Source of the DNA: Malacoraja senta
Taxonomy: Eukaryota
Assembly (NCBI GenBank): GCA_038087875.1
Contig: CM075995.1
Location: forward strand, 10,294,001 to 10,358,000
Direction: 5' to 3'
Length of the DNA: 64,000 bases
How positions within the stretch are numbered: the first letter of the stretch is position 1; each line of letters begins with the position of its first letter. Below the pieces are notes generated by a model. That model made no database searches and was not told the origin of the DNA. It was given only the letters and a program-made list of their open reading frames with translations. The position numbers and the translations under genes were made by a program. This document shows, in pieces, positions 1 through 64,000 of the stretch.

Positions 1-106
1 ATTGTCGGTCGATATGTGACCATTATCATCCCAGGGAATAATAAAATATTGACCCTGTGCGAGGTTGATATCATCGGTTCTGAACTCCCGTCGTTACTTG
101 GAACAG
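1..106 (+). CDS. F-type lectin exon B0 (C-terminal half of domain 0; 5' end outside the window)
   Basis: IVGRYVTIIIPGNNKILTLCEVDIIGSELPSLLGT; donor G|gtaggc at 106/107. Confidence 0.85.
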
Positions 107-843
107 GTAGGCTGAGCTTGCCGCTGAGCACTGCTTCGATACAACATCTCATCTTAGTTGAGCGTCTTCAGCTGATAAAGTTTGTCGATAATTATCTTCC
201 TGAAGCCCAGAACCATATTTCCCACCGCTCTACTCTTTGCCATTCTTAGATTAATCGCCAGTCTTGGGTCCTCGCATTGTGCAAACATAATCCAGTCTCT
301 GAATTAAATCCCCGAGACACTAGGTGCATACACAGCTACAACGTGTCAGGCGTAAGAATCACCAACATAACATCATTCATCCGGAGACGTTGTGCTGATC
401 AGCAGCAGGCACGTCCCAACCAATTATACGACTATTGAGACACGCTTGAATAGTACCTCCCTACTCTCAGACTATTGAACGGTTCTCCCTTGAGTTGTAG
501 TTCAATCCCGATCTTTTAGCTTGCCTCATTGCGGTTCTTGGGATTATTTGAAAAAACGTAAACCGTAACACTATAACATGATATTGTCACATAATGCATT
601 ATGTTATTACTTTTTCTACTTCACACGTGGCTCCTGTGTGCGGCTTCGTTGCACTGTTGTACAGTACGATTAGATTGGATGGTACAAGCAAGGGTGTTTA
701 CTGCATCTGGCTTCACTTGACCATACTAAAGCAATACGAATATCAATGAAATTCACTACTGCTCCATTGCTTGATACAAGGCCTCCATCCGTCGGAATTA
801 AATGTCTCCTTTGCGGCTCATTGAGGTGCTTCTCATCCAACAG

Positions 844-1123
844 GAAACGTGGCGTCCGGAGGACGGCCGACCCAGTCCAGCACGTATGCAGGGGCAGGTG
901 CTCATCGAGCCAATGACGGTAACAGCGACATCCACTTCAGGAATGGATCATGCTCGCGCACCAGGAAATCCACAAACCCTTGGTGGAGAATCGATCTATT
1001 AGAGATCTACAATGTGTCAGATGTAAAAATCACAAACAGAGCAGACTGCTGTTCAGACCGGCTTCAAGGAGCCCAGATCCATATCGGGAACTCACTGGAG
1101 AATGATGGCAATTCCAACCGACT
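844..1123 (+). CDS. F-type lectin exon A1
   Basis: cag|GAAACGTG...CGACT|gtaagt; 280 bp; NVASGGRPTQSST...GSCSRT...PWWRIDL...NRADCCSDRL. Confidence 0.9.
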
Positions 1124-1683
1124 GTAAGTATTCAGAAGCAAACGCCGACTCTATTCAGCTGCGGGATCGTGTTCTGCAAGTTCCACTGGCACTGTTGCAA
1201 TGGTAACATGAGTGGGAAACAGAGAAAAGCTGCAGGTTAAGACTTATCTCACTGCAGAAATAGCTAAAAACGATCACGGTTGTTCCAGATGCGAGAGAAA
1301 GTGATACAGAGCCGCAGACCAAGTCTGTAGCGGTGGGTTCAATAAAAGGAGACGAATATACATGTAATTTAAGTTAATTCAATAAAAATAATATTGAACA
1401 ATCGGAATGCATGTGCAATTTTCAGGTAACCAACGCCCATGTGTGAGGGAACATGGAGTTCCTTCCGAGACAAGGTGACCATTGTATCCGGACCCTTTCC
1501 TGTTCCTAGTTAATTGTTTGGGAGGTAACGGCAAGGATGCCCGGGATAGACGCGGGGGCTCAGCACATGCCATGAAAGTGTCACCACTTCACCCGCACAG
1601 GCCTTCGATAACGTTTGACACGAGATCCCGACCGCAGTGATCGAGATATTTCAGGCTCACCTTTAAATCTTCATCTATTTCAG

Positions 1684-1844
1684 CTGTGTAACTGTTGCTG
1701 CGGTTAATTTGACGACGTTTCTCTTTAAATGTGATGGATTTGTCGGTCGATATGTGAACATCATCATCCCCGGCCACAACAAAATCTTGACCCTGTGTGA
1801 GGTTGAGATCTTTGGTACAGAAGTCCCGTACTTCATTGGAAAAG
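1684..1844 (+). CDS. F-type lectin exon B1
   Basis: tttcag|CTGT...AAAG|gtaggc; 161 bp; CVTVAAVNLTTFLFKCDGFVGRYVNIIIPGHNKILTLCEVEIFG. Confidence 0.9.
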
Positions 1845-2516
1845 GTAGGCGGAACTTTCCGCTGAGGCTCTGGTTGTGCACAGCCCCCTAGCATAGTTGG
1901 GAAGATTCTCCCACTGATAAGGTATGCGAAATAAAGATCTTCATGAGGCCGTGTACCGTCATTCTGCCCTTCTCCACTTTTGGACTCTCGCATTGTCCAA
2001 ATATAATCCTATCTAAGAAAGAAATACTTGAGACACTTGATGCACGCGCCCTGAGTCATTCCGATCTGGACTTAATGCTGATAAACACCAACCACGCACC
2101 GACGAATTACCCGCCTATTGAAAAACACTTGAAGAGCATCTCTTTGCTCTCAGACAACCGAATCGTCCGTCCTTGTTCTATTGCAAACCCGATATTTTAA
2201 ACTGCCTCAGTGCGTTTCTTGGACATATTTCCTGTAACTGTAAAGCTACAACAATGTAATAGCATATCATGCAATCTATGTTTTTTTTCTACTTTACTTG
2301 TTGCTCTTGTGTACGGCTTCATTCCATAGATGTACAGTATGTTATGAGTGTATGGTACAAACAAGGGTTATCATTGCATCTTGCGTCACTTGACCATACA
2401 AGAGCATCACGATTATCAATGAAATACACTGCTCGTACAAATCTTGATAGAAGGCCTACATCTATCGGCATTAAATATCTCCCTTGCGGCTCATTGAGGT
2501 GTTTCCCACTCACCAG

Positions 2517-2796
2517 AAAACCTGGCGTTCGGTGCACGGCCAACCCAGTCCAGCACGTATCGAAGGGCAGTTGCAGAGCGAGCCAATGACGGTAACAGGG
2601 ACGGCGACTTCATGCATGGTTCATGCGCGCGCACCATGAAATCTAAGAACCCTTGGTGGAGAGTCGATCTAAAGGCAAGATACAACGTGTCAGATGTAAG
2701 AATCACCAACAGAGCAGACTGCTGCTGGAAGCGGCTCAAAGGAGCCGAGATCCGCATCGGGACTTCGCTGGCGAACGATGGCAATTCCAACAGACT
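2517..2796 (+). CDS. F-type lectin exon A2
   Basis: ccag|AAAACCTG...AGACT|gtaagt; NLAFGARPTQSSTYRRAVAERANDGN...GSCARTMK...NRADCCWKRL. Confidence 0.9.
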
Positions 2797-5149
2797 GTAA
2801 GTATTCAGGGACAAACGCTGACTCTATTCACCTGCGTTGTCTTGTTCTGTAAGTTCCACTGTTGCTGTTGCAGTGATAACATGAGTTTCGAGCTAATAAC
2901 AAACACTCCAAATAACAATCCAACAGGTTCATTGGCATATAGTAAAGTTACACTGCATGTTGTCACCACTGTGACTACATCCCGACTAACTGACTAGTGT
3001 CTGAAAGCGTTAGTAATATATGGTGACTGTAAGGTAAAACCAGAACTGGATTATAGATCCGAGAGGTGTAACATATGTGTGTTAGTATTAGGTAGAGCAG
3101 ATCTACATATTTCCTCTTAAGAAAATAACGTAACTACGAATACATATGTGAATATAACTAATCAAGTTGAACTTGCGTCTAGTAAAATCAGCACTGGAGC
3201 AGGTTAAGCATAGTCCCCGTATCTAAGGGTAGGTTTGCAAATGCGACCCGCGCGCATCCTTCACCAGTGAGAACTGTGAGACCGGGGGTTGATGGAGCAT
3301 CGGAGATCCGTGAAACGGGTGAGGGGAGAGTGGAGGGCGGGACACCGACTGTGGTGGGGAGAAGGCAAGATACATGCTGGGCACCGCAAACGGACGCTGG
3401 ACCGGGGAACAGAGAGTACCAGTCATACGGTGACACAGCCCAGGAACATCTGGATGCGGTTCATAGGTTGCGATTCATTCACTGCCAAAAGGTGTTGACG
3501 GGTACGCCGGAAATTCCCTCCATTAGAATCGACCATGTAGGAACGTGGTTCTGGTGGAGGGCTGCGGATTGTAACAAGGCGTCCATGTTGTTTGTCAGTT
3601 TGAAGCCTTACAGCTTGACCGCTTGCCAGCGGCTCGAGTGGCCTGCTCGTTTGGTCGTACGAGAGATTCTGGATCTTGCGCTTATGCTGACGCTGTGCTT
3701 GAATTACTGATGGCTTGAAAACCTGTGGCTGTAGTAGTTGCTTGGGTACGGGCAGCGTGGTAAAGGTCTGCCTTGATATGAGCCGTTGGGCAGGAGACCC
3801 TAGCACTGGGTCGCGGGCAATGTTTCTTAAGTTGAGCAAGTCCAGGTAAACAACAGATTTTGCCAAGTGTGATATTTCTATTACTTGTTTGGCACTCCGG
3901 ACTGCCCGCCCGGCCAGCCCGTTCGATTGAGAGCATCTGGGACTGCTGGTAATGTGACGAAAGTCCCATCGTTGGGTCAAATTCTTGAAGCACTGGCTGG
4001 TGAACTGGCTTCCGTTGTCAGACAGGAGTTTCACGGGTGCCCCGTGACTTGAAAAGTGTCGCGCTAGTTTTTGAACCACCACTGCTGAAATGGGGCTGGG
4101 AAGCAGATCGATCTCAAGCCAGCCAGAGTACGTGTCGTCCAGAACCAGGTATTGTTCACCACGCCATTCGAAAATGTCTGTTGCCAGTGTGGACCATGGT
4201 AAGACAGGGACTGGGTGAAGTAGAAGCGGCTGCTAGGGTTGGTGGGGCACTAGGCTACTGCAGATCGCGCAGGCTTCCACCTTCTCCCGTATACGCTCAG
4301 TGATTCCGGGACAGAAAGAACATGCTTGGCTCGAAGGATGGGTGCCTCCGTGCCGGGATGTTCCCTGTGGACAGAGTCGAAATATTTGTCTCGTAAATGA
4401 GTTGCAATGCCCGTCTTGTGTCCCTTGACAATCATGCAGTCCTGGAAGTTCGGGAGAATGGCAACAGATACATTGTGCTGTTTATCCGGCCAGCCCTGCC
4501 GGATAATCGACGACAGGGACTGTGGGGTGTCATCGGCTGCTGTCTGGGCACCCAATTCGTCCAGGCACTCTGTGGGAAGGTAAGACTCCATCATCACAAT
4601 GTAGACATCGACAACAATGGCACAAGGGTGTCCTGCGAACAGCTGTTCCATCGTGCGCTGAAATACTTTACTGGCGGATGCCAAAGGGCATTCGGAGAAA
4701 CTTCTAGCGACCAAAAGGTGTGCCAAATGTGGTTGGTTCAGACGATTTGTGTTCTAACGGGATTTGCCAGAATGAAGTTTTGGCATGTAGTACAGAGAAA
4801 ACAATAGCTTTGCCCAGGAGTGCTACTACCTCTTCTATTGTGCGTATTGGATAGTGCGGGCGCTTGGTCGCAGTATTCAGATATCTGGAGTTGATACAGA
4901 TTCGTATTTCGTCTGTTTTTCTTGGGGGCCGTGTCGTTGACTGGAGCGATGACACCTAAGGATTCCATTATTTGAATTTGTTTTGTACGCAGTCACGCAT
5001 GGCATGCGGATTTTTTTGAGGGGCGCGAACAACGGGCATTATGTCAGGGTCGTTTACAATAGAGTACTTAAGGGGTAGTTTGCCAAGTTTGTTGTCAAAG
5101 AGTTCCTTTTACTGAGCAAAAATCTGTTCGGTGGTATCTGGGGCAGGGG

Positions 5150-6527
5150 AAACATAGAAAACATAGAAACATAGAAAATAGGTGCAGGAGTAGGCCATTC
5201 GGCCCTTCGAGCCTGCACCGCCATTCAATATGATCATGGCTGATCATCCAACTCAGTATCCTGTCCCTGCCTTCTCTCCATACCCCCTGATCCCTTTAGC
5301 CACAAGGACCACATCTAACTCCCTCTTAAATATAGACAATGTACTGGCCTCAACTACCTTCTGTGGCAGAGAATTGCAGAGATTCACCACTCTCTGTGTG
5401 AAAAATGTTTTTCTCATCTCGGTCCTAAAAGATTTCCCCTTTATCCTTAAACTGTGACCCCTTGTCCTGGACTTCCCCAACATCGGGAACAATCTTCCTG
5501 CATCTAGCCTGTCCAACCACTTAAGAATTTTGTAAGTTTCTAGAAGATTCCCCCTCAATCTTCTAAATTCTAGCGAGTGCAAGCCGAGTCTATCCAGTCT
5601 TTCTTCATATGAAAGTCCTGACATCCCAGGAATCAGTCTGGTGAACCTTCTCTGTACTCCCTCTATGGCAAGAATGTCTTTCCTCAGATTTGGAGACCAC
5701 AACTGTACGCAATACCCCAGGTGTTGTCTCACCAAGACCCTGTACAACTGCAGTAGAACCTCCCTGCTCCCATACTCAAATCCTTTTGCTATGAATGCAA
5801 ACATACCATTCGCTTTCTTCACTGCATGCTGCACCTGCATGCCTACTTTCAATGACTGGTGTACCATGACACCCAGACCTCGTTGCATCTCCCCTTTTCC
5901 TAATCGGCCACCATTCAGATAATAGTCTACTTTCCCGTTCTTGCCACCAAAGTGGATAACCTCACATTTATCCACATTATACTGCATCTGCCATGCATAT
6001 GCCCACTTACCCAACCTATCCAAGTCACCTTGCAGCCTCCTAGCAGCTTCCTCACATCTAACATTGTCCCCCAGCTTCGTGTCATCCACAAATTTGGAGA
6101 TGTTGCATTCAATTCCCTCGTCCAAATCATTAATATATATTGTAAATAGCTGGGGTCCCAGCACTGAGCCTTGCGGTATCCCACTAGTCACTGCCTGCCA
6201 TTCCGAAAAGGACCCGTTTACTCCTACTCCTACTCCTACTCCTTGCTTCCTGTTTGCCAGCCAGTTCTCTATCCACATCAATACTGAACCCCCAATACCG
6301 TGTGCTTTAAATTTGTATACTAATCTCTTATGTGGGACCTTGTCGAAAGCCTTCTGGAAGTCCAGATATAACACATCCACTGGTTCTCCCTTATCCACTC
6401 TACTAGTTACGTCCTCGAAAATTTCTATATGATTCTGTCAGGCATGATTTGCCTTTCGCAAATCTATGCTGACTTTGTCCAATGATTTCACCACTTTCCA
6501 AATGTGCTGCTATCCCATCTTTAATAA
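5150..6527 (-). mobile_element. 5'-truncated CR1 LINE, (CTATGTTT)n-tailed family, nested in Gypsy pol
   Basis: ORF 5253-6398 with [27 protein letters not shown] and the CR1 C-terminus; (AAACATAG)n tail on + strand at ~5150. Confidence 0.9.
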
Positions 6528-7456
6528 GTTGGTGCATCTCTTCTGCTAAGCTTACCAATCCCAGATCCTGATAGACATCAATACAGGCAGGGCTGTTACC
6601 TTTCCTGGGACAATGAAAACGTTCAGCTTGTGCACATATGTCGCTAGATGGAACTGCAGGTCAACCCTGCCAACTAGGTGAACCTCTCCCCCTCCAAATG
6701 AAATTAACAAGGCTTTTGTGTTTACAAACGTTTCAGGATTCTTGACCCTGGAAAACTCAGCCAGAGACATAACATTACAGCGAGACCCAGTGTCGAACTT
6801 TGTCACAGTAGTAGTGTTGTTGATTTGGAATGTGACTGGGATCACGTAGTTTAAATGAAATCTCTGATAGAGAATGTATGTTTAGGCTGGAACTGTCAGG
6901 TTCCGACAAATTCCCACAAGTATACGGCACAGCTTGAGCTGCATCGGGCAGGCCGTGGGAACCATCTTGCTGGAGCAGATTTACCTGCTGTCTGGTTTCT
7001 ATACGATTTCTGCACGCCAGCACCGAACTTCGTTTACAGTAGTAGCAGACTTTCCCGTCGGTTGGGCATTGCTCGCGGACAGCTGAGTGTGAACCACCAC
7101 AATTATTACATTGGAAAAGAACCCCGCTGGGCTGTCTCTCTTCTGGTGGCAGGCGTTGAGCACGATAGAACGGGTTCGCAACACGCTGAGTGCGGACCCG
7201 GCCCTGCGAGGCGGGTATGAGAGTCGGTACCTTCGGCAATGCGGCAGACATTTTCTGCCCCGATGAGAGTTAGATCAGCATCCTGTAGAAGTACATTTTT
7301 CACTTTCTCATTTAAAATGCCACTTACCAATCTTTCGCGGACAAGCTCGTCGCACAGGTTTCCAAAACGACACTGGCTTGCAATGTGTTTTATGGTACTT
7401 ATGTATGCATCGACAGGATCACCAGGGAGCATTTTTGGGATAGAATTTGTATCGTT

Positions 7457-9750
7457 CCATATAACCATATAACCATATAACCATATAACCATTACAGTAC
7501 GGAAACAGGCAATCTCGGCCCTTCAAGTCCGTGCCGAACATTTATATTTTTGTTAATTTTTATTTTTTTTAATTAAAATAAATACTTCCCCCCTAGTCCC
7601 ATCTACCTGCACTCAGACCATAACCCTCCATTCCTTTCCCGTCCATATACCCATACAATCTATTTTTAAAGGATAAAATCGAACCAGCCTCCACCACTTC
7701 CACTGGAAGCTCATTCCACACAGCTACCACTCTCTGAGTCAAGAAGTTCCCCCTAATGTTACCCCTAAACTTTTGTCCCTTAATTCTCAAGTCAAGTCCC
7801 CTTGTTTGAATCTTCCCTACTCTCAATGGAAAAAGCTTATCCACGTCAAGTCTGTCTAACCCGCTCATAGTTTTAAAGACCTCTATCAAGTCCCCTCTTA
7901 ACCTTCTGCGCTCCAAAGAATAAAGACCTAACTTTTTCAACCTTTCTCTGTAACTTAGTTGCTGAAACCCAAGCAACATTCTAGAAAATCTCCTCTGTAC
8001 TCTCTCTATTTTGTTGACATCCTTCCTATAATTAGGCGACCAAAATTGTACTCCATACTCCAGAATTGGCCTCACCAATGCCTTGTACAATTTTAACATT
8101 ACATCCCAACTTCTATATTCAATGCTCTGATTTATAAAGGCCAGCACCCCAAAAGCTTTCTTTACCACCCAATCTACATGAGATTCGACCTTCAGGGAAC
8201 TATGCACAGTTATTCCTAGACCCCTCTGTTCAACTGTATTCCTCAATTCTCTACCGTTTACCATGTACGTCCTATTTTGATTTGTGCTGCCGAGATGTAG
8301 TACCTCACATTTATCAGCATTAAACTCCATCTGCCATCTTTCAGCCCACTCTTCCAAATGGCCTAAATCTCTCTGTAGACTTTGAAAATCTACATCATTA
8401 TCCACCACACCACCTATCTTAGTATCATCTGCATAGTTACTAATCCAATTTTGCACACCATCATCCAGATCATTGATGTACATGACAAACAACAGTGGAC
8501 CCAATACAGACCCCTGAGGCACCCCACTAGTCACCGGCCTCCAACCTGACAAACAGCCATCCACCATTACTCTCTGGCATCTCCCATTCAGCCACTGTTG
8601 AATCCTTCTTGCTACTCCACTATTAATACCCAACAATTTAATCTTCTTAACCAACCTTCCATGAGGAACCTTGTCAAAGGCCTTACTGAAGTCCATATAG
8701 ACAACATCCACTGCTTTACCCTCATCAATTTCCCTAGGAACCTCTTCGAAAAATTCTAGAAGATTAGTCAAACATGACCTTCCAGGAACAAATCCATGTT
8801 GACTGTTCCTAATCAGACCCTGCTTATCCAGATGCTTATATATTATCTTTAAGTATCCTTTCCATTAATTTGCCCACCACCGACGTCAAACTAACAGGTC
8901 TATAATTGCTAGGTTTACTCTTAGAACCCTTTTCAAACAACGGAACAACATGCGCAGTACGCCAATCCTCCGGCACTATTCCCGTTTCTAATGACATTTG
9001 AAATATTTCTGTCATAGCCCCTGCTATTTCTACACTAACATCCCTCAATGTCCTCGGGAATATCCTGTCAGGACCTGCAGACATCCGTTTTCATATTTTT
9101 CAAAAGTCTCCGCTCCTCCTCTTCTTTGAATCTCATAGTTTCAATTGCTACTCTGCTTGTTTCCCTTACCTCACACAATTCCATATCCTTCTCCTTGGTG
9201 AATACCGAAGAAAAGAAATTGTTCAATATCTCCCCCATCTCTTTTGGCTCTGCAGATAGCTGTCCACACTGACACTCTAATGGACCAATTTTATTCCTTG
9301 TTATCCTTTTGCTATTAATATAGCTGTAGAACCCCTTTGGATTTACTTTCACCTTACTTGCCGAAGCAACCTCATATCTTCTTTTAGCTTTTCTAATTTC
9401 TTTCTTAATATACTTTTTACATTCTTTATACTCCTCAAGCACCTCATTTACTCCATGCTGCCTATAATTATTGTAGATCTCTCTCTTTTTCCGAACCGTG
9501 TCCAATTTCCCTTGAAAACCATGGCTCTTTCCAAATTTTACTATTTCCTTTCAACCGAACAGGGACATAAAGATTCTGTACTCTTAAAATGTCACCTTCA
9601 AATATCCTCCATTTCTGTTCTACGTCCTTCCCATAAAACAACATGTCCCAATTCACTCCTTTTAAATCCTTTCGCATCTGCTCAAAGTTATCCTTTCTCC
9701 AATCAAAAATCTCAACCCTAGGTCCAGTTCTGACCCTCTCCATAATTAGG
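7457..9750 (-). mobile_element. 5'-truncated CR1 LINE, (TTATATGG)n-tailed family, nested in Gypsy gag
   Basis: ORFs 7593-8771 (YADDTKIG), 8836-9084 and 9068-9505; (CCATATAA)n tail on + strand at 7457. Confidence 0.9.
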
Positions 9751-10596
9751 GTCCATAACCATGTTCCATAACCATGTTGGTCCGAAGTTCACACAGGTGT
9801 CTGAACTTGTCCATTGAACAGACTGGGTCGTTAATAGTCTGTTGAGGGGTGATCGCTTCATTGTTGCCACCCATCACAGCCGGGGCATAGTGGAACCGCT
9901 CAGCTCGTCGAATAGCTTCAGATCCAGCGACATTGAGAAGCACAGCAACTGTCTGCTCTTGAGGCCCTCCGCGATGGGCAGCCCGAATATAGACGTTGAA
10001 ATCCTTCTCGAAAATCCGCCAACGTTCACTGCGGTCGGCATCGAAAACTAGGGGGTCGGGCTTTTTAAACGATTGAGCCACAATGAAGTGGGTAAGAGAA
10101 ATAAATACTGGGGAACAAAGAAAATAAACCCGATAAACTAGGAGCAGAATGGGTAAAAAAAACTCTGACACCATGTAAAGCTGATAATGAACACTGGAAG
10201 TAACAATCCAACAGGTTTATTGGCATATAGTAAAGTTAGACGGCATGTTGCCACCACTGTGACCACATCCCGACTAACCGACTAGTGTCTGGAAACGTTA
10301 GTAATATATGGAGACTGTAAAGTAAAACCCGGACTGGTTACAGATCCGAATGGTTAGTAACATATATGTGCTAGTATTAGTTGGAGCAGATCTACAATGA
10401 GTTGGAAACAGAGATAAGTTGCAGGGTAAGACTGATATCTCTGCAAAACATTCGCAAGTAACCGTGCCGCGCCGCTCCCCCACAACGCATGAACGTGTCA
10501 CCAGCTCACCCGCACAGGCCTACGATGTTTGACACGTTGTCTCTTCCCCAGTGATCTAGTTAGTTCAGGCTTACCTTTAAACATCTTCTCTTTCAG

Positions 10597-10757
10597 CTGT
10601 GCAACCGTCAACTTAGGTCACTTGACGACATTTATCGTTAATTGTGGTGGATTTGTTGGTCAATATGTGAACATCATCATCCCAGGGTACAATAAAAGGT
10701 TGACCCTATGCGAGGTTGAGATCTTTGGTTCAGAACTTCCGTCCTTACTTGGAACAG
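10597..10757 (+). CDS. F-type lectin exon B2
   Basis: tttcag|CTGTGCA...ACAG|gtaggc; CATVNLGHLTTFIVNCGGFVGQYVNIIIPGYNKRLTLCEVEIFG. Confidence 0.88.
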
Positions 10758-11122
10758 GTAGGCTGAATTTCCCGCTGAAGCACTGGTTAGTTGAGGGAGA
10801 CTCCTACAGCTTAGTTGAGGGAGACTCCCAGAAATGAAGTCTGAGCATAACTACCTTCCTGAAGCCCCATACCGTCTCTCGCAATACGCTACACACTCTC
10901 GTCCTTTGTTTAATCACCAGTCTTGGACCAAAGCATTGTCCAAACATGATTCTGTCTGTGAAGGAAATCCCTGTGACACTTGGCGCACACGCCCTCATCC
11001 AGTCAGTCCAGAGACCTTGTGCTGATAAACAACAGTCACACACCAAGGAATTGACTGCAACTATTGAAATACTCATGAGCGTATATGCCCGCTATCAGAC
11101 CACTGAACGGTTCTCCCTTGAG

Positions 11123-11853
11123 CAGGGGCGGAAATCGCTATCATACCTGGTGTGGGAGGCGGACACAATCTCTTAGCGGCCGCGCGCGCACGCGCACACA
11201 CGGGAGACTTCAGAGGCTTCGGCCGTGGGACCTGTGGACGGTAACATCGGGAGCTGACCTGGTTGGTGACCGACTTCGAACTCCAGCAACAGCAGCTTCG
11301 TCCGCCCCGAATCGTGGGGCGGTAAATCGGCCCGTTCGCGGGGCCTTTCATCGCCCGGCGCGACTTAAATCCGGCCGCGGGAGCTTCCATCGCCCGGCGA
11401 GAGCTTCAACATCGGGAGCCTCGATGCAGCAATTTGACCGCGGGGCGATGGAAGATCCCGCGTCCGATTTTAAGGCGCGCCGGGCCATGAAATGCCCCGC
11501 GAACGGCCCGATTCAAGCTCCGCACTATATTTGCTCCACCAGGACGTCTCCCTGCTCCAATCACCGCGCTTTATCCTCAGTCTCAACCCCCCTACTTCGG
11601 CCTCTGACCGACACCACCCTCCTCCAATCATCGCGATGAATCATCATGTCACCCCCCCCCCCCGTTGCCTGCTGACCGACGTCTCTCTCTTCCAATCGGG
11701 GCCCTCGATCATCCGTCCCACCCCACTTTCTCGCAGAAAGCGGAGATTTTAATAGATTTTTTGTCACCTAATTTAAAAATCCGGATTACAAAACGTTGTC
11801 CCCCACCTGTCAAAGCATGGAGGGGACGCTTCTCCCCTTGATTTCCGCCCATG
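11123..11853. mobile_element. Non-autonomous hAT-like DNA transposon (MITE), GC-rich, with internal inverted repeats
   Basis: 14-bp TIRs CAGGGGCGGAAATC / GATTTCCGCCCATG (1 mismatch); 8-bp TSD CCCTTGAG / CCATTGAG; paralogous introns show the empty site. Confidence 0.75.
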
Positions 11854-12172
11854 CCATTGAGGCGTATGCAATTTCGATCTCATGACTTGCCTCGGTGCAG
11901 TTCTTGGACTTATTTTCAATAGTCGGAAAGCTATCAGGTTGTAACGCCATATCTTGCAATCCTTTTCTTTTTTACCAATTTACCGGTTGCTCTTGCGTGC
12001 GGCTTTATGGGACGGATGTACAGTATGATTGTACAAATACGTGTTTCTATTGCATCTCGCTTTACTTGTGAATACGTTTATCAATGAAATACACTGCTGA
12101 TCCATACCTTGATGGAAGGACTTCGTCCGTCGGTAATTAATCTGTTCCTTGTGTGGTTTTTCCATCCAACAG

Positions 12173-12452
12173 AAAACGTGGCGTTGGGAGTACCGGCAGC
12201 GCAGTCCAGCACCTATCGGTGGGCAGGTGCGGAGCGAGCCAATGACGGGAACAGCGACAGCGACTTCAGGCATGGTTCATGCGCTCGCACCAGGAAATCC
12301 ATGAACCCCTGGTGGAGAGTTGATCTAAAGAAAAGCTACAACGTGTCAGTTGTAAGCATCACTAACAGAGCAGATTGCTGCTCGGATTGGTTACAAGAAG
12401 CGGAGATCCGCATCGGGAACTCGCTGGAGAACGATGGCAATTTCAACAGACT
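12173..12452 (+). CDS. F-type lectin exon A3
   Basis: caacag|AAAACGTG...AGACT|gtaagt; NVALGVPAAQSSTYRWAGAERANDGN...NRADCCSDWL. Confidence 0.9.
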
Positions 12453-12999
12453 GTAAGTATTCATAAGCAGTCGCGGAATCCGTTCACCTGTAAGTGTTCG
12501 GAAACAAACGTCGACTCTATTCAGCTGCGATGTCCTGTTCTGCAAGTTCCACTGTTACTGTTGCAATGATAACATGAGAGGGAGAGATGTTGCAGGTTAT
12601 AACTGATCTCCCTATAGAAAAGGCTAAAACTGTGCTCCGCTGATGCAGGTGCGAGAGGAAATGACATAAATCCTTAGATCACTTATCCAGAGGCATGAGA
12701 TGCTGACGTGCCTCTATAGAGGCGGAGTCAATAAAAGGAAACGAATAAATCTGTAATTTAAGTTAATTCAAGTTATGTATTATTGAACAATCGAATTGCT
12801 CTCATTCAATGTTACAAAGTCTTATGGGTCAGGGAGTATGCACACCCACCCACACATCGCTACCTATGTATCCGGATACTCTCCTACTCCGAGCAAGCTG
12901 TTCGGGATCGGAGCTAGTGAGTAGAATGCTGAAAGTTGTCGTGGGTGCTCCCCCCCCCTCCCCACATCGCTAGAAGATGTCACCAGCTCACCAGCACAT

Positions 13000-13085
13000 G
13001 CTCGAATGGCGGTGCAGGCTCGAATGGCCGAATGGCCTACTCCTGCACCTATTTTCTATGTTTCTATGTTTCTATGTTTCTATGC
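13000..13085 (+). mobile_element. Short CR1 3'-end fragment with (CTATGTTT)n tail
   Basis: Reverse complement of the 3' UTR and tail of the CR1 at 5150-5225. Confidence 0.7.
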
Positions 13086-13153
13086 TCAAAATAACGTTTG
13101 ACACACATGATCGAAAGAGTGGAGTCTCACCTTCAAATTCTCTTCTCTTTCAG

Positions 13154-13314
13154 CTGTGGAACCGTGGATTCAGTTTCTGGGACAACATTGACATTAAATT
13201 GTGCTGGATTTGTCGGTCGATATGTGAACATTATCATCCCAGGCCAGGATAAAATTTTGACTCTGTGCGAGGTTGAGATCATTGGTAGAGAATTTCAGTC
13301 CTCACTTGGAAAAG
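13154..13314 (+). CDS. F-type lectin exon B3
   Basis: tttcag|CTGTGGA...AAAG|gtaggc; CGTVDSVSGTTLTLNCAGFVGRYVNIIIPGQDKILTLCEVEIIG. Confidence 0.9.
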
Positions 13315-13626
13315 GTAGGCTGAACTTCTCGCTGAGCCTGTGGTTGTACGCAGCCCCACAGCTTAGTTGAGCGAGTCTCCCGCTGATAAGGTCTGAGTAC
13401 AACTACCTTTCGGAAGACGTGTACCGGCTTTCCCAACGCTCTACTCTTCCCCATTCTTCATTTAATCGTCAGTCGTTGAACCCAACATTATTCAAACATA
13501 ATCCTGTACATGAATGAAATCAATGAGACACTCGCTGCACACACCCTCATCCATTAATTCCGGAGACTTTATGCTGATAAACACCAGCTGCGCACCAACC
13601 CCAGTGAGCGCTTTTGAAGAGTATCT

Positions 13627-13812
13627 GAAGATAGACACACAATTCTGGGGTAGCTCTGAGGGACAGGCAGCATCTCTGGAGAAAAGGAATGGGTCTCGAC
13701 CTGAAACGTCACTCATTCCTTCTCTCCAGAGACGTTGCTTATGCCGCTCGTTACGTCAGCATTTTGTGTCTATCTTCGGTTTAAACCAGCATCTGCAGTT
13801 CCTTCCAATACA
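13627..13812. repeat. Palindromic interspersed repeat (Penelope-like terminal-repeat or SINE-like family)
   Basis: Arms GAAGATAGACAC...CTCTGGAGAAAAGGAATG and CATTCCTTCTCTCCAGAG...GTGTCTATCTTC are reverse complements; flanked by TTTTGAAG(A/G)GTATCT at ~13612 and ~15310. Confidence 0.6.
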
Positions 13813-15298
13813 TTTTTTTTTAATTTAATTTTTTTAATTTGATTTATTAGAAGTACATTAAATGACAAAAAAATACATTAGTACTCATCACGTATATCGT
13901 ATTAGAATTAATGTACTCCTTAATGTTTTAAAGCTAATAAAAAGAAAAGGTTGATATTAAGAAAAAAGAGAAACTGAAGGAAAATAGTGAAAGTGTAAAA
14001 ACGTGTCAACGTGAAAGAACAGAGTCCCTGTAGAAGAGAAATTAGAGAGAAAAGATTAAGAGATAGACCCTAAAGAAGAAAAAAGAGAAAGAAGAGAAGA
14101 GAGAAAAACAAGTACTCTATTATGAGCATCACGCAAATTGGATATACCAACTCGCCACCTTTCATCCCCCTTTACCAAGTCCTGACATCGGTACATTTTT
14201 AACGTACTTTTGCACCTTATACTTGTAATAGTTCTATAAATGAAGACCACGTCAGATGGAAGTGATCTGATTTGCCTGCCAGGAGGAGTCTTATCTCTTC
14301 CAGGTGTAATGTTTCAAACATGTTTGAAATTCTCATGTTTATAGTTGGTATTGAAGCAGTTTTCCAAAATTTTAGGATAAGCTTTGGTGGACTGGATTAT
14401 AATGGAGTGAGAAGACTGCTCCTCTTGCAATATTGGAGCGATCCTCCTCTCACCAATGAAACTGAATAATATAAATTATAACATAAACCCAATTATACAT
14501 AGTACAATTAGAACTTGGAAACAAATAGAACAAAATTTAAAATTAAGAAATCTATCGCTTTTATCCCCAATAGTTAATAACCCTTCGTTTAAACCCTCCA
14601 TTATAGACAAATCATTTATACAATCGGAAAGATTAGGAATTAAAACTCTCGGAGACTTGTATGAAACTGGAAAATTACTATCATTCCAACAATTACAAAT
14701 AAAATATAATCTGGGAAACAATCAATACTTTAAATATTTTCAAATAAGTGATTATCAGAAAAAATATACAAAAGATCATTATAACATGCCACCAGATGTC
14801 CTGGACGAAGCAATGCAGATAAAAGCTGAATCAGCAAACTTAATATCTTATTTGTATAATATTATCTTAAATGTAGAAATACCAACTACGGAAGGTATTA
14901 GAAGAGACTGGGAACAAGAATTAGCTATTACAATTTCAAAGGAAAGGTGGAATGAACATTTATTAAAGGGGAATAAATGCTCGATTAATGTAAGACACAC
15001 TTTAATACAATTCAACATTTTACACAGATTACATTATTCAAAAACCAAAATTAATAAAATGTTCCCCAATGTATCACATATTTGCGATAAATGTCAGTCT
15101 CAAGAAGCTACTATAGCGCACTCATTTGTTTTATGTAGAAAAATTCAAAAATTTTGGATTGAAATTTTTGAAATCTTTACAAAATTATTTAAAATAAAAC
15201 TGACACCAAAAGCAGAATGGATTATCTTCGGAACAACGGAAGATAGCCCTAAACTAAATGTGTTTCAATAGAACCTATTTGATAACGGGTTAAAATAA
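13813..15298 (-). mobile_element. L1-clade LINE 3' fragment with inverted 5' portion
   Basis: T-rich tail at 13813; ORF2 C-terminus KLILKFWK...LLQV on - strand up to 14385; preceding ORF2 segment on + strand 14386-15298 (CDKC...H motif); TSD CTTCCAA(T/C)ACATTT. Confidence 0.8.
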
Positions 15299-15634
15299 CT
15301 TCCAACACATTTTGAAGGGTATCTCCCAGCTATCAGACTACTGAACGGTCCTCGCTTGAGTAGCAGTGCAACCCCGACTTTTTAACATACAACCTATCCT
15401 ATATTTTCAACTTTACCTGTTTCTTTTTTGTGCGGCTCATTGCACTGGTATACAGTATGATTTGATGAATGGAATAAACGTGGGTTTCCACTACATCTCG
15501 CTTCACGTGACCACACTAAAGCAAAACGAATATTAATGAAATACACTGCCGATCCAAACCTTGATAAAAAGGCTCACATCCGTCAACATTAAATCACTCC
15601 CTTGCGGCTCTGTAAGTTGTTTCCCACCCATCAG

Positions 15635-15657
15635 CAAACCTGGCTTCCGGAGCACCG
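15635..15657 (+). pseudogene. Remnant 5' stub of a deleted lectin exon A with its acceptor site
   Basis: catcag|CAAACCTGGCTTCCGGAGCACCG matches the start of exon A4 (cag|AAAATCTGGCGTCCGGAGCACCG) and then joins B-to-A intron sequence. Confidence 0.65.
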
Positions 15658-16050
15658 AATTGCACACCTACTGAATGGTATCCCCCCGCTATCAGTCTGT
15701 CAACTGGTCCACCCCTGAGTTTAAATGCAATCCCGATATTTTAATCGGTCTCAGTGCGGATCGTGGAATTATATTTTATAGCCACACAGTTATCACAATG
15801 TAATATAATATCATGCAATCTATTATTGTTTGGTACTTTACCTGTTGGTCCTGTATGCAGATTTAATGCACTGATATAAAGTGTAATTTGACTGCATAGT
15901 ACAAACACGTGGTTCCCCTTCACTTGACTATACTCAAGCAATACGAATATCAATTAAATACATTGCTGATGCAAACCTTGATAGAACACCGATACCCTTC
16001 GGCATTATATATTTCCTTTGCGGCTCAGTGAGGTGTTTCACACCCAACAG

Positions 16051-16330
16051 AAAATCTGGCGTCCGGAGCACCGCCGACCCAGTCCAGCACGCATCGAAGG
16101 GCAGTTGCTGAAGGAGCCAACGACGGTAACAGTGACAGCAACTTCAGGCATGGCTCATGCGCGCGCACCCGTAAATCTAACAACCCTTGGTGGAGAGTGG
16201 ATCTAAAGGAAAGCTACAACGTGTCAGATGTAAGAATCACCAACAGAGCAGACTGCTGCAGGGACCGGCTCAAAGGAGCCGAGATCCGCATCGGGGACTC
16301 GCTGGAGAACGATGGCAACTCCAACAGACT
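16051..16330 (+). CDS. F-type lectin exon A4 (its frame is absent from the ORF track)
   Basis: caacag|AAAATCTG...AGACT|gtaagt; NLASGAPPTQSSTHRRAVAEGANDGN...GSCARTRK...NRADCCRDRL. Confidence 0.9.
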
Positions 16331-16758
16331 GTAAGTATTCAGAAGCAAATGCCGACTGTATTCAGCTATGTTGTCTTATTCGGCAAATTCCGCTTTTACA
16401 TGAGCAATGATAATATGCGTGGGAAAAAGAGGGGCTGCAGGTTAAGACAGATCTAACTGCAGAAAAAGGTAAAACGAATAACCGCCGATCTGGATGCGCG
16501 AGAATATAATACAGAATACTTATCCAGTAGCCTCTGCTGCAGACGTATTTCCAAAGCGGTGGGATCAATTAAAGGAGATGAATATATCTGCAATTTAAGT
16601 TTATTTATGTTATGTAATATTGAGTAGTCGGATTGCAGTGGCAATGTTCATATCGCGGTTGACAATGCGTGAGGGATCATACAGTATCTACCCATGCAAG
16701 GCTACCTGTGCATCCGGATCATTTCCTGTCCCTAGCTATCGGTTTGGAAGATGAGCAA

Positions 16759-16773
16759 GTGTGTGTGTGGGGT

Positions 16774-16846
<73 letters not shown>

Positions 16847-16865
16847 GTGTGTGTGTGTGTGTGTG
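16759..16865. repeat. (GT)n microsatellite
   Basis: About 100 bp of nearly pure GT dinucleotide. Confidence 0.95.
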
Positions 16866-17043
16866 CGGGAGGGGGGAGGTGGAAAGGAAGGGGGGGGATA
16901 CATAAGGTAGCCGTGGGACACATCCCCCCCACACATCCGATAAACGTAACCCCACTTCTCCAACGCAGACCTCCGATAACCATTATCACGCTCCTCATGA
17001 AGGAAACATCGTAGTCTCACATTTAAATCCTTATCTCTTTCAG

Positions 17044-17204
17044 CTGTGAGACAGTAGATTCGGTTTCTGAGACGACATTGACCTTCAATTGTGATGGATT
17101 TATCGGTCGATATGTGAACATCATCATCCCAGGCCAGAATAAAACTTTGACCCTGTGCGAGGTTGAGGTCTTTGGTTCAAAACTCTCGGACTTACATGGA
17201 AAAG
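17044..17204 (+). CDS. F-type lectin exon B4
   Basis: tttcag|CTGTGAG...AAAG|gtaggt; CETVDSVSETTLTFNCDGFIGRYVNIIIPGQNKTLTLCEVEVFG. Confidence 0.9.
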
Positions 17205-18289
17205 GTAGGTTGAAGTTCCAGCTGAGGCTCTGGTTGTACGCAGCCGCACAACTTAGTTGAGCGAGTCTCCCGCTGAGGTTAACTACCTTTCTGAAGCCAA
17301 TGCCCGTCTTTCTCAACAAGCCGCACATTGCTATTCATAGTTTACTCGTTAGTCTTGGACCCGAGCAGTGTCCAAACTTGATCATGTCTACGAATAAAGT
17401 GCTTGGGACACAAGGTGCACACGCCCTCATCCATTCAGTCAGGGGACTTTATGCTGATTAATACCAGCCACCCACCAACGAATTGCACACGTGCTGAAAC
17501 ACTCTTGAAGGGTATCTCCCCGCTATCAGACTACTGACCGATCCTCCCTTGAGTTGAAGTGCAATCCCGATAAATTTAAGCGGTGTCAGTGCGGTTTTGG
17601 ATATTTTCTATAGCCATACTGCTTCATCTTCTTAGCGAGTCCACACACAAGATTTGAAGTTGTTCAGCCAGAGCTAAGCACACTTCTCGGCATCTGCATA
17701 TAATGGTGTCTGTCTTGTCGTTTCTTGTGCTTCTTGTGCGTGGTGGTGGAAAGATTGGTGGAAACAGGGCCGTGACGAGAACGCTCTTTCCTTGACCCCA
17801 GCCATATAGCAATAACACTGTAACATCATATCATGCAATCTGTTATAATGTTTACTTTGCCTGTTGCTCTAGTGTGCGGCTTCAATGCACCGACATACAG
17901 TAAGATTTGACTGTATCGTATAAACAAGTGTTTTTACAACATCTCGCTTCACGTGGGCACACAAAAGATATACGAATATTAAAGACATTCACTGCTGATC
18001 AAAACCTTGATAGAACGTCGAAATCCTTCGGCATTATATATCTCCCTTATATTCACACTATCCAGGCCTTTCACTGTAAATAAGTTTCAATAAGATGTCC
18101 AATGATCCAGAACTATTCCAGCGAACACAGAGCACGGAGCAGTCAAAGGATCTCCAAATGTTAATCCAATCATCCATGGGATCAGTCTAGTAGTCATCCG
18201 CTGGACTCTCTAAAATGTCAGCACATCCAAAACAGTTCACAATATTCCAAATGCGCTCTACCCAGTGCCTTATAAAGTTCCCCGACCTA

Positions 18290-18695
18290 TTGTTGAAATC
18301 GTGGAGAGGACAGGGGGGGGGGGGTACACGTCCTCCACATGCTTTGAGAGGTGGGGGACAATCGTCCCCCCCCCACCCCACCATGTTTTGTAATCCGGAC
18401 TTTATCAGACGCTTTCTAAGGGCTGAATCGGACCGTTTGCGGGGCCTTTCAGCGCCCGGTGCGGCTGAAAATCAAACTGCTGCATCGAGGCGATCGAGGC
18501 TCCCGATGTTCAAGCCCCCGCCGGCCGATGAAAGGCCCCGCAAATGGGCCGATTCAAGCCCCAGGATTCGGGGCGGACGAAGTTGCTGTTGCTGGAGTTC
18601 GGAGTTGGTCGCCAACCAGCTCAGCGTCCGATGATACCGTCCACAGGGCCCACAGCCGACGCCTCTCGTTTGTGCACATCCGTGCACATGTGTGA
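18290..18695. mobile_element. Partial inverted copy of the 11123-11853 MITE family
   Basis: Reverse-complement similarity, e.g. GGGGCGGACGAAGTTGCTGTTGCTGGAGTTCG versus CGAACTCCAGCAACAGCAGCTTCGTCCGCCCC. Confidence 0.65.
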
Positions 18696-19160
18696 ATTCT
18701 CCTGAACAACTCTCCTGAAGCTCCGGTACCCCGTAGCATTGAACTGCCAGTTCTGCCACTCTCTTAACAGGATTTCAATGATGGCTATAACATCCCAGTC
18801 GCTCGTAACTGTCCATGCACTGAGCTCGTCTGCCTTACCCGTCAGGCCTCTTGCATTAAAATACGTGCAGTTCAACGAATGCTCCTTCCTCGCTCTCCGC
18901 CTTTCACCTGCCTATTCCGTCCACTAACTTTTCCCTCATCATCGTCCAAACCAACCTCCCACGTGCATCAGTCCTGTATCCCAACCACTCTCAATCTAGT
19001 TTAAACCCTCCCGTGTAGCATCAGCAAACCTGCCCGTCAAGATGTTGGTACCCCTCCAGTTAAGGTGCAACCCGTCTCTTTTGTACAGGACACCCCGTCC
19101 CAGAAGAGATCCCAATAATCCAGAAACCTAAATCCCTGTCCCCTGCACCAACTCCCCTAT
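18696..19160 (-). mobile_element. Old CR1 fragment (ORF1 end and endonuclease start), repeated in all five units
   Basis: LNCTYFNARGLTGKADELSAW...WDVIAIIE resembles the start of a CR1 APE domain. Confidence 0.7.
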
Positions 19161-19223
19161 CTTCCTGTCCCTCGGCATTAAATATATCCCTTACGGCTCA
19201 GTGAGGTGTTTTCCACTCAATAG

Positions 19224-19503
19224 AAAACGTGGCACACGGAGCACCGCCGACCCAGTCCAGCACGGATCACGGGGCACCTGCTGAGCTAGCGAATGACGGG
19301 AACAACGACAGCGACTTCAGGCATGGTTCATGCTCGCGCACTAGGAAATCCAAGGATCCTTGGTGGAGAATCGATCTAAATGAAAGCTACAACGTGTCAA
19401 ATGTAAGAATCACCAACAGAGCAGACTGCTGCTCGGACCAGCTCAAAGGAGCGGAGATCCGCATCGGGAATTCGCTGGAAAACGATGGCAATTCCAACAG
19501 ACT
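19224..19503 (+). CDS. F-type lectin exon A5 (unit 1)
   Basis: caatag|AAAACGTG...AGACT|gtaagt; NVAHGAPPTQSSTDHGAPAELANDGN...NRADCCSDQL. Confidence 0.9.
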
Positions 19504-19892
19504 GTAAGTGTTCTTAAGCAATCGTCGACTCAAGTCACAAGCGTTGTCTTTTTTTGCAACATTCGGTGTTACTGAAGCAATGATAATATCAGTGGGAAAA
19601 AGAGAGTTGCTGCAGGATAACAATGATCTCACTGCAGATAAAATTAAAAATTATTCTCCGCTGATCCAGATGCGAGAGAAAATCATACAGAGCCGTAGTC
19701 AACTTATCCAATGACATCAGCTGCTGACGTACCTCTATAGCGGTGTGGTCAATGAAAGGACAAGTATAAATCTGTAATTTAAGTTGATTCAAGTTATGTA
19801 ATAATGAACAATCTGATTGCTGTGGCAATAGACAGGTAACCAATGCCGATGAGTGAGGATCATGCAGCATCTACTCAGTCAATGTGGCCTAT

Positions 19893-20100
19893 GTGTGGGA
19901 AGGAACTGCAGGTCGTGGTTTAACCCGAAGATATACACAAAAATATGGAATAACGTGTGCGGTCAGACCGCATCATTGGAGAAAAGCAATAGGTGACGTT
20001 CCAGGTCGAAACCCTTCCCCAGACTGAATACAGTCTGAAGAAGGGTCTCGATCCGAAACGTCACATATTCCTTTTCTCCAGAGATGCTCTCTGACGCGCA
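19893..20100. repeat. Palindromic Penelope-like repeat with a hammerhead-like motif; copies at ~25157, ~30421, ~35676, ~40957 and ~49237, fragments at ~51500, ~54975, ~60030 and ~63870
   Basis: Inverted arms centred on CAGACTG-aata-CAGTCTG; the right arm contains CTGAAGA-AGGGTCTCGATCC-GAAACGTC. Confidence 0.55.
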
Positions 20101-20289
20101 TGGTCACCTATATATCCTGTTGCTAGCCATATGTTCGTAACTGGAGCAAGTGGGCGGATGCCGGAAGTAGCCGTGGGATCCCCCCATATCCATGGAACGT
20201 GTCATCAGTTCACCAGCACAGACCTACGATCACCTTTGTTACGTTTAGTCATCCGCATGATCGAGGCAGTGGAGGCAGTAGAGTCTAAA

Positions 20290-21150
20290 GTTTAAATCCA
20301 ATGTTCTATAGACTTTGGATCAGTTCCTGTGGACTGGAGTGCAGCTAATGTAACCCCACTTTTAAGAAGGAGGGAGAGAGAAAACATGGAATTACAGACC
20401 AGTTAGCCTGAAATCGGTAGTGTAGAAGATGTTTCAGTCGATTATTGTAGATGTAATAGCAGCGCATTCGGAAAGCAGTGACAGGATCGGTGAAAGTCAG
20501 CATGGCTCTATAAAGGGGAAATCATGCTTGACTAATATGCTGGCATTTTTTGAGGATGTAACAAGAGTGGGCAAGGGAGAGACAGTGAATGTGGTATATC
20601 TGGATTTTAAAAAAAGCCTATGCCAAGGTCCCACACAAGAGATTAGCGTGCAAAATTCGAGCGCATGGTATTGCGAGTAGGGTATTGTTATGGCTAGAAA
20701 ACTGGTTGGCTGACAACACGCCAAGAGTAGGGATTTACGGGTCATTTTCTGAATGACAGGCGGTGATGCATGGGGTTCCGCAAGGTTCAGTGCTGAGACC
20801 CATGTTATTTACAATATATATTGACAACTTAGACGAAGGAATTAAATGGTACATCTCGAAGTGTGCGGATGACAAAAAGCTGGGTGGCAGTGTGCGCTGC
20901 CAGTAAGATGCTATGAGGATGCACGGTGACTTAGATAGGTTCAGTTAGTCGGCAGATGCATGACAGATGCAGTATAATATGGATAAATGTGAGGTTATCC
21001 ACGTTGGTGGCAAAATAACAAGAATGCAGATTATTATCGGAATGGTGTCAGAATCGGAAAAGGGTGGTGCAGAGAGACCTCTGTTTCCTTCTACATCAGT
21101 TTCTAAAAGTAAGCACATGGGTACAGCAGCCAGCGAAGAAAGCAAATGTC
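20290..21150 (+). mobile_element. Degraded CR1 RT fragment, repeated in all five units
   Basis: Frameshifted [25 protein letters not shown] and MQYNMDKCEV motifs. Confidence 0.8.
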
Positions 21151-21301
21151 AGTGTGGAAGATGCCGGAGTAGCCATGGGAGCCCCCCCTCCACATCCCAT
21201 GCACCTGTCATCAGTACACCACCACAGGCCTACGATAACAAACGCTTTCTCGTCTATTGTGATCGAGGTAGCGGAGGCTAACTTTCAAACATCTCTTTCA
21301 G

Positions 21302-21735
21302 CTGTGGAACCGTTGATTCAGTTGCTTTGACAACACTTACATTCAATTGTGATGGACTTGTTGGTCGATATGTGAACATCTTCATCCCGGGCCAGGATAA
21401 AATCTTGACTCTTTGCGAGGTTGAGATCTTTGCTTCAAAATATCCTTCTACCCATATCCCGTTAGAGCAGGACATGAAACCCACGTCTGGACCTGAAATG
21501 GAAAAGCAAACTCACGTCCATATCCCGTCCGTAAAGGGAACGAAACTCCCGCCAACCTCTGGAAACAATCTCCCGCACATAACTGGAACGAAAATGCCGT
21601 CCGTGAAGGAAACGGTGCCCCAGTCCCCAAAGGGAACGAAAAAACCGTCCATACCTGGAACGAATATCCCGCCAACAACCGGAACGAACGTTTCGTTCGT
21701 AACTGGAACAAATCTGCGATCTGGAACTGTAACAG
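21302..21735 (+). CDS. Extended exon B5: lectin C-terminal half plus Pro/Thr-rich linker
   Basis: tttcag|CTGTGGA...ACAG|gtaggc; 434 bp, i.e. 161 bp plus 273 bp in frame. Confidence 0.88.
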
Positions 21736-21871
21736 GTAGGCTCAGCGCCCCGATAAGTCTGTGGTCGTAGACACTGAGGCATTCTCAGCCACGAAATCGA
21801 TTACTGATACTATTTCTGGAAGGAGGGAATCATGTTAGCCCGAGATTCACTACCCTCTGGCTAAAACAAAT

Positions 21872-23875
21872 CCATATAACCATATAACCATATAACAATT
21901 ACAGCATGGAAACAGGCCATCTCGGCCCTTCAAGCCCATGCCGAACACCTTTTTCTCCCCTAGTCCCATCTACCTGCACAGACCATAACCCTCCATTCCT
22001 TTCTCGTCCATATACCCATCCAATCTATTTCTAAATGATAAAATCGAACCCGCCTCCACCACTTCCACTGGAAGCTCATTCCACACAGCTACCAATCTCT
22101 GAGTAAAGAAGTTGCCCCTAATGTTACCCCTAAACTTCTGTCCCTTAATTCTCAAGTCATGTCCTCTTGCTTGAATCTTCCCTACTCTCAATGGGAAAAG
22201 CTTATCCACGTCAACTCCGTCAATCCCTCTCATCATTTTAAAGACCTCTATCAAGTCCCCCCTTAACCTTCTGCGCTCCAAAGAATAAAGACCTAACTTG
22301 TTCAGCCTTTCTCTGTAATTTAGTTGCTGAAACCCAGGCAACATTCTCGTAAATCTCCTCTGTACTCTCTCTATATTGTTGACATCCTTCCTATAATTAG
22401 GCGACCAAAATTGTACTCCATACTCCAGAATTGGCCTCACCAATGCCTTGTACAATTTTAACATTACATCCCAACTTCTATACGCAATGCTCTGATTTAT
22501 AAAGGCCAGCACACCAAAAGCATTATTTACCACCCTATCTACATGAGATTCCACCTTCAGGGAACTATGCACAGTTATTCCTAGATCCCTCTGTTCAACT
22601 GCATACCTCAATTCGCTACCATTTACCATGTACGTCCTATTTTGATTTGTCCTGCCAAGATGTAGCACCTCTCATTTATTATCCACAACACCACCTATCT
22701 TATTATCATCTGCATACTTCCTAATCCAATTTTCCACACCATCATCCAGATCATTGATGTACATGACAAACAACAGCGGACCCAACACAGACCCCTGAGG
22801 CACCCGACTAGTCACCGACCTCCAACCTGACAAACACCCATCCACCATTACTCTCTGGCATCTCCCATTCAGCCACTGTTGAATCCATCTTGCTACCCAA
22901 CAATTGAATCTTCTTAACCAACCTTCCATGACGAACCTTGTCAAAGGCCTTACTGAAGTGCATATAGACAACATCCACTGCTTTACCCTCATCAATTTCC
23001 CTAGTAACCTCTTCGAAAAATTCAAGAAGATTAGTCAAACATGACCTTCCAGGCACAAATCCATGTTGACTGTTCTTAATCAGACCCTGTTTATCCAGAT
23101 GCTTATATATATTACCCCTAAGTATCCTTTCCATTAATTTGCCCACCACTGACGTCAAACTAACAGTTCTATAATTGCTAGGTTTACTCTTAGAACCTTT
23201 TTTAAACAACGGAACAACATGCGCAGTACGCCAATCCTCCGGCACTATTCCCGTTTCTAATGACATTTGAAATATTTCTGTCATAGCCCCTACTATTTCT
23301 ACACTAACTTCCCTCAATGTCCTAGGGAATATCCTGTCAGGACCTGGAGACTAATCCGCTTTCATATTTTTCAAAAGTGTCCACACTTCCTCTACTTTAA
23401 ATCTCATATTTTCCATTGCTACACTGCTCGTTTCCCTTACCTCACATAATTCAATAACCTTCTCCTTGGTGAATACCGAAGAAAAGAAATTGTTCAATAT
23501 CTGCCCCATCACTTTTGGCTCTGCAGATAGCTGTCCACCCTGACTCTCTAATGGACCAATTGTGTTCCTTGTTATCCTCTTGCTATTAATATAGCTGTAG
23601 AAACCCTTTGGGTTTAATTTCACCTTACTTGCCAAAGCAACCTCATATCTTCTTTTAGCTTTTCTAATTTCTTTCTTAAGATTCTTTTTACATTCTTTAT
23701 ACCCCTGCAGCACCTCATTTACTCCATGCCGCCTATAATTATTGTATATCTCTCTCTTTTTCCGAACCGTGTCCAATTTCCCTTGAAAACCATGGCTCTT
23801 TCCAATTTTTACTATTTCCTTTCAACCGAACAGGGACATAAAGATTCTGTACTCTTAAAATTTCACATTTAAACC
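21872..23875 (-). mobile_element. CR1 LINE (unit 1 copy), cut by the duplication junction
   Basis: RT ORF pieces 21970-23776; (CCATATAA)n tail on + strand. Confidence 0.9.
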
Positions 23876-24487
23876 TGAACCAGCTCAGCGTCCGATGATA
23901 CCGTCCACAGGGCCCACAGCCGAAGCCTCTCGTTTGTGCACATGCGTGCACATGTGTGAATTCTCCTAAACAACTCTCCTGAAGCTCCGGTACCCCGGGG
24001 CATTGAACTGCCAGTTCTGCCACTCTCTTAACAGGATTTCAATGATGGCTATAACATCTCAGTCGCTCGTAACTGTCCATGCATTGAGCTCGTCTCCCTT
24101 ACCCGTCAGGCCTCTTGCATTAACATACGTGCAGTTTAACAAATGCTCCTTCCTCACTCTCCGCCTTTCACCTGCCTATTCCGTCCACTAACTTTTCCCT
24201 CATCATCGTCCAAACCAACCTCCCACGTGCATCAGTCCTGTATCCCAACCACTGCCAATCTAGTTTAAACCCTCCCGTGTAGCATCAGCAAACCTGCCCG
24301 TCAAGATGTTGGTACCCCTCCAGTTAAGGTGCAACCCGTCTCTTTTGTACAGGACACCCCGTCCCAGAAGAGATCCCAATAATCCAGAAACCTAAATCCC
24401 TGTCCCCTGCACCAACTCCCCTATCTTCCTGTCCCTCGGCATTAAATATATCCCTTACGGCTCAGTGAGGTGTTTTCCACTCAATAG

Positions 24488-24767
24488 AAAACGTGGCACA
24501 CGGAGCACCGCCGACCCAGTCCAGCACGGATCACGGGGCACCTGCTGAGCTAGCGAATGACGGGAACAACGACAGCGACTTCAGGCATGGTTCATGCTCG
24601 CGCACTAGGAAATCCAAGGATCCTTGGTGGAGAATCGATCTAAATGAAAGCTACAACGTGTCAAATGTAAGAATCACCAACAGAGCAGACTGCTGCTCGG
24701 ACCAGCTCAAAGGAGCGGAGATCCGCATCGGGAATTCGCTGGAAAACGATGGCAATTCCAACAGACT
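24488..24767 (+). CDS. F-type lectin exon A6 (unit 2)
   Basis: Same protein as A5; AG/GT intact. Confidence 0.88.
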
Positions 24768-26565
24768 GTAAGTATTCTTAAGCAATCGTCGACTCAAGTC
24801 ACAAGCGTTGTCTTTTTTTGCAACATTCGGTGTTACTGAAGCAATGATAATATCAGTGGGAAAAAGAGAGTTGCTGCAGGATAACAATGATCTCACTGCA
24901 GATAAAATTAAAAATTATTCTCCGCTGATCCAGATGCGAGAGAAAATCATACAGAGCCGTAGTCAACTTATCCAATGACATCAGCTGCTGACGTACCTCT
25001 ATAGCGGTGTGGTCAATGAAAGGACAAGTATAAATCTGTAATTTAAGTTGATTCAAGTTATGTAATAATGAACAATCTGATTGCTGTGGCAATAGACAGG
25101 TAACCAATGCCGATGAGTGAGGATCATGCAGCATCTACTCAGTCAATGTGGCCTATGTGTGGGAAGGAACTGCAGGTCGTGGTTTAACCCGAAGATATAC
25201 ACAAAAATATGGAATAACGTGTGCGGTCAGACCGCATCATTGGAGAAAAGCAATAGGTGACGTTCCAGGTCGAAACCCTTCCCCAGACTGAATACAGTCT
25301 GAAGAAGGGTCTCGATCCGAAACGTCACATATTCCTTTTCTCCAGAGATGCTCTCTGACGCGCATGGTCACCTATATATCCTGTTGCTAGCCATCTGTTC
25401 GTAACTGGAGCAAGTGGGCGGATGCCGGAAGTAGCCGTGGGATCCCCCCATATCCATGGAACGTGTCATCAGTTCACCAGCACAGACCTACGATCACCTT
25501 TGTTACGTTTAGTCATCCGCATGATCGAGGCAGTGGAGGCAGTAGAGTCTAAAGTTTAAATCCAATGTTCTATAGACTTTGGATCAGTTCCTGTGGACTG
25601 GAGTGCAGCTAATGTAACCCCACTTTTAAGAAGGAGGGAGAGAGAAAACATGGAATTACAGACCAGTTAGCCTGAAATCGGTAGTGTAGAAGATGTTTCA
25701 GTCGATTATTGTAGATGTAATAGCAGCGCATTCGGAAAGCAGTGACAGGATCGGTGAAAGTCAGCATGGCTCTATAAAGGGGAAATCATGCTTGACTAAT
25801 ATGCTGGCATTTTTTGAGGATGTAACAAGAGTGGGCAAGGGAGAGACAGTGAATGTGGTATATCTGGATTTTAAAAAAAGCCTATGCCAAGGTCCCACAC
25901 AAGAGATTAGCGTGCAAAATTCGAGCGCATGGTATTGCGAGTAGGGTATTGTTATGGCTAGAAAACTGGTTGGCTGACAACACGCCAAGAGTAGGGATTT
26001 ACGGGTCATTTTCTGAATGACAGGCGGTGATGCATGGGGTTCCGCAAGGTTCAGTGCTGAGACCCATGTTATTTACAATATATATTGACAACTTAGACGA
26101 AGGAATTAAATGGTACATCTCGAAGTGTGCGGATGACAAAAAGCTGGGTGGCAGTGTGCGCTGCCAGTAAGATGCTATGAGGATGCACGGTGACTTAGAT
26201 AGGTTCAGTTAGTCGGCAGATGCATGACAGATGCAGTATAATATGGATAAATGTGAGGTTATCCACGTTGGTGGCAAAATAACAAGAATGCAGATTATTA
26301 TCGGAATGGTGTCAGAATCGGAAAAGGGTGGTGCAGAGAGACCTCTGTTTCCTTCTACATCAGTTTCTAAAAGTAAGCACATGGGTACAGCAGCCAGCGA
26401 AGAAAGCAAATGTCAGTGCGGAAGATGCCGGAGTAGCCATGGGAGCCCCCCCTCCACATCCCATGCACCTGTCATCAGTACACCACCACAGGCCTACGAT
26501 AACAAACGCTTTCTCGTCTATTGTGATCGAGGTAGCGGAGGCTAACTTTCAAACATCTCTTTCAG

Positions 26566-26999
26566 CTGTGGAACCGTTGATTCAGTTGCTTTGACAACAC
26601 TTACATTCAATTGTGATGGACTTGTTGGTCGATATGTGAACATCTTCATCCCGGGCCAGGATAAAATCTTGACTCTTTGCGAGGTTGAGATCTTTGCTTC
26701 AAAATATCCTTCTACCCATATCCCGTTAGAGCAGGACATGAAACCCACGTCTGGACCTGAAATGGAAAAGCAAACTCACGTCCATATCCCGTCCGTAAAG
26801 GGAACGAAACTCCCGCCAACCTCTGGAAACAATCTCCCGCACATAACTGGAACGAAAATGCCGTCCGTGAAGGAAACGGTGCCCCAGTCCCCAAAGGGAA
26901 CGAAAAAACCGTCCATACCTGGAACGAATATCCCGCCAACAACCGGAACGAACGTTTCGTTCGTAACTGGAACAAATCTGCGATCTGGAACTGTAACAG
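26566..26999 (+). CDS. Extended exon B6 (unit 2)
   Basis: Same protein as B5; AG/GT intact. Confidence 0.88.
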
Positions 27000-27135
27000 G
27001 TAGGCTCAGCGCCCCGATAAGTCTGTGGTCGTAGACACTGAGGCATTCTCAGCCACGAAATCGATTACTGATACTATTTCTGGAAGGAGGGAATCATGTT
27101 AGCCCGAGATTCACTACCCTCTGGCTAAAACAAAT

Positions 27136-29139
27136 CCATATAACCATATAACCATATAACAATTACAGCATGGAAACAGGCCATCTCGGCCCTTCAAGCC
27201 CATGCCGAACACCTTTTTCTCCCCTAGTCCCATCTACCTGCACAGACCATAACCCTCCATTCCTTTCTCGTCCATATACCCATCCAATCTATTTCTAAAT
27301 GATAAAATCGAACCCGCCTCCACCACTTCCACTGGAAGCTCATTCCACACAGCTACCAATCTCTGAGTAAAGAAGTTGCCCCTAATGTTACCCCTAAACT
27401 TCTGTCCCTTAATTCTCAAGTCATGTCCTCTTGCTTGAATCTTCCCTACTCTCAATGGGAAAAGCTTATCCACGTCAACTCCGTCAATCCCTCTCATCAT
27501 TTTAAAGACCTCTATCAAGTCCCCCCTTAACCTTCTGCGCTCCAAAGAATAAAGACCTAACTTGTTCAGCCTTTCTCTGTAATTTAGTTGCTGAAACCCA
27601 GGCAACATTCTCGTAAATCTCCTCTGTACTCTCTCTATATTGTTGACATCCTTCCTATAATTAGGCGACCAAAATTGTACTCCATACTCCAGAATTGGCC
27701 TCACCAATGCCTTGTACAATTTTAACATTACATCCCAACTTCTATACGCAATGCTCTGATTTATAAAGGCCAGCACACCAAAAGCATTATTTACCACCCT
27801 ATCTACATGAGATTCCACCTTCAGGGAACTATGCACAGTTATTCCTAGATCCCTCTGTTCAACTGCATACCTCAATTCGCTACCATTTACCATGTACGTC
27901 CTATTTTGATTTGTCCTGCCAAGATGTAGCACCTCTCATTTATTATCCACAACACCACCTATCTTATTATCATCTGCATACTTCCTAATCCAATTTTCCA
28001 CACCATCATCCAGATCATTGATGTACATGACAAACAACAGCGGACCCAACACAGACCCCTGAGGCACCCGACTAGTCACCGACCTCCAACCTGACAAACA
28101 CCCATCCACCATTACTCTCTGGCATCTCCCATTCAGCCACTGTTGAATCCATCTTGCTACCCAACAATTGAATCTTCTTAACCAACCTTCCATGACGAAC
28201 CTTGTCAAAGGCCTTACTGAAGTGCATATAGACAACATCCACTGCTTTACCCTCATCAATTTCCCTAGTAACCTCTTCGAAAAATTCAAGAAGATTAGTC
28301 AAACATGACCTTCCAGGCACAAATCCATGTTGACTGTTCTTAATCAGACCCTGTTTATCCAGATGCTTATATATATTACCCCTAAGTATCCTTTCCATTA
28401 ATTTGCCCACCACTGACGTCAAACTAACAGTTCTATAATTGCTAGGTTTACTCTTAGAACCCTTTTTAAACAACGGAACAACATGCGCAGTACGCCAATC
28501 CTCCGGCACTATTCCCGTTTCTAATGACATTTGAAATATTTCTGTCATAGCCCCTACTATTTCTACACTAACTTCCCTCAATGTCCTAGGGAATATCCTG
28601 TCAGGACCTGGAGACTAATCCGCTTTCATATTTTTCAAAAGTGTCCACACTTCCTCTACTTTAAATCTCATATTTTCCATTGCTACACTGCTCGTTTCCC
28701 TTACCTCACATAATTCAATAACCTTCTCCTTGGTGAATACCGAAGAAAAGAAATTGTTCAATATCTGCCCCATCACTTTTGGCTCTGCAGATAGCTGTCC
28801 ACCCTGACTCTCTAATGGACCAATTGTGTTCCTTGTTATCCTCTTGCTATTAATATAGCTGTAGAAACCCTTTGGGTTTAATTTCACCTTACTTGCCAAA
28901 GCAACCTCATATCTTCTTTTAGCTTTTCTAATTTCTTTCTTAAGATTCTTTTTACATTCTTTATACCCCTGCAGCACCTCATTTACTCCATGCCGCCTAT
29001 AATTATTGTATATCTCTCTCTTTTTCCGAACCGTGTCCAATTTCCCTTGAAAACCATGGCTCTTTCCAATTTTTACTATTTCCTTTCAACCGAACAGGGA
29101 CATAAAGATTCTGTATTCTTAAAATTTCACATTTAAACC
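27136..29139 (-). mobile_element. CR1 LINE (unit 2 copy)
   Basis: ORF pieces 27234-29040 match unit 1. Confidence 0.9.
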
Positions 29140-29751
29140 TGAACCAGCTCAGCGTCCGATGATACCGTCCACAGGGCCCACAGCCGAAGCCTCTCGTTTG
29201 TGCACATGCGTGCACATGTGTGAATTCTCCTAAACAACTCTCCTGAAGCTCCGGTACCCCGGGGCATTGAACTGCCAGTTCTGCCACTCTCTTAACAGGA
29301 TTTCAATGATGGCTATAACATCTCAGTCGCTCGTAACTGTCCATGCATTGAGCTCGTCTCCCTTACCCGTCAGGCCTCTTGCATTAACATACGTGCAGTT
29401 TAACAAATGCTCCTTCCTCACTCTCCGCCTTTCACCTGCCTATTCCGTCCACTAACTTTTCCCTCATCATCGTCCAAACCAACCTCCCACGTGCATCAGT
29501 CCTGTATCCCAACCACTGCCAATCTAGTTTAAACCCTCCCGTGTAGCATCAGCAAACCTGCCCGTCAAGATGTTGGTACCCCTCCAGTTAAGGTGCAACC
29601 CGTCTCTTTTGTACAGGACACCCCGTCCCAGAAGAGATCCCAATAATCCAGAAACCTAAATCCCTGTCCCCTGCACCAACTCCCCTATCTTCCTGTCCCT
29701 CGGCATTAAATATATCCCTTACGGCTCAGTGAGGTGTTTTCCACTCAATAG

Positions 29752-30031
29752 AAAACGTGGCACACGGAGCACCGCCGACCCAGTCCAGCACGGATCACGG
29801 GGCACCTGCTGAGCTAGCGAATGACGGGAACAACGACAGCGACTTCAGGCATGGTTCATGCTCGCGCACTAGGAAATCCAAGGATCCTTGGTGGAGAATC
29901 GATCTAAATGAAAGCTACAACGTGTCAAATGTAAGAATCACCAACAGAGCAGACTGCTGCTCGGACCAGCTCAAAGGAGCGGAGATCCGCATCGGGAATT
30001 CGCTGGAAAACGATGGCAATTCCAACAGACT
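29752..30031 (+). CDS. F-type lectin exon A7 (unit 3)
   Basis: Same protein as A5 and A6; AG/GT intact. Confidence 0.88.
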
Positions 30032-31823
30032 GTAAGTGTTCTTAAGCAATCGTCGACTCAAGTCACAAGCGTTGTCTTTTTTTGCAACATTCGGTGTTAC
30101 TGAAGCAATGATAATATCAGTGGGAAAAAGAGAGTTGCTGCAGGATAACAATGATCTCACTGCAGATAAAATTAAAAATTATTCTCCGCTGATCCAGATG
30201 CGAGAGAAAATCATACAGAGCCGTAGTCAACTTATCCAATGACATCAGCTGCTGACGTACCTCTATAGCGGTGTGGTCAATGAAAGGACAAGTATAAATC
30301 TGTAATTTAAGTTGATTCAAGTTATGTAATAATGAACAATCTGATTGCTGTGGCAATAGACAGGTAACCAATGCCGATGAGTGAGGATCATGCAGCATCT
30401 ACTCAGTCAATGTGGCCTATGTGTGGGAAGGAACTGCAGGTCGTGGTTTAACCCGAAGATATACACAAAAATATGGAATAACGTGTGCGGTCAGACCGCA
30501 TCATTGGAGAAAAGCAATAGGTGACGTTCCAGGTCGAAACCCTTCCCCAGACTGAATACAGTCTGAAGAAGGGTCTCGATCCGAAACGTCACATATTCCT
30601 TTTCTCCAGAGATGCTCTCTGACGCGTATGGTCACCTATATATCCTGTTGCTAGCCATCTGTTCGTAACTGGAGCAAGTGGGCGGATGCCGGAAGTAGCC
30701 GTGGGATCCCCCCATATCCATGGAACGTGTCATCAGTTCACCAGCACAGACCTACGATCACCTTTGTTACGTTTAGTCATCCGCATGATCGAGGCAGTGG
30801 AGGCAGTAGAGTCTAAAGTTTAAATCCAATGTTCTATAGACTTTGGATCAGTTCCTGTGGACTGGAGTGCAGCTAATGTAACCCCACTTTTAAGAAGGAG
30901 GGAGAGAGAAAACATGGAATTACAGACCAGTTAGCCTGAAATCGGTAGTGTAGAAGATTTCAGTCGATTATTGAAGATGTAATAGCAGCGCATTCGGAAA
31001 GCAGTGACAGGATCGGTCAAAGTCAGCATGGCTCTCTAAAGGGGAAATCATGCTTGACTAATATGCTGGAATTTTTTGAGGATGTAACAAGAGTGGGTAA
31101 GGGAGAGACAGTGAATGTGGTATAACTGGATTTAAAAAAAAGCCTATGCCAAGGTCCCACACAAGAGATTAGCGTGCAAAATTCGAGCGCATGGTATTGC
31201 GAGTTATGGCTAGAAAACTGGTTGGCTGACAACACGCCAAGAGTAGGGATTTACGGGTCATTTTCGGAATGACAGGCGGTGATGCATGGGGTTCCGCAAG
31301 GTTCAGTGCTGAGACCAATGTTATTTACAATATATATTGACGACTTAGACGAAGGAATTAAATGTTACATCTCGAAGTGTGCGGATGACAAAAAGCTGGG
31401 TGGCAGTGTGCGCTGCCAGTCAGATGCTATGAGGATGCACGGTGACTTAGATAGGTTCAGTTAGTGGGCAGATGCATGACAGATGCAGTATAATATGGAT
31501 AAATGTGAGGTTATCAACGTTGGTGGCAAAAAAACAAGAATGCAGATTATTATCGGAATGGTGTCAGAATAGGAAAAGGGTGGTGCAGAGAGACCTCTGT
31601 TTCCTTGTACATCAGTTTCTAAAAGTAAGCACATGGGTACAGCAGCCAGCGAAGAAAGCAAATGTCAGTGCGGAAGATGCCGGAGTAGCCATGGGAGCCC
31701 CTCCCCCCCCTCCACATCCCATGCACCCGTCATCAGTACACCACCACAGGCCTACGATAACAAACGCTTTCTCGTCTATTGTGATCGAGGTAGCGGAGGC
31801 TAACTTTCAAACATCTCTTTCAG

Positions 31824-32257
31824 CTGTGGAACCGTTGATTCAGTTGCTTTGACAACACTTACATTCAATTGTGATGGACTTGTTGGTCGATATGTGAACA
31901 TCTTCATCCCGGGCCAGGATAAAATCTTGACCCTTTGCGAGGTTGAGATCTTTGCTTCAAAATTTCCTTCTATCCATATCCCGTTAGAGCAGGACATGAA
32001 ACCCACGTCCGGACCAGAAATGGAAAAGCAAACTCACGTCCATATCCCGTCCGTAAAGGGAACGAAATTCCCGCCAACCTCTGGAAACAATCTCCCGCAC
32101 ATAACTGGAACGAAAATGCCGTCCGTGAAGGAAACGGTGCCCCAGTCCCCAAAGGGAACGAAAAAACCGTCCGTACCTGGAACGAATATCCCGCCAACAA
32201 CCGGAACGAACGTTTCGTTCGTAACTGGAACAAATCTGCGATCTGGAACTGTAACAG
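31824..32257 (+). CDS. Extended exon B7 (unit 3)
   Basis: 434 bp; variant KFPSIH, GTKFPP, PSVP. Confidence 0.88.
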
Positions 32258-32393
32258 GTAGGCTCAACGCCCCGATAAGTCTGTGGTCGTAGACACTGAG
32301 GCATTCTCAGCCACGAAATCGATTACTGATACTATTTCTGGAAGGAGGGAATCATGTTAGCCCGAGATTCACTACCCTCTGGCTAAAACAAAT

Positions 32394-34394
32394 CCATATA
32401 ACCATATAACCATATAACAATTACAGCATGGAAACAGCCCATCTCGGCCCTTCAAGCCCATGCCGAACACTTTTTTCTCCCCTAGTCCCATCTACCTGCA
32501 CAGACCATAACCCTCCATTCCTTTCTCGTCCATATACCCATCCAATCTATGTCTAAATGATAAAATCGAACCTGCCTCCACCACTTCCACTGGAAGCTCA
32601 TTCCACACAGCTACCACTCTCTGAGTAAAGAAGTTGCCCCTAAAGTTACCCCTAAACTTCTGTCCCTTAATTCTCAAGTCATGTCCTCTTGCTTGAATCT
32701 TCCCTACTCTCGATGGGAAAAGCTTATCCACGTCAACTCCGTTAATCCCTCTCATCATTTTAAAGACCTCTATCAAGTCCCCCTTAACCTTCTGCGCTCC
32801 AAAGAATAAAGACCTAACTTGTTCAGCCTTTCTCTGTAATTTAGTTGCTGAAACCCAGGCAACATCCTCGTAAATCTCCTCTGTACTCTCTCTATATTGT
32901 TGACATCCTTCCTGTAATTAGGCGACCGAAATTGTACTCCATACTCCAGAATTGGCCTCACCAATCCCTTGTACAATTTTAACATTACATCCCAACTTCT
33001 ATACGCAATGCTCTGATTTATAAAGGCCAGCACACCAAAAGCATTATTTACCACCCTATTTACATGAGATTCCACCTTCAGGGAACTATGCACAGTTATT
33101 CCTAGATCCCTCTGTTCAACTGCATTCCTCAATTCGCTACCATTTACCATGTACGTCCTATTTTGATTTGTCCTGCCAAGATGTAGCACCTCTCATTTAT
33201 TATCCACAACACCACCTATCTTAGTATCATCTGCATACTTCCTAATCCAATTTTCCACACCATCATCCAGATCATTGATGTACATGACAAACAACAGTGG
33301 ACCCAACACAGAACCCTGAGGCACCCCACTAGTCACCGACCTCCAACCTGACAAACAGCCATTCACCATTACTCTCTGGCATCTCCCATTCAGCCACTGT
33401 TGAATCCATCTTGCTACCCAACAATTGAATCTTCTTAACCAACCTTCCATGACGAACCTTGTCAAAGGCCTTACTGAAGTGCATATAGACAACATCCACT
33501 GCTTGACCCTCATCAATTTCCCTAGTAACCTCTTCGAAAAATTCAAGAAGATTAGTCAAACATGACCTTCCAGGCACAAATCCATGTTGACTGTTCTTAA
33601 TCAGACCCTGTTTATCCAGATGCTTATATATATTATCCCTAAGTATCATTTCCATTAATTTGCCCACCACTGACGTCAAACTAACAGTTCTATAATTGCT
33701 AGGTTTACTCTTAGAACCCTTTTTAAACAACGGAACAACATGCGCAGTACGCCAATCCTCCGGCACTATTCCCGTTTCTAATGACATTTGAAATATTTCT
33801 GTCATAGCCCCTGCTATTTTTACACTAACTTCCCTCAATGTCCTAGGGAATATCCTGTCAGGACCCGGAGACTTATCCGCTTTCATATTTTTCAAAAGTG
33901 TCCACACTTCCTCTACTTTCAATCTCATAGTTTCCATTGCTACTCTGCTCGTTTCCCTTACCTCACATAATTCAATAAGCTTATCCTTAGTGAATACCGA
34001 AGAAAACAAATTGTTCAATATCTCCCCCATCACTTTTGGCTCTGCAGATAGCTGTCCACCCTGACTCTCTAATGGACCAATTTTATTCCTTGTTATCCTC
34101 TTGCTATTAATATAGCTGTAGAAACCCTTTGGGTTTAATTTCACCTTACTTGCCAAAGCAACCATATCTTCTTTTAGCTTTTCTAATTTATTTCTTAAGA
34201 TTCTTTTTACATTCTTTATACCCCTGCAGCACCTCATTTACTCCATGCCGCCTATAATTATTGTATATCTCTCTCTTTTTCCGAACCGTGTCCAATTTCC
34301 CTTGAAAACCATGGCTCTTTCCAATTTTTACTATTTCCTTTCAACCGAACAGGGACATAAAGATTCTGTACTCTTAAAATTTCACATTTAAACC
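32394..34394 (-). mobile_element. CR1 LINE (unit 3 copy)
   Basis: ORF pieces 32492-34237. Confidence 0.9.
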
Positions 34395-35006
34395 TGAACC
34401 AGCTCAGCGTCCGATGATACCGTCCATAGGGCCCACAGCCGAAGCCTCTCGTTTGTGCACATGCGTGCACATGTGTGAATTCTCCTGAACAACTCTCCTG
34501 AAGCTCCGGTACCCCGGAGCATTGAACTGCCAGTTCTGCCACTCTCTTAACAGGATTTCAATGATGGGTATAACATCCCAGTCGCTCGTAACTGTCCATG
34601 CACTGAGCTCGTCTGCCTTACCCGTCAGGCCTCTTGCATTAACATACGTGCAGTTCAACAAATGCTCCTTCCTCACTCTCCGCCTTTCACCTGCCTATTC
34701 CGTCCACTAACTTTTCCCTCATCATCGTCCAAACCAACCTCTCACGTGCATCAGTCCTGTATCCCAACCACTGCCAATCTAGTTTAAACCCTCCCGTGTA
34801 GCATCAGCAAACCTGCCCGTCAAGATGTTGGTACCCCTCCAGTTAAGGTGCAACCCGTCTCTTTTGTACAGGACACCCCGTCCCAGAAGAGATCCCAATA
34901 ATCCAGAAACCTAAATCCCTGTCCCCTGCACCAACTCCCCTATCTTCCTGTCCCTCGGCATTAAATATATCCCTTACGGCTCAGTGAGGTGTTTTCCACT
35001 CAATAG

Positions 35007-35286
35007 AAAACGTGGCACACGGAGCACCGCCGACCCAGTCCAGCACGGATCACGGGGCACCTGCTGAGCTAGCTAATGACGGGAACAACGACAGCGACTT
35101 CAGTCATGGTTCATGCGCGCGCACTAGGAAATCCAAGGATCCTTGGTGGAGAATCGATCTAAATGAAAGCTACAACGTGTCAAATGTAAGAATCACCAAC
35201 AGAGCAGACTGCTGCTCGGACCAGCTCAAAGGAGCCGAGATCCGCATCGGGAACTCGCTGGAAAACGATGGCAATTCCAACAGACT
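35007..35286 (+). CDS. F-type lectin exon A8 (unit 4)
   Basis: 280 bp; DFSHGSCART variant; AG/GT intact. Confidence 0.88.
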
Positions 35287-37085
35287 GTAAGTGTTCTTAA
35301 GCAATCGTCGACTCAAGTCACAAGCGTTGTCTTTTTTGCAACATTCGGTGTTACTGAAGCAATGATAATATCAGTGGGAAAAAGAGAGTTGCTGCAGGAT
35401 AACAATGATCTTACTGCAAATAAAATTAAAAATTATTCTCCGCTGATCCAGATGCGAGAGAAAATCATACAGAGCCGTAGTCAACTTATCCAATGACATC
35501 AGCTGCTGACGTACCTCTATAGCGGTGGGGTCAATGAAAGGACAAGTATAAATCTGTAATTTAAGTTGATTCAAGTTATGTAATAATGAACAATCGGATT
35601 GCTCTGGCAATAGACAGGTAATCAATGCCGATGAGTGATGATCATGCAGCATCTACTCAGTCAATGTGGCCTATGTTTGGGAAGGAACTGCAGGTCGTGG
35701 TTTAACCCGAAGATATACACAAAAATATGGAATACCGTGTGCGGTCAGACCACATCATTGGAGAAAAGCAATAGGTGACGTTCCAGGTCGAAACCCTTCC
35801 CCAGACTGAATACAGTCTGAAGAAGGGTCTCGATCCGAAACGTCACTTATTCCTTTTCTCCAGAGATGCTCTCTGACGCGCATGGTCACCTATATATCCT
35901 GTTGCTAGCCATCTGTTCGTAACTGGAGCAAGTGGGCGGATGCCGGAAGTAGCCGTGGGATCCCCCCATATCCATGGAACGTGTCATCAGTTCACCAGCA
36001 CATACCTACGATTACCTTTGTTACGTTTAGTCATCCGCATGATCGAGGCAGTGGAGGCAGTAGAGTCTAAAGTTTAAATCCAATGTTCCATAGACTTTGG
36101 ATCAGTTCCTGTGGACTGGAGTTCAGCTAATGTAACCCCACTTTTAAGAAGGAGGGAGAGAGAGAACTGGGAATTACAGATCAGTTAGCCTGAAATCGGT
36201 AGTGTAGAAGATGTTTCAGTCGATTATTGAAGATGTAATAGCAGCGCATTCGGAAAGCAATGACAGGATCGGTCAAAGTTAGCATGGCTCTATAAAGGGG
36301 AAATCATGCTTGACTAATCTGCTGGAATTTTTTGAGGATGTAACAAGAGTGGGTAAGGGAGAGACAGTGAATGTGGTATAACTGGATTTTAAAAAAGCCT
36401 ATGCCAAGGTCCCACACAAGAGATTAGCGTGCAAAATTCGAGCACATGGTATTTCGAGTAGGGTATTGTTATGGCTAGAAAACTGGTTGGCTGACAACAC
36501 GCCAAGAGTAGGGATTTACGTGTCATTTTCGGAATGACAGGCGGTGATGCATGGGGTTCCGCAAGGTTCAGTGCTGAGACCCATGTTATTTACAATATAT
36601 ATTGACGACTTAGACGAAGGAATTAAATGTTACATCTCGAAGTATGCGGATGACAAAAAGCTGGGTGGCAGTGTGCGCTGCCAGTAAGATGCTATGAGGA
36701 TGCACGGTGACTTAGATAGGTTCAGTTAGTGGGCAGATGCATGACAGATGCAGTATAATATGGATAAATGTGAGGTTATCCACGTTGGTGGCAAAAAACC
36801 AAGAATGCAGATTATTATCGGAATGGTGTCAGAATCGGAAGAGGGTGGTGCAGAGAGACCTCTGTTTCCTTGTACATCAGTTTCTAAAAGTAAGCACATG
36901 GGTATAGCAGCCATCGAAGAAAGCAAATGTGAGTGCGGAAGATGCCGGAGTAGCCATGGGAGCCCCCCCACCTCCACATCCCATGCACCTGTCATCAGTA
37001 CACCACCACAGGCCTACGATAACAAACGCTTTCTCGTCTATTGTGATCGAGGTAGCGGAGGCTAACTTTCAAACATCTCTTTCAG

Positions 37086-37519
37086 CTGCGGAACCGTTGA
37101 TTCAGTTGCTTTGACAACACTTACATTCAATTGTGATGGACTTGTTGGTCGATATGTGAACATCTTCATCCCGGGCCAGGATAAAATCTTGACTCTTTGC
37201 GAGGTTGAGATCTTTGCTTCAAAATATCCTTCTACCCATATCCCGTTAGAGCAGGACATGAAACCCACGTCCGGACCTGAAATGGAAAAGCAAACTCACG
37301 TCCATATCCCGTCCGTAAAGGGAACGAAACTCCCGCCAACCTCTGGAAACAATCTCCCGCACATAACTGGAACGAAAATGCCGTCCGTGAAGGAAACGGT
37401 GCCCCAGTCCCCAAAGGGAACGAAAAAACCGTCCATACCTGGAACGAATATCCCGCCAACAACCGGAACGAACGTTTCGTTCGTAACTGGAACAAATCTG
37501 CGATCTGGAACTGTAACAG
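37086..37519 (+). CDS. Extended exon B8 (unit 4)
   Basis: 434 bp; same protein as B5. Confidence 0.88.
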
Positions 37520-37655
37520 GTAGGCTCAGCGCCCCGATAAGTCTGTGGTCGTAGACACTGAGGCATTCTCAGCCACGAAATCGATTACTGATACTATTTC
37601 TGGAAGGAGGGAATCATGTTAGCCCGAGATTCACTACCCTCTGGCTAAAACAAAT

Positions 37656-39674
37656 CCATATAACCATATAACCATATAACAATTACAGCATGGAAACAGG
37701 CCATCTCGGCCCTTCAAGCCCATGCCGAACACCTTTTTCTCCCCTAGTCCCATCTACCTGCACAGACCATAACCCTCCATTCCTTTCTCGTCCATATACC
37801 CATCCAATCTATTTCTAAATGATAAAATCGAACCTGCCTCCACCACTTCCACTGGAAGCTCATTCCACACAGCTACCAATCTCTGAGTAAAGAAGTTGCC
37901 CCTAATGTTACCCCTAAACTTCTGTCCCTTAATTCTCAAGTCATGTCCTCTTGCTTGAATCTTCCCTACTCTCAATGGGAAAAGCTTATCCACGTCAACT
38001 CCGTCAATCCCTCTCATCATTTTAAAGACCTCTATCAAGTCCCCCCTTAACCTTCTGCGCTCCAAAGAATAAAGACCTAACTTGTTCAGCCTTTCTCTGT
38101 AATTTAGTTGCTGAAACCCAGGCAACATTCTCGTAAATCTCCTCTGTATTCTCTCTATATTGTTGACATCCTTCCTATAATTAGGCGACCAAAATTGTAC
38201 TCCATACTCCAGAATTGGCCTCACCAATGCCTTGTACAATTTTAACATTACATCCCAACTTCTATACGCAATGCTCTGATTTATAAAGGCCAGCACACCA
38301 AAAGCATTATTTACCACCCTATCTACATGAGATTCCACCTTCAGGGAACTATGCACAGTTATTCCTAGATCCCTCTGTTCAACTGCATTCCTCAATTCGC
38401 TACCATTTACCATGTACGTCCTATTTTGATTTGTCCTGCCAAGATGTAGCACCTCTCATTTATTATCCACAACACCACCTATCTTAGTATCATCTGCATA
38501 CTTCCTAATCCAATTTTCCACACCATCATCCAGATCATTGATGTACATGACAAACAACAGTGGACCCAACACAGACCCCTGAGGCACCCCACTAGTCACC
38601 GACCTCCAACCTGACAAACAGCCATCCACCATTACTCTCTGGCATCTCCCATTCAGCCACTGTTGAATCCAACTTGCTACTCCACCATTAATACCCAACA
38701 ATTGAATCTTCTTAACCAACCTTCCATGACGAAACTTGTCAAAGGCCTTACTGAAGTGCATATAGACAACATCCACTGCTTTACCCTCATCAATTTCCCT
38801 AGTAACCTCTTCGAAAAATTCAAGAAGATTAGTCAAACATGACCTTCCAGGCACAAATCCATGTTGACTGGTCTTAATCAGACCCTGTTTATCCAGATGG
38901 TTATATATATTATCCCTAAGTATCCTTTCCATTAATTTGCCCACCACTGACGTCAAACTAACAGTTCTATAATTGCTAGGTTTACTCTTAGAACCCTTTT
39001 TAAACAACGGAACAACATGCGCAGTACGCCAATCCTCCGGCACTATTCCCGTTTCTAATGACATTTGAAATATTTCTGTCATAGCCCCTGCTATTTCTAC
39101 ACTAACTTCCCTCAATGTCCGAGGGAATATCCTGTCAGGATCTGGAGACTTATCCGCTTTCATATTTTTCAAAAGTATCCAAACTTCCTCTACTTTAAAT
39201 CTCATAGTTTCCATTGCTACTCTGCTCGTTTCCCTTACCTCACATAATTCAATAACCTTCTCCTTGGTGAATACCGAAGAAAAGAAATTGTTCAATATCT
39301 CCCCCATCACTATTGGCTCTGCAGATAGCTGTCCACCCTGACTCTCTAATGGACCAATTGTATTCCTTGTTATCATCTTGCTATTAATATAGCTGTAGAA
39401 ACCCTTTGGGTTTAATTTCACCTTACTTGCCAAAGTAACCTCATATCTTCTTTTAGCTTTTCTAATTTCTTTCTTAAGATTCTTTGTACATTCTTTATAC
39501 CCCTGCAGCACCTCATTTACTCCATGCCGCCTATAATTATTGTATATCTCTCTCTTTTTCCGAACCGTGTCCAATTTCCCTTGAAAACCATGGCTCTTTC
39601 CAATTTTTACTATTTCCTTTCAACCGAACAGGGACATAAAGATTCTGTACTCTTAAAATTTCACAATTAAACGT
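37656..39674 (-). mobile_element. CR1 LINE (unit 4 copy)
   Basis: ORFs 37754-38452 and 38456-39574. Confidence 0.9.
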
Positions 39675-40285
39675 GAACCAGCTCAGCGTCCGATGATACC
39701 GTCCACAGGGCCCACAGCCGAAGCCTCTCGTTTGTGCACATGCGTGCACATGTGTGAATTCTCCTGAACAACTCTCCTGAAGCTCCGGTACCCCGGAGCA
39801 TTCAACTGCCAGTTCTGCCACTCTCTTAACAGGATTTCAATGATGGCTATAACATCCCAGTCGCTCGTAACTGTCCATGCACTGAGCTCGTCTGCCTTAC
39901 CCGTCAGGCCTCTTGCATTAACATACGTGCAGTTCAACAAATGCTCCTTCCTCACTCTCCGCCTTTCACCTGCCTATTCCGTCCACTAACTTTTCCCTCA
40001 TCATCGTCCAAACCAACCTCCCACGTGCATCAGTCCTGTATCCCAACCACTGCCAATCTAGTTTAAACCCTCCCGTGTAGCATCAGCAAACCTGCCCGTC
40101 AAGATGTTGGTACCCCTCCAGTTAAGGTGCAACTCGTCTCTTTTGTACAGGGCACCACGTCCCAGAAGAGATCCCAATAATCCAGAAACCTAAATCCCTT
40201 TCCCCTGCACCAACTCCCCTATCGTCCTGTCCCTCGGCATTAAATATATCCCTTACGGCTCAGTGAGGTGTTTTCCACTCAATAG

Positions 40286-40565
40286 AAAACGTGGCACACG
40301 GAGCACCGTCGACCCAGTCCAGCACGGATCACGGGGCACCTGCTGAGCTAGCTAATGACGGGAACAACGACAGCGACTTCAGGCATGGTTCATGCGCGCG
40401 CACTAGGAAATCCAAGGATCCTTGGTGGAGAATCGATCTAAATGAAAGCTACAACGTGTCAAATGTAAGAATCACCAACAGAGCAGACTGCTGCTCGGAC
40501 CAGCTCAAAGGAGCGGAGATCCGCATCGGGAATTCGCTGGAAAACGATGGCAATTCCAACAGACT
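40286..40565 (+). CDS. F-type lectin exon A9 (unit 5)
   Basis: 280 bp; GAPSTQSST and GSCART variant. Confidence 0.88.
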
Positions 40566-41509
40566 GTAAGTGTTCTTAAGCAATCGTCGACTCAAGTCAC
40601 AAGCGTTGTCTTTTTTTGCAACATTCGGTGTTACTGAAGCAATGATAATATCAGTGGGGAAAAAGAGAGTTGCTGCAGGATAACAATGATCTCACTGCAG
40701 ATAAAATTAAAAATTATTCTCCGCTGATCCAGATGCGAGAGAAAATCATACAGAGCCGTAGTCAACTTATCCAATGACATCAGCTGCTGACGTACCTCTA
40801 TAGCGGTGTGGTCAATGAAAGGACAAGTATAAATCTGTAATTTAAGTTGATTCAAGTTATGTAATAATGAACAATCTGATTGCTGTGGCAATAGACAGGT
40901 AACCAATGCCGATGAGTGAGGATCATGCAGCATCTACTCAGTCAATGTGGCCTATGTGTGGGAAGGAACTGCAGGTCGTGGTTTAACCCGAAGATATACA
41001 CAAAAATATGGAATACCTTGTGCGGTCAGGCCACATCATTGGAGAAAAGCAATAGGTGACGTTCCAGGTCGAAACCCTTCCCCAGACTGAATACAGTCTG
41101 AAGAAGGGTCTCGATCCGAAACGTCACTTATTCCTTTTCTTCAGAGATGCTCTCTGACGCGCATGGTCACCTATATATCCTGTTGCTAGCCATCTGTTCG
41201 TAACTGGAGCAAGTGCGCGGATGCCGGAAGTAGCCGTGGGATCCCCCCATATCCATGGAACGTGTCATCAGTTCACCAGCACAGACCTACGATTACCTTT
41301 GTTACGTTTAGTCATCCGCATCATCGAGGCAGTGGAGGCAGTAGAGTCTAAAGTTTAAATCCAATGTTCCATAGACTTTGGATCAGTTCCTGTGGACTGG
41401 AGTGCAGCTAATGTAACCCCACTTTTAAGAAGGAGGGAGAGAGAAAACAGAGAATTACAGATCAGTTAGCCTGAAATCGGTAGTGTAGAAGATGTTTCAG
41501 TCGATTATT

Positions 41510-41873
41510 AGATACATAGATACATGGAAAATAGGTGCAGGAATAGGCCATTCGGCCGTTCGAGCCTGCACCGCCATTCAATATGATCATGGCTGGTCAT
41601 CCAACTCAGTATCCCGTACCTGCCTTCTCTGCATACCCCCTGATCCCTTTAGCCACAAGGGCCACATCTAACTCCCTCTTAAATATAGCCAATGAACTGG
41701 CCTCAACTACCCTCTGTGGCAGAGAGTTCCAGAGATTCACCACTCTCTGTGTGAAAAAGTCTTTCCTCATCTCGGTCTTAAAGGATTTCCCCCTTATCCT
41801 TAAGCTGTGACCCCTTGTCCTGGACTTCCCCAACATCGGGAACAATCTTCCTGCATCTAGCCTGTCCAATCCA
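41510..41873 (-). mobile_element. Short CR1 3' fragment found only in unit 5
   Basis: ORF 41606-41869 is a CR1 C-terminus; ATTATT duplicated on both sides; units 1-4 show the empty site. Confidence 0.85.
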
Positions 41874-42736
41874 ATTATTGAAGATGTAATAGCAGCGCAT
41901 TCGGAAAGCAGTGACAGGATCGGTCAAAGTCAGCATGGCTCTATAAAGGGGAAATCATGCTTGACTAATCTGCTGGAATTTTTTGAGGATGTAACAAGAG
42001 TGGGTAAGGGAGAGACAGTGAATGTGGTATATCTGGATTAAAAGAAAAGCCTATGCCAAGGTCCCACACAAGAGATTAGCGTGCAAAATTCGAGCACATG
42101 GTATTGCGAGTAGGGTATTGTTATGGCTAGAAAACTGGTTGGCTGACAACACGCCAAGAGTAGGGATTTACGGGTCATTTTCGGAATGACAGGCGGTGAT
42201 GCATGGGGTTCCGCAAGGTTCAGTGCTGAGACCCATGTTATTTACAATATATATTGACGACTTAGACGAAGGAATTAAATGTTACATCTCGCAGTATGCG
42301 GATGACAAAAAGCTGGATGGCAGTGTGCGCTGCCAGTAAGATGCTATGAGGATGCACGGTGACTTAGATAGGTTCAGTTAGTGGGCAGATGCATGACAGA
42401 TGCAGTATAATATGGATAAATGTGAGGTTATCCACGTTGGTGGCAAAAAACCAAGAATGCAGATTATTATCGGAATGGTGTCAGAATAGGAAAAGGGTGG
42501 TGCAGAGAGACCTCTGTTTCCTTGTACATCAGTTTCTAAAAGTAAGCACATGGGTACAGCAGCCATCGAAGAAAGCAAATGTGAGTGCGGAAGATGCCGA
42601 GTAGCCATGGGAGCCCCCCCACCTCCACATCCCATGCACCTGTCATCAGTACACCACCACAGGCCTACGATAACAAACGCTTTCTCGTCTCTTGTGATCG
42701 AGGTAGCGGAGGCTAACTTTCAAACATCTCTTTCAG

Positions 42737-43170
42737 CTGTGGAACCGTTGATTCAGTTGCTTTGACAACACTTACATTCAATTGTGATGGACTTGTTGGT
42801 CGATATGTGAACATCTTCATCCCGGGCCAGGATAAAATATTGACCCTTTGCGAGGTTGAGATCTTTGCTTCAAAATTTCCTTCTATCCATATCCCGTTAG
42901 AGCAGGACATGAAACCCACGTCCGGACCTGAAATGGAAAAGCAAACTCACGTCCATATCCCGTCCGTAAACGGAACGAAACTCCCGCCAACCTCTGGAAA
43001 AAATCTCCCGCACATAACTGGAACGAAAATGCCGTCCGTGAAGGAAACGGTGCCCCAGTCCCCAAAGGGAACGAAAAAACCGTCCATACCTGGAACGAAT
43101 ATCCCGCCAACAACCGGAACGAACGTTTCGTTCGTAACTGGAACAAATCTGCGATCTGGAACTTTAACAG
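42737..43170 (+). CDS. Extended exon B9 (unit 5)
   Basis: 434 bp; KFPSIH variant; donor ACAG|gtaggc at 43170. Confidence 0.88.
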
Positions 43171-43306
43171 GTAGGCTCAACGCCCCGATAAGTCTGTGGT
43201 CGTAGACACTGAGGCATTCTCAGCCACGAAATCGATTACTGATACTATATCTGGAAGGAGGGAATCATGTTAGCCCGAGATTCACTACCCTCTGGCTAAA
43301 ACAAAT

Positions 43307-46300
43307 CCATGTAACCATAAAACCATATAACAATTACAGCATGGAAACAGGCCATCTCGGCCCTTCAAGCCCATGCCGAACACCTTTTTCTCCCCTAGTG
43401 CCATCTACCTGCACAGACCATAACCCTCCATTCCTTTCTCGTCCATATACCCATCCAATCTATTTCGAAATGATAAAATCGAACCTGCCTCCACCACTTC
43501 CACTGGAAGCTCATTCCACACAGCTACCACTCTCTGAGTAAAGAAGTTGCCCCTAATGTTACCGCTAAACTTCTGTCCCTTAATTCTCAAGTCATGTCCT
43601 CTTGCTTGAATCTTCCCTACTCTCAATGGGAAAAGCTTATCCACGTCAACTCCTTCAATCGCTCTCATCATTTTAAAGACCACGATCAAGTCCCCCCTTA
43701 ACCTTCTGCGCTCCAAAGAATAAAGACCTAACTTGTTCAGCCTTTCTCTGTAATTTAGTTGCTGAAACCCAGGCAACATTCTCGTAAATCTCCTCTGTAC
43801 TCTCTCTATATAGTTGACATCCTTCCTATAATTAGGCGACCAAAATTGTACTCCATACTCCAGAATTGGCCTCACCAATGCCTTGTACAATTTTAACATT
43901 ACATCCCAACTTCTATACGCAATGCTCTGATTTATCAAGGCCAGCACACCAAAAGCATTATTTACCACCCTATCTACATGAGATTCCACCTTCAGGGAAC
44001 TATGCACAGTTATTCCTAGATCCCTCTGTTCAACTGCATTCCTCAATTCGCTACCATTTACAATGTACGTCCTATTTTGATTTGTCCTGCCAAGATATAG
44101 CACCTCTCATTTATTATCCACAACACCACCTATCTTAGTATCATCTGCATACTTCCTAATCCAATTTTCCACACCATCATCCAGATCATTGATGTACATG
44201 ACAAACAACAGTGGACCCAACACAGACCCCTGAGGCACCCCACTAGTCACCGACCTCCAACCTGACAAACAGCCATCCACCATTACTCTCTGGCATCTCC
44301 CATTCAGCCACTGTTGAATCCATCTTGCTACTCCACCATTAATACACCACAATTGAATCTTCTTAACCAACCTTCCATGACGAACCTTGTCAAAGGCCTT
44401 AATGAAGTGCATATAGACAACATCCACTGCTTTACCCTCATCAATTTCCCCAGTAACCTCTTCGAAAAATTCAAGAAGATTAGTCAAACATGACCTTCCA
44501 GGCACAAATCTATGTTGACTGTTCTTAATCATACCCTGTTTATCCAGATGCTTATATATATTATCACTAAGTATCCTTTCCATTAATTTGCCCACCACTG
44601 ACGTCAAACTAACAGTTCTATAATTGCTAGGTTTACTCTTAGAACCCTTTTTAAACAACGGAACAACATGCGCAGTACGCCAATCCTCCAGCACTATTCC
44701 CGTTTCTAATGACATTTGAAATATTTCTGTCGTAGCCCCTGCTATTTCTACACTAACTTCCCTCAATGTCCTAGGGAATATCCTGTCAGGACCTGGAGAC
44801 TTAGCCGCTTTCATATTTTTCAAAAGTATCCACACTTCCTCTACTTTAAATCTCATAGTTTCCATTGCTACTCTGCTCGTTTCCCTTACCTCCACATAAT
44901 TCAATAACCTTCTCCTTGGTGAATACCGAAGAAAAGAAATTGTTCAATATCTCCCCCATCACTTTTGGCTCTGCAGATAGCTGTCCACCCTGACTCTCTA
45001 ATGGACCAATTTTATTCCTTGTTATCCTCTTGCTATTAATATAGCTGTAGAAACCCTTTGGGTTTAATTTCACCTTACTTGCCAAAGCAACCTCATATCT
45101 TCTTTTAGCTTTTCTAATTTCTTTCTTAAGATTCTTTTTACATTCTTTATACCCCTGCAGCACCTCATTTACTCCATGCCGCCTATATTATTGTATATCT
45201 CTCTCTTTTCCGAACCGTGTCCAATTTCCCTTGAAAACCATGGCTCTTTCCCAATTTTTACTATTTCCTTTCACCGAACAGGGACATAAAGATTCTGTAC
45301 TCTTAAAATTTCACATTTAAACGTTCTCCATTTCTCTTCTACATCCTTCATAAAACAACATGTCCCAATTCACTCCTTTTAAATCCTTTCGCATTTCCTC
45401 AAAGTTAGCCTTTCTCCAAAAACTCAACCTTAGGTCCAGTTCTGACCCTCTCCATAATTATATTGAAACTAATGGTATTGTGATCACTGGACCCAAAGTG
45501 ACACCTAACGCATACCTCCGCACCTGCCCTGTCTCATTTCCTAACAGGAGGTCCAGCACTGCCCCATCTCTTGTAGGTACCTCTATGTATTGTTGCAAAA
45601 ACTATCCTGCACATATTTTACAAACTCCAAACCCATCCAGCCCTTTTACAGAATGTGTTTCCCAGTCTATGTGTGGAAAATTGAAATCTCCCACAATCAC
45701 TACCTTGTGCTTACTACTAATATCTGCTATCTCCTTACATATTTGCTCTTCCATTTCTCGCTCTCCATTAGGCGGTCTATATTACAAAGCTATAAGTGTT
45801 GCTACCCTTTCCCATTTCTCAGTTCCACCCAAATATCCTCCCGAAGATGAGCCCTCTAATCTATCCTGCCAAAGCACTGCTGCAATATCTTCCTGACAAG
45901 CAATGCAACACCCCCACCTCTTGACCCTCCAACTCTATCACACCTAAAGCAACGAAATCTGGAATATTTAGTTTCCACTCACAGCCCTCCTGCAACCATG
46001 TTTCACTTATCGCCACAACATCATACTTCCAGGTGTCAATGCAGGCTTTAAGCTCATCCACGTTTCCTACAATGCTCCTAGCATTTAAACTATACACATT
46101 TAGAAACACACCACCACTTATTCTCTGTTTATTTTCTTTTTCTTCTTTCTCCCCTACATTTTGCGTCCGAGTGCTTCCTTCTCTGCCTCATGCCTCACAC
46201 CCTGACTACTAGCTTTCCCTATTCGAGTCCCTCCCACCAACCGTTCTAGTTTAAAGTCTCCCCAGTTGCCTTTGCACATCTCCCCGCCAGGATATTGTCC

Positions 46301-47490
46301 CCCCTCGCGTTCAAGTGCAACCCGTCCTTTTTGTACAGGTCACACTTTCCCCAAAAGAGGTCCCAATGATCCAGAAATATTAATCCCTGCCCAGTGCACC
46401 AGTCCCTCAGCCCACGCATTTATCCTCCACCTCATTCCATTCCTACTCTCACTGTCTCGCGGCACAGGCAGTAATCCTGAGATTGATATATTTTTGGGCC
46501 TTCTCCTTAACTCTCCTCCCATCTCCCTAAATTCTCCTTTCAGGACCTCTTCTCTCTTTCTAACTATGTCATTGGTACCTATATGCACCACGACCTCGGG
46601 CTCCTCTCCCTCCGATTTCAGGATATCTTGGACGCGTTCAGACACATCCCTGACCCTGGCCACCAGGGAGGCAAACTATCATCCGGGTCTCCTGACTGCG
46701 TCCACAGAATCGCCTAACTATAGAGTCCCCTATTACTAGTGCCCTCCTCTTCTTTCCCCTATCATTCTGAGCAACAGGGCCGGTCTCTGTGCCGGAGGCC
46801 TGGCCGCTGTCGCTACCCGCAGGAAGGCAGTCCCCCCAACCGTAATCAAACATGAGTACTTATTTTCAAGGTGTACAGCCACCGGGGTACTCACTAGTCC
46901 TTGCCTCTGCCCCTTGCCCTTCCTAACAGTGACCCCACTTCTCTGCCTCCCGTGGTCTTGGCGTGACCACCTCCCTGTAACTCCTTTCTATAACATCCTC
47001 ACTCTCCCTGATCAGACAGAGGTCGTCGAGCTGCTGCTCCAGGTTCCTAACGGTCCCTTAGGAGCCCATCTGGACACACCTGGCGCAGATGTGGACGTCT
47101 GGAGAGGTATCAGACTCCATGACCTCCCACATCTGACATCCAGAACAGTAAACTGCCCTGGCCCTCATTCTCCCTGCTGTACCTAGGATAATATACAAAG
47201 CCTTACCTTGGGTACAAGCCAATCAGCGGCTTCCCCTAGTCCGTTTCCACCAATCAGTGGCTTCCTCAAGCCCACTTAATTTGAAGTGTGAACTGCGGAT
47301 GGAACTTTGCAGTTTGGTAATCCTCACTCTGTAACGGCTCCTGGTCCTCTGCTGAAACCAAGGCCCGCGATGGGTTTTTGAACCTACCCGCCCGGACGTC
47401 GCTCCTCCCTCTGTAAGGGCTCCTGGGCCTCTGCTTAAACAAGCCCCGCGATGGGTTTTTGAACCTACCGCCCGGACGTCGCTCCTCACC
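43307..47490 (-). mobile_element. Near full-length, frameshifted CR1 LINE: 5' UTR, ORF1 (zinc motif plus SGNH esterase-like domain), ORF2 APE-RT and tail
   Basis: ALVIGDSIVR and VVVHIGTNDI motifs (46340-46853); endonuclease start LNARSI...DVVAISETWL (45861-46109); RT 43405-45163. Confidence 0.9.
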
Positions 47491-48260
47491 TCCTTTCTAA
47501 TGGTATATCCTCTCTGCTGAATGTGTGCCCTCTGGGTCTAGACTATCCCACTGCTGGAAACGTGCTCTCTACATTCACACTATCCATGTCTAATAATCCT
47601 CTCTACAATGCCAGGCACATCCCTCCTTTGATATGGGGCCCAAAACAGTTCACAATATTCCAATGCGCTCAGCCCATTGCCTTATAAATCCACAGCATTA
47701 GACCCCTGCTTTTATATTCTAGCTATCTGGATATAAATACTAACATATGCCTTCCTTACTACAGGTTCAACTTGGAAATAATGTTCTTGAGTCCTCTCCC
47801 CCATTAAAAAACAGTCTGCACTTTTATTATTTTCGCAAATTGCATGATCACTCTCTTTGTTATGCAGTTTTCCATCTACGACTTATTTGCCTCTCTCCCA
47901 ACCCCTCCAAGTCATTCGACAGACTCGCTGATTCCTCTGCATGACCTGGCCCTCCAGTTATCGTTGTATTATCCGCAACATTGGGCACATAGGCATTAAT
48001 TCCATCATTGAAATCATTGATATGCAACGAGCAAAGTGACGGACCCAACACCACACCCCTCGAACACCGCCAGTCACTGACAACCAACCAAAAGAAACAC
48101 ACCTTTATTCCCACTCTTTGCCTTCCATCCAGCCAACCTGCCATCCATGCTGGTATCTTCCCTCTAATTCCATGGGATCTCCTCTTGTTCAGCAGCCTCA
48201 AATCCTGCACTTTATCAAACGCCTGAAAATCCAACTAAACAACACCCACTGATTGTATAT
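47490..48260 (-). mobile_element. Older degraded CR1 fragment
   Basis: DFQAFDKV...GIRGK...VLGP...INDF...ADNT remnants (47860-48234). Confidence 0.7.
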
Positions 48261-48379
48261 TACTAAGAAGAGTTTACGATGCATCTGGTGTCTCTCCACT
48301 ACACGAAAGCAATATGAATATCAATGAAATAGACTGCTGATCGAAACCTTGATAGAAGGCCTTCATTAGTCGGTATTAA

Positions 48380-48550
48380 TTAGAAACGTAGAAGTTAGGT
48401 GCAGGAGTAGGCCATTCCGTCCTTCGAGCCAGCACTGCCATTCAATATGATCATGGCTGATCATCCAATATGAGTACCCTGATCCTGCTTTCTCCAATAT
48501 CCTTTGAATCCGTTATACCTGAGAGCTTTAGCTAACTCTCTGTTAAATAC
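48380..48550 (-). mobile_element. CR1 3'-end fragment just upstream of the exon A10 acceptor
   Basis: Matches 5165-5330 (AGGTGCAGGAGTAGGCCATTC...ATCATGGCTGATC). Confidence 0.7.
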
Positions 48551-48591
48551 ATCTTGCCTTTCCGCCCAGCGAGCTGTTTCCTTCCCCACAG

Positions 48592-48871
48592 AAAACGTGG
48601 CGTTGGGAGCAAGTGCGTCCCAATCCAGCACGGATGGAGGGGCAGCTTGTGAGCGAGCCAATGACGGAAACACCGACAGCGACTTCAGGCATGGTTCATG
48701 CGCGCGCACCAGGAAATCCAAGGACCCTTGGTGGAGAGTCGATCTAATGGAAAGCTACAACGTGTCAGATGTAAGAATCACCAACAGAGCAGACTGCTGT
48801 TCGGAACAGCTCCAAGGAGCTGAGATCCGCATCGGGGACTCGCTGGAAAACGATGGCAATTCCAACACACT
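48592..48871 (+). CDS. F-type lectin exon A10
   Basis: cacag|AAAACGTG...ACACT|gtaagt; NVALGASASQSSTDGGAACERANDGN...NRADCCSEQL. Confidence 0.9.
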
Positions 48872-49490
48872 GTAAGTTCTCATAAGCAATCGCCGACTCA
48901 AGTAACAAGCGTTGTCTTTTTCTGCAACCTTCGCTGTTACTGGAGCAATGATAATATCAGTGGGAAAAAGAGAGATGCTTCAGGATAAAATTAAAATTAT
49001 TCTCCGCTGATCCAGATGCGGGAGCAAATGATACAGAGCGTAATCAACTTACCAAATTACATGAGCCTTTTGCGTACCTCTATAGCGGTGGGGTCAAAGA
49101 AAGGACAAGTATAAATCTGTAATTTAACTTAATTCAAGTTATGTAATAAGGAACAATCGGATTGCTGTGGCAATAGACAGGTAACCAATGACGATGAGTG
49201 AGGATATTGCAGCATCTACTCAGTCAATGCGGCCTATGTGTGGGAAGAAACTGCAGGTCGTGGTTGAACGCGAAGATACGCACAAAAATATGGAATACAT
49301 TGTGCGGTCAGACCGCATCATTGAAGGAAAGCAATAGGTGACGTTCCGGGTCGAATCCCTTCCTCAGACTGAATACAGTCTGAAGAATGTCTCGATCCGA
49401 AACGTCAGCTATTCCTTGTCTCCAGAGAACAGCGACAGCGTCCTCAGGCATAGTTCATGCGCGCGCACCAGTAAATCTAAGAACCCTTGG

Positions 49491-50435
49491 CTGGATAATG
49501 AAGTAGATTTTCAAAGTCTGCAGAGAGATTTAGGCCATTTGGAAGAGTGGGCTGAAAGATGGCAGATGGAGTTTAATGCTGACAAATGTGAGGTGCTACA
49601 TCTCGGCAGCACAAATCAAAATAGGACGTACCCGGTAAATGGTAGCGAATTGAGGAATGCAGTTGAACAGAGGGATCTAGGAATAACTGTGCATAGTTCC
49701 CTGAAGGTGGAATCTCATGTAGATAGGGTGGTAAAGAAAGCTTTTGGTGTGCTGGCCTTTATAAATCAGAGCATTGAATATAGAAGTTGGGATGTAATGT
49801 TAAAATTGTACAAGGCATTGGTGAGGCCAATTCTGGAGTATGGAGTACAATTTTGGTCGCCTAATTATAGGAAGGATGTCAACAAAATAGAGAGAGTACA
49901 GAGGAGATTTACTAGAATGTTGCCTGGGTTTCAGCAACTAAGTTACAGAGAAAGGTTGAACAAGTTAGGTCTTTATTCTTTGGAGCGCAGAAGGTTAAGA
50001 GGGGACTTGATAGAGGTCTTTAAAATTATGAGCGAGTTCAACAGAGTGGACGTGTATAAGCTTTTCCCATTGGGAGTAGGGAAGATTCAAGCAAGGGGAC
50101 ATGACTTGAGAATTAAGGGACAGAAATTTAGGGGGAACATTAGGGGGGACTTCTTTAATCAGAGAGTGGTAGCTGTGTGGAATGAGCTTTCAGTGGAAGT
50201 GGTGGAGGCAGGTTCGATGTTATCCTTTAAAAATATATTGGATGGGTATATGGACGGGAAAGGAATGGAGGGTTATGGTCTAAGTGCAGGTAGATGGGAC
50301 TAGGGGGAACTATTTATTTTTAATTAAAAAAAATATATATATTTTTAAAATTTAAAAAAAATGTTCGGCACGGACTTGAAGGGCCGAGATGGCCTGTTTC
50401 CGTGCTGTTATGGTTATATAGTTATATGGTTATAT
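49491..50435 (+). mobile_element. 5'-truncated CR1 inside the pseudo-exon
   Basis: DNEVDFQSLQRDL...GYGLSAGRWD; (TTATATGG)n-like tail at ~50408-50435. Confidence 0.9.
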
Positions 50436-50540
50436 GAGGGTGGATCTAAAGGAAAGCAACAACATGTCAGATGTAAGAATCACCAACAGAGCAGACTACT
50501 GCGCTGCCCACCTCAGAGGTGCCGAGACTCGTTGGAGAAC

Positions 50541-51128
50541 CATATAACCATATAACCATATACCAATTACAGCACGGAAACAAGCCATCTCGTCCCTTCT
50601 AGTCCGTGTCAAACACGTATTATCCCCTAGTCCCATATACCTGCGCTCAGACCATAACCCTCCATTCCTTTCCCGTCCATATAACTATCCAATTTATTTT
50701 TAAATGATAAAAACGAACCTGCCTCCACCACCTTCACTGGAAGCTCATTCCACACAGCCACCACTCTCTGAGTAAAGAAGTTCCCCCTCATGTTACCCCT
50801 AAACTTCTGCCCCTTAATTCTCAAGTCATGTCCCCTTGTTTGAATCTTCCCTACTCTCAGTCGGAAAAGCTTATCCACGTCAACTCTGTCTATCCCTCTG
50901 ATCATTTTAAAGACCTCTATTAAGTCCCCCCTTAACCTTCTGCGCTCCAAAGAATAAAGCCCTAACTTGTTCAACCTTTCTCTGTAACTTAGTTGCTGAA
51001 ACCCAGGCAACATTCTAGTAAATCTCCTCTGTACTCTCTCTATTTTATTGACATCCTTCCTATAATTAGGCGACCAAAATTGTACACCATACTCCAGAAT
51101 TGGCCTCACCAATGCCTTGTACAATTTT
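50541..51128 (-). mobile_element. 5'-truncated CR1 inside the pseudo-exon, opposite orientation
   Basis: ORF 50627-51184 is a CR1 C-terminus; (CCATATAA)n tail on + strand. Confidence 0.9.
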
Positions 51129-54100
51129 TGTACGATGGTAACTCCAACAGACTGTGAGTATTCAGAAGCGATCGCCGACTCCATTCACATGCGATGTCGT
51201 CCTCTACAAATTTCAATATTACTGTTGCAATGATAAAATGATCAAATTGCATAAAAAAAACTGTGCTGCGCTCAACCAGATGCTAGGAAAAATGATACAA
51301 AGCCGTTGTCCAATTGGCCAGTGTCATGAGCTGCTGACGTACTTCCATCGCGATGTGTTCAATAAAAGCAGATGCATAAATAAGACATTTAAGTTAATTC
51401 AAGTTATGAAATGATGAACAAACGGATTGCAGTAGTAATGTTCAGCTAACCAATGCCTATGAGTGATGATCATGCAGGCTCAAGCTACTCAGGGCTACCT
51501 GGGTGTCGGAACGAAATGCAGGTGCATGTTTAATCCGAAGATAGACATACAAACTGGAGTAACTCAGCGGGTCGGACAGTAACTCTGGAGAAAAGGAATA
51601 GCAAACGTTTCATAGATATACAGATACTTAAACAATAGGTGCAGGAGTAGGCCATTCGGCCTTTCGAGCCAGCACCGCCATTCATGTGATCATGGCTGAT
51701 CATCCACAATCACTACCCCGCTCCTGCCTTCTCCCGATACCCCTTGAATCCGCTGGCCCTTGGCGCTCTATCTAACACTCTTTTAAATGCATCCAGTGAA
51801 TCGGCCTCCACTGCCTCCCGAGACAGAGAATTTCACAAATTCACAACTCTCTGGGTGAAAAAGTGTTTCATCATCTCAGTACTGAATAGCCTACCCCTTA
51901 TACTTAAACCGTGGCCCCTGGTTCTGGACTTCCACAACACCGGGAACGTGTTTCCCGCATCTAGCTTGACCAATCCCTCAATAATTTTATATGTCCCTAT
52001 AAGTTCCTCTCTCATCCTTCTGAATTCCAGTGAATATAAGCCCAGTCGCTCAATTCTTTCAGCATCTCGTCATCCCGTGAATTAACCTCGTAAACCTACT
52101 CTGCACTCCCTCAATAGCAATAATGTTCTTCCTCAAATTAGGAGACCAAAACTGCACATAATGCTCCAAATGTTGTCTCACCAGGGCCCTGTACAACCGC
52201 AGAAGGCCCGCTTTGCTCCTGTACTCAACTCCTCTCGTTATGAAGGCAAATATGCAATGAGCTTTCTACACTGCTTGTTGTACCTGCGTGCTTACTTTCA
52301 GTGACTGGTGTACAAGGACACCCAGGTCACGTTGTACTCCTCTTTTCCTAACATGACACCATTCAGATAATAATCTCCTTCCCGTTCTTCCCACACATAT
52401 ATCCACATTATACTGCATCTGCCACGCATCTGTCCACTCACCCAACCTGTCCAAATCACGCTACATCCGCATAGCATCCTCTTCACAGTTCACACTGCCA
52501 CCCAGCTTTGTGTCATCTGCAAATTTGCTAATGTTACATAATTCCTTTATCTTAATCATTAATGTATATTGTAAATAGCTGCGGTCCAAGCACCGAGCCT
52601 TGCTGCACCCCACTAGTCACAGCCTGCCATTCAGAAAGGGGCCCGTTAATTCGTACACTTTGTTTCATGTCTACCAACCAATTTTCTATCCATGTTAATA
52701 ACATACCCCCAATATCATGTGCTCTAATTTTACCCACTAATATTCTGTGTGAGACCTTAGCAAAGGCTTTTTGAAAATCCAGGTACACTACATCCACTGG
52801 CTCTCCCTTGTCCATTTTACTTGTTACATCCTCAAAAAATTCCAGAAGATTTGTCAAGCATGATTTCCCCTTCGTAATTCCATGCTGACTTGAACCGATC
52901 CAGTTACTGCTATCTAAATGCGCCGCTTTATTACATCTTTGATAATCGACTCCAGCACCTTACCCACAACTGATGTCAATCTGACTGGTCTAAAATTGCC
53001 TGCGTTCTCTCTCCCTCATTTCTACAAAAGTGGAATAACCCTACAATCCAAAGGAACCGATCCAGAATCTATAGAACATTGGAAAATGATCACCAATGCT
53101 TCCACGGTTTCGAGAGCCATTTCCGTGAGTACCCTGGGATGCAGACCATCAGGCCCCGGGATTTATCAGCTTTCTGACCCATCAGTCTACCCAACACCAT
53201 TTCCTGACTAGTTAGAATTTTCTTCAATTCCTCCATCACTTTAGCCATTTGTCCCCTAGTACACCCGGGAGATAGTTTGTGTCTTCCTTCGTGAGGACAG
53301 AACCAAGCTACCTGTTCAACTCGTTTGCCATTTCCTTGTTCCTTGTTCACCTGTTCTGTCCTCAAGGGACCCACATTTGTCTTAATAATAAATAATAATA
53401 ATAAATAATAAATACTTAACTAATTTTAACTAATTAACTCTTAACTAATGTTCTCCTCTTCATATACTTAAAGAAGCTTATACTATCCTCTTTTATATTC
53501 TTGGCTAGCTTTCCTTGTTACTTCATCTTTTCTCCCCGTATTGCCTTTTTAGTTACCTTCTGTTGTTCTTGAAACGTTGCCCAATCTCCTGGCTTCCCGC
53601 TCTCTTTGCTATGTTATACGTCTTCTCTTTTATTTTTATACTGTCCTTGACTTCCGTTGTCGCCTCTTACTCTATTGAACACGTGATTCAATTGCTCAAC
53701 TTTAGGCAGAAGCAGGAAAGTTGTTCGGTAGCAGTATTCACGCCTGAGCAGCCCTATTTAGGATCCACTCTGCTCACCCTGAACTGGGAAGGCGCTAGAA
53801 AAGAAATAGTCTGCTTCGACTCCTCCTGTCTGGAAAGCCGCATCCAGAGGGATCACCATCATGCGGTCGAAAATCATCAAGAAGTGAAACTATGAAACTC
53901 GGAACTTGGAATATACGAACTCTGATGGACAACCCAAACTCAGACCGACCCGACAGAAGAACCGCCTTTGTTGTTCGGGAACTCCGAAAATTCAGCTTTG
54001 ACATCGTTGCTCTGAGTGAGAACCGCAGAGCTGGAGAAGGGCAACTAAAGGAAGATCAAGGTCAATACACCTTTTTCTGGAAAGGTCTTGATCTTGGACA

Positions 54101-55062
54101 ACCGAGGATCCACGGAGTAGGTTTTGCCATCCGAAACAGCCGACTTCAGAAGCTGACAGAACAATAACAGGGAATCAACGAACGTCTTATGACTCTACGA
54201 ATCCAGCTCGTCAAGAACCAATACACCACCATCATAAAGGCCTATGCTCCAACTCTGGACGATGAAGATGAAGTAAAGGAGAACTTCCACGTCCAACTTG
54301 ACGACGTACTTTCCTCTGTTCCCAACGACGACTAGATCATTCTCTTAGGAGACTTCAATGTCAGAGTCGGGAAAGATCATTGGCACTGGATCGGAACAAT
54401 CGGCAAGGAAGGAGTTGGTAAGGTCAATGTCAATGGAATACTCCTACTCACCAAATGTGCTGAACACAACCTGTTGGTTACAAACACCTTATTTCGCCAG
54501 AAAAAAACAGGCACAAAGTCCACGTTTCCAAACACTGGCACTTCATCGACTACATCATCGTACGATCCCGTGACCAACAAGATGTACTGAAAATAAGAGC
54601 TGTTCCTGGTGAACTAGTGCAGGACAGACCATCGTCTCATCTCCTCCACCATGGGAATGAAGAATCGGCCCAAAAGGAAATATCAAAACCAGAACATCAT
54701 CATGAAATTCAATGTTGACGTCGTTCAAGACATCAACCATGTACAGAAGTTTCAACAAAAACTTAAGTTTAAGTTTAAGTTTACATTTATTGTCACATGC
54801 AATAATTTGTACAGTGAGATTTGAGTTACCATACAGCCATACGAATAAAAAGAACACAACACATGATAGAATTTAACATGAACATCCCCACTCAGCGGAA
54901 TCAACATTTCCCATTGTGCGGGAAGGCCCTCTGGTTCCTCATCTTCCTTTCATCTCCCCCCCCCCACCTTGCATCAGTCTGAAGAAGGGTTTCAGCCCAA
55001 AACGTTGCCTATTTCCTACGCTCCATAGATGCTGCCGCACCCACTGAGTTTCTCCAGCACTT

Positions 55063-55678
55063 TTGTCTACCGTCAACCACTTATTTATCTCCTCCCGCCT
55101 TGATTACTCCAACTCCCTTTACACTGGCATCAGCCAATCATCCCTGTTCCGCCTGCAATTGGTCCAAAACGCCGCAGCGAGACTTCTGACAGGCACCCGA
55201 AAAAGATACATCACCCCGATAATGGCCTCTCTCCACTGGCTCCTAGTGCGGTTCAGAATCAATTTCAAGCTCCTCCTTTATGTATACAAAGCCCTTAACG
55301 AGCTTGCCCCCACCTATATCAGAAATCTGCTAACCCGCCATACTACTTCCAGGTCCCTCAGGTCGGCCGACTTGGGGTTACTGACCATCCCGCGGTCGAA
55401 GCATAAGCTCAGGGGCGACCACGCTTTTGCGGTTGCAGCACCCAGACTATGGTACAGCATCCCTCTTCCCATCAGAACTGCCCCCTCCATCAACTCTTTT
55501 AAGTCTAGACTTAAAACGTATTTCTACTCACAAGCGTTTCTTGAGGTCCTCTGAGGGAGCGCTGCATGTATGTATTTATGTATGTATTGTTAGATCTATA
55601 TGCCACTGATGTAAAGCACTTTGGTCAACGTGAGTTGTTTTAAATGTGCTATAGAAATAACATTGACTTGACTTGACT
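55063..55678 (+). mobile_element. L2-clade LINE 3' fragment nested in the RTE
   Basis: SRLDYSNSL...LQLVQNAAARLL...LHWL...FKSRLKT; (TTGAC)n tail. Confidence 0.8.
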
Positions 55679-55720
55679 CAACAAATCCCACCATCTATCG
55701 AAGAACGCTGGAATCTATTG

Positions 55721-56720
55721 AAGTAAGTAAGTAAGTATATTGGCCAAGTATTCACATACAAGTAATTTGCCTTGGTGCTCCGTCCACAAGTAACAACATG
55801 ACATACAGTGACAGTTACGAATGATTCCGAAAACACTAAACACTAATAATAATAATAATAATAAGACATTAATGATAAAACACCATTGATCAAGAATGTG
55901 AACCAACAAAATACAAGATTAAAGAGAGGCTACAGATTTTTGGCTGTTGAGTAGAGCAACTACTCGTGGATAAAAACTGTTTTTATGTCTGGCTATGGCA
56001 GCTTTGACAATCCGGAGTCGCCTTCCAGAGGGAAGTGATTCAAAGAGTTTGTGGCCAAGGTGAGAGGGGTCAGAGATGATCTTGCCCGCTCGCTTCCTGG
56101 CCCTTTCAGTGTACAGTTCATCAATGGAGGTAAGGTTGCAGACAATAATCTTCTCTGCTGATCGGATGATACGCTGCAGCATCCAGGCGTCGTGCATGGT
56201 GGCTAAACCAAACCAGACCATGATGGAGAAGCTGAGAACAGACTCTACGATGGCCGTGTAGAATTGGACCATCATTGCCTGTGGCAAAATGTGCTTCCTC
56301 AGCTGCCGCAGGAAGTACATCCTCTGTTGTACCTTTTTGACTGTGGAGTCGATGGTAGCCCCCCACTTAAGGTCCTTGGAGATGATGGTTCCCCGGAATT
56401 TAAAAGACTCCACAGATGTGACTGTGGTATTGTTGACGGTGAGTGGGGTGAGGGGAGGGGGAGCTCTCCTAAAGTCTACAATCAATTCCACTCTCTTAAG
56501 AGCATTGGGCTCTATATTGTTGCTACGGCACCAGGACGCCAGCTGTGACACTTCCTGTATGTAGGCAGATTACTCTCAATCCTGGATCAGTCCAATCAGG
56601 GTTTTGTCATCCGCAAACCTGAGAAGCTTGACAGATGTGTCTGTGGAGGTGCAGTCGTTGGTGTAGAGAGAGTAGAGGAGAGAAGAGAGTACGCAGCTTT
56701 GCGGTACTCCTACGCTGAGC
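55721..56720 (-). mobile_element. Rex1/Babar-like LINE 3' fragment nested in the RTE
   Basis: ORF 55919-56551 WC..N...ELIVDFRR...QRMYFLRQLRK...LPSGRR; (AAGT)n tail on + strand. Confidence 0.8.
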
Positions 56721-59700
56721 GTTTGCGAAGAACGCTATCATCGCCTCCTGCAAGGAAACAATTCGGTTCAAATAAAACAACATCAGGATTGTTTTGACAA
56801 TAATGACAAACAACTCCAACAACTCCTCGATGAAAAGAGAAACGTTTTCATCACCTTAGAAAATGACCAACAGTCGGCTACCAAAAGGAAGTGCTATCGG
56901 GAATGCAAGGCCGCAGTTCAGAAGAGCACCCGAAACCTGAAAAATCAATGGTGGAGGGAGAAAGCTCAGGAAATCCAACAACTAGCAGACGCCAACGACA
57001 CTCGAGGCTTTTTCAACGCCACCAAAGCCATTTTTGGTCCATTCATCACTGTCAAGCCCCTTTCAGATGCAAAGATGGATCAACCATCCTGAAGAGCGAT
57101 GCTGACATCAATTCTAGATGGAGGGAGCACTTTGAAGACCTTCTAAATCAAACCGCCTCATTTGACAGGAATGTGATCAACAACATTCCAAGCAGCCTGT
57201 TGACGACTCCCTAAGCAGATTACCATCACTTGAAGTCAAGAAAGCCATCAAAACCTTGAAAAACAACAATGCAGCTGGACTGGATGGAATATCAGCCGAG
57301 GTCTACAAAATTGGAACCTGCTCCATTACCAACTGCATCAACTTTTCATCAAGATCTGGATAAATGAAGATTTACCAAGAAACTTTAGAGACTCAGCAAT
57401 CGTTACCATCTACAAAAGGAAAGGCGATCGGACTGCGGAAACTATCGTGGAATGTCTTTATTAGCAACAGCAGGCAAGGTCCTCGCCCGCATCATGAACA
57501 ACCGACTCAAGCCTTTAGCGGTGAAGATCCTTCCATAGACCCAAGCCGGTTTTAGACTATCACGTGGAACAGCCGACATGATCTTCACGATGCTTCAACT
57601 ACAAGAACAATGTTGTGAACAACTTCAACCTTTGTACATGGCATTCATCGACCTCACTAAGGCCTTCGGCTCGGTATCAAGGGAACTCTTATGGGACATC
57701 CTATCCACATTTGGATGTCCTGAAACGTACATTGGAATCTAGAGATCCTCCACGATGACATGCTTGCACAGTCATGGCTCGCAACAGAAACTGTGAGCCG
57801 CTTCAAGTCAGATCAGGAGTGAAACATGGATGTGTGATTGCCCCAACACTGTTCACCATCTTCATTGCGACAACCATCCACATCATCCAGGACGACCTAC
57901 CCCCAGGAATAGAAATCGTCAACAGAAAAGATGGCAGACTTGTCAATCTTGCCGGTCTCTAGTCCAAAACTAAGACATCTATGTGCTCCCCCATCGAGTT
58001 TCAATACGCAGATGACAAATGTGTTGCAGCTCTCTCAGACAATCATCTGCAACAGATCCTGACTGCCTTCAACAGAGTATACACGAAACTTGGACTTACC
58101 ATCAACTCCAAGAAGACCCAGGTTATCTGCCAATCGTCACCAACTGAGACCACTCGGAAAGAACCGTCAATTCAACTTCGTGAAACAACCCTGGAAAATG
58201 TGGATCACTTTCCATATCTTGGAAGTCACCTCTCCTCCAATATCGACCTTGATGACGAGATCCAACATCGTCTTAAGTGTGCTGGAACAGCTTTTGGACG
58301 TCTTCGAACGAGAGTCTTTCAAAATCGTGACATCCGAACAGACACCAAAATGTTAGAGTACAAGGCAGTAGTGATTCAAACGCTCATGTATGCATCAGAA
58401 ACCTGGACACCATACCGACGTCATCTGAAAACACTTGAAAAGTTCCATCGACGATGTCTTCGAAGCAGCTTAAATATCAGTCGGGAAGACAGAAGAACCA
58501 ACGTCAGCGTGCTGAATGTAGCAAACACATCTAGCAACGAAGCCTTCGTCATCAAGAACCAACTAAGATGGGTCGGTCATGTTGTTCGGATGGAAGACGA
58601 GCGTCTACCAAAGCAAACCTTCTACTCCCAGCTTAAATGAGGCAAACGGAAAAGAGGTGGACAAAAGAAGAGATTCAAAGACGCCTTAAAAGCCAGCATG
58701 AAGAAATGTGAAATCGACATCGACAATTGGGAAACCAATGCCAAGGACAGGCAACTCTGGCGAACCATCATCCAAGAAGTAACAGTGATATTCGAAGCCA
58801 AGAGATGCGCAGAATTAGAAGAAAATAGAAGAAAACGGAAAGAGAGGCAGCAACAATCAAACCCCGATTTTCCTCCTGGAATTACCTGTCCTGAATGTCA
58901 AAGAACTTGCAAAGCCAGGATTGGCCTCATAAGCCACCTGAGAGTCCATAAATACAACAGAACGTAAAAACAACAAAATGTAGACCATCATCGTCGACCT
59001 CGAGGGATAGCCACGACGATCGACGACTATTCTGCATCTTCAGGATTATTCCCAGGAATACCTGCCATTGCTGTTCCACCGTCATCCCTGCTAGGGTATC
59101 TTTCCAGTCAACTTTGGCCAGCTGCTCCCTCAGGCCTCCATTATCCCCTTTGTTCAAATGCAATACTGACACTTCCGAGTTTACCTTCTCTCTCTCAAAT
59201 TGCAGATTAAAACATATCATATTATGGCCACATCCTCCTGTCACAGCCTCCTAATGGTTAATTTGCCTTGAGTTCCATTATTAAATCCGGTTCATTACAT
59301 CACACTAAATCCAGAATTGCCTGCTCTCTGGTAGGCTCCAGTACAAGCTGCTCTAAGAATCCATCAAGGAGGAACTCTACAAACACCCTTTCTTGGGGTC
59401 CAGCACCAACCTGATTTACCCAGTCCACCTGCATGTTGAAATCTTCCATAATCACCGTAGTATTACCTTTGTTACATGTTATTTTAATTCCTGATGCAAT
59501 TTGCACCCTATCTCCAGGCTACTGTTTGGGGGTCTGTACATAACTCCCATGAGGGTCTTTTTACCCTTACAATTTCTCAGTTATATCCTCAATGACTCTA
59601 CATCTTCTGATTCTATGTCACCCCTTGCAAGGGGCTGATTTTCATTCCTTTCCAACGGAGCCACCCCAACCCTCGGCCCACCTGTCTGTCTTTTCCATAG

Positions 59701-60310
59701 GATGTATATCCCTAAATATATAGAGTTCCCAGCTCTGATCTTCTTGCAGCCATGACTGTAATTCCCACAACATCGTACTCACCAATTTTTAGCTGAGCCG
59801 CAAGCTCATCCACTTTATTTTTCATACTTCGTGCACTCATATATAACAAATTTAACTCGGTAATCACCTCCCCTCTCACTTCGGTTCCTCTTTCACTCTT
59901 ATCCCTTCATGAACTTTCCGTCCCATTAATTGGGTTTTCTTTCGTAACTTTTCCTGTACTCTCTTCCCCTATAACTGCATCCTAATTCTTCAATTTGCAA
60001 CCCCTCCTTCTCACTATTTAGTTTAGTGTAATCAGTCTGAAGAAGGTGCTCGAGGAAACGTCACATATTCATTTTCTCCCCAGACGCTGTCTGACCAGCT
60101 ACGCTACCTACGTATCCGGAAGCTCTACTGTTTCTAGCCATCTGTTAGGAACACGAGCAAGTGGATACGATGCCGGCAATTGCCGTGGTAGCCCCACATA
60201 TCCACGCAACGTGTCACCAGTGCACCGGCACAGGCCTGTGATAATATTTGACACACTTCCTCATACGCATGATGGAGACAGTGGAATCTCACCTTTAAAT
60301 CCTCATCTTT

Positions 60311-62366
60311 GTCTATGGTTGAAGGTTTAAACGATGGGTTATTAACTATTGGTATTGAGAGAGATAGGTTTCTTAATTTTAGATTCTGTTTTATTTGTTT
60401 CCATGTTCTAATTGTGCTATTTATAATTGGGTTTTTATTATAATTTTTATTATTCAAATTTATTGGAGAGAGAATAATCGCTCCTATATTACTCGGGGAA
60501 CAGTCCCCTTTTTCCATTATAATCCAGTCCGCCTGCTGGGCAGAATTGTCCAGCAGGTGAATCATATTTTTAATATTTACTGCCCAATTATAATACATAA
60601 AGTTAGGGAGCGCGAGACCCCCCAACTCTTTTCGTTTATTAAGGTGTGCTCTTTGTATTCTATGGGATTTATAATCCCATATAAAATTTGTAATGTCTGA
60701 GTCCAATTTTTTGAAAAACTTTTTGGGGAGATATATGGGTATTGATTGAAATAGGTATAGGATTTGTGGTAAGAAAATCATTTTTATAGCATTTATTCTG
60801 CCTATTAAGGACATCGGAAGCGTTTTCCAGAATTTAATCATATTATTTAATTTCTTAAGTAAGGGATTATAATTGGCTTTAAACATATCCTGGTAATTTC
60901 AAGTAATTTCAATTCCCAAATATTTGAATTTTTCTGTAGCTATTTTAAAGGGGAATTTCCTGAGGTGTGTTGAGTCTTTTGGTTTTATCGACATAATTTC
61001 ACTTTTGTTCCAGTTTATTCTATATCCTGAGAAGGATCCAAAGTCCTCAATTAAATTTAATATATTTGGTATATTAATTTGTGGTTTTGTGATGTACAAT
61101 AGTACATCATCCTTCAACCATAGACAAATCATTTATACAATGGGAAATAATGGGAATCAAAACGCTCGAAGATCTGTATGAATTGGGAAAATTACTATCA
61201 TTTCAACAACTACAACTGAAATATAATTTGAAAAATAATCAATATTTTAAATATCTACAAATTCGTGATTACCTGAAAAAATACACAAAAGACTATCATA
61301 ATATGCCTTCCGACTTACTAGATGATGCAATGAAGACAAAGGCGGAATCAGCTAATCTAATATCGTACTTATATAATATCATTTTACACATAGAAATACC
61401 CACAACAGATGGAATTAGAAGAGACTGGGAACAAGAATTAGCTATAAAAATTTCAAAAGAGAGCTGGGATAACCATTTACTACAGGTGCATAAATGTTCG
61501 ATCAACATACGACATACGCTCATCCAATTCAAAACATTACATAGACTATATTATTCAAAAACTAAATTAAATAAAATCTTTCCTAATGTTTCACCAATCT
61601 GTGATAAATGTCTATGTCAAGAAGCTACCATAGCGCATTCTTTTGTTTTTTGTACAAAAATCCAAAAATTCTGGTATGAAATATTTGATATTTTCTCAAA
61701 ATTAATTAAAATAAAACTGGTACCAAAACCAGAATGGATCATTTTTGGAATATCGGAAGGTATCCCTGAATTAAACGTGTATCAGAAGAACTTATTCAAT
61801 TACGGGCTAATAATTGGAAAAAAGCTCATACTTAAATTCTGGAAAAATGCGCCCACACCAACAATAAAAATGTGGACATCAAATATGATGGAAACATTAC
61901 ATCTGGAAGAGATGAGATTCCTCTTAGCAGGTAAAGCGGAACAATTCCAAAAGACGTGGTCTACGTTTCTGGACCTATTACAAGCATGAGGTGCAATAGT
62001 AATTTAAAAAATAAATAGATAAAGAAATGGTATCAGGACCTGGTAATGGGAGGTAAAGCAATAAAAACAGACTTGGTTGGTGGTTCCCTTTCAGCGATTG
62101 TTCCTACTCTCTTTTTCTTTCTTTTCTAGGATCTACTTTCTTACTTTACTTCCTTCTCTAACTTCTTTTCTAAGGGGCTTTCTTTTCACAACACTCTCTT
62201 GCACTTCACGACTCTTGCGCACTTTCTTTACTTTTCTTACTTCTATCTTTCTCTTAAAGCTCAAAAAAATGAAGCGGTATAAAAAATGTATTAAGATATA
62301 AGTGTTGTGCATTACTGTAATTTACCGTACTTCTAATAAAAATAATTAAAAAAATAAAAATAAAAA
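60311..62366 (+). mobile_element. L1-clade LINE with 5' inversion, inserted just upstream of exon B10
   Basis: Inverted ORF2 piece 60311-61110 (- strand; DDVLLY, YRINWNKS, WKTLPMSLIGRINAIK); sense ORF 61150-61989; A-rich tail; TSD AAATCCTCATCTTT at 60297-60310 and ~62368-62381. Confidence 0.9.
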
Positions 62367-62386
62367 AAAATCCTCATCTTTTTCAG

Positions 62387-62547
62387 TTGTGGAATCGTTG
62401 ATTCGGTTTTCGGGACGACATTGACCTTCAATTGCGGTGGATTTGTCGGTCGATATGTGAACATCATTATCCCAGGCCCGGATAAAACATTAACCCTGTG
62501 CGAAGTTGAAATATTTGGTTCAGAACTCCCGTACTTACATGGAAAAG
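62387..62547 (+). CDS. F-type lectin exon B10
   Basis: tttcag|TTGTGGA...AAAG|gtaggc; CGIVDSVFGTTLTFNCGGFVGRYVNIIIPGPDKTLTLCEVEIFG. Confidence 0.88.
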
Positions 62548-63201
62548 GTAGGCTGAGCTTCCCGCCGAGCCTCTGGTTGTACACTGCCGCACAGCTTAGT
62601 TGAAAGTTTCTCGCACTGATGATGTCTGAGGATACCTTCCTTATTGAAGCGCAGTACCGTCTCTCCCAACCCTCTGCTCTTTGGCTTTCGTAGTTTACTC
62701 GTCAGATTTGGACCCTCGCTGTGTCCGAAAATGAAATTCCTGAGTCACTCGATGTATACGCCGTCATCCATTTCGTCTGCAGACCTTATGCTGATAAACA
62801 CCATCCTGGCATCAAAAAATCACACACCGATTGAAGCACGCGTGGAGAGTATCTCCCCGTTACATGACTACAGAACGGCCCTCCCTTGAGTTGTAGTGCA
62901 ATCTCGATATTTTAACCTGCCTCAGCGCGGTTCTCAGACTAAAGTTCTCCAGCCCTATTACCACAACACCATACACCATATTATGCAATCTATTGCTTTA
63001 TTTCTACTTTACCAGTTGCTCTTGTGTGCGGCTCATTGCACTGATGTACAGAACGTACAGTACAAAGAAGTGTTTGCACTGCATCTCGCTTCCCTTGGCC
63101 ACACAAAAGCAAGACGAATATGAATGAAATATACTGATAACCCAACCCCTGATAGAAGAAATACCTCCATCGGTATCAGTAAAGTGTTTCCCACCTAACA
63201 G

Positions 63202-63481
63202 AAAACGTGGCGTTGGGAGCAAGTCCGACCCAGTCCAGCACGGATGAAGGGGCAGGTGCTGAGCGAGCCAATGATGGGAACATCGACAGCGACTTCAGGC
63301 ATGGTTCATGCGCACGCACCAGGAAATCCAAGGACCCCTGGTGGAGAGTAGATCTAAAGGAAAGCTACAACGTGTCAGATGTAAGAATCACCAACAGAGC
63401 AGACTGCTGCTCGGACCAGCTCCAAGGAGCAGAGATCCGCATCGGGGACTCGCTGGAGTACGATGGCAATTCCAACAGACT
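63202..63481 (+). CDS. F-type lectin exon A11 (partner B exon lies beyond the window)
   Basis: taacag|AAAACGTG...AGAC T|gtaagt; NVALGASPTQSSTDEGAGAERANDGN...NRADCCSDQL. Confidence 0.9.
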
Positions 63482-64000
63482 GTAAGTATTCATAAGCAAT
63501 CGCCGAATCTATTCACTGACGGCGTCGTCTTCTACAAATCCCACTGTTACTGGAGCAATGATAACATGAGTGGGTAAAAAAGAGAGATGCTGCAGGTTAC
63601 GAATTGTTTCATTGCAGACAAAATTGAAATTGTGCTCCTCTGCTCCAGATGCGGTACACAATGACACAGAGCCGTAGTTTACTTATGCAATGGCACGAGC
63701 TGCTTTCGTATCGCTTTTACGGTGGGGGTTAATAAAACAAGGTGCATAAGTCTATAATCCACGTTATGTAATTTGAACAATCGGATTGCATTGGCAATGT
63801 TCAAGTAATCATTGCCTATTGTATGAGTGAGAGATCATGCAGTCGCAATCCAGTCAATGTTACGTACTGCGGATCCTGGTTTAAACCGAAGATAGCCACA
63901 AAAATCCGGAATAACTCCGCGGGTCAGACACCTTTGCTGGAGAAAATAAATAGTTCACGTTTCTGCTCGCGACCTTCCTTCAAATTGTAGGAAGAAGGGT

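Follow-up and report, generated by a model that had tools for sequence, protein, structure and literature searches.

A tandem array of F-type lectin domains in Malacoraja senta, likely part of one long gene, with a changed sugar-binding triad

The window is the 64,000 nt stretch of contig CM075995.1 that was analysed (assembly GCA_038087875.1, positions 10,294,001–10,358,000), and it contains a long run of exons that encode F-type lectin domains in the skate Malacoraja senta. The locus raises the question of whether these exons form one very long gene or several short ones, and whether the encoded domains still bind fucose.

The exons are of two types. By tblastn and splice-site listing there are 11 A exons, each 280 bp in length (phase 1 in, phase 2 out), together with five whole B exons of 161 bp, five of 434 bp and one that is cut by the window start (Table 1). 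All 21 internal introns start with GTAAGT or GTAGG(C/T) and end in AG. When joined, the 22 exons give 6,161 nt and 2,053 aa with no stops. The initial annotation had described 22 open exons with fixed lengths and compatible phases encoding about 2,050 aa, and this description holds, as do the two B-to-A junctions it cited, 1844 to 2517 and 17204 to 19224. The array leaves the window at both ends, as had also been claimed: exon B0 is incomplete and the last bases are intron 3' of A11.

Table 1. Positions of exons, recent module copies and the decayed exon in the window
Feature	Position	Strand	Residues 52/79/86	Evidence and remarks
Exon B0, second half of domain 0	1..106	+		truncated by window start; 91% identity to Amblyraja P0034
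Exon A1, 280 bp	844..1123	+	R/R/R	93% identity to P0034
Exon B1, 161 bp	1684..1844	+		94% identity to P0003
Exon A2	2517..2796	+	R/R/R	86% identity to P0003
Exon B2, 161 bp	10597..10757	+		splice-site listing
Exon A3	12173..12452	+	R/R/W	93% identity to P0003, 92% to P0033
Exon B3, 161 bp	13154..13314	+		splice-site listing
Exon A4	16051..16330	+	R/R/R	splice-site listing, site residues
Exon B4, 161 bp	17044..17204	+		splice-site listing
~5.26-kb module, five head-to-tail copies (18614, 23878, 29142, 34397, 39676)	18614..45322	+		98.0–99.6% identity
Exon A5	19224..19503	+	R/R/Q	splice-site listing, site residues
Exon B5, 434 bp, domain half and 91-residue Pro/Thr/Ser-rich linker	21302..21735	+		homologous linkers in Amblyraja P0003 and Leucoraja P0086
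Exon A6	24488..24767	+	R/R/Q	splice-site listing, site residues
Exon B6, 434 bp	26566..26999	+		splice-site listing
Exon A7	29752..30031	+	R/R/Q	splice-site listing, site residues
Exon B7, 434 bp	31824..32257	+		splice-site listing
Exon A8	35007..35286	+	R/R/Q	splice-site listing, site residues
Exon B8, 434 bp	37086..37519	+		splice-site listing
Exon A9	40286..40565	+	R/R/Q	splice-site listing, site residues
Exon B9, 434 bp	42737..43170	+		splice-site listing
Exon A10	48592..48871	+	R/R/Q	splice-site listing; short foreign element directly 5' of acceptor
Decayed twelfth A exon	49418..51153	+		lacks its 5' part and acceptor, and the B exon before it; remnant split by two LINE-like insertions
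Exon B10, 161 bp	62387..62547	+		splice-site listing; acceptor ~20 nt after end of L1-like insertion
Exon A11	63202..63481	+	R/R/Q	splice-site listing; partner B exon outside window

The openness of the array is beyond chance, since only 0.02–3% of 441-nt modules keep an open frame and their splice sites at intron-like divergence in a rough simulation of neutral change (three parameter sets picked by the analyst, 20,000 runs per set). The exons are under purifying selection. Pooled dN/dS is 0.43 for the old A exons (21 pairs of 7 exons) and 0.33 for the old B cores (15 pairs of 6 cores), in both cases from pairs that are not independent, and values of 0.3–0.4 represent constraint of moderate degree only. 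Among the five recent copies pN is 0.0086 and pS 0.0221. Frame-shifting gaps occur at 0 per kb in A exons compared with 13–22 per kb in flanking introns, and the recent copies show 17 gap events in introns and none in exons. The B-exon alignments have, in 1,601 columns, six compensated gaps that are not multiples of three; as the exons are of equal length, these are taken to be alignment noise. The B donor GTAGG is unchanged in 7/7 lineages, and only four of the next 24 positions are invariant.

The decayed A exon is predicted to be skipped in splicing. This remnant, together with 45,407 bp of foreign sequence in the introns, is what might be seen if the array had once been functional and were now silent or decaying. 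That reading is highly improbable: every one of the 22 exons is open, pN is lower than pS among the recent copies and their exons contain no indels, and the 13 distinct foreign insertions (hand count) are all intronic or in the decayed exon and spare every open exon. The insertions near the A10 and B10 acceptors could weaken those two acceptors.

Five of the modules are recent copies of a single Pro/Thr-linker unit, a duplication that the initial annotation did not mention. The linker, 91 residues rich in Pro, Thr and Ser, is located in the 434-bp B exons, and there are five such spacers in the array. A comparison of copies 1 and 2 shows 19 differing sites in 5,264, of which 14 are within the first 500 columns; with so few differences, one of the two may be a false copy or a haplotype duplicate. 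Between the other copy pairs there are 67–106 differing sites, mosaic in distribution and with pN < pS, as would not result from sequencing error. The proposed count of at least 12 domains stands as ten complete A+B domains and two halves, but these are not 12 independent domains because five are near-identical genomic copies.

The domains are F-type lectin domains, as had been proposed. The cut-offs of both Pfam F5_F8_type_C and F5_F8_type_C_2 are passed by 3/3 A exons tested, and the sequence matches solved lectins 3cqo (E 1e-47) and 1k12 (E 2e-23). The fold is read from an AlphaFold model of skate orthologue P0033, which is 85–92% identical to A3–B4 and has pLDDT ≥90 at 232/452 residues. 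The top Foldseek matches of the model are bass FBP32 (3cqo) and eel agglutinin (1k12), the latter with an rmsd of 1.3 A over 144 columns. The calcium ligands Asp38, Asn40, Ser49, Cys146 and Glu147 and the structural disulphides are retained in 11/11 A and 10/10 whole B exons. In place of the cation motif h2DGx, 11/11 domains have A-N-D-G-N, with Asn at the second hydrophobic position (Ile37 to Asn in every window domain). The 2,053 aa in view contain no second domain type, pentraxin included, and no transmembrane stretch (top 19-residue hydropathy 1.34), and the chain has 30 N-glycosylation sequons.

The array is likely one long gene, in view of the purifying selection, the invariant B donors and the absence of a conserved leader exon between modules. 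A scan of all 10 B-to-A introns for a leader exon (ATG, hydrophobic run and phase-1 donor) gave a single match, which is within a duplicated intron fragment; two of the B-to-A introns are as short as 654 and 672 bp. Leader peptides from the models of sawshark, conger, tarpon and frog have no meaningful tblastn match in the window. These results agree with the earlier statement that no signal-peptide or start exon separates the modules. A T-rich intronic block, whose translation resembles a signal peptide in some copies, was considered as a hidden leader exon and rejected, as its phases and stops vary among copies and the recent copies are without it; the idea that it is the tail of an old LINE found no confirmation when it was compared with a LINE inside the window.

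Skate relatives of the locus bear on the same question. The nine exons from B0 to B4 have counterparts, in unchanged order, in Amblyraja P0034 and P0003, with the break between the two models precisely at the A1–B1 intron; the accession numbers of the two are monotonic with those of three flanking models. That skate models repeat nine exons in order, as pieces without signal peptides, is a further reason to consider one gene likely. Per-exon identity is 76–94% where orthology is clear, and Arg52 is common to both. The RefSeq models differ in that each is annotated as a partial gene in its own right: Amblyraja LOC116984049/036/017/983989 and a fucolectin-like model, Rhinoraja LOC144607509/515, and Leucoraja LOC129706200/218 with four fucolectin-like models. 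None has five near-identical long-linker copies as in the window, and several carry intron-like inserts. The suggested count of domains in orthologues was carried out on these models, but it gives 1–9 domains each, as the array is broken up in all three annotated skates. Such a split fits both weak read support and separate units. P0432, a model with a leader plus an A exon on the same Rhinoraja contig, has a putative link to the array.

A cluster of short genes or transcripts with 1–4 domains each, ended by read-through of a B exon, would resemble the RefSeq skate models, and the 14 of the first search span 1–9 domains. Shorter products are possible because read-through of every B exon meets a stop within 11–26 codons, and 8/10 B-to-A introns contain poly(A)-like hexamers. 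This alternative is nevertheless very unlikely. The hexamers are at different positions in the old modules and are lacking from two introns, the B donors are invariant with no conservation of a leader exon, and none of the 14 models opens with an evident leader peptide, most of them beginning or ending at exon edges. For one long gene, a weak search with P0025 for transcript-derived skate peptides across a B-to-A junction gave no support, with nothing skate-like among the 120 matches listed of 624 of near length; two assembly-derived entries among the 120 have 44–45% identity, and all 63 short matches have ≤59%. One long gene, as first annotated, remains the best reading of the continuous frame and the lack of a conserved leader, with the B-to-A splices themselves predicted.

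The sugar pocket is changed throughout the array, a feature absent from the initial annotation. A profile-aligned tally of the motif residues shows that HX24RXDX4(R/K) (His52, Arg79, Arg86) does not occur in any window domain. Residue 52 is Arg in place of His in 11/11 domains, and residue 86 is Arg in three, Gln in seven and Trp in one, with codons CGG, CAG and TGG. Arg52 is present in 32/43 skate domains but in 14/448 non-chondrichthyan domains (16 domains outside skates), and the intact His-Arg-Arg triad in 1/43 skate domains compared with 241/418 in the comparison set. The sequence pattern is thus concentrated in skates. The CpG of codon 52 is kept in 7/7 old lineages, as are only 2/22 CpG sites, and the loop around residue 52 has a net charge of +3.0 versus -0.9 in 419 other vertebrate domains. 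With residue 52 changed in all eleven pockets in view, the chain protein is likely without the usual mode of fucose binding. As no window domain has His-Arg-Arg, the earlier term multivalent lectin cannot imply fucose binding.

Fucose binding may survive Arg52, since the substitution exchanges one basic residue for another. A single long gene with domains that continue to bind fucose, where Arg52 makes the contact once made by His52 or by the lost Arg86, would be consistent with the retention of Arg79, Asp81, Cys82-Cys83 and Phe45 in 11/11 domains, with the three Arg present in three domains, and with a fixed Arg52 beside a variable codon 86, as expected if one Arg substituted for another. It is rather unlikely, as the methyl-pocket Tyr46 is Arg in 9/11 domains and two reviews regard a changed triad as a sign that binding is altered or lost (PMC5712786 section 4; PMC12221842 section 8). 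Less probable still is a long gene in which sugar binding is lost and the chain serves as a disulphide-stabilised scaffold or protein binder. The triad counts in window and skates, the N-glycosylation sequons and the Pro/Thr linkers would suit a scaffold; the fixation of Arg at positions 52 and 79, together with the basic loop, suggests instead a surface under continuing selection.

Known systems share much of this architecture. According to PMC12221842, the two-domain bass lectin gene has the same cassette structure, and by exon and phase analysis the window has this tandem F-type lectin feature, i.e., two exons per domain between phase-1 introns. Striped bass MsaFBP32/MsFTL1 (3cqo) and eel agglutinin AAA (1k12) are similar in sequence, fold, calcium ligands and all cysteines. 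They differ in domain number (two and one, versus at least 12), and the window has Arg52 and Asn37 throughout, Gln or Trp86 in 8/11 domains, and Pro/Thr linkers. Oyster bindin and the Xenopus pentraxin fusion protein also have tandem F-type domains, but five at most, and bindin isoforms likewise replace the basic triad (PMC5712786).

The initial annotation had called the array unusually long. It exceeds the 1–5 domains given for vertebrate F-type lectins in two reviews (PMC5712786, PMC12221842), yet database predictions with only F-type domains are of similar length: sawshark P0002 (11 domains), Xenopus tropicalis LOC100491211 (13–14), conger LOC133111337 (13) and loach P0290 (10). The sawshark, frog and conger models are complete and have leader peptides. 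The triad is kept in most domains of these models (sawshark 10/11, conger 11/13), whereas the window has none. Sawshark P0002 is 63% identical to A11. Its domains group in a clade of their own and represent an independent expansion. Snail P0121 (37 repeats), at the top of the profile search, has A halves only and is excluded as an apparently faulty model. Five locus names searched do not occur in the papers, and the papers searched do not describe this locus or vertebrate chains of more than five domains.

Slightly favoured on present evidence is that the window shows the central part of a single very long skate gene for a string of F-type domains, predicted to be secreted, whose Arg52 pockets would have an altered and probably anionic ligand; secretion is taken from relatives, as neither gene end is in the window. 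Each two-exon cassette is located between phase-1 introns, so unequal crossing-over, the putative process, would add or remove whole cassettes without loss of frame. Old duplications would have produced modules 70–85% alike in an order common to other skates, a recent burst the five linker copies, and a deletion would have removed one B exon and left the decayed A exon. The retained disulphide cysteines and calcium ligands predict that the domains fold as beads on a string, mostly with short linkers and with probably O-glycosylated spacers at five places. The likely function would be to cross-link polyanionic glycoconjugates with high avidity in an extracellular secretion; the mucosal, innate-immune or egg-coat role suggested in the initial annotation is hypothetical.

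The locus does not represent a new type of system, its fold, cassette structure and route of duplication being already known. Judged from its sequence, the array is a variant of the tandem F-type lectins with a probably altered ligand. A more tentative proposal, with well under an even chance, is a single skate gene of at least 20 F-type domains and about 3,400 aa (8 upstream A exons from Amblyraja models, 11 in the window and at least one downstream), its pockets re-programmed within the skate lineage from fucose to a sulphated or otherwise anionic glycan in a length-variable cross-linker of a gel or coat. If true, the chain would exceed in length all those that these searches identified in vertebrates, it would still be changing in length by gain and loss of whole cassettes, and the gel or coat would be specific to skates. 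In the current annotations of skates, a single gene is probably split into many. The comparison suggests a repeated origin of chains with 11–14 or more domains, of which the papers searched give no description, and the concerted His-to-Arg change over the skate array would represent a natural test of ligand switching in a lectin pocket.

The window is vertebrate DNA, rich in repeats, with a GC content of about 45% and remnants of reverse transcriptase and integrase. With the first exons as queries, tblastn finds 11 A exons (A1–A11) and 11 B exons (B0–B10), i.e., the first and second halves of F-type lectin domains, all on the plus strand and in strict alternation. The A exons are 280 bp. Five B exons are 161 bp, five are 434 bp and one is cut at the window start. 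Every acceptor is AG and every donor is GTAAGT or GTAGG(C/T). The joined exons are 6,161 nt and encode 2,053 residues with no stops, which make up ten complete domains plus two half domains. The initial annotation had described this array accurately: its 22 exons, their lengths and the stop-free joined frame were all recovered. The F-type identity holds as well, as the three A exons tested pass both Pfam F5_F8_type_C and F5_F8_type_C_2, and the best solved-structure matches of A1 are bass FBP32 and eel agglutinin.

The closest database proteins are from skates, with at most 91% identity to A11 among the matches listed, and no annotated species is more than 94% identical to the window exons. 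A 65-domain tree built on 92 columns, in which many forks stay unresolved, takes in 8 of the 11 window domains and 4 of the 11 sawshark domains. All its window domains belong to a single clade of 43 rows (support 93/87) whose other members are skate domains, so the source is a skate-like fish. Within this clade, A1, A2 and A3 each pair with Amblyraja domains with starred support. For the Leucoraja protein orthologous to A3–B4, AlphaFold predicts two confident F-type domains, whose relative placement is not confident (pTM 0.52); striped bass FBP32 (3cqo) and eel agglutinin (1k12) are within the top three fold matches of this model.

The array is real and under selection. Pooling seven old A exons gives a dN/dS of 0.43, and pooling six old B cores gives 0.33; there are no frame-shifting gaps across 5,877 aligned columns of A exons, compared with 13–22 per kb in the flanking introns. 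Sequence foreign to the modules (A exon plus B exon) amounts to 45,407 bp of the 64 kb. A hand count gives 13 distinct insertions after merging of copies, and none breaks an open exon; a 273-nt linker, an in-frame expansion of exon B, was tallied as exon and not as a foreign insertion. One decayed A exon has lost its own acceptor, and the preceding B exon is also gone, so that splicing would join A10 in frame to B10 and one cassette would be lost.

Duplicated, decayed and foreign features (window coordinates)
Feature	Position	Observation
Five ~5.26-kb copies	18614–45322	98.0–99.6% identical
Copies 1 and 2	18614–29141	Only ~5 differing sites past the first 500 bases
Decayed A exon	~49418–51153	Contains two of the 13 foreign insertions
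Degenerate LTR retrotransposon	2891–10396	In A2–B2 intron; minus-strand integrase remnant; two LINE-like insertions within
Its terminal repeats	2891–3107, 10179–10396	87% identical
Module debris in intron	337–366	30-nt A-exon piece
Module debris in intron	15383–15660	Duplicated intron end with first A-exon codons
Module debris in intron	17800–18050	Second duplicated intron block
Short foreign element	48383–48540	~50 nt upstream of A10 acceptor
Long degenerate LINE	54000–58900	In A10–B10 intron; reverse-transcriptase remnants; other LINE fragments nested inside
L1-like insertion	60309–62367	5' part inverted; 14-nt target duplication; ends ~20 nt ahead of B10 acceptor, and its tail may now supply the B10 branch point

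The B donor is GTAGG in seven of seven lineages, while the intron sequence downstream drifts. This donor is in phase 1; downstream, the first acceptor of matching phase belongs to an A exon. Of the B-to-A introns, two are shorter than 680 bp and rich in indels, and no conserved leader exon is present between modules within the window, as the initial annotation had stated. Less likely, the array represents separate units or shorter products: RefSeq splits the locus into several models in all three species, and every B exon is able to read through into a nearby stop. One Amblyraja model matches B0-A1 and another B1-A2-B2-A3-B3-A4-B4, in the same order, and the boundary between them lies exactly at the A1–B1 intron. 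The accession numbers of five Amblyraja models on one contig are monotonic in the exon-predicted order, and this numbering presumably tracks genomic position. Judged from sequence, a continuous long transcript across the array, counting mixtures with shorter isoforms, would be very likely, and the array is probably one gene. A 118-aa Rhinoraja longicauda model (P0432), on the same contig as array models, has a leader peptide followed by a single A exon and is a candidate for the 5' end of the skate gene.

The five 5.26-kb copies share sequence variants in mosaic fashion, a pattern expected from unequal exchange or conversion. Their B exon has a 91-residue insert; in the 98-residue tail, Pro, Thr and Ser make up 42% of the residues and short repeats occur. 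A related linker is found in Amblyraja and Leucoraja models, so the linker itself is old; the fivefold copying is likely recent. The near-identity of copies 1 and 2 may reflect a very recent duplication, or one of the two may be an assembly duplicate.

The 65 cysteines and 30 sequons of the protein in view, the lack of a transmembrane stretch within its 2,053 residues and the leader peptides of complete relatives point to a secreted product. A mucosal role is plausible by analogy, since catshark skin mucus is reported to contain an F-type domain protein (PMC10707392), which says nothing about the skate gene itself.

Reviews describe mostly two or four F-type domains in teleost lectins and, in zebrafish and Xenopus, as many as five (PMC5712786, PMC12221842); the survey by Bishnoi et al., which they cite, may list longer chains. 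PMC3269628 contributed no information on long chains. A profile of the window A exons was searched against 1.84 billion representatives and the domains of long chains were then counted. Predicted chains have 13–14 domains in X. tropicalis (LOC100491211; models P0122, P0274 and P0278), 13 in conger (P0266), 11 in sawshark (P0002) and 7–10 in several teleosts and a turtle. The claim of unusual length thus stands in part: twelve domains exceed the maximum of five in reviews, but are equalled by annotated chains of 11–14 domains, all of them predictions. The frog, conger and sawshark proteins are annotated with several isoform lengths, and searching the literature for the frog locus by name turned up no publication. 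The skate gene would total at least 20 domains if the flanking Amblyraja models join the same chain.

The array-wide change in the sugar pocket is more distinctive than length. The pockets of the long frog, conger and sawshark chains are mostly canonical. Mapped onto eel agglutinin numbering, the window retains Asp38, Asn40, Phe45, Ser49, Arg79, Asp81, Cys146, Glu147 and the six cysteines. His52 is replaced by Arg and Ile37 by Asn in 11 of 11 domains, Tyr46 by Arg in 9 of 11, and Arg86 by Gln in seven and Trp in one. A tally covered 512 profile-aligned domains of 131 proteins (the best 120 of 191 matches plus 11 long ones). Arg52 is present in 32/43 skate, 2/21 other chondrichthyan and 14/448 other domains, where members are related and counts are not independent events. 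The whole fucose-binding triad (His52/Arg79/Arg86) is found in 1/43, 11/21 and 241/418, respectively (30 gapped rows dropped). Codon 52 is CGC in all copies, whereas CpG sites elsewhere decay, with just 2 of 22 intact across all seven lineages; codon 86 shows products of such decay. The loop around residue 52 has a net charge of +3.0, compared with -0.9 in 419 other vertebrate domains. Retained fucose binding and loss of binding are each less likely than a changed ligand. Although it does not match the fucolectin motif, the array retains the F-type fold and so encodes a protein of F-type domains in which the pocket is remodelled and more basic; its ligand may be an anionic glycan.

What the first reader, a model, noticed from the sequence alone, without database searches (positions are those of the whole stretch)
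844..63481. Fucose-binding triad is rewired in every domain: His to Arg in 11 of 11, last Arg to Gln or Trp in 8 of 11
Known: the F-type motif is H-x26-R-x-D-x4-R/K (eel agglutinin CTHT...NRGDCCGER). Seen: every A exon reads GSC(S/A)RT, with Arg exactly 26 residues before the R of NRADCC. The final position is R in A1, A2 and A4, W in A3, and Q in A5-A11. The ANDGN Ca-site motif and the cysteines are kept. Inference: the fold is conserved but the ligand has changed. A basic RTRK patch could favour anionic glycans (sulfated or sialylated), or the domains may be non-binding structural units, giving two classes of domain in one chain.
Basis: partly seen in the sequence, partly recalled or inferred. 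Interest (0 to 1): 0.75.

Follow-up and report, generated by a model that had tools for sequence, protein, structure and literature searches.

The report
Skate multi-domain lectin with altered pocket
A skate gene strings together at least twelve sugar-binding-type domains whose usual fucose-gripping residues are changed in a way shared with other skates; such changes are common in this protein family, so it is a new variant whose ligand is still untested.

Summary
All 11 A exons read R-x26-R-x-D-x4-[R,R,W,R,Q x7], and 21 exons splice into 2017 codons with no stop. But 5 of the 11 are copies of one 5.26-kb duplication (98-99.5% identical), so there are about 7 independent domain types, all from one clade.

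The variant is a skate trait. Arg replaces His in 32 of 43 skate domains from three genera, against 39 of 1282 other domains. R-R-Q occurs in 19 of 43 against 1 of 1282. Loss of the His itself is common: 451 of 1261 other domains, and 43 of 247 non-skate arrays have no His at all. Birds gained Arg independently in domain 1 (15 of 16 proteins).

Fold, cysteines and calcium ligands are kept, and dN/dS is about 0.4. Two classes are supported: R-R-R domains have basic faces (+5 to +8), while R-R-Q domains are neutral (-2 to 0) with Asp in the methyl pocket. An anionic ligand is therefore plausible only for the R-R-R class. No ligand or expression was shown. Verdict: new variant of a known kind.

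The parts
1..106 (+). B0, 3' part of a B exon; the gene begins upstream of the window
   Evidence: tblastn and blastn hits, donor GT at 107
844..1123 (+). A1 exon, triad R-R-R (codons at 957, 1038, 1059), CDR1 Tyr
1684..1844 (+). B1 exon (161 nt; Cys108/Cys124/Cys146/Glu147 equivalents)
2517..2796 (+). A2 exon, triad R-R-R, most basic face (+8)
10597..10757 (+). B2 exon
12173..12452 (+). A3 exon, triad R-R-W; the Trp is kept in the matching Amblyraja, Leucoraja and Rhinoraja domains
13154..13314 (+). B3 exon
16051..16330 (+). A4 exon, triad R-R-R
17044..17204 (+). B4 exon
19224..19503 (+). A5 exon, triad R-R-Q, CDR1 Asp; first of five 5.26-kb tandem units
21302..21735 (+). B5 exon, 434 nt, extended by a Pro/Thr/Ser-rich linker (40 of 96 residues P, T or S)
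24488..24767 (+). A6 exon, R-R-Q (identical to A5)
26566..26999 (+). B6 exon with linker
29752..30031 (+). A7 exon, R-R-Q (identical to A5)
31824..32257 (+). B7 exon with linker
35007..35286 (+). A8 exon, R-R-Q
37086..37519 (+). B8 exon with linker
40286..40565 (+). A9 exon, R-R-Q
42737..43170 (+). B9 exon with linker
48592..48871 (+). A10 exon, R-R-Q
49428..51154 (+). Broken twelfth A exon in three pieces (49428-49490, 50431-50526, 51134-51154) split by LINE-like insertions; keeps the first Arg, last position His
62387..62547 (+). B10 exon, next B after A10 (13.5-kb intron holding the broken copy)
63202..63481 (+). A11 exon, R-R-Q; has a donor site, so the gene continues beyond the window

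Best explanation
This is an internal part of an intact, skate-specific gene for a very long extracellular chain of F-type lectin domains: 147-residue two-exon modules, at least 12 here, five followed by Pro/Thr/Ser-rich linkers. One ancestral domain carried Arg at the His52 position before the array expanded, and every copy inherited it. The last Arg was then replaced by Gln in one branch and by Trp in one domain. The calcium- and disulfide-clamped barrel is kept under purifying selection, but the His/Arg/Arg grip on the axial 4-OH of fucose cannot form as in eel agglutinin. Most likely the chain has two classes. R-R-R domains (Tyr/His in CDR1, basic face) remain sugar-binding with shifted, possibly anion-tolerant specificity. 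R-R-Q and R-R-W domains have lost canonical fucose binding; the Gln class (Asp in the methyl pocket, neutral face) acts as a spacer or weak, avidity-dependent binder. Shown: sequence, open frame, conservation, fold, charge classes. Inferred: single transcript, secretion, ligands, roles.
For: Open 2017-codon splice path with AG/GT at all 21 exons. The same domain order occurs in Rhinoraja P0001 and Amblyraja P0018+P0002. With the triad masked, the window's domains and 35 other skate domains form one clade (support 0.82). dN/dS is 0.43 for A and 0.33 for B; QSST, ANDGN and GSC have dN = 0. Fold match rmsd 1.4-1.7 A. Loop charge is +5, +8 and +6 for R-R-R against -2 to 0 for R-R-Q, with a canonical mean of +0.4, sd 2.8, n=588. 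The Trp is kept in three genera. PMC5712786 (section read) names His52, Arg79 and Arg86 as the residues that bond the 4-OH, and Leu23 as part of the methyl pocket.
Against: There are no binding data and no ligand-bound model; the folding tool returned no coordinates, and the domain folded was a Leucoraja relative, not the window's own. No signal peptide, start, stop or transcript was seen; NCBI splits the skate locus into several models. CGG to CAG and CGG to TGG are the two default CpG transitions, which fits relaxed constraint on the last Arg rather than adaptation. The broken copy also keeps the first Arg. The covariation of Gln with CDR1 Asp may be a single event. Tree support is modest (92 columns).
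Confidence: 0.5

Rival explanations
1. All domains are non-binding structural beads. The pocket has decayed under relaxed constraint, and the chain works as a stiff, disulfide- and calcium-stabilised scaffold (mucus, skin or egg-capsule matrix), or binds protein rather than sugar.
For: Gln and Trp are the CpG-decay products of CGG. The last position also shows K, E, H and L in other skate domains. Most other cartilaginous-fish domains also lack the His (18 of 21). The mucin-like linkers and the recent five-fold unit duplication suggest selection for length.
Against: Arg79, Phe45, Cys82-Cys83 and the first Arg are invariant in the window, and Arg79 is kept in 39 of 39 skate domains. CDR1 shows dN above dS (0.43 vs 0.18; 8 codons, non-independent pairs), as expected of a recognition loop. 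Arg arose again and was kept in bird domain 1.
Confidence: 0.22
2. The whole array switched to anionic glycans (sulfated or sialylated) through the added Arg and the RTRK loop.
For: The loop holding the first triad residue has charge +3 in 10 of 10 complete domains; about 1% of 588 canonical domains reach +3 and 6.5% reach +2. Arg also replaces the Tyr46 equivalent in 8 of 10 complete domains.
Against: R-R-Q domains have net loop charge -2 to 0, net domain charge -4 to -8, and Asp in CDR1. One of the three charges is the triad Arg itself.
Confidence: 0.12
3. Fucose binding is retained: Arg can donate the same hydrogen bond as His52, and multivalency offsets weaker sites.
For: Arg79, Asp81, Cys82-Cys83 and Phe45 are kept. 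In birds, His and Arg alternate at orthologous domain 1 (pigeon H-R-R, 13 others R-R-R), which suggests the two can be exchanged. Fucosylated glycans are reported on shark skin (passage in PMC10707392).
Against: Arg is much longer than His in a shallow cleft (inference). Loss of the last Arg removes two of the hydrogen-bond donors. From recall only (paper not held): mutagenesis by Khairnar et al. 2019 found few tolerated replacements at these positions.
Confidence: 0.13
4. The array is an assembly artefact or a decaying pseudogene.
For: Five near-identical 5.26-kb units, one broken exon copy, and no transcript evidence.
Against: The units differ by 17-63 bases in about 3 kb. There are no stops in 2017 codons, dN/dS is below 1, and the same triads occur in three other skate genomes.
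Confidence: 0.03

Closest known systems
Eel agglutinin AAA (PDB 1k12) and striped bass MsaFBP32 (PDB 3cqo)
   Same: Fold (rmsd 1.7 and 1.4 A for a Leucoraja R-R-Q domain), Arg79, Asp81, vicinal Cys82-Cys83, two other disulfides, calcium ligands, 26-residue spacing.
   Different: His52 is Arg in all domains and Arg86 is Gln or Trp in most; the Leu23 position is Asp in the Gln class; at least 12 domains with PTS linkers instead of 1 or 2.
Atypical F-type domains in print: Drosophila CG9095/furrowed, oyster bindins, ranaspumin-4, bryohealin (PMC5712786, PMC12221842; Khairnar et al. 2019 seen only as a reference entry)
   Same: Triad residues replaced on an intact fold; tandem domains of one chain differ; altered ligands shown for ranaspumin-4 (galactose) and bryohealin (GlcNAc/GalNAc) according to the 2025 review.
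   Different: The R-R-Q / R-R-W / R-R-R combination and a skate array are not described in the passages I read or found by my searches.
Uncharacterised skate NCBI models (Rhinoraja LOC144607515; Amblyraja LOC116984017, LOC116983989, LOC116984036, LOC116984049; Leucoraja LOC129706200, LOC129706218)
   Same: 71-86% identity to A2, same triads and matching domain order; these are the orthologous locus.
   Different: They are annotated as several separate models; the five-copy linker unit is not seen in these models.
Bird five-domain F-type protein (e.g. Pluvialis P0058, Ciconia P0213)
   Same: Domain 1 has Arg at the His position in 15 of 16 proteins (13 R-R-R); position-specific non-canonical triads are conserved along the chain.
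   Different: It nests among bird and turtle domains in the tree, so the Arg is convergent; it has a signal-peptide-like start and keeps canonical domains.

Membership tests
F-type lectin domain (fold family) | F-type jelly-roll fold | tested here: met
   A exons hit 3cqo (E 1e-47) and 1k12 (E 1.6e-23). The model of Leucoraja R-R-Q protein P0034 has 133 residues with pLDDT of 90 or more; its top Foldseek hits are 3cqo and 1k12. The window's own spliced domain was not folded.
F-type lectin domain (fold family) | Disulfide cysteines 50/146, 82/83, 108/124 | tested here: met
   All six are present in 10 of 10 complete domains.
F-type lectin domain (fold family) | Calcium motif h2DGx and ligands Asp38, Asn40, Ser49, Cys146, Glu147 | tested here: inconclusive
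   Ligand residues are kept in 10 of 10 complete domains, but the second small hydrophobic residue is Asn (ANDGN), seen in 14 of 630 canonical domains. Metal binding was not tested.
Canonical fucose-binding F-type lectin | H-x26-R-x-D-x4-R/K triad | tested here: not met
   0 of 11 A exons; 1 of 43 skate domains.
Canonical fucose-binding F-type lectin | [quoted passage not shown] | tested here: inconclusive
   Phe45 is kept in 10 of 10. The Leu23 position is Tyr/His in A1-A4 and Asp in A5-A10, but Asp also occurs there in 46 canonical domains. The Tyr46 position is mostly Arg.
Canonical fucose-binding F-type lectin | Binding of L-fucose or fucosylated glycans | not testable with these tools
   No binding assay, and no fucose ligand is offered for modelling.
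Secreted tandem F-type lectins | Signal peptide and expression as one chain | tested here: inconclusive
   The gene ends lie outside the window and no genome is held. No RNA holder was listed. No read evidence was obtained.

The most novel reading that the evidence does not exclude
Arg at the His52 position marks a second, repeatedly evolved specificity class of the F-type domain (skates, birds, grouper, salmonids, coelacanth) that binds a charged glycan such as sulfated fucose or sialyl/sulfo-Lewis. Skates amplified it into a chain of 12 to 18 or more domains, with basic binding domains followed by neutral Gln-type domains on mucin-like spacers that recognise a different sugar through an Asp-lined pocket for a 6-OH group.
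Probability: 0.18. Interest if true: 0.65.

Novelty: new variant of a known kind. Interest (0 to 1): 0.38.

Why it matters
About four in ten F-type domains in my sample lack the textbook triad, yet ligands are known for very few. The skate array offers natural near-isogenic sets (R-R-R, R-R-W and R-R-Q at about 80-90% nucleotide identity). With the convergent bird His/Arg pair, these make the question 'new ligand or dead pocket?' directly testable on glycan arrays. A new specificity would give new glycan probes and a lead on skate mucosal or reproductive biology. If the pocket is dead, it is one more lectin fold co-opted as a structural repeat.

Tried and rejected
Expression: no RNA holder was listed (two runs of unknown kind, one study), which is no evidence either way. 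No read alignment was obtained, so splicing into one transcript stays open. A protein search for transcript-derived skate relatives listed only NCBI genome models among the skate hits. No whole genome is held, so the gene ends were not seen. The Khairnar 2019 and Mahajan 2018 papers are not held (one search was a wrong DOI). No paper on a skate F-type array or the R-x26-R variant came up in ten searches, but the library lacks most subscription journals. Unseen papers and supplements (the Bishnoi survey, Khairnar 2019) may already list the variant; I opened no supplements. Earlier-findings look-ups were empty. Rejected: His of FRHGS as a substitute; shared ancestry of the skate and bird Arg; artefact or pseudogene. 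A CDR5 Asn/Asp split that matches the two classes in the window does not hold in Amblyraja P0002, so I dropped it. The first splice attempt used an exon one base short and gave stops; it was corrected. The first tree run did not finish and was redone with FastTree. No complex prediction was run.
Full report
Observation. A six-frame scan found 11 intact A exons on the + strand. With exact boundaries (280 nt, AG...GTAAG), the first triad codon is CGC (Arg) in 11 of 11, 26 residues before the Arg of NRADCC. The last position is CGG in A1, A2 and A4, TGG in A3 and CAG in A5-A11. Alignment to eel agglutinin (1k12, E 1.6e-23) and striped bass FBP32 (3cqo, E 1e-47) puts this Arg on His52 without gaps through the motif. 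Eel agglutinin has its own His five residues upstream (FYHGSCTH), so the His of FRHGS is an ordinary family residue and not a replacement. It is also Asn in A1 and variable among canonical domains.

Anatomy. Ten complete B exons and one partial B exon (B0) alternate with the A exons. B is 161 nt, or 434 nt in B5-B9, where it adds a linker in which 40 of 96 residues are Pro, Thr or Ser. Splicing all 21 complete exons in a script gives 2017 codons with no stop, in 147-residue modules. The chain is open at both window ends, so it has at least 12 domains. A5-A9 sit in five tandem units spaced 5255-5279 bp apart that differ by 17-63 bases over about 3 kb; they look like real, recent duplications, and they reduce the independent domain types to about seven. 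A twelfth A exon is broken into three pieces at 49428-51154. Introns carry reverse-transcriptase and integrase fragments (5 of 18 ORFs scanned). That all exons form one transcript is inferred from phase and from orthologous order, not shown.

Relatives. The closest proteins (71-86% identity to A2) are uncharacterised models from the skates Rhinoraja, Amblyraja and Leucoraja. Amblyraja P0018 and P0002 match B0-A1 and B1-A2-A3-A4 in order, and Rhinoraja P0001 holds nine such domains in one model.

Survey of the triad. I scored 369 proteins from four searches. Of 1451 domain hits, 126 were dropped for a gap at a triad column and 1325 were scored. Skates: 43 domains, 1 canonical, 32 with Arg first, 19 R-R-Q, 5 R-R-R, 3 R-R-W. 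Other cartilaginous fish: 21 domains, 2 canonical, 18 without His, 1 with Arg first. All others: 1261 domains, 705 canonical, 451 without His, 38 with Arg first, 20 R-R-R, 1 R-R-Q, 0 R-R-W. Of 247 non-skate proteins with three or more domains, 53 have no canonical domain and 43 have no His, but none is Arg-first throughout. The sample is biased to multi-domain vertebrate proteins, contains orthologues, is only the listed top of each search (150 of 8482; 120 of 1470), and may hide unnamed cartilaginous fish among 'others'. So rewiring of a whole array is common, while this particular combination is a skate trait.

History. A FastTree tree of 174 domains with the three triad columns masked groups the window's domains with 35 other skate domains in one clade (support 0.82; midpoint root, 92 columns). 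A3 groups with the Trp domains of all three genera, and A1, A2 and A4 with their Amblyraja counterparts, so triad identity follows position across species. Domain 1 of a five-domain bird protein has Arg first in 15 of 16 named bird proteins (13 R-R-R, 1 R-R-Q, 1 R-R-S, 1 H-R-R). It nests among bird and turtle domains (support values not printed), so the change is convergent. The residue that preceded the skate Arg is not determined, since batoid and shark relatives mostly have Gln or Ser.

Selection. Across seven domain types, dN/dS is 0.43 in A (0.129/0.299) and 0.33 in B. QSST, ANDGN and GSC have no amino-acid change, and CDR1 has dN 0.43 against dS 0.18 (simple counting, 8 codons, non-independent pairs, not a formal test). 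Against an adaptive reading, CAG and TGG are the two CpG transitions of CGG, and the broken copy also keeps the first Arg.

Structure and charge. A model of Leucoraja P0034 (R-R-Q; alignment of 46 proteins, mean pLDDT 85) matches 3cqo at 1.4 A and 1k12 at 1.7 A rmsd. No coordinates were returned, so pocket geometry was not examined. All six cysteines and the Asp38, Asn40, Ser49 and Glu147 equivalents are kept in 10 of 10 complete domains. The loop carrying the first triad residue has charge +3 in all ten (about 1% of 588 canonical domains reach +3; one charge is the triad Arg itself). Summed over the five loops, R-R-R domains score +5, +8 and +6, R-R-W +2, and R-R-Q -2 to 0, against +0.4 (sd 2.8) for canonical domains. 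At the Leu23 position, 18 of 22 skate Gln domains have Asp or Glu, against 0 of 13 Arg or Trp domains; Asp also occurs there in 46 canonical domains, and the pattern may stem from one event.

Mechanism. Best reading (0.5): an extracellular, multivalent chain with two classes. Basic R-R-R domains probably still bind sugar with shifted specificity; R-R-Q and R-R-W domains have lost the canonical fucose grip, and the Gln class serves as spacer or weak binder. Rivals: all domains non-binding (0.22), fucose binding retained (0.13), whole-array switch to anionic glycans (0.12), artefact (0.03). Every statement on ligand is inference.

Literature. PMC5712786 (Vasta 2017; abstract, two of three parts of section 4, sections 16 and 17 read) defines the triad, notes deviations in Drosophila CG9095 and oyster bindins, and mentions skate only as a taxon with the motif. 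PMC12221842 (section 8 and passages) says motif variation can change specificity and cites ranaspumin-4 and bryohealin. Khairnar et al. 2019 (IUBMB Life) on atypical motifs was seen only as a reference entry; my recollection that about a third of domains are atypical and few replacements keep activity comes from no call. PMC10707392 (passages) reports an F-type domain protein in catshark skin mucus. PMC13594953 (passages) added nothing. Ten searches found no description of this array or variant, within a library that lacks most subscription journals.

Verdict. The feature is real and conserved among skates. It has the F-type fold but is not a canonical fucose-binding lectin by the motif test. 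It is a new variant of a known kind, atypical tandem F-type domains.

Noticed in passing
window 49428-51154: Broken twelfth A exon in three pieces split by repeat insertions; no B exon lies between A10 and B10, so B10 may once have belonged to this copy.
   Followed up: partly
bird proteins P0058, P0213, P0218, P0219, P0221, P0232, P0242, P0243, P0245, P0246, P0248, P0249, P0260, P0264, P0268, P0270: A five-domain bird F-type protein has position-specific conserved atypical triads: domain 1 mostly R-R-R, domain 2 mostly H-R-S/N, domain 3 Q-R-R in 15 of 16.
   Followed up: partly
P0024, P0025, P0037-P0039, P0054, P0277, P0336, P0339, P0352, P0355, P0357: Cartilaginous fish outside skates also mostly lack the His (18 of 21 domains); short secreted shark and sawfish proteins have also lost the vicinal cysteines and carry basic residues there.
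   Followed up: partly
window 21446-21735 and its four copies: Pro/Thr/Ser/Lys-rich linker built from short GT-K/N repeats, added to the B exon; shorter forms occur in Amblyraja P0002 and Leucoraja P0035.
   Followed up: partly
all A exon 3' ends, e.g. window 1121-1127: Reading through the A donor gives Leu then a TAA stop, which is where several NCBI skate models end; this may explain the split annotation or allow truncated forms.
   Followed up: no
window A exons, codons 13-20 (CDR1): CDR1 shows dN above dS among paralogues (0.43 vs 0.18), as reported for eel isoforms and oyster bindins.
   Followed up: partly
window 3186-9550 (A2-B2 intron): Integrase-core fragment (3426-4232, minus strand) and two reverse-transcriptase fragments (5256-6437, 7596-8864) make up much of this 7.8-kb intron.
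   Followed up: no
window 55922-56569 (minus): ORF with a Pfam ALKBH8_N hit (E 4.6e-13); from my own knowledge this model often matches LINE ends, so it is probably a repeat fragment.
   Followed up: no
P0064 (Sarcophilus), P0050, P0062; P0184 (Latimeria): Other arrays rewired throughout: Q-R-Q/E/L in a marsupial-type group, A-R-R in all five domains of a coelacanth protein.
   Followed up: no
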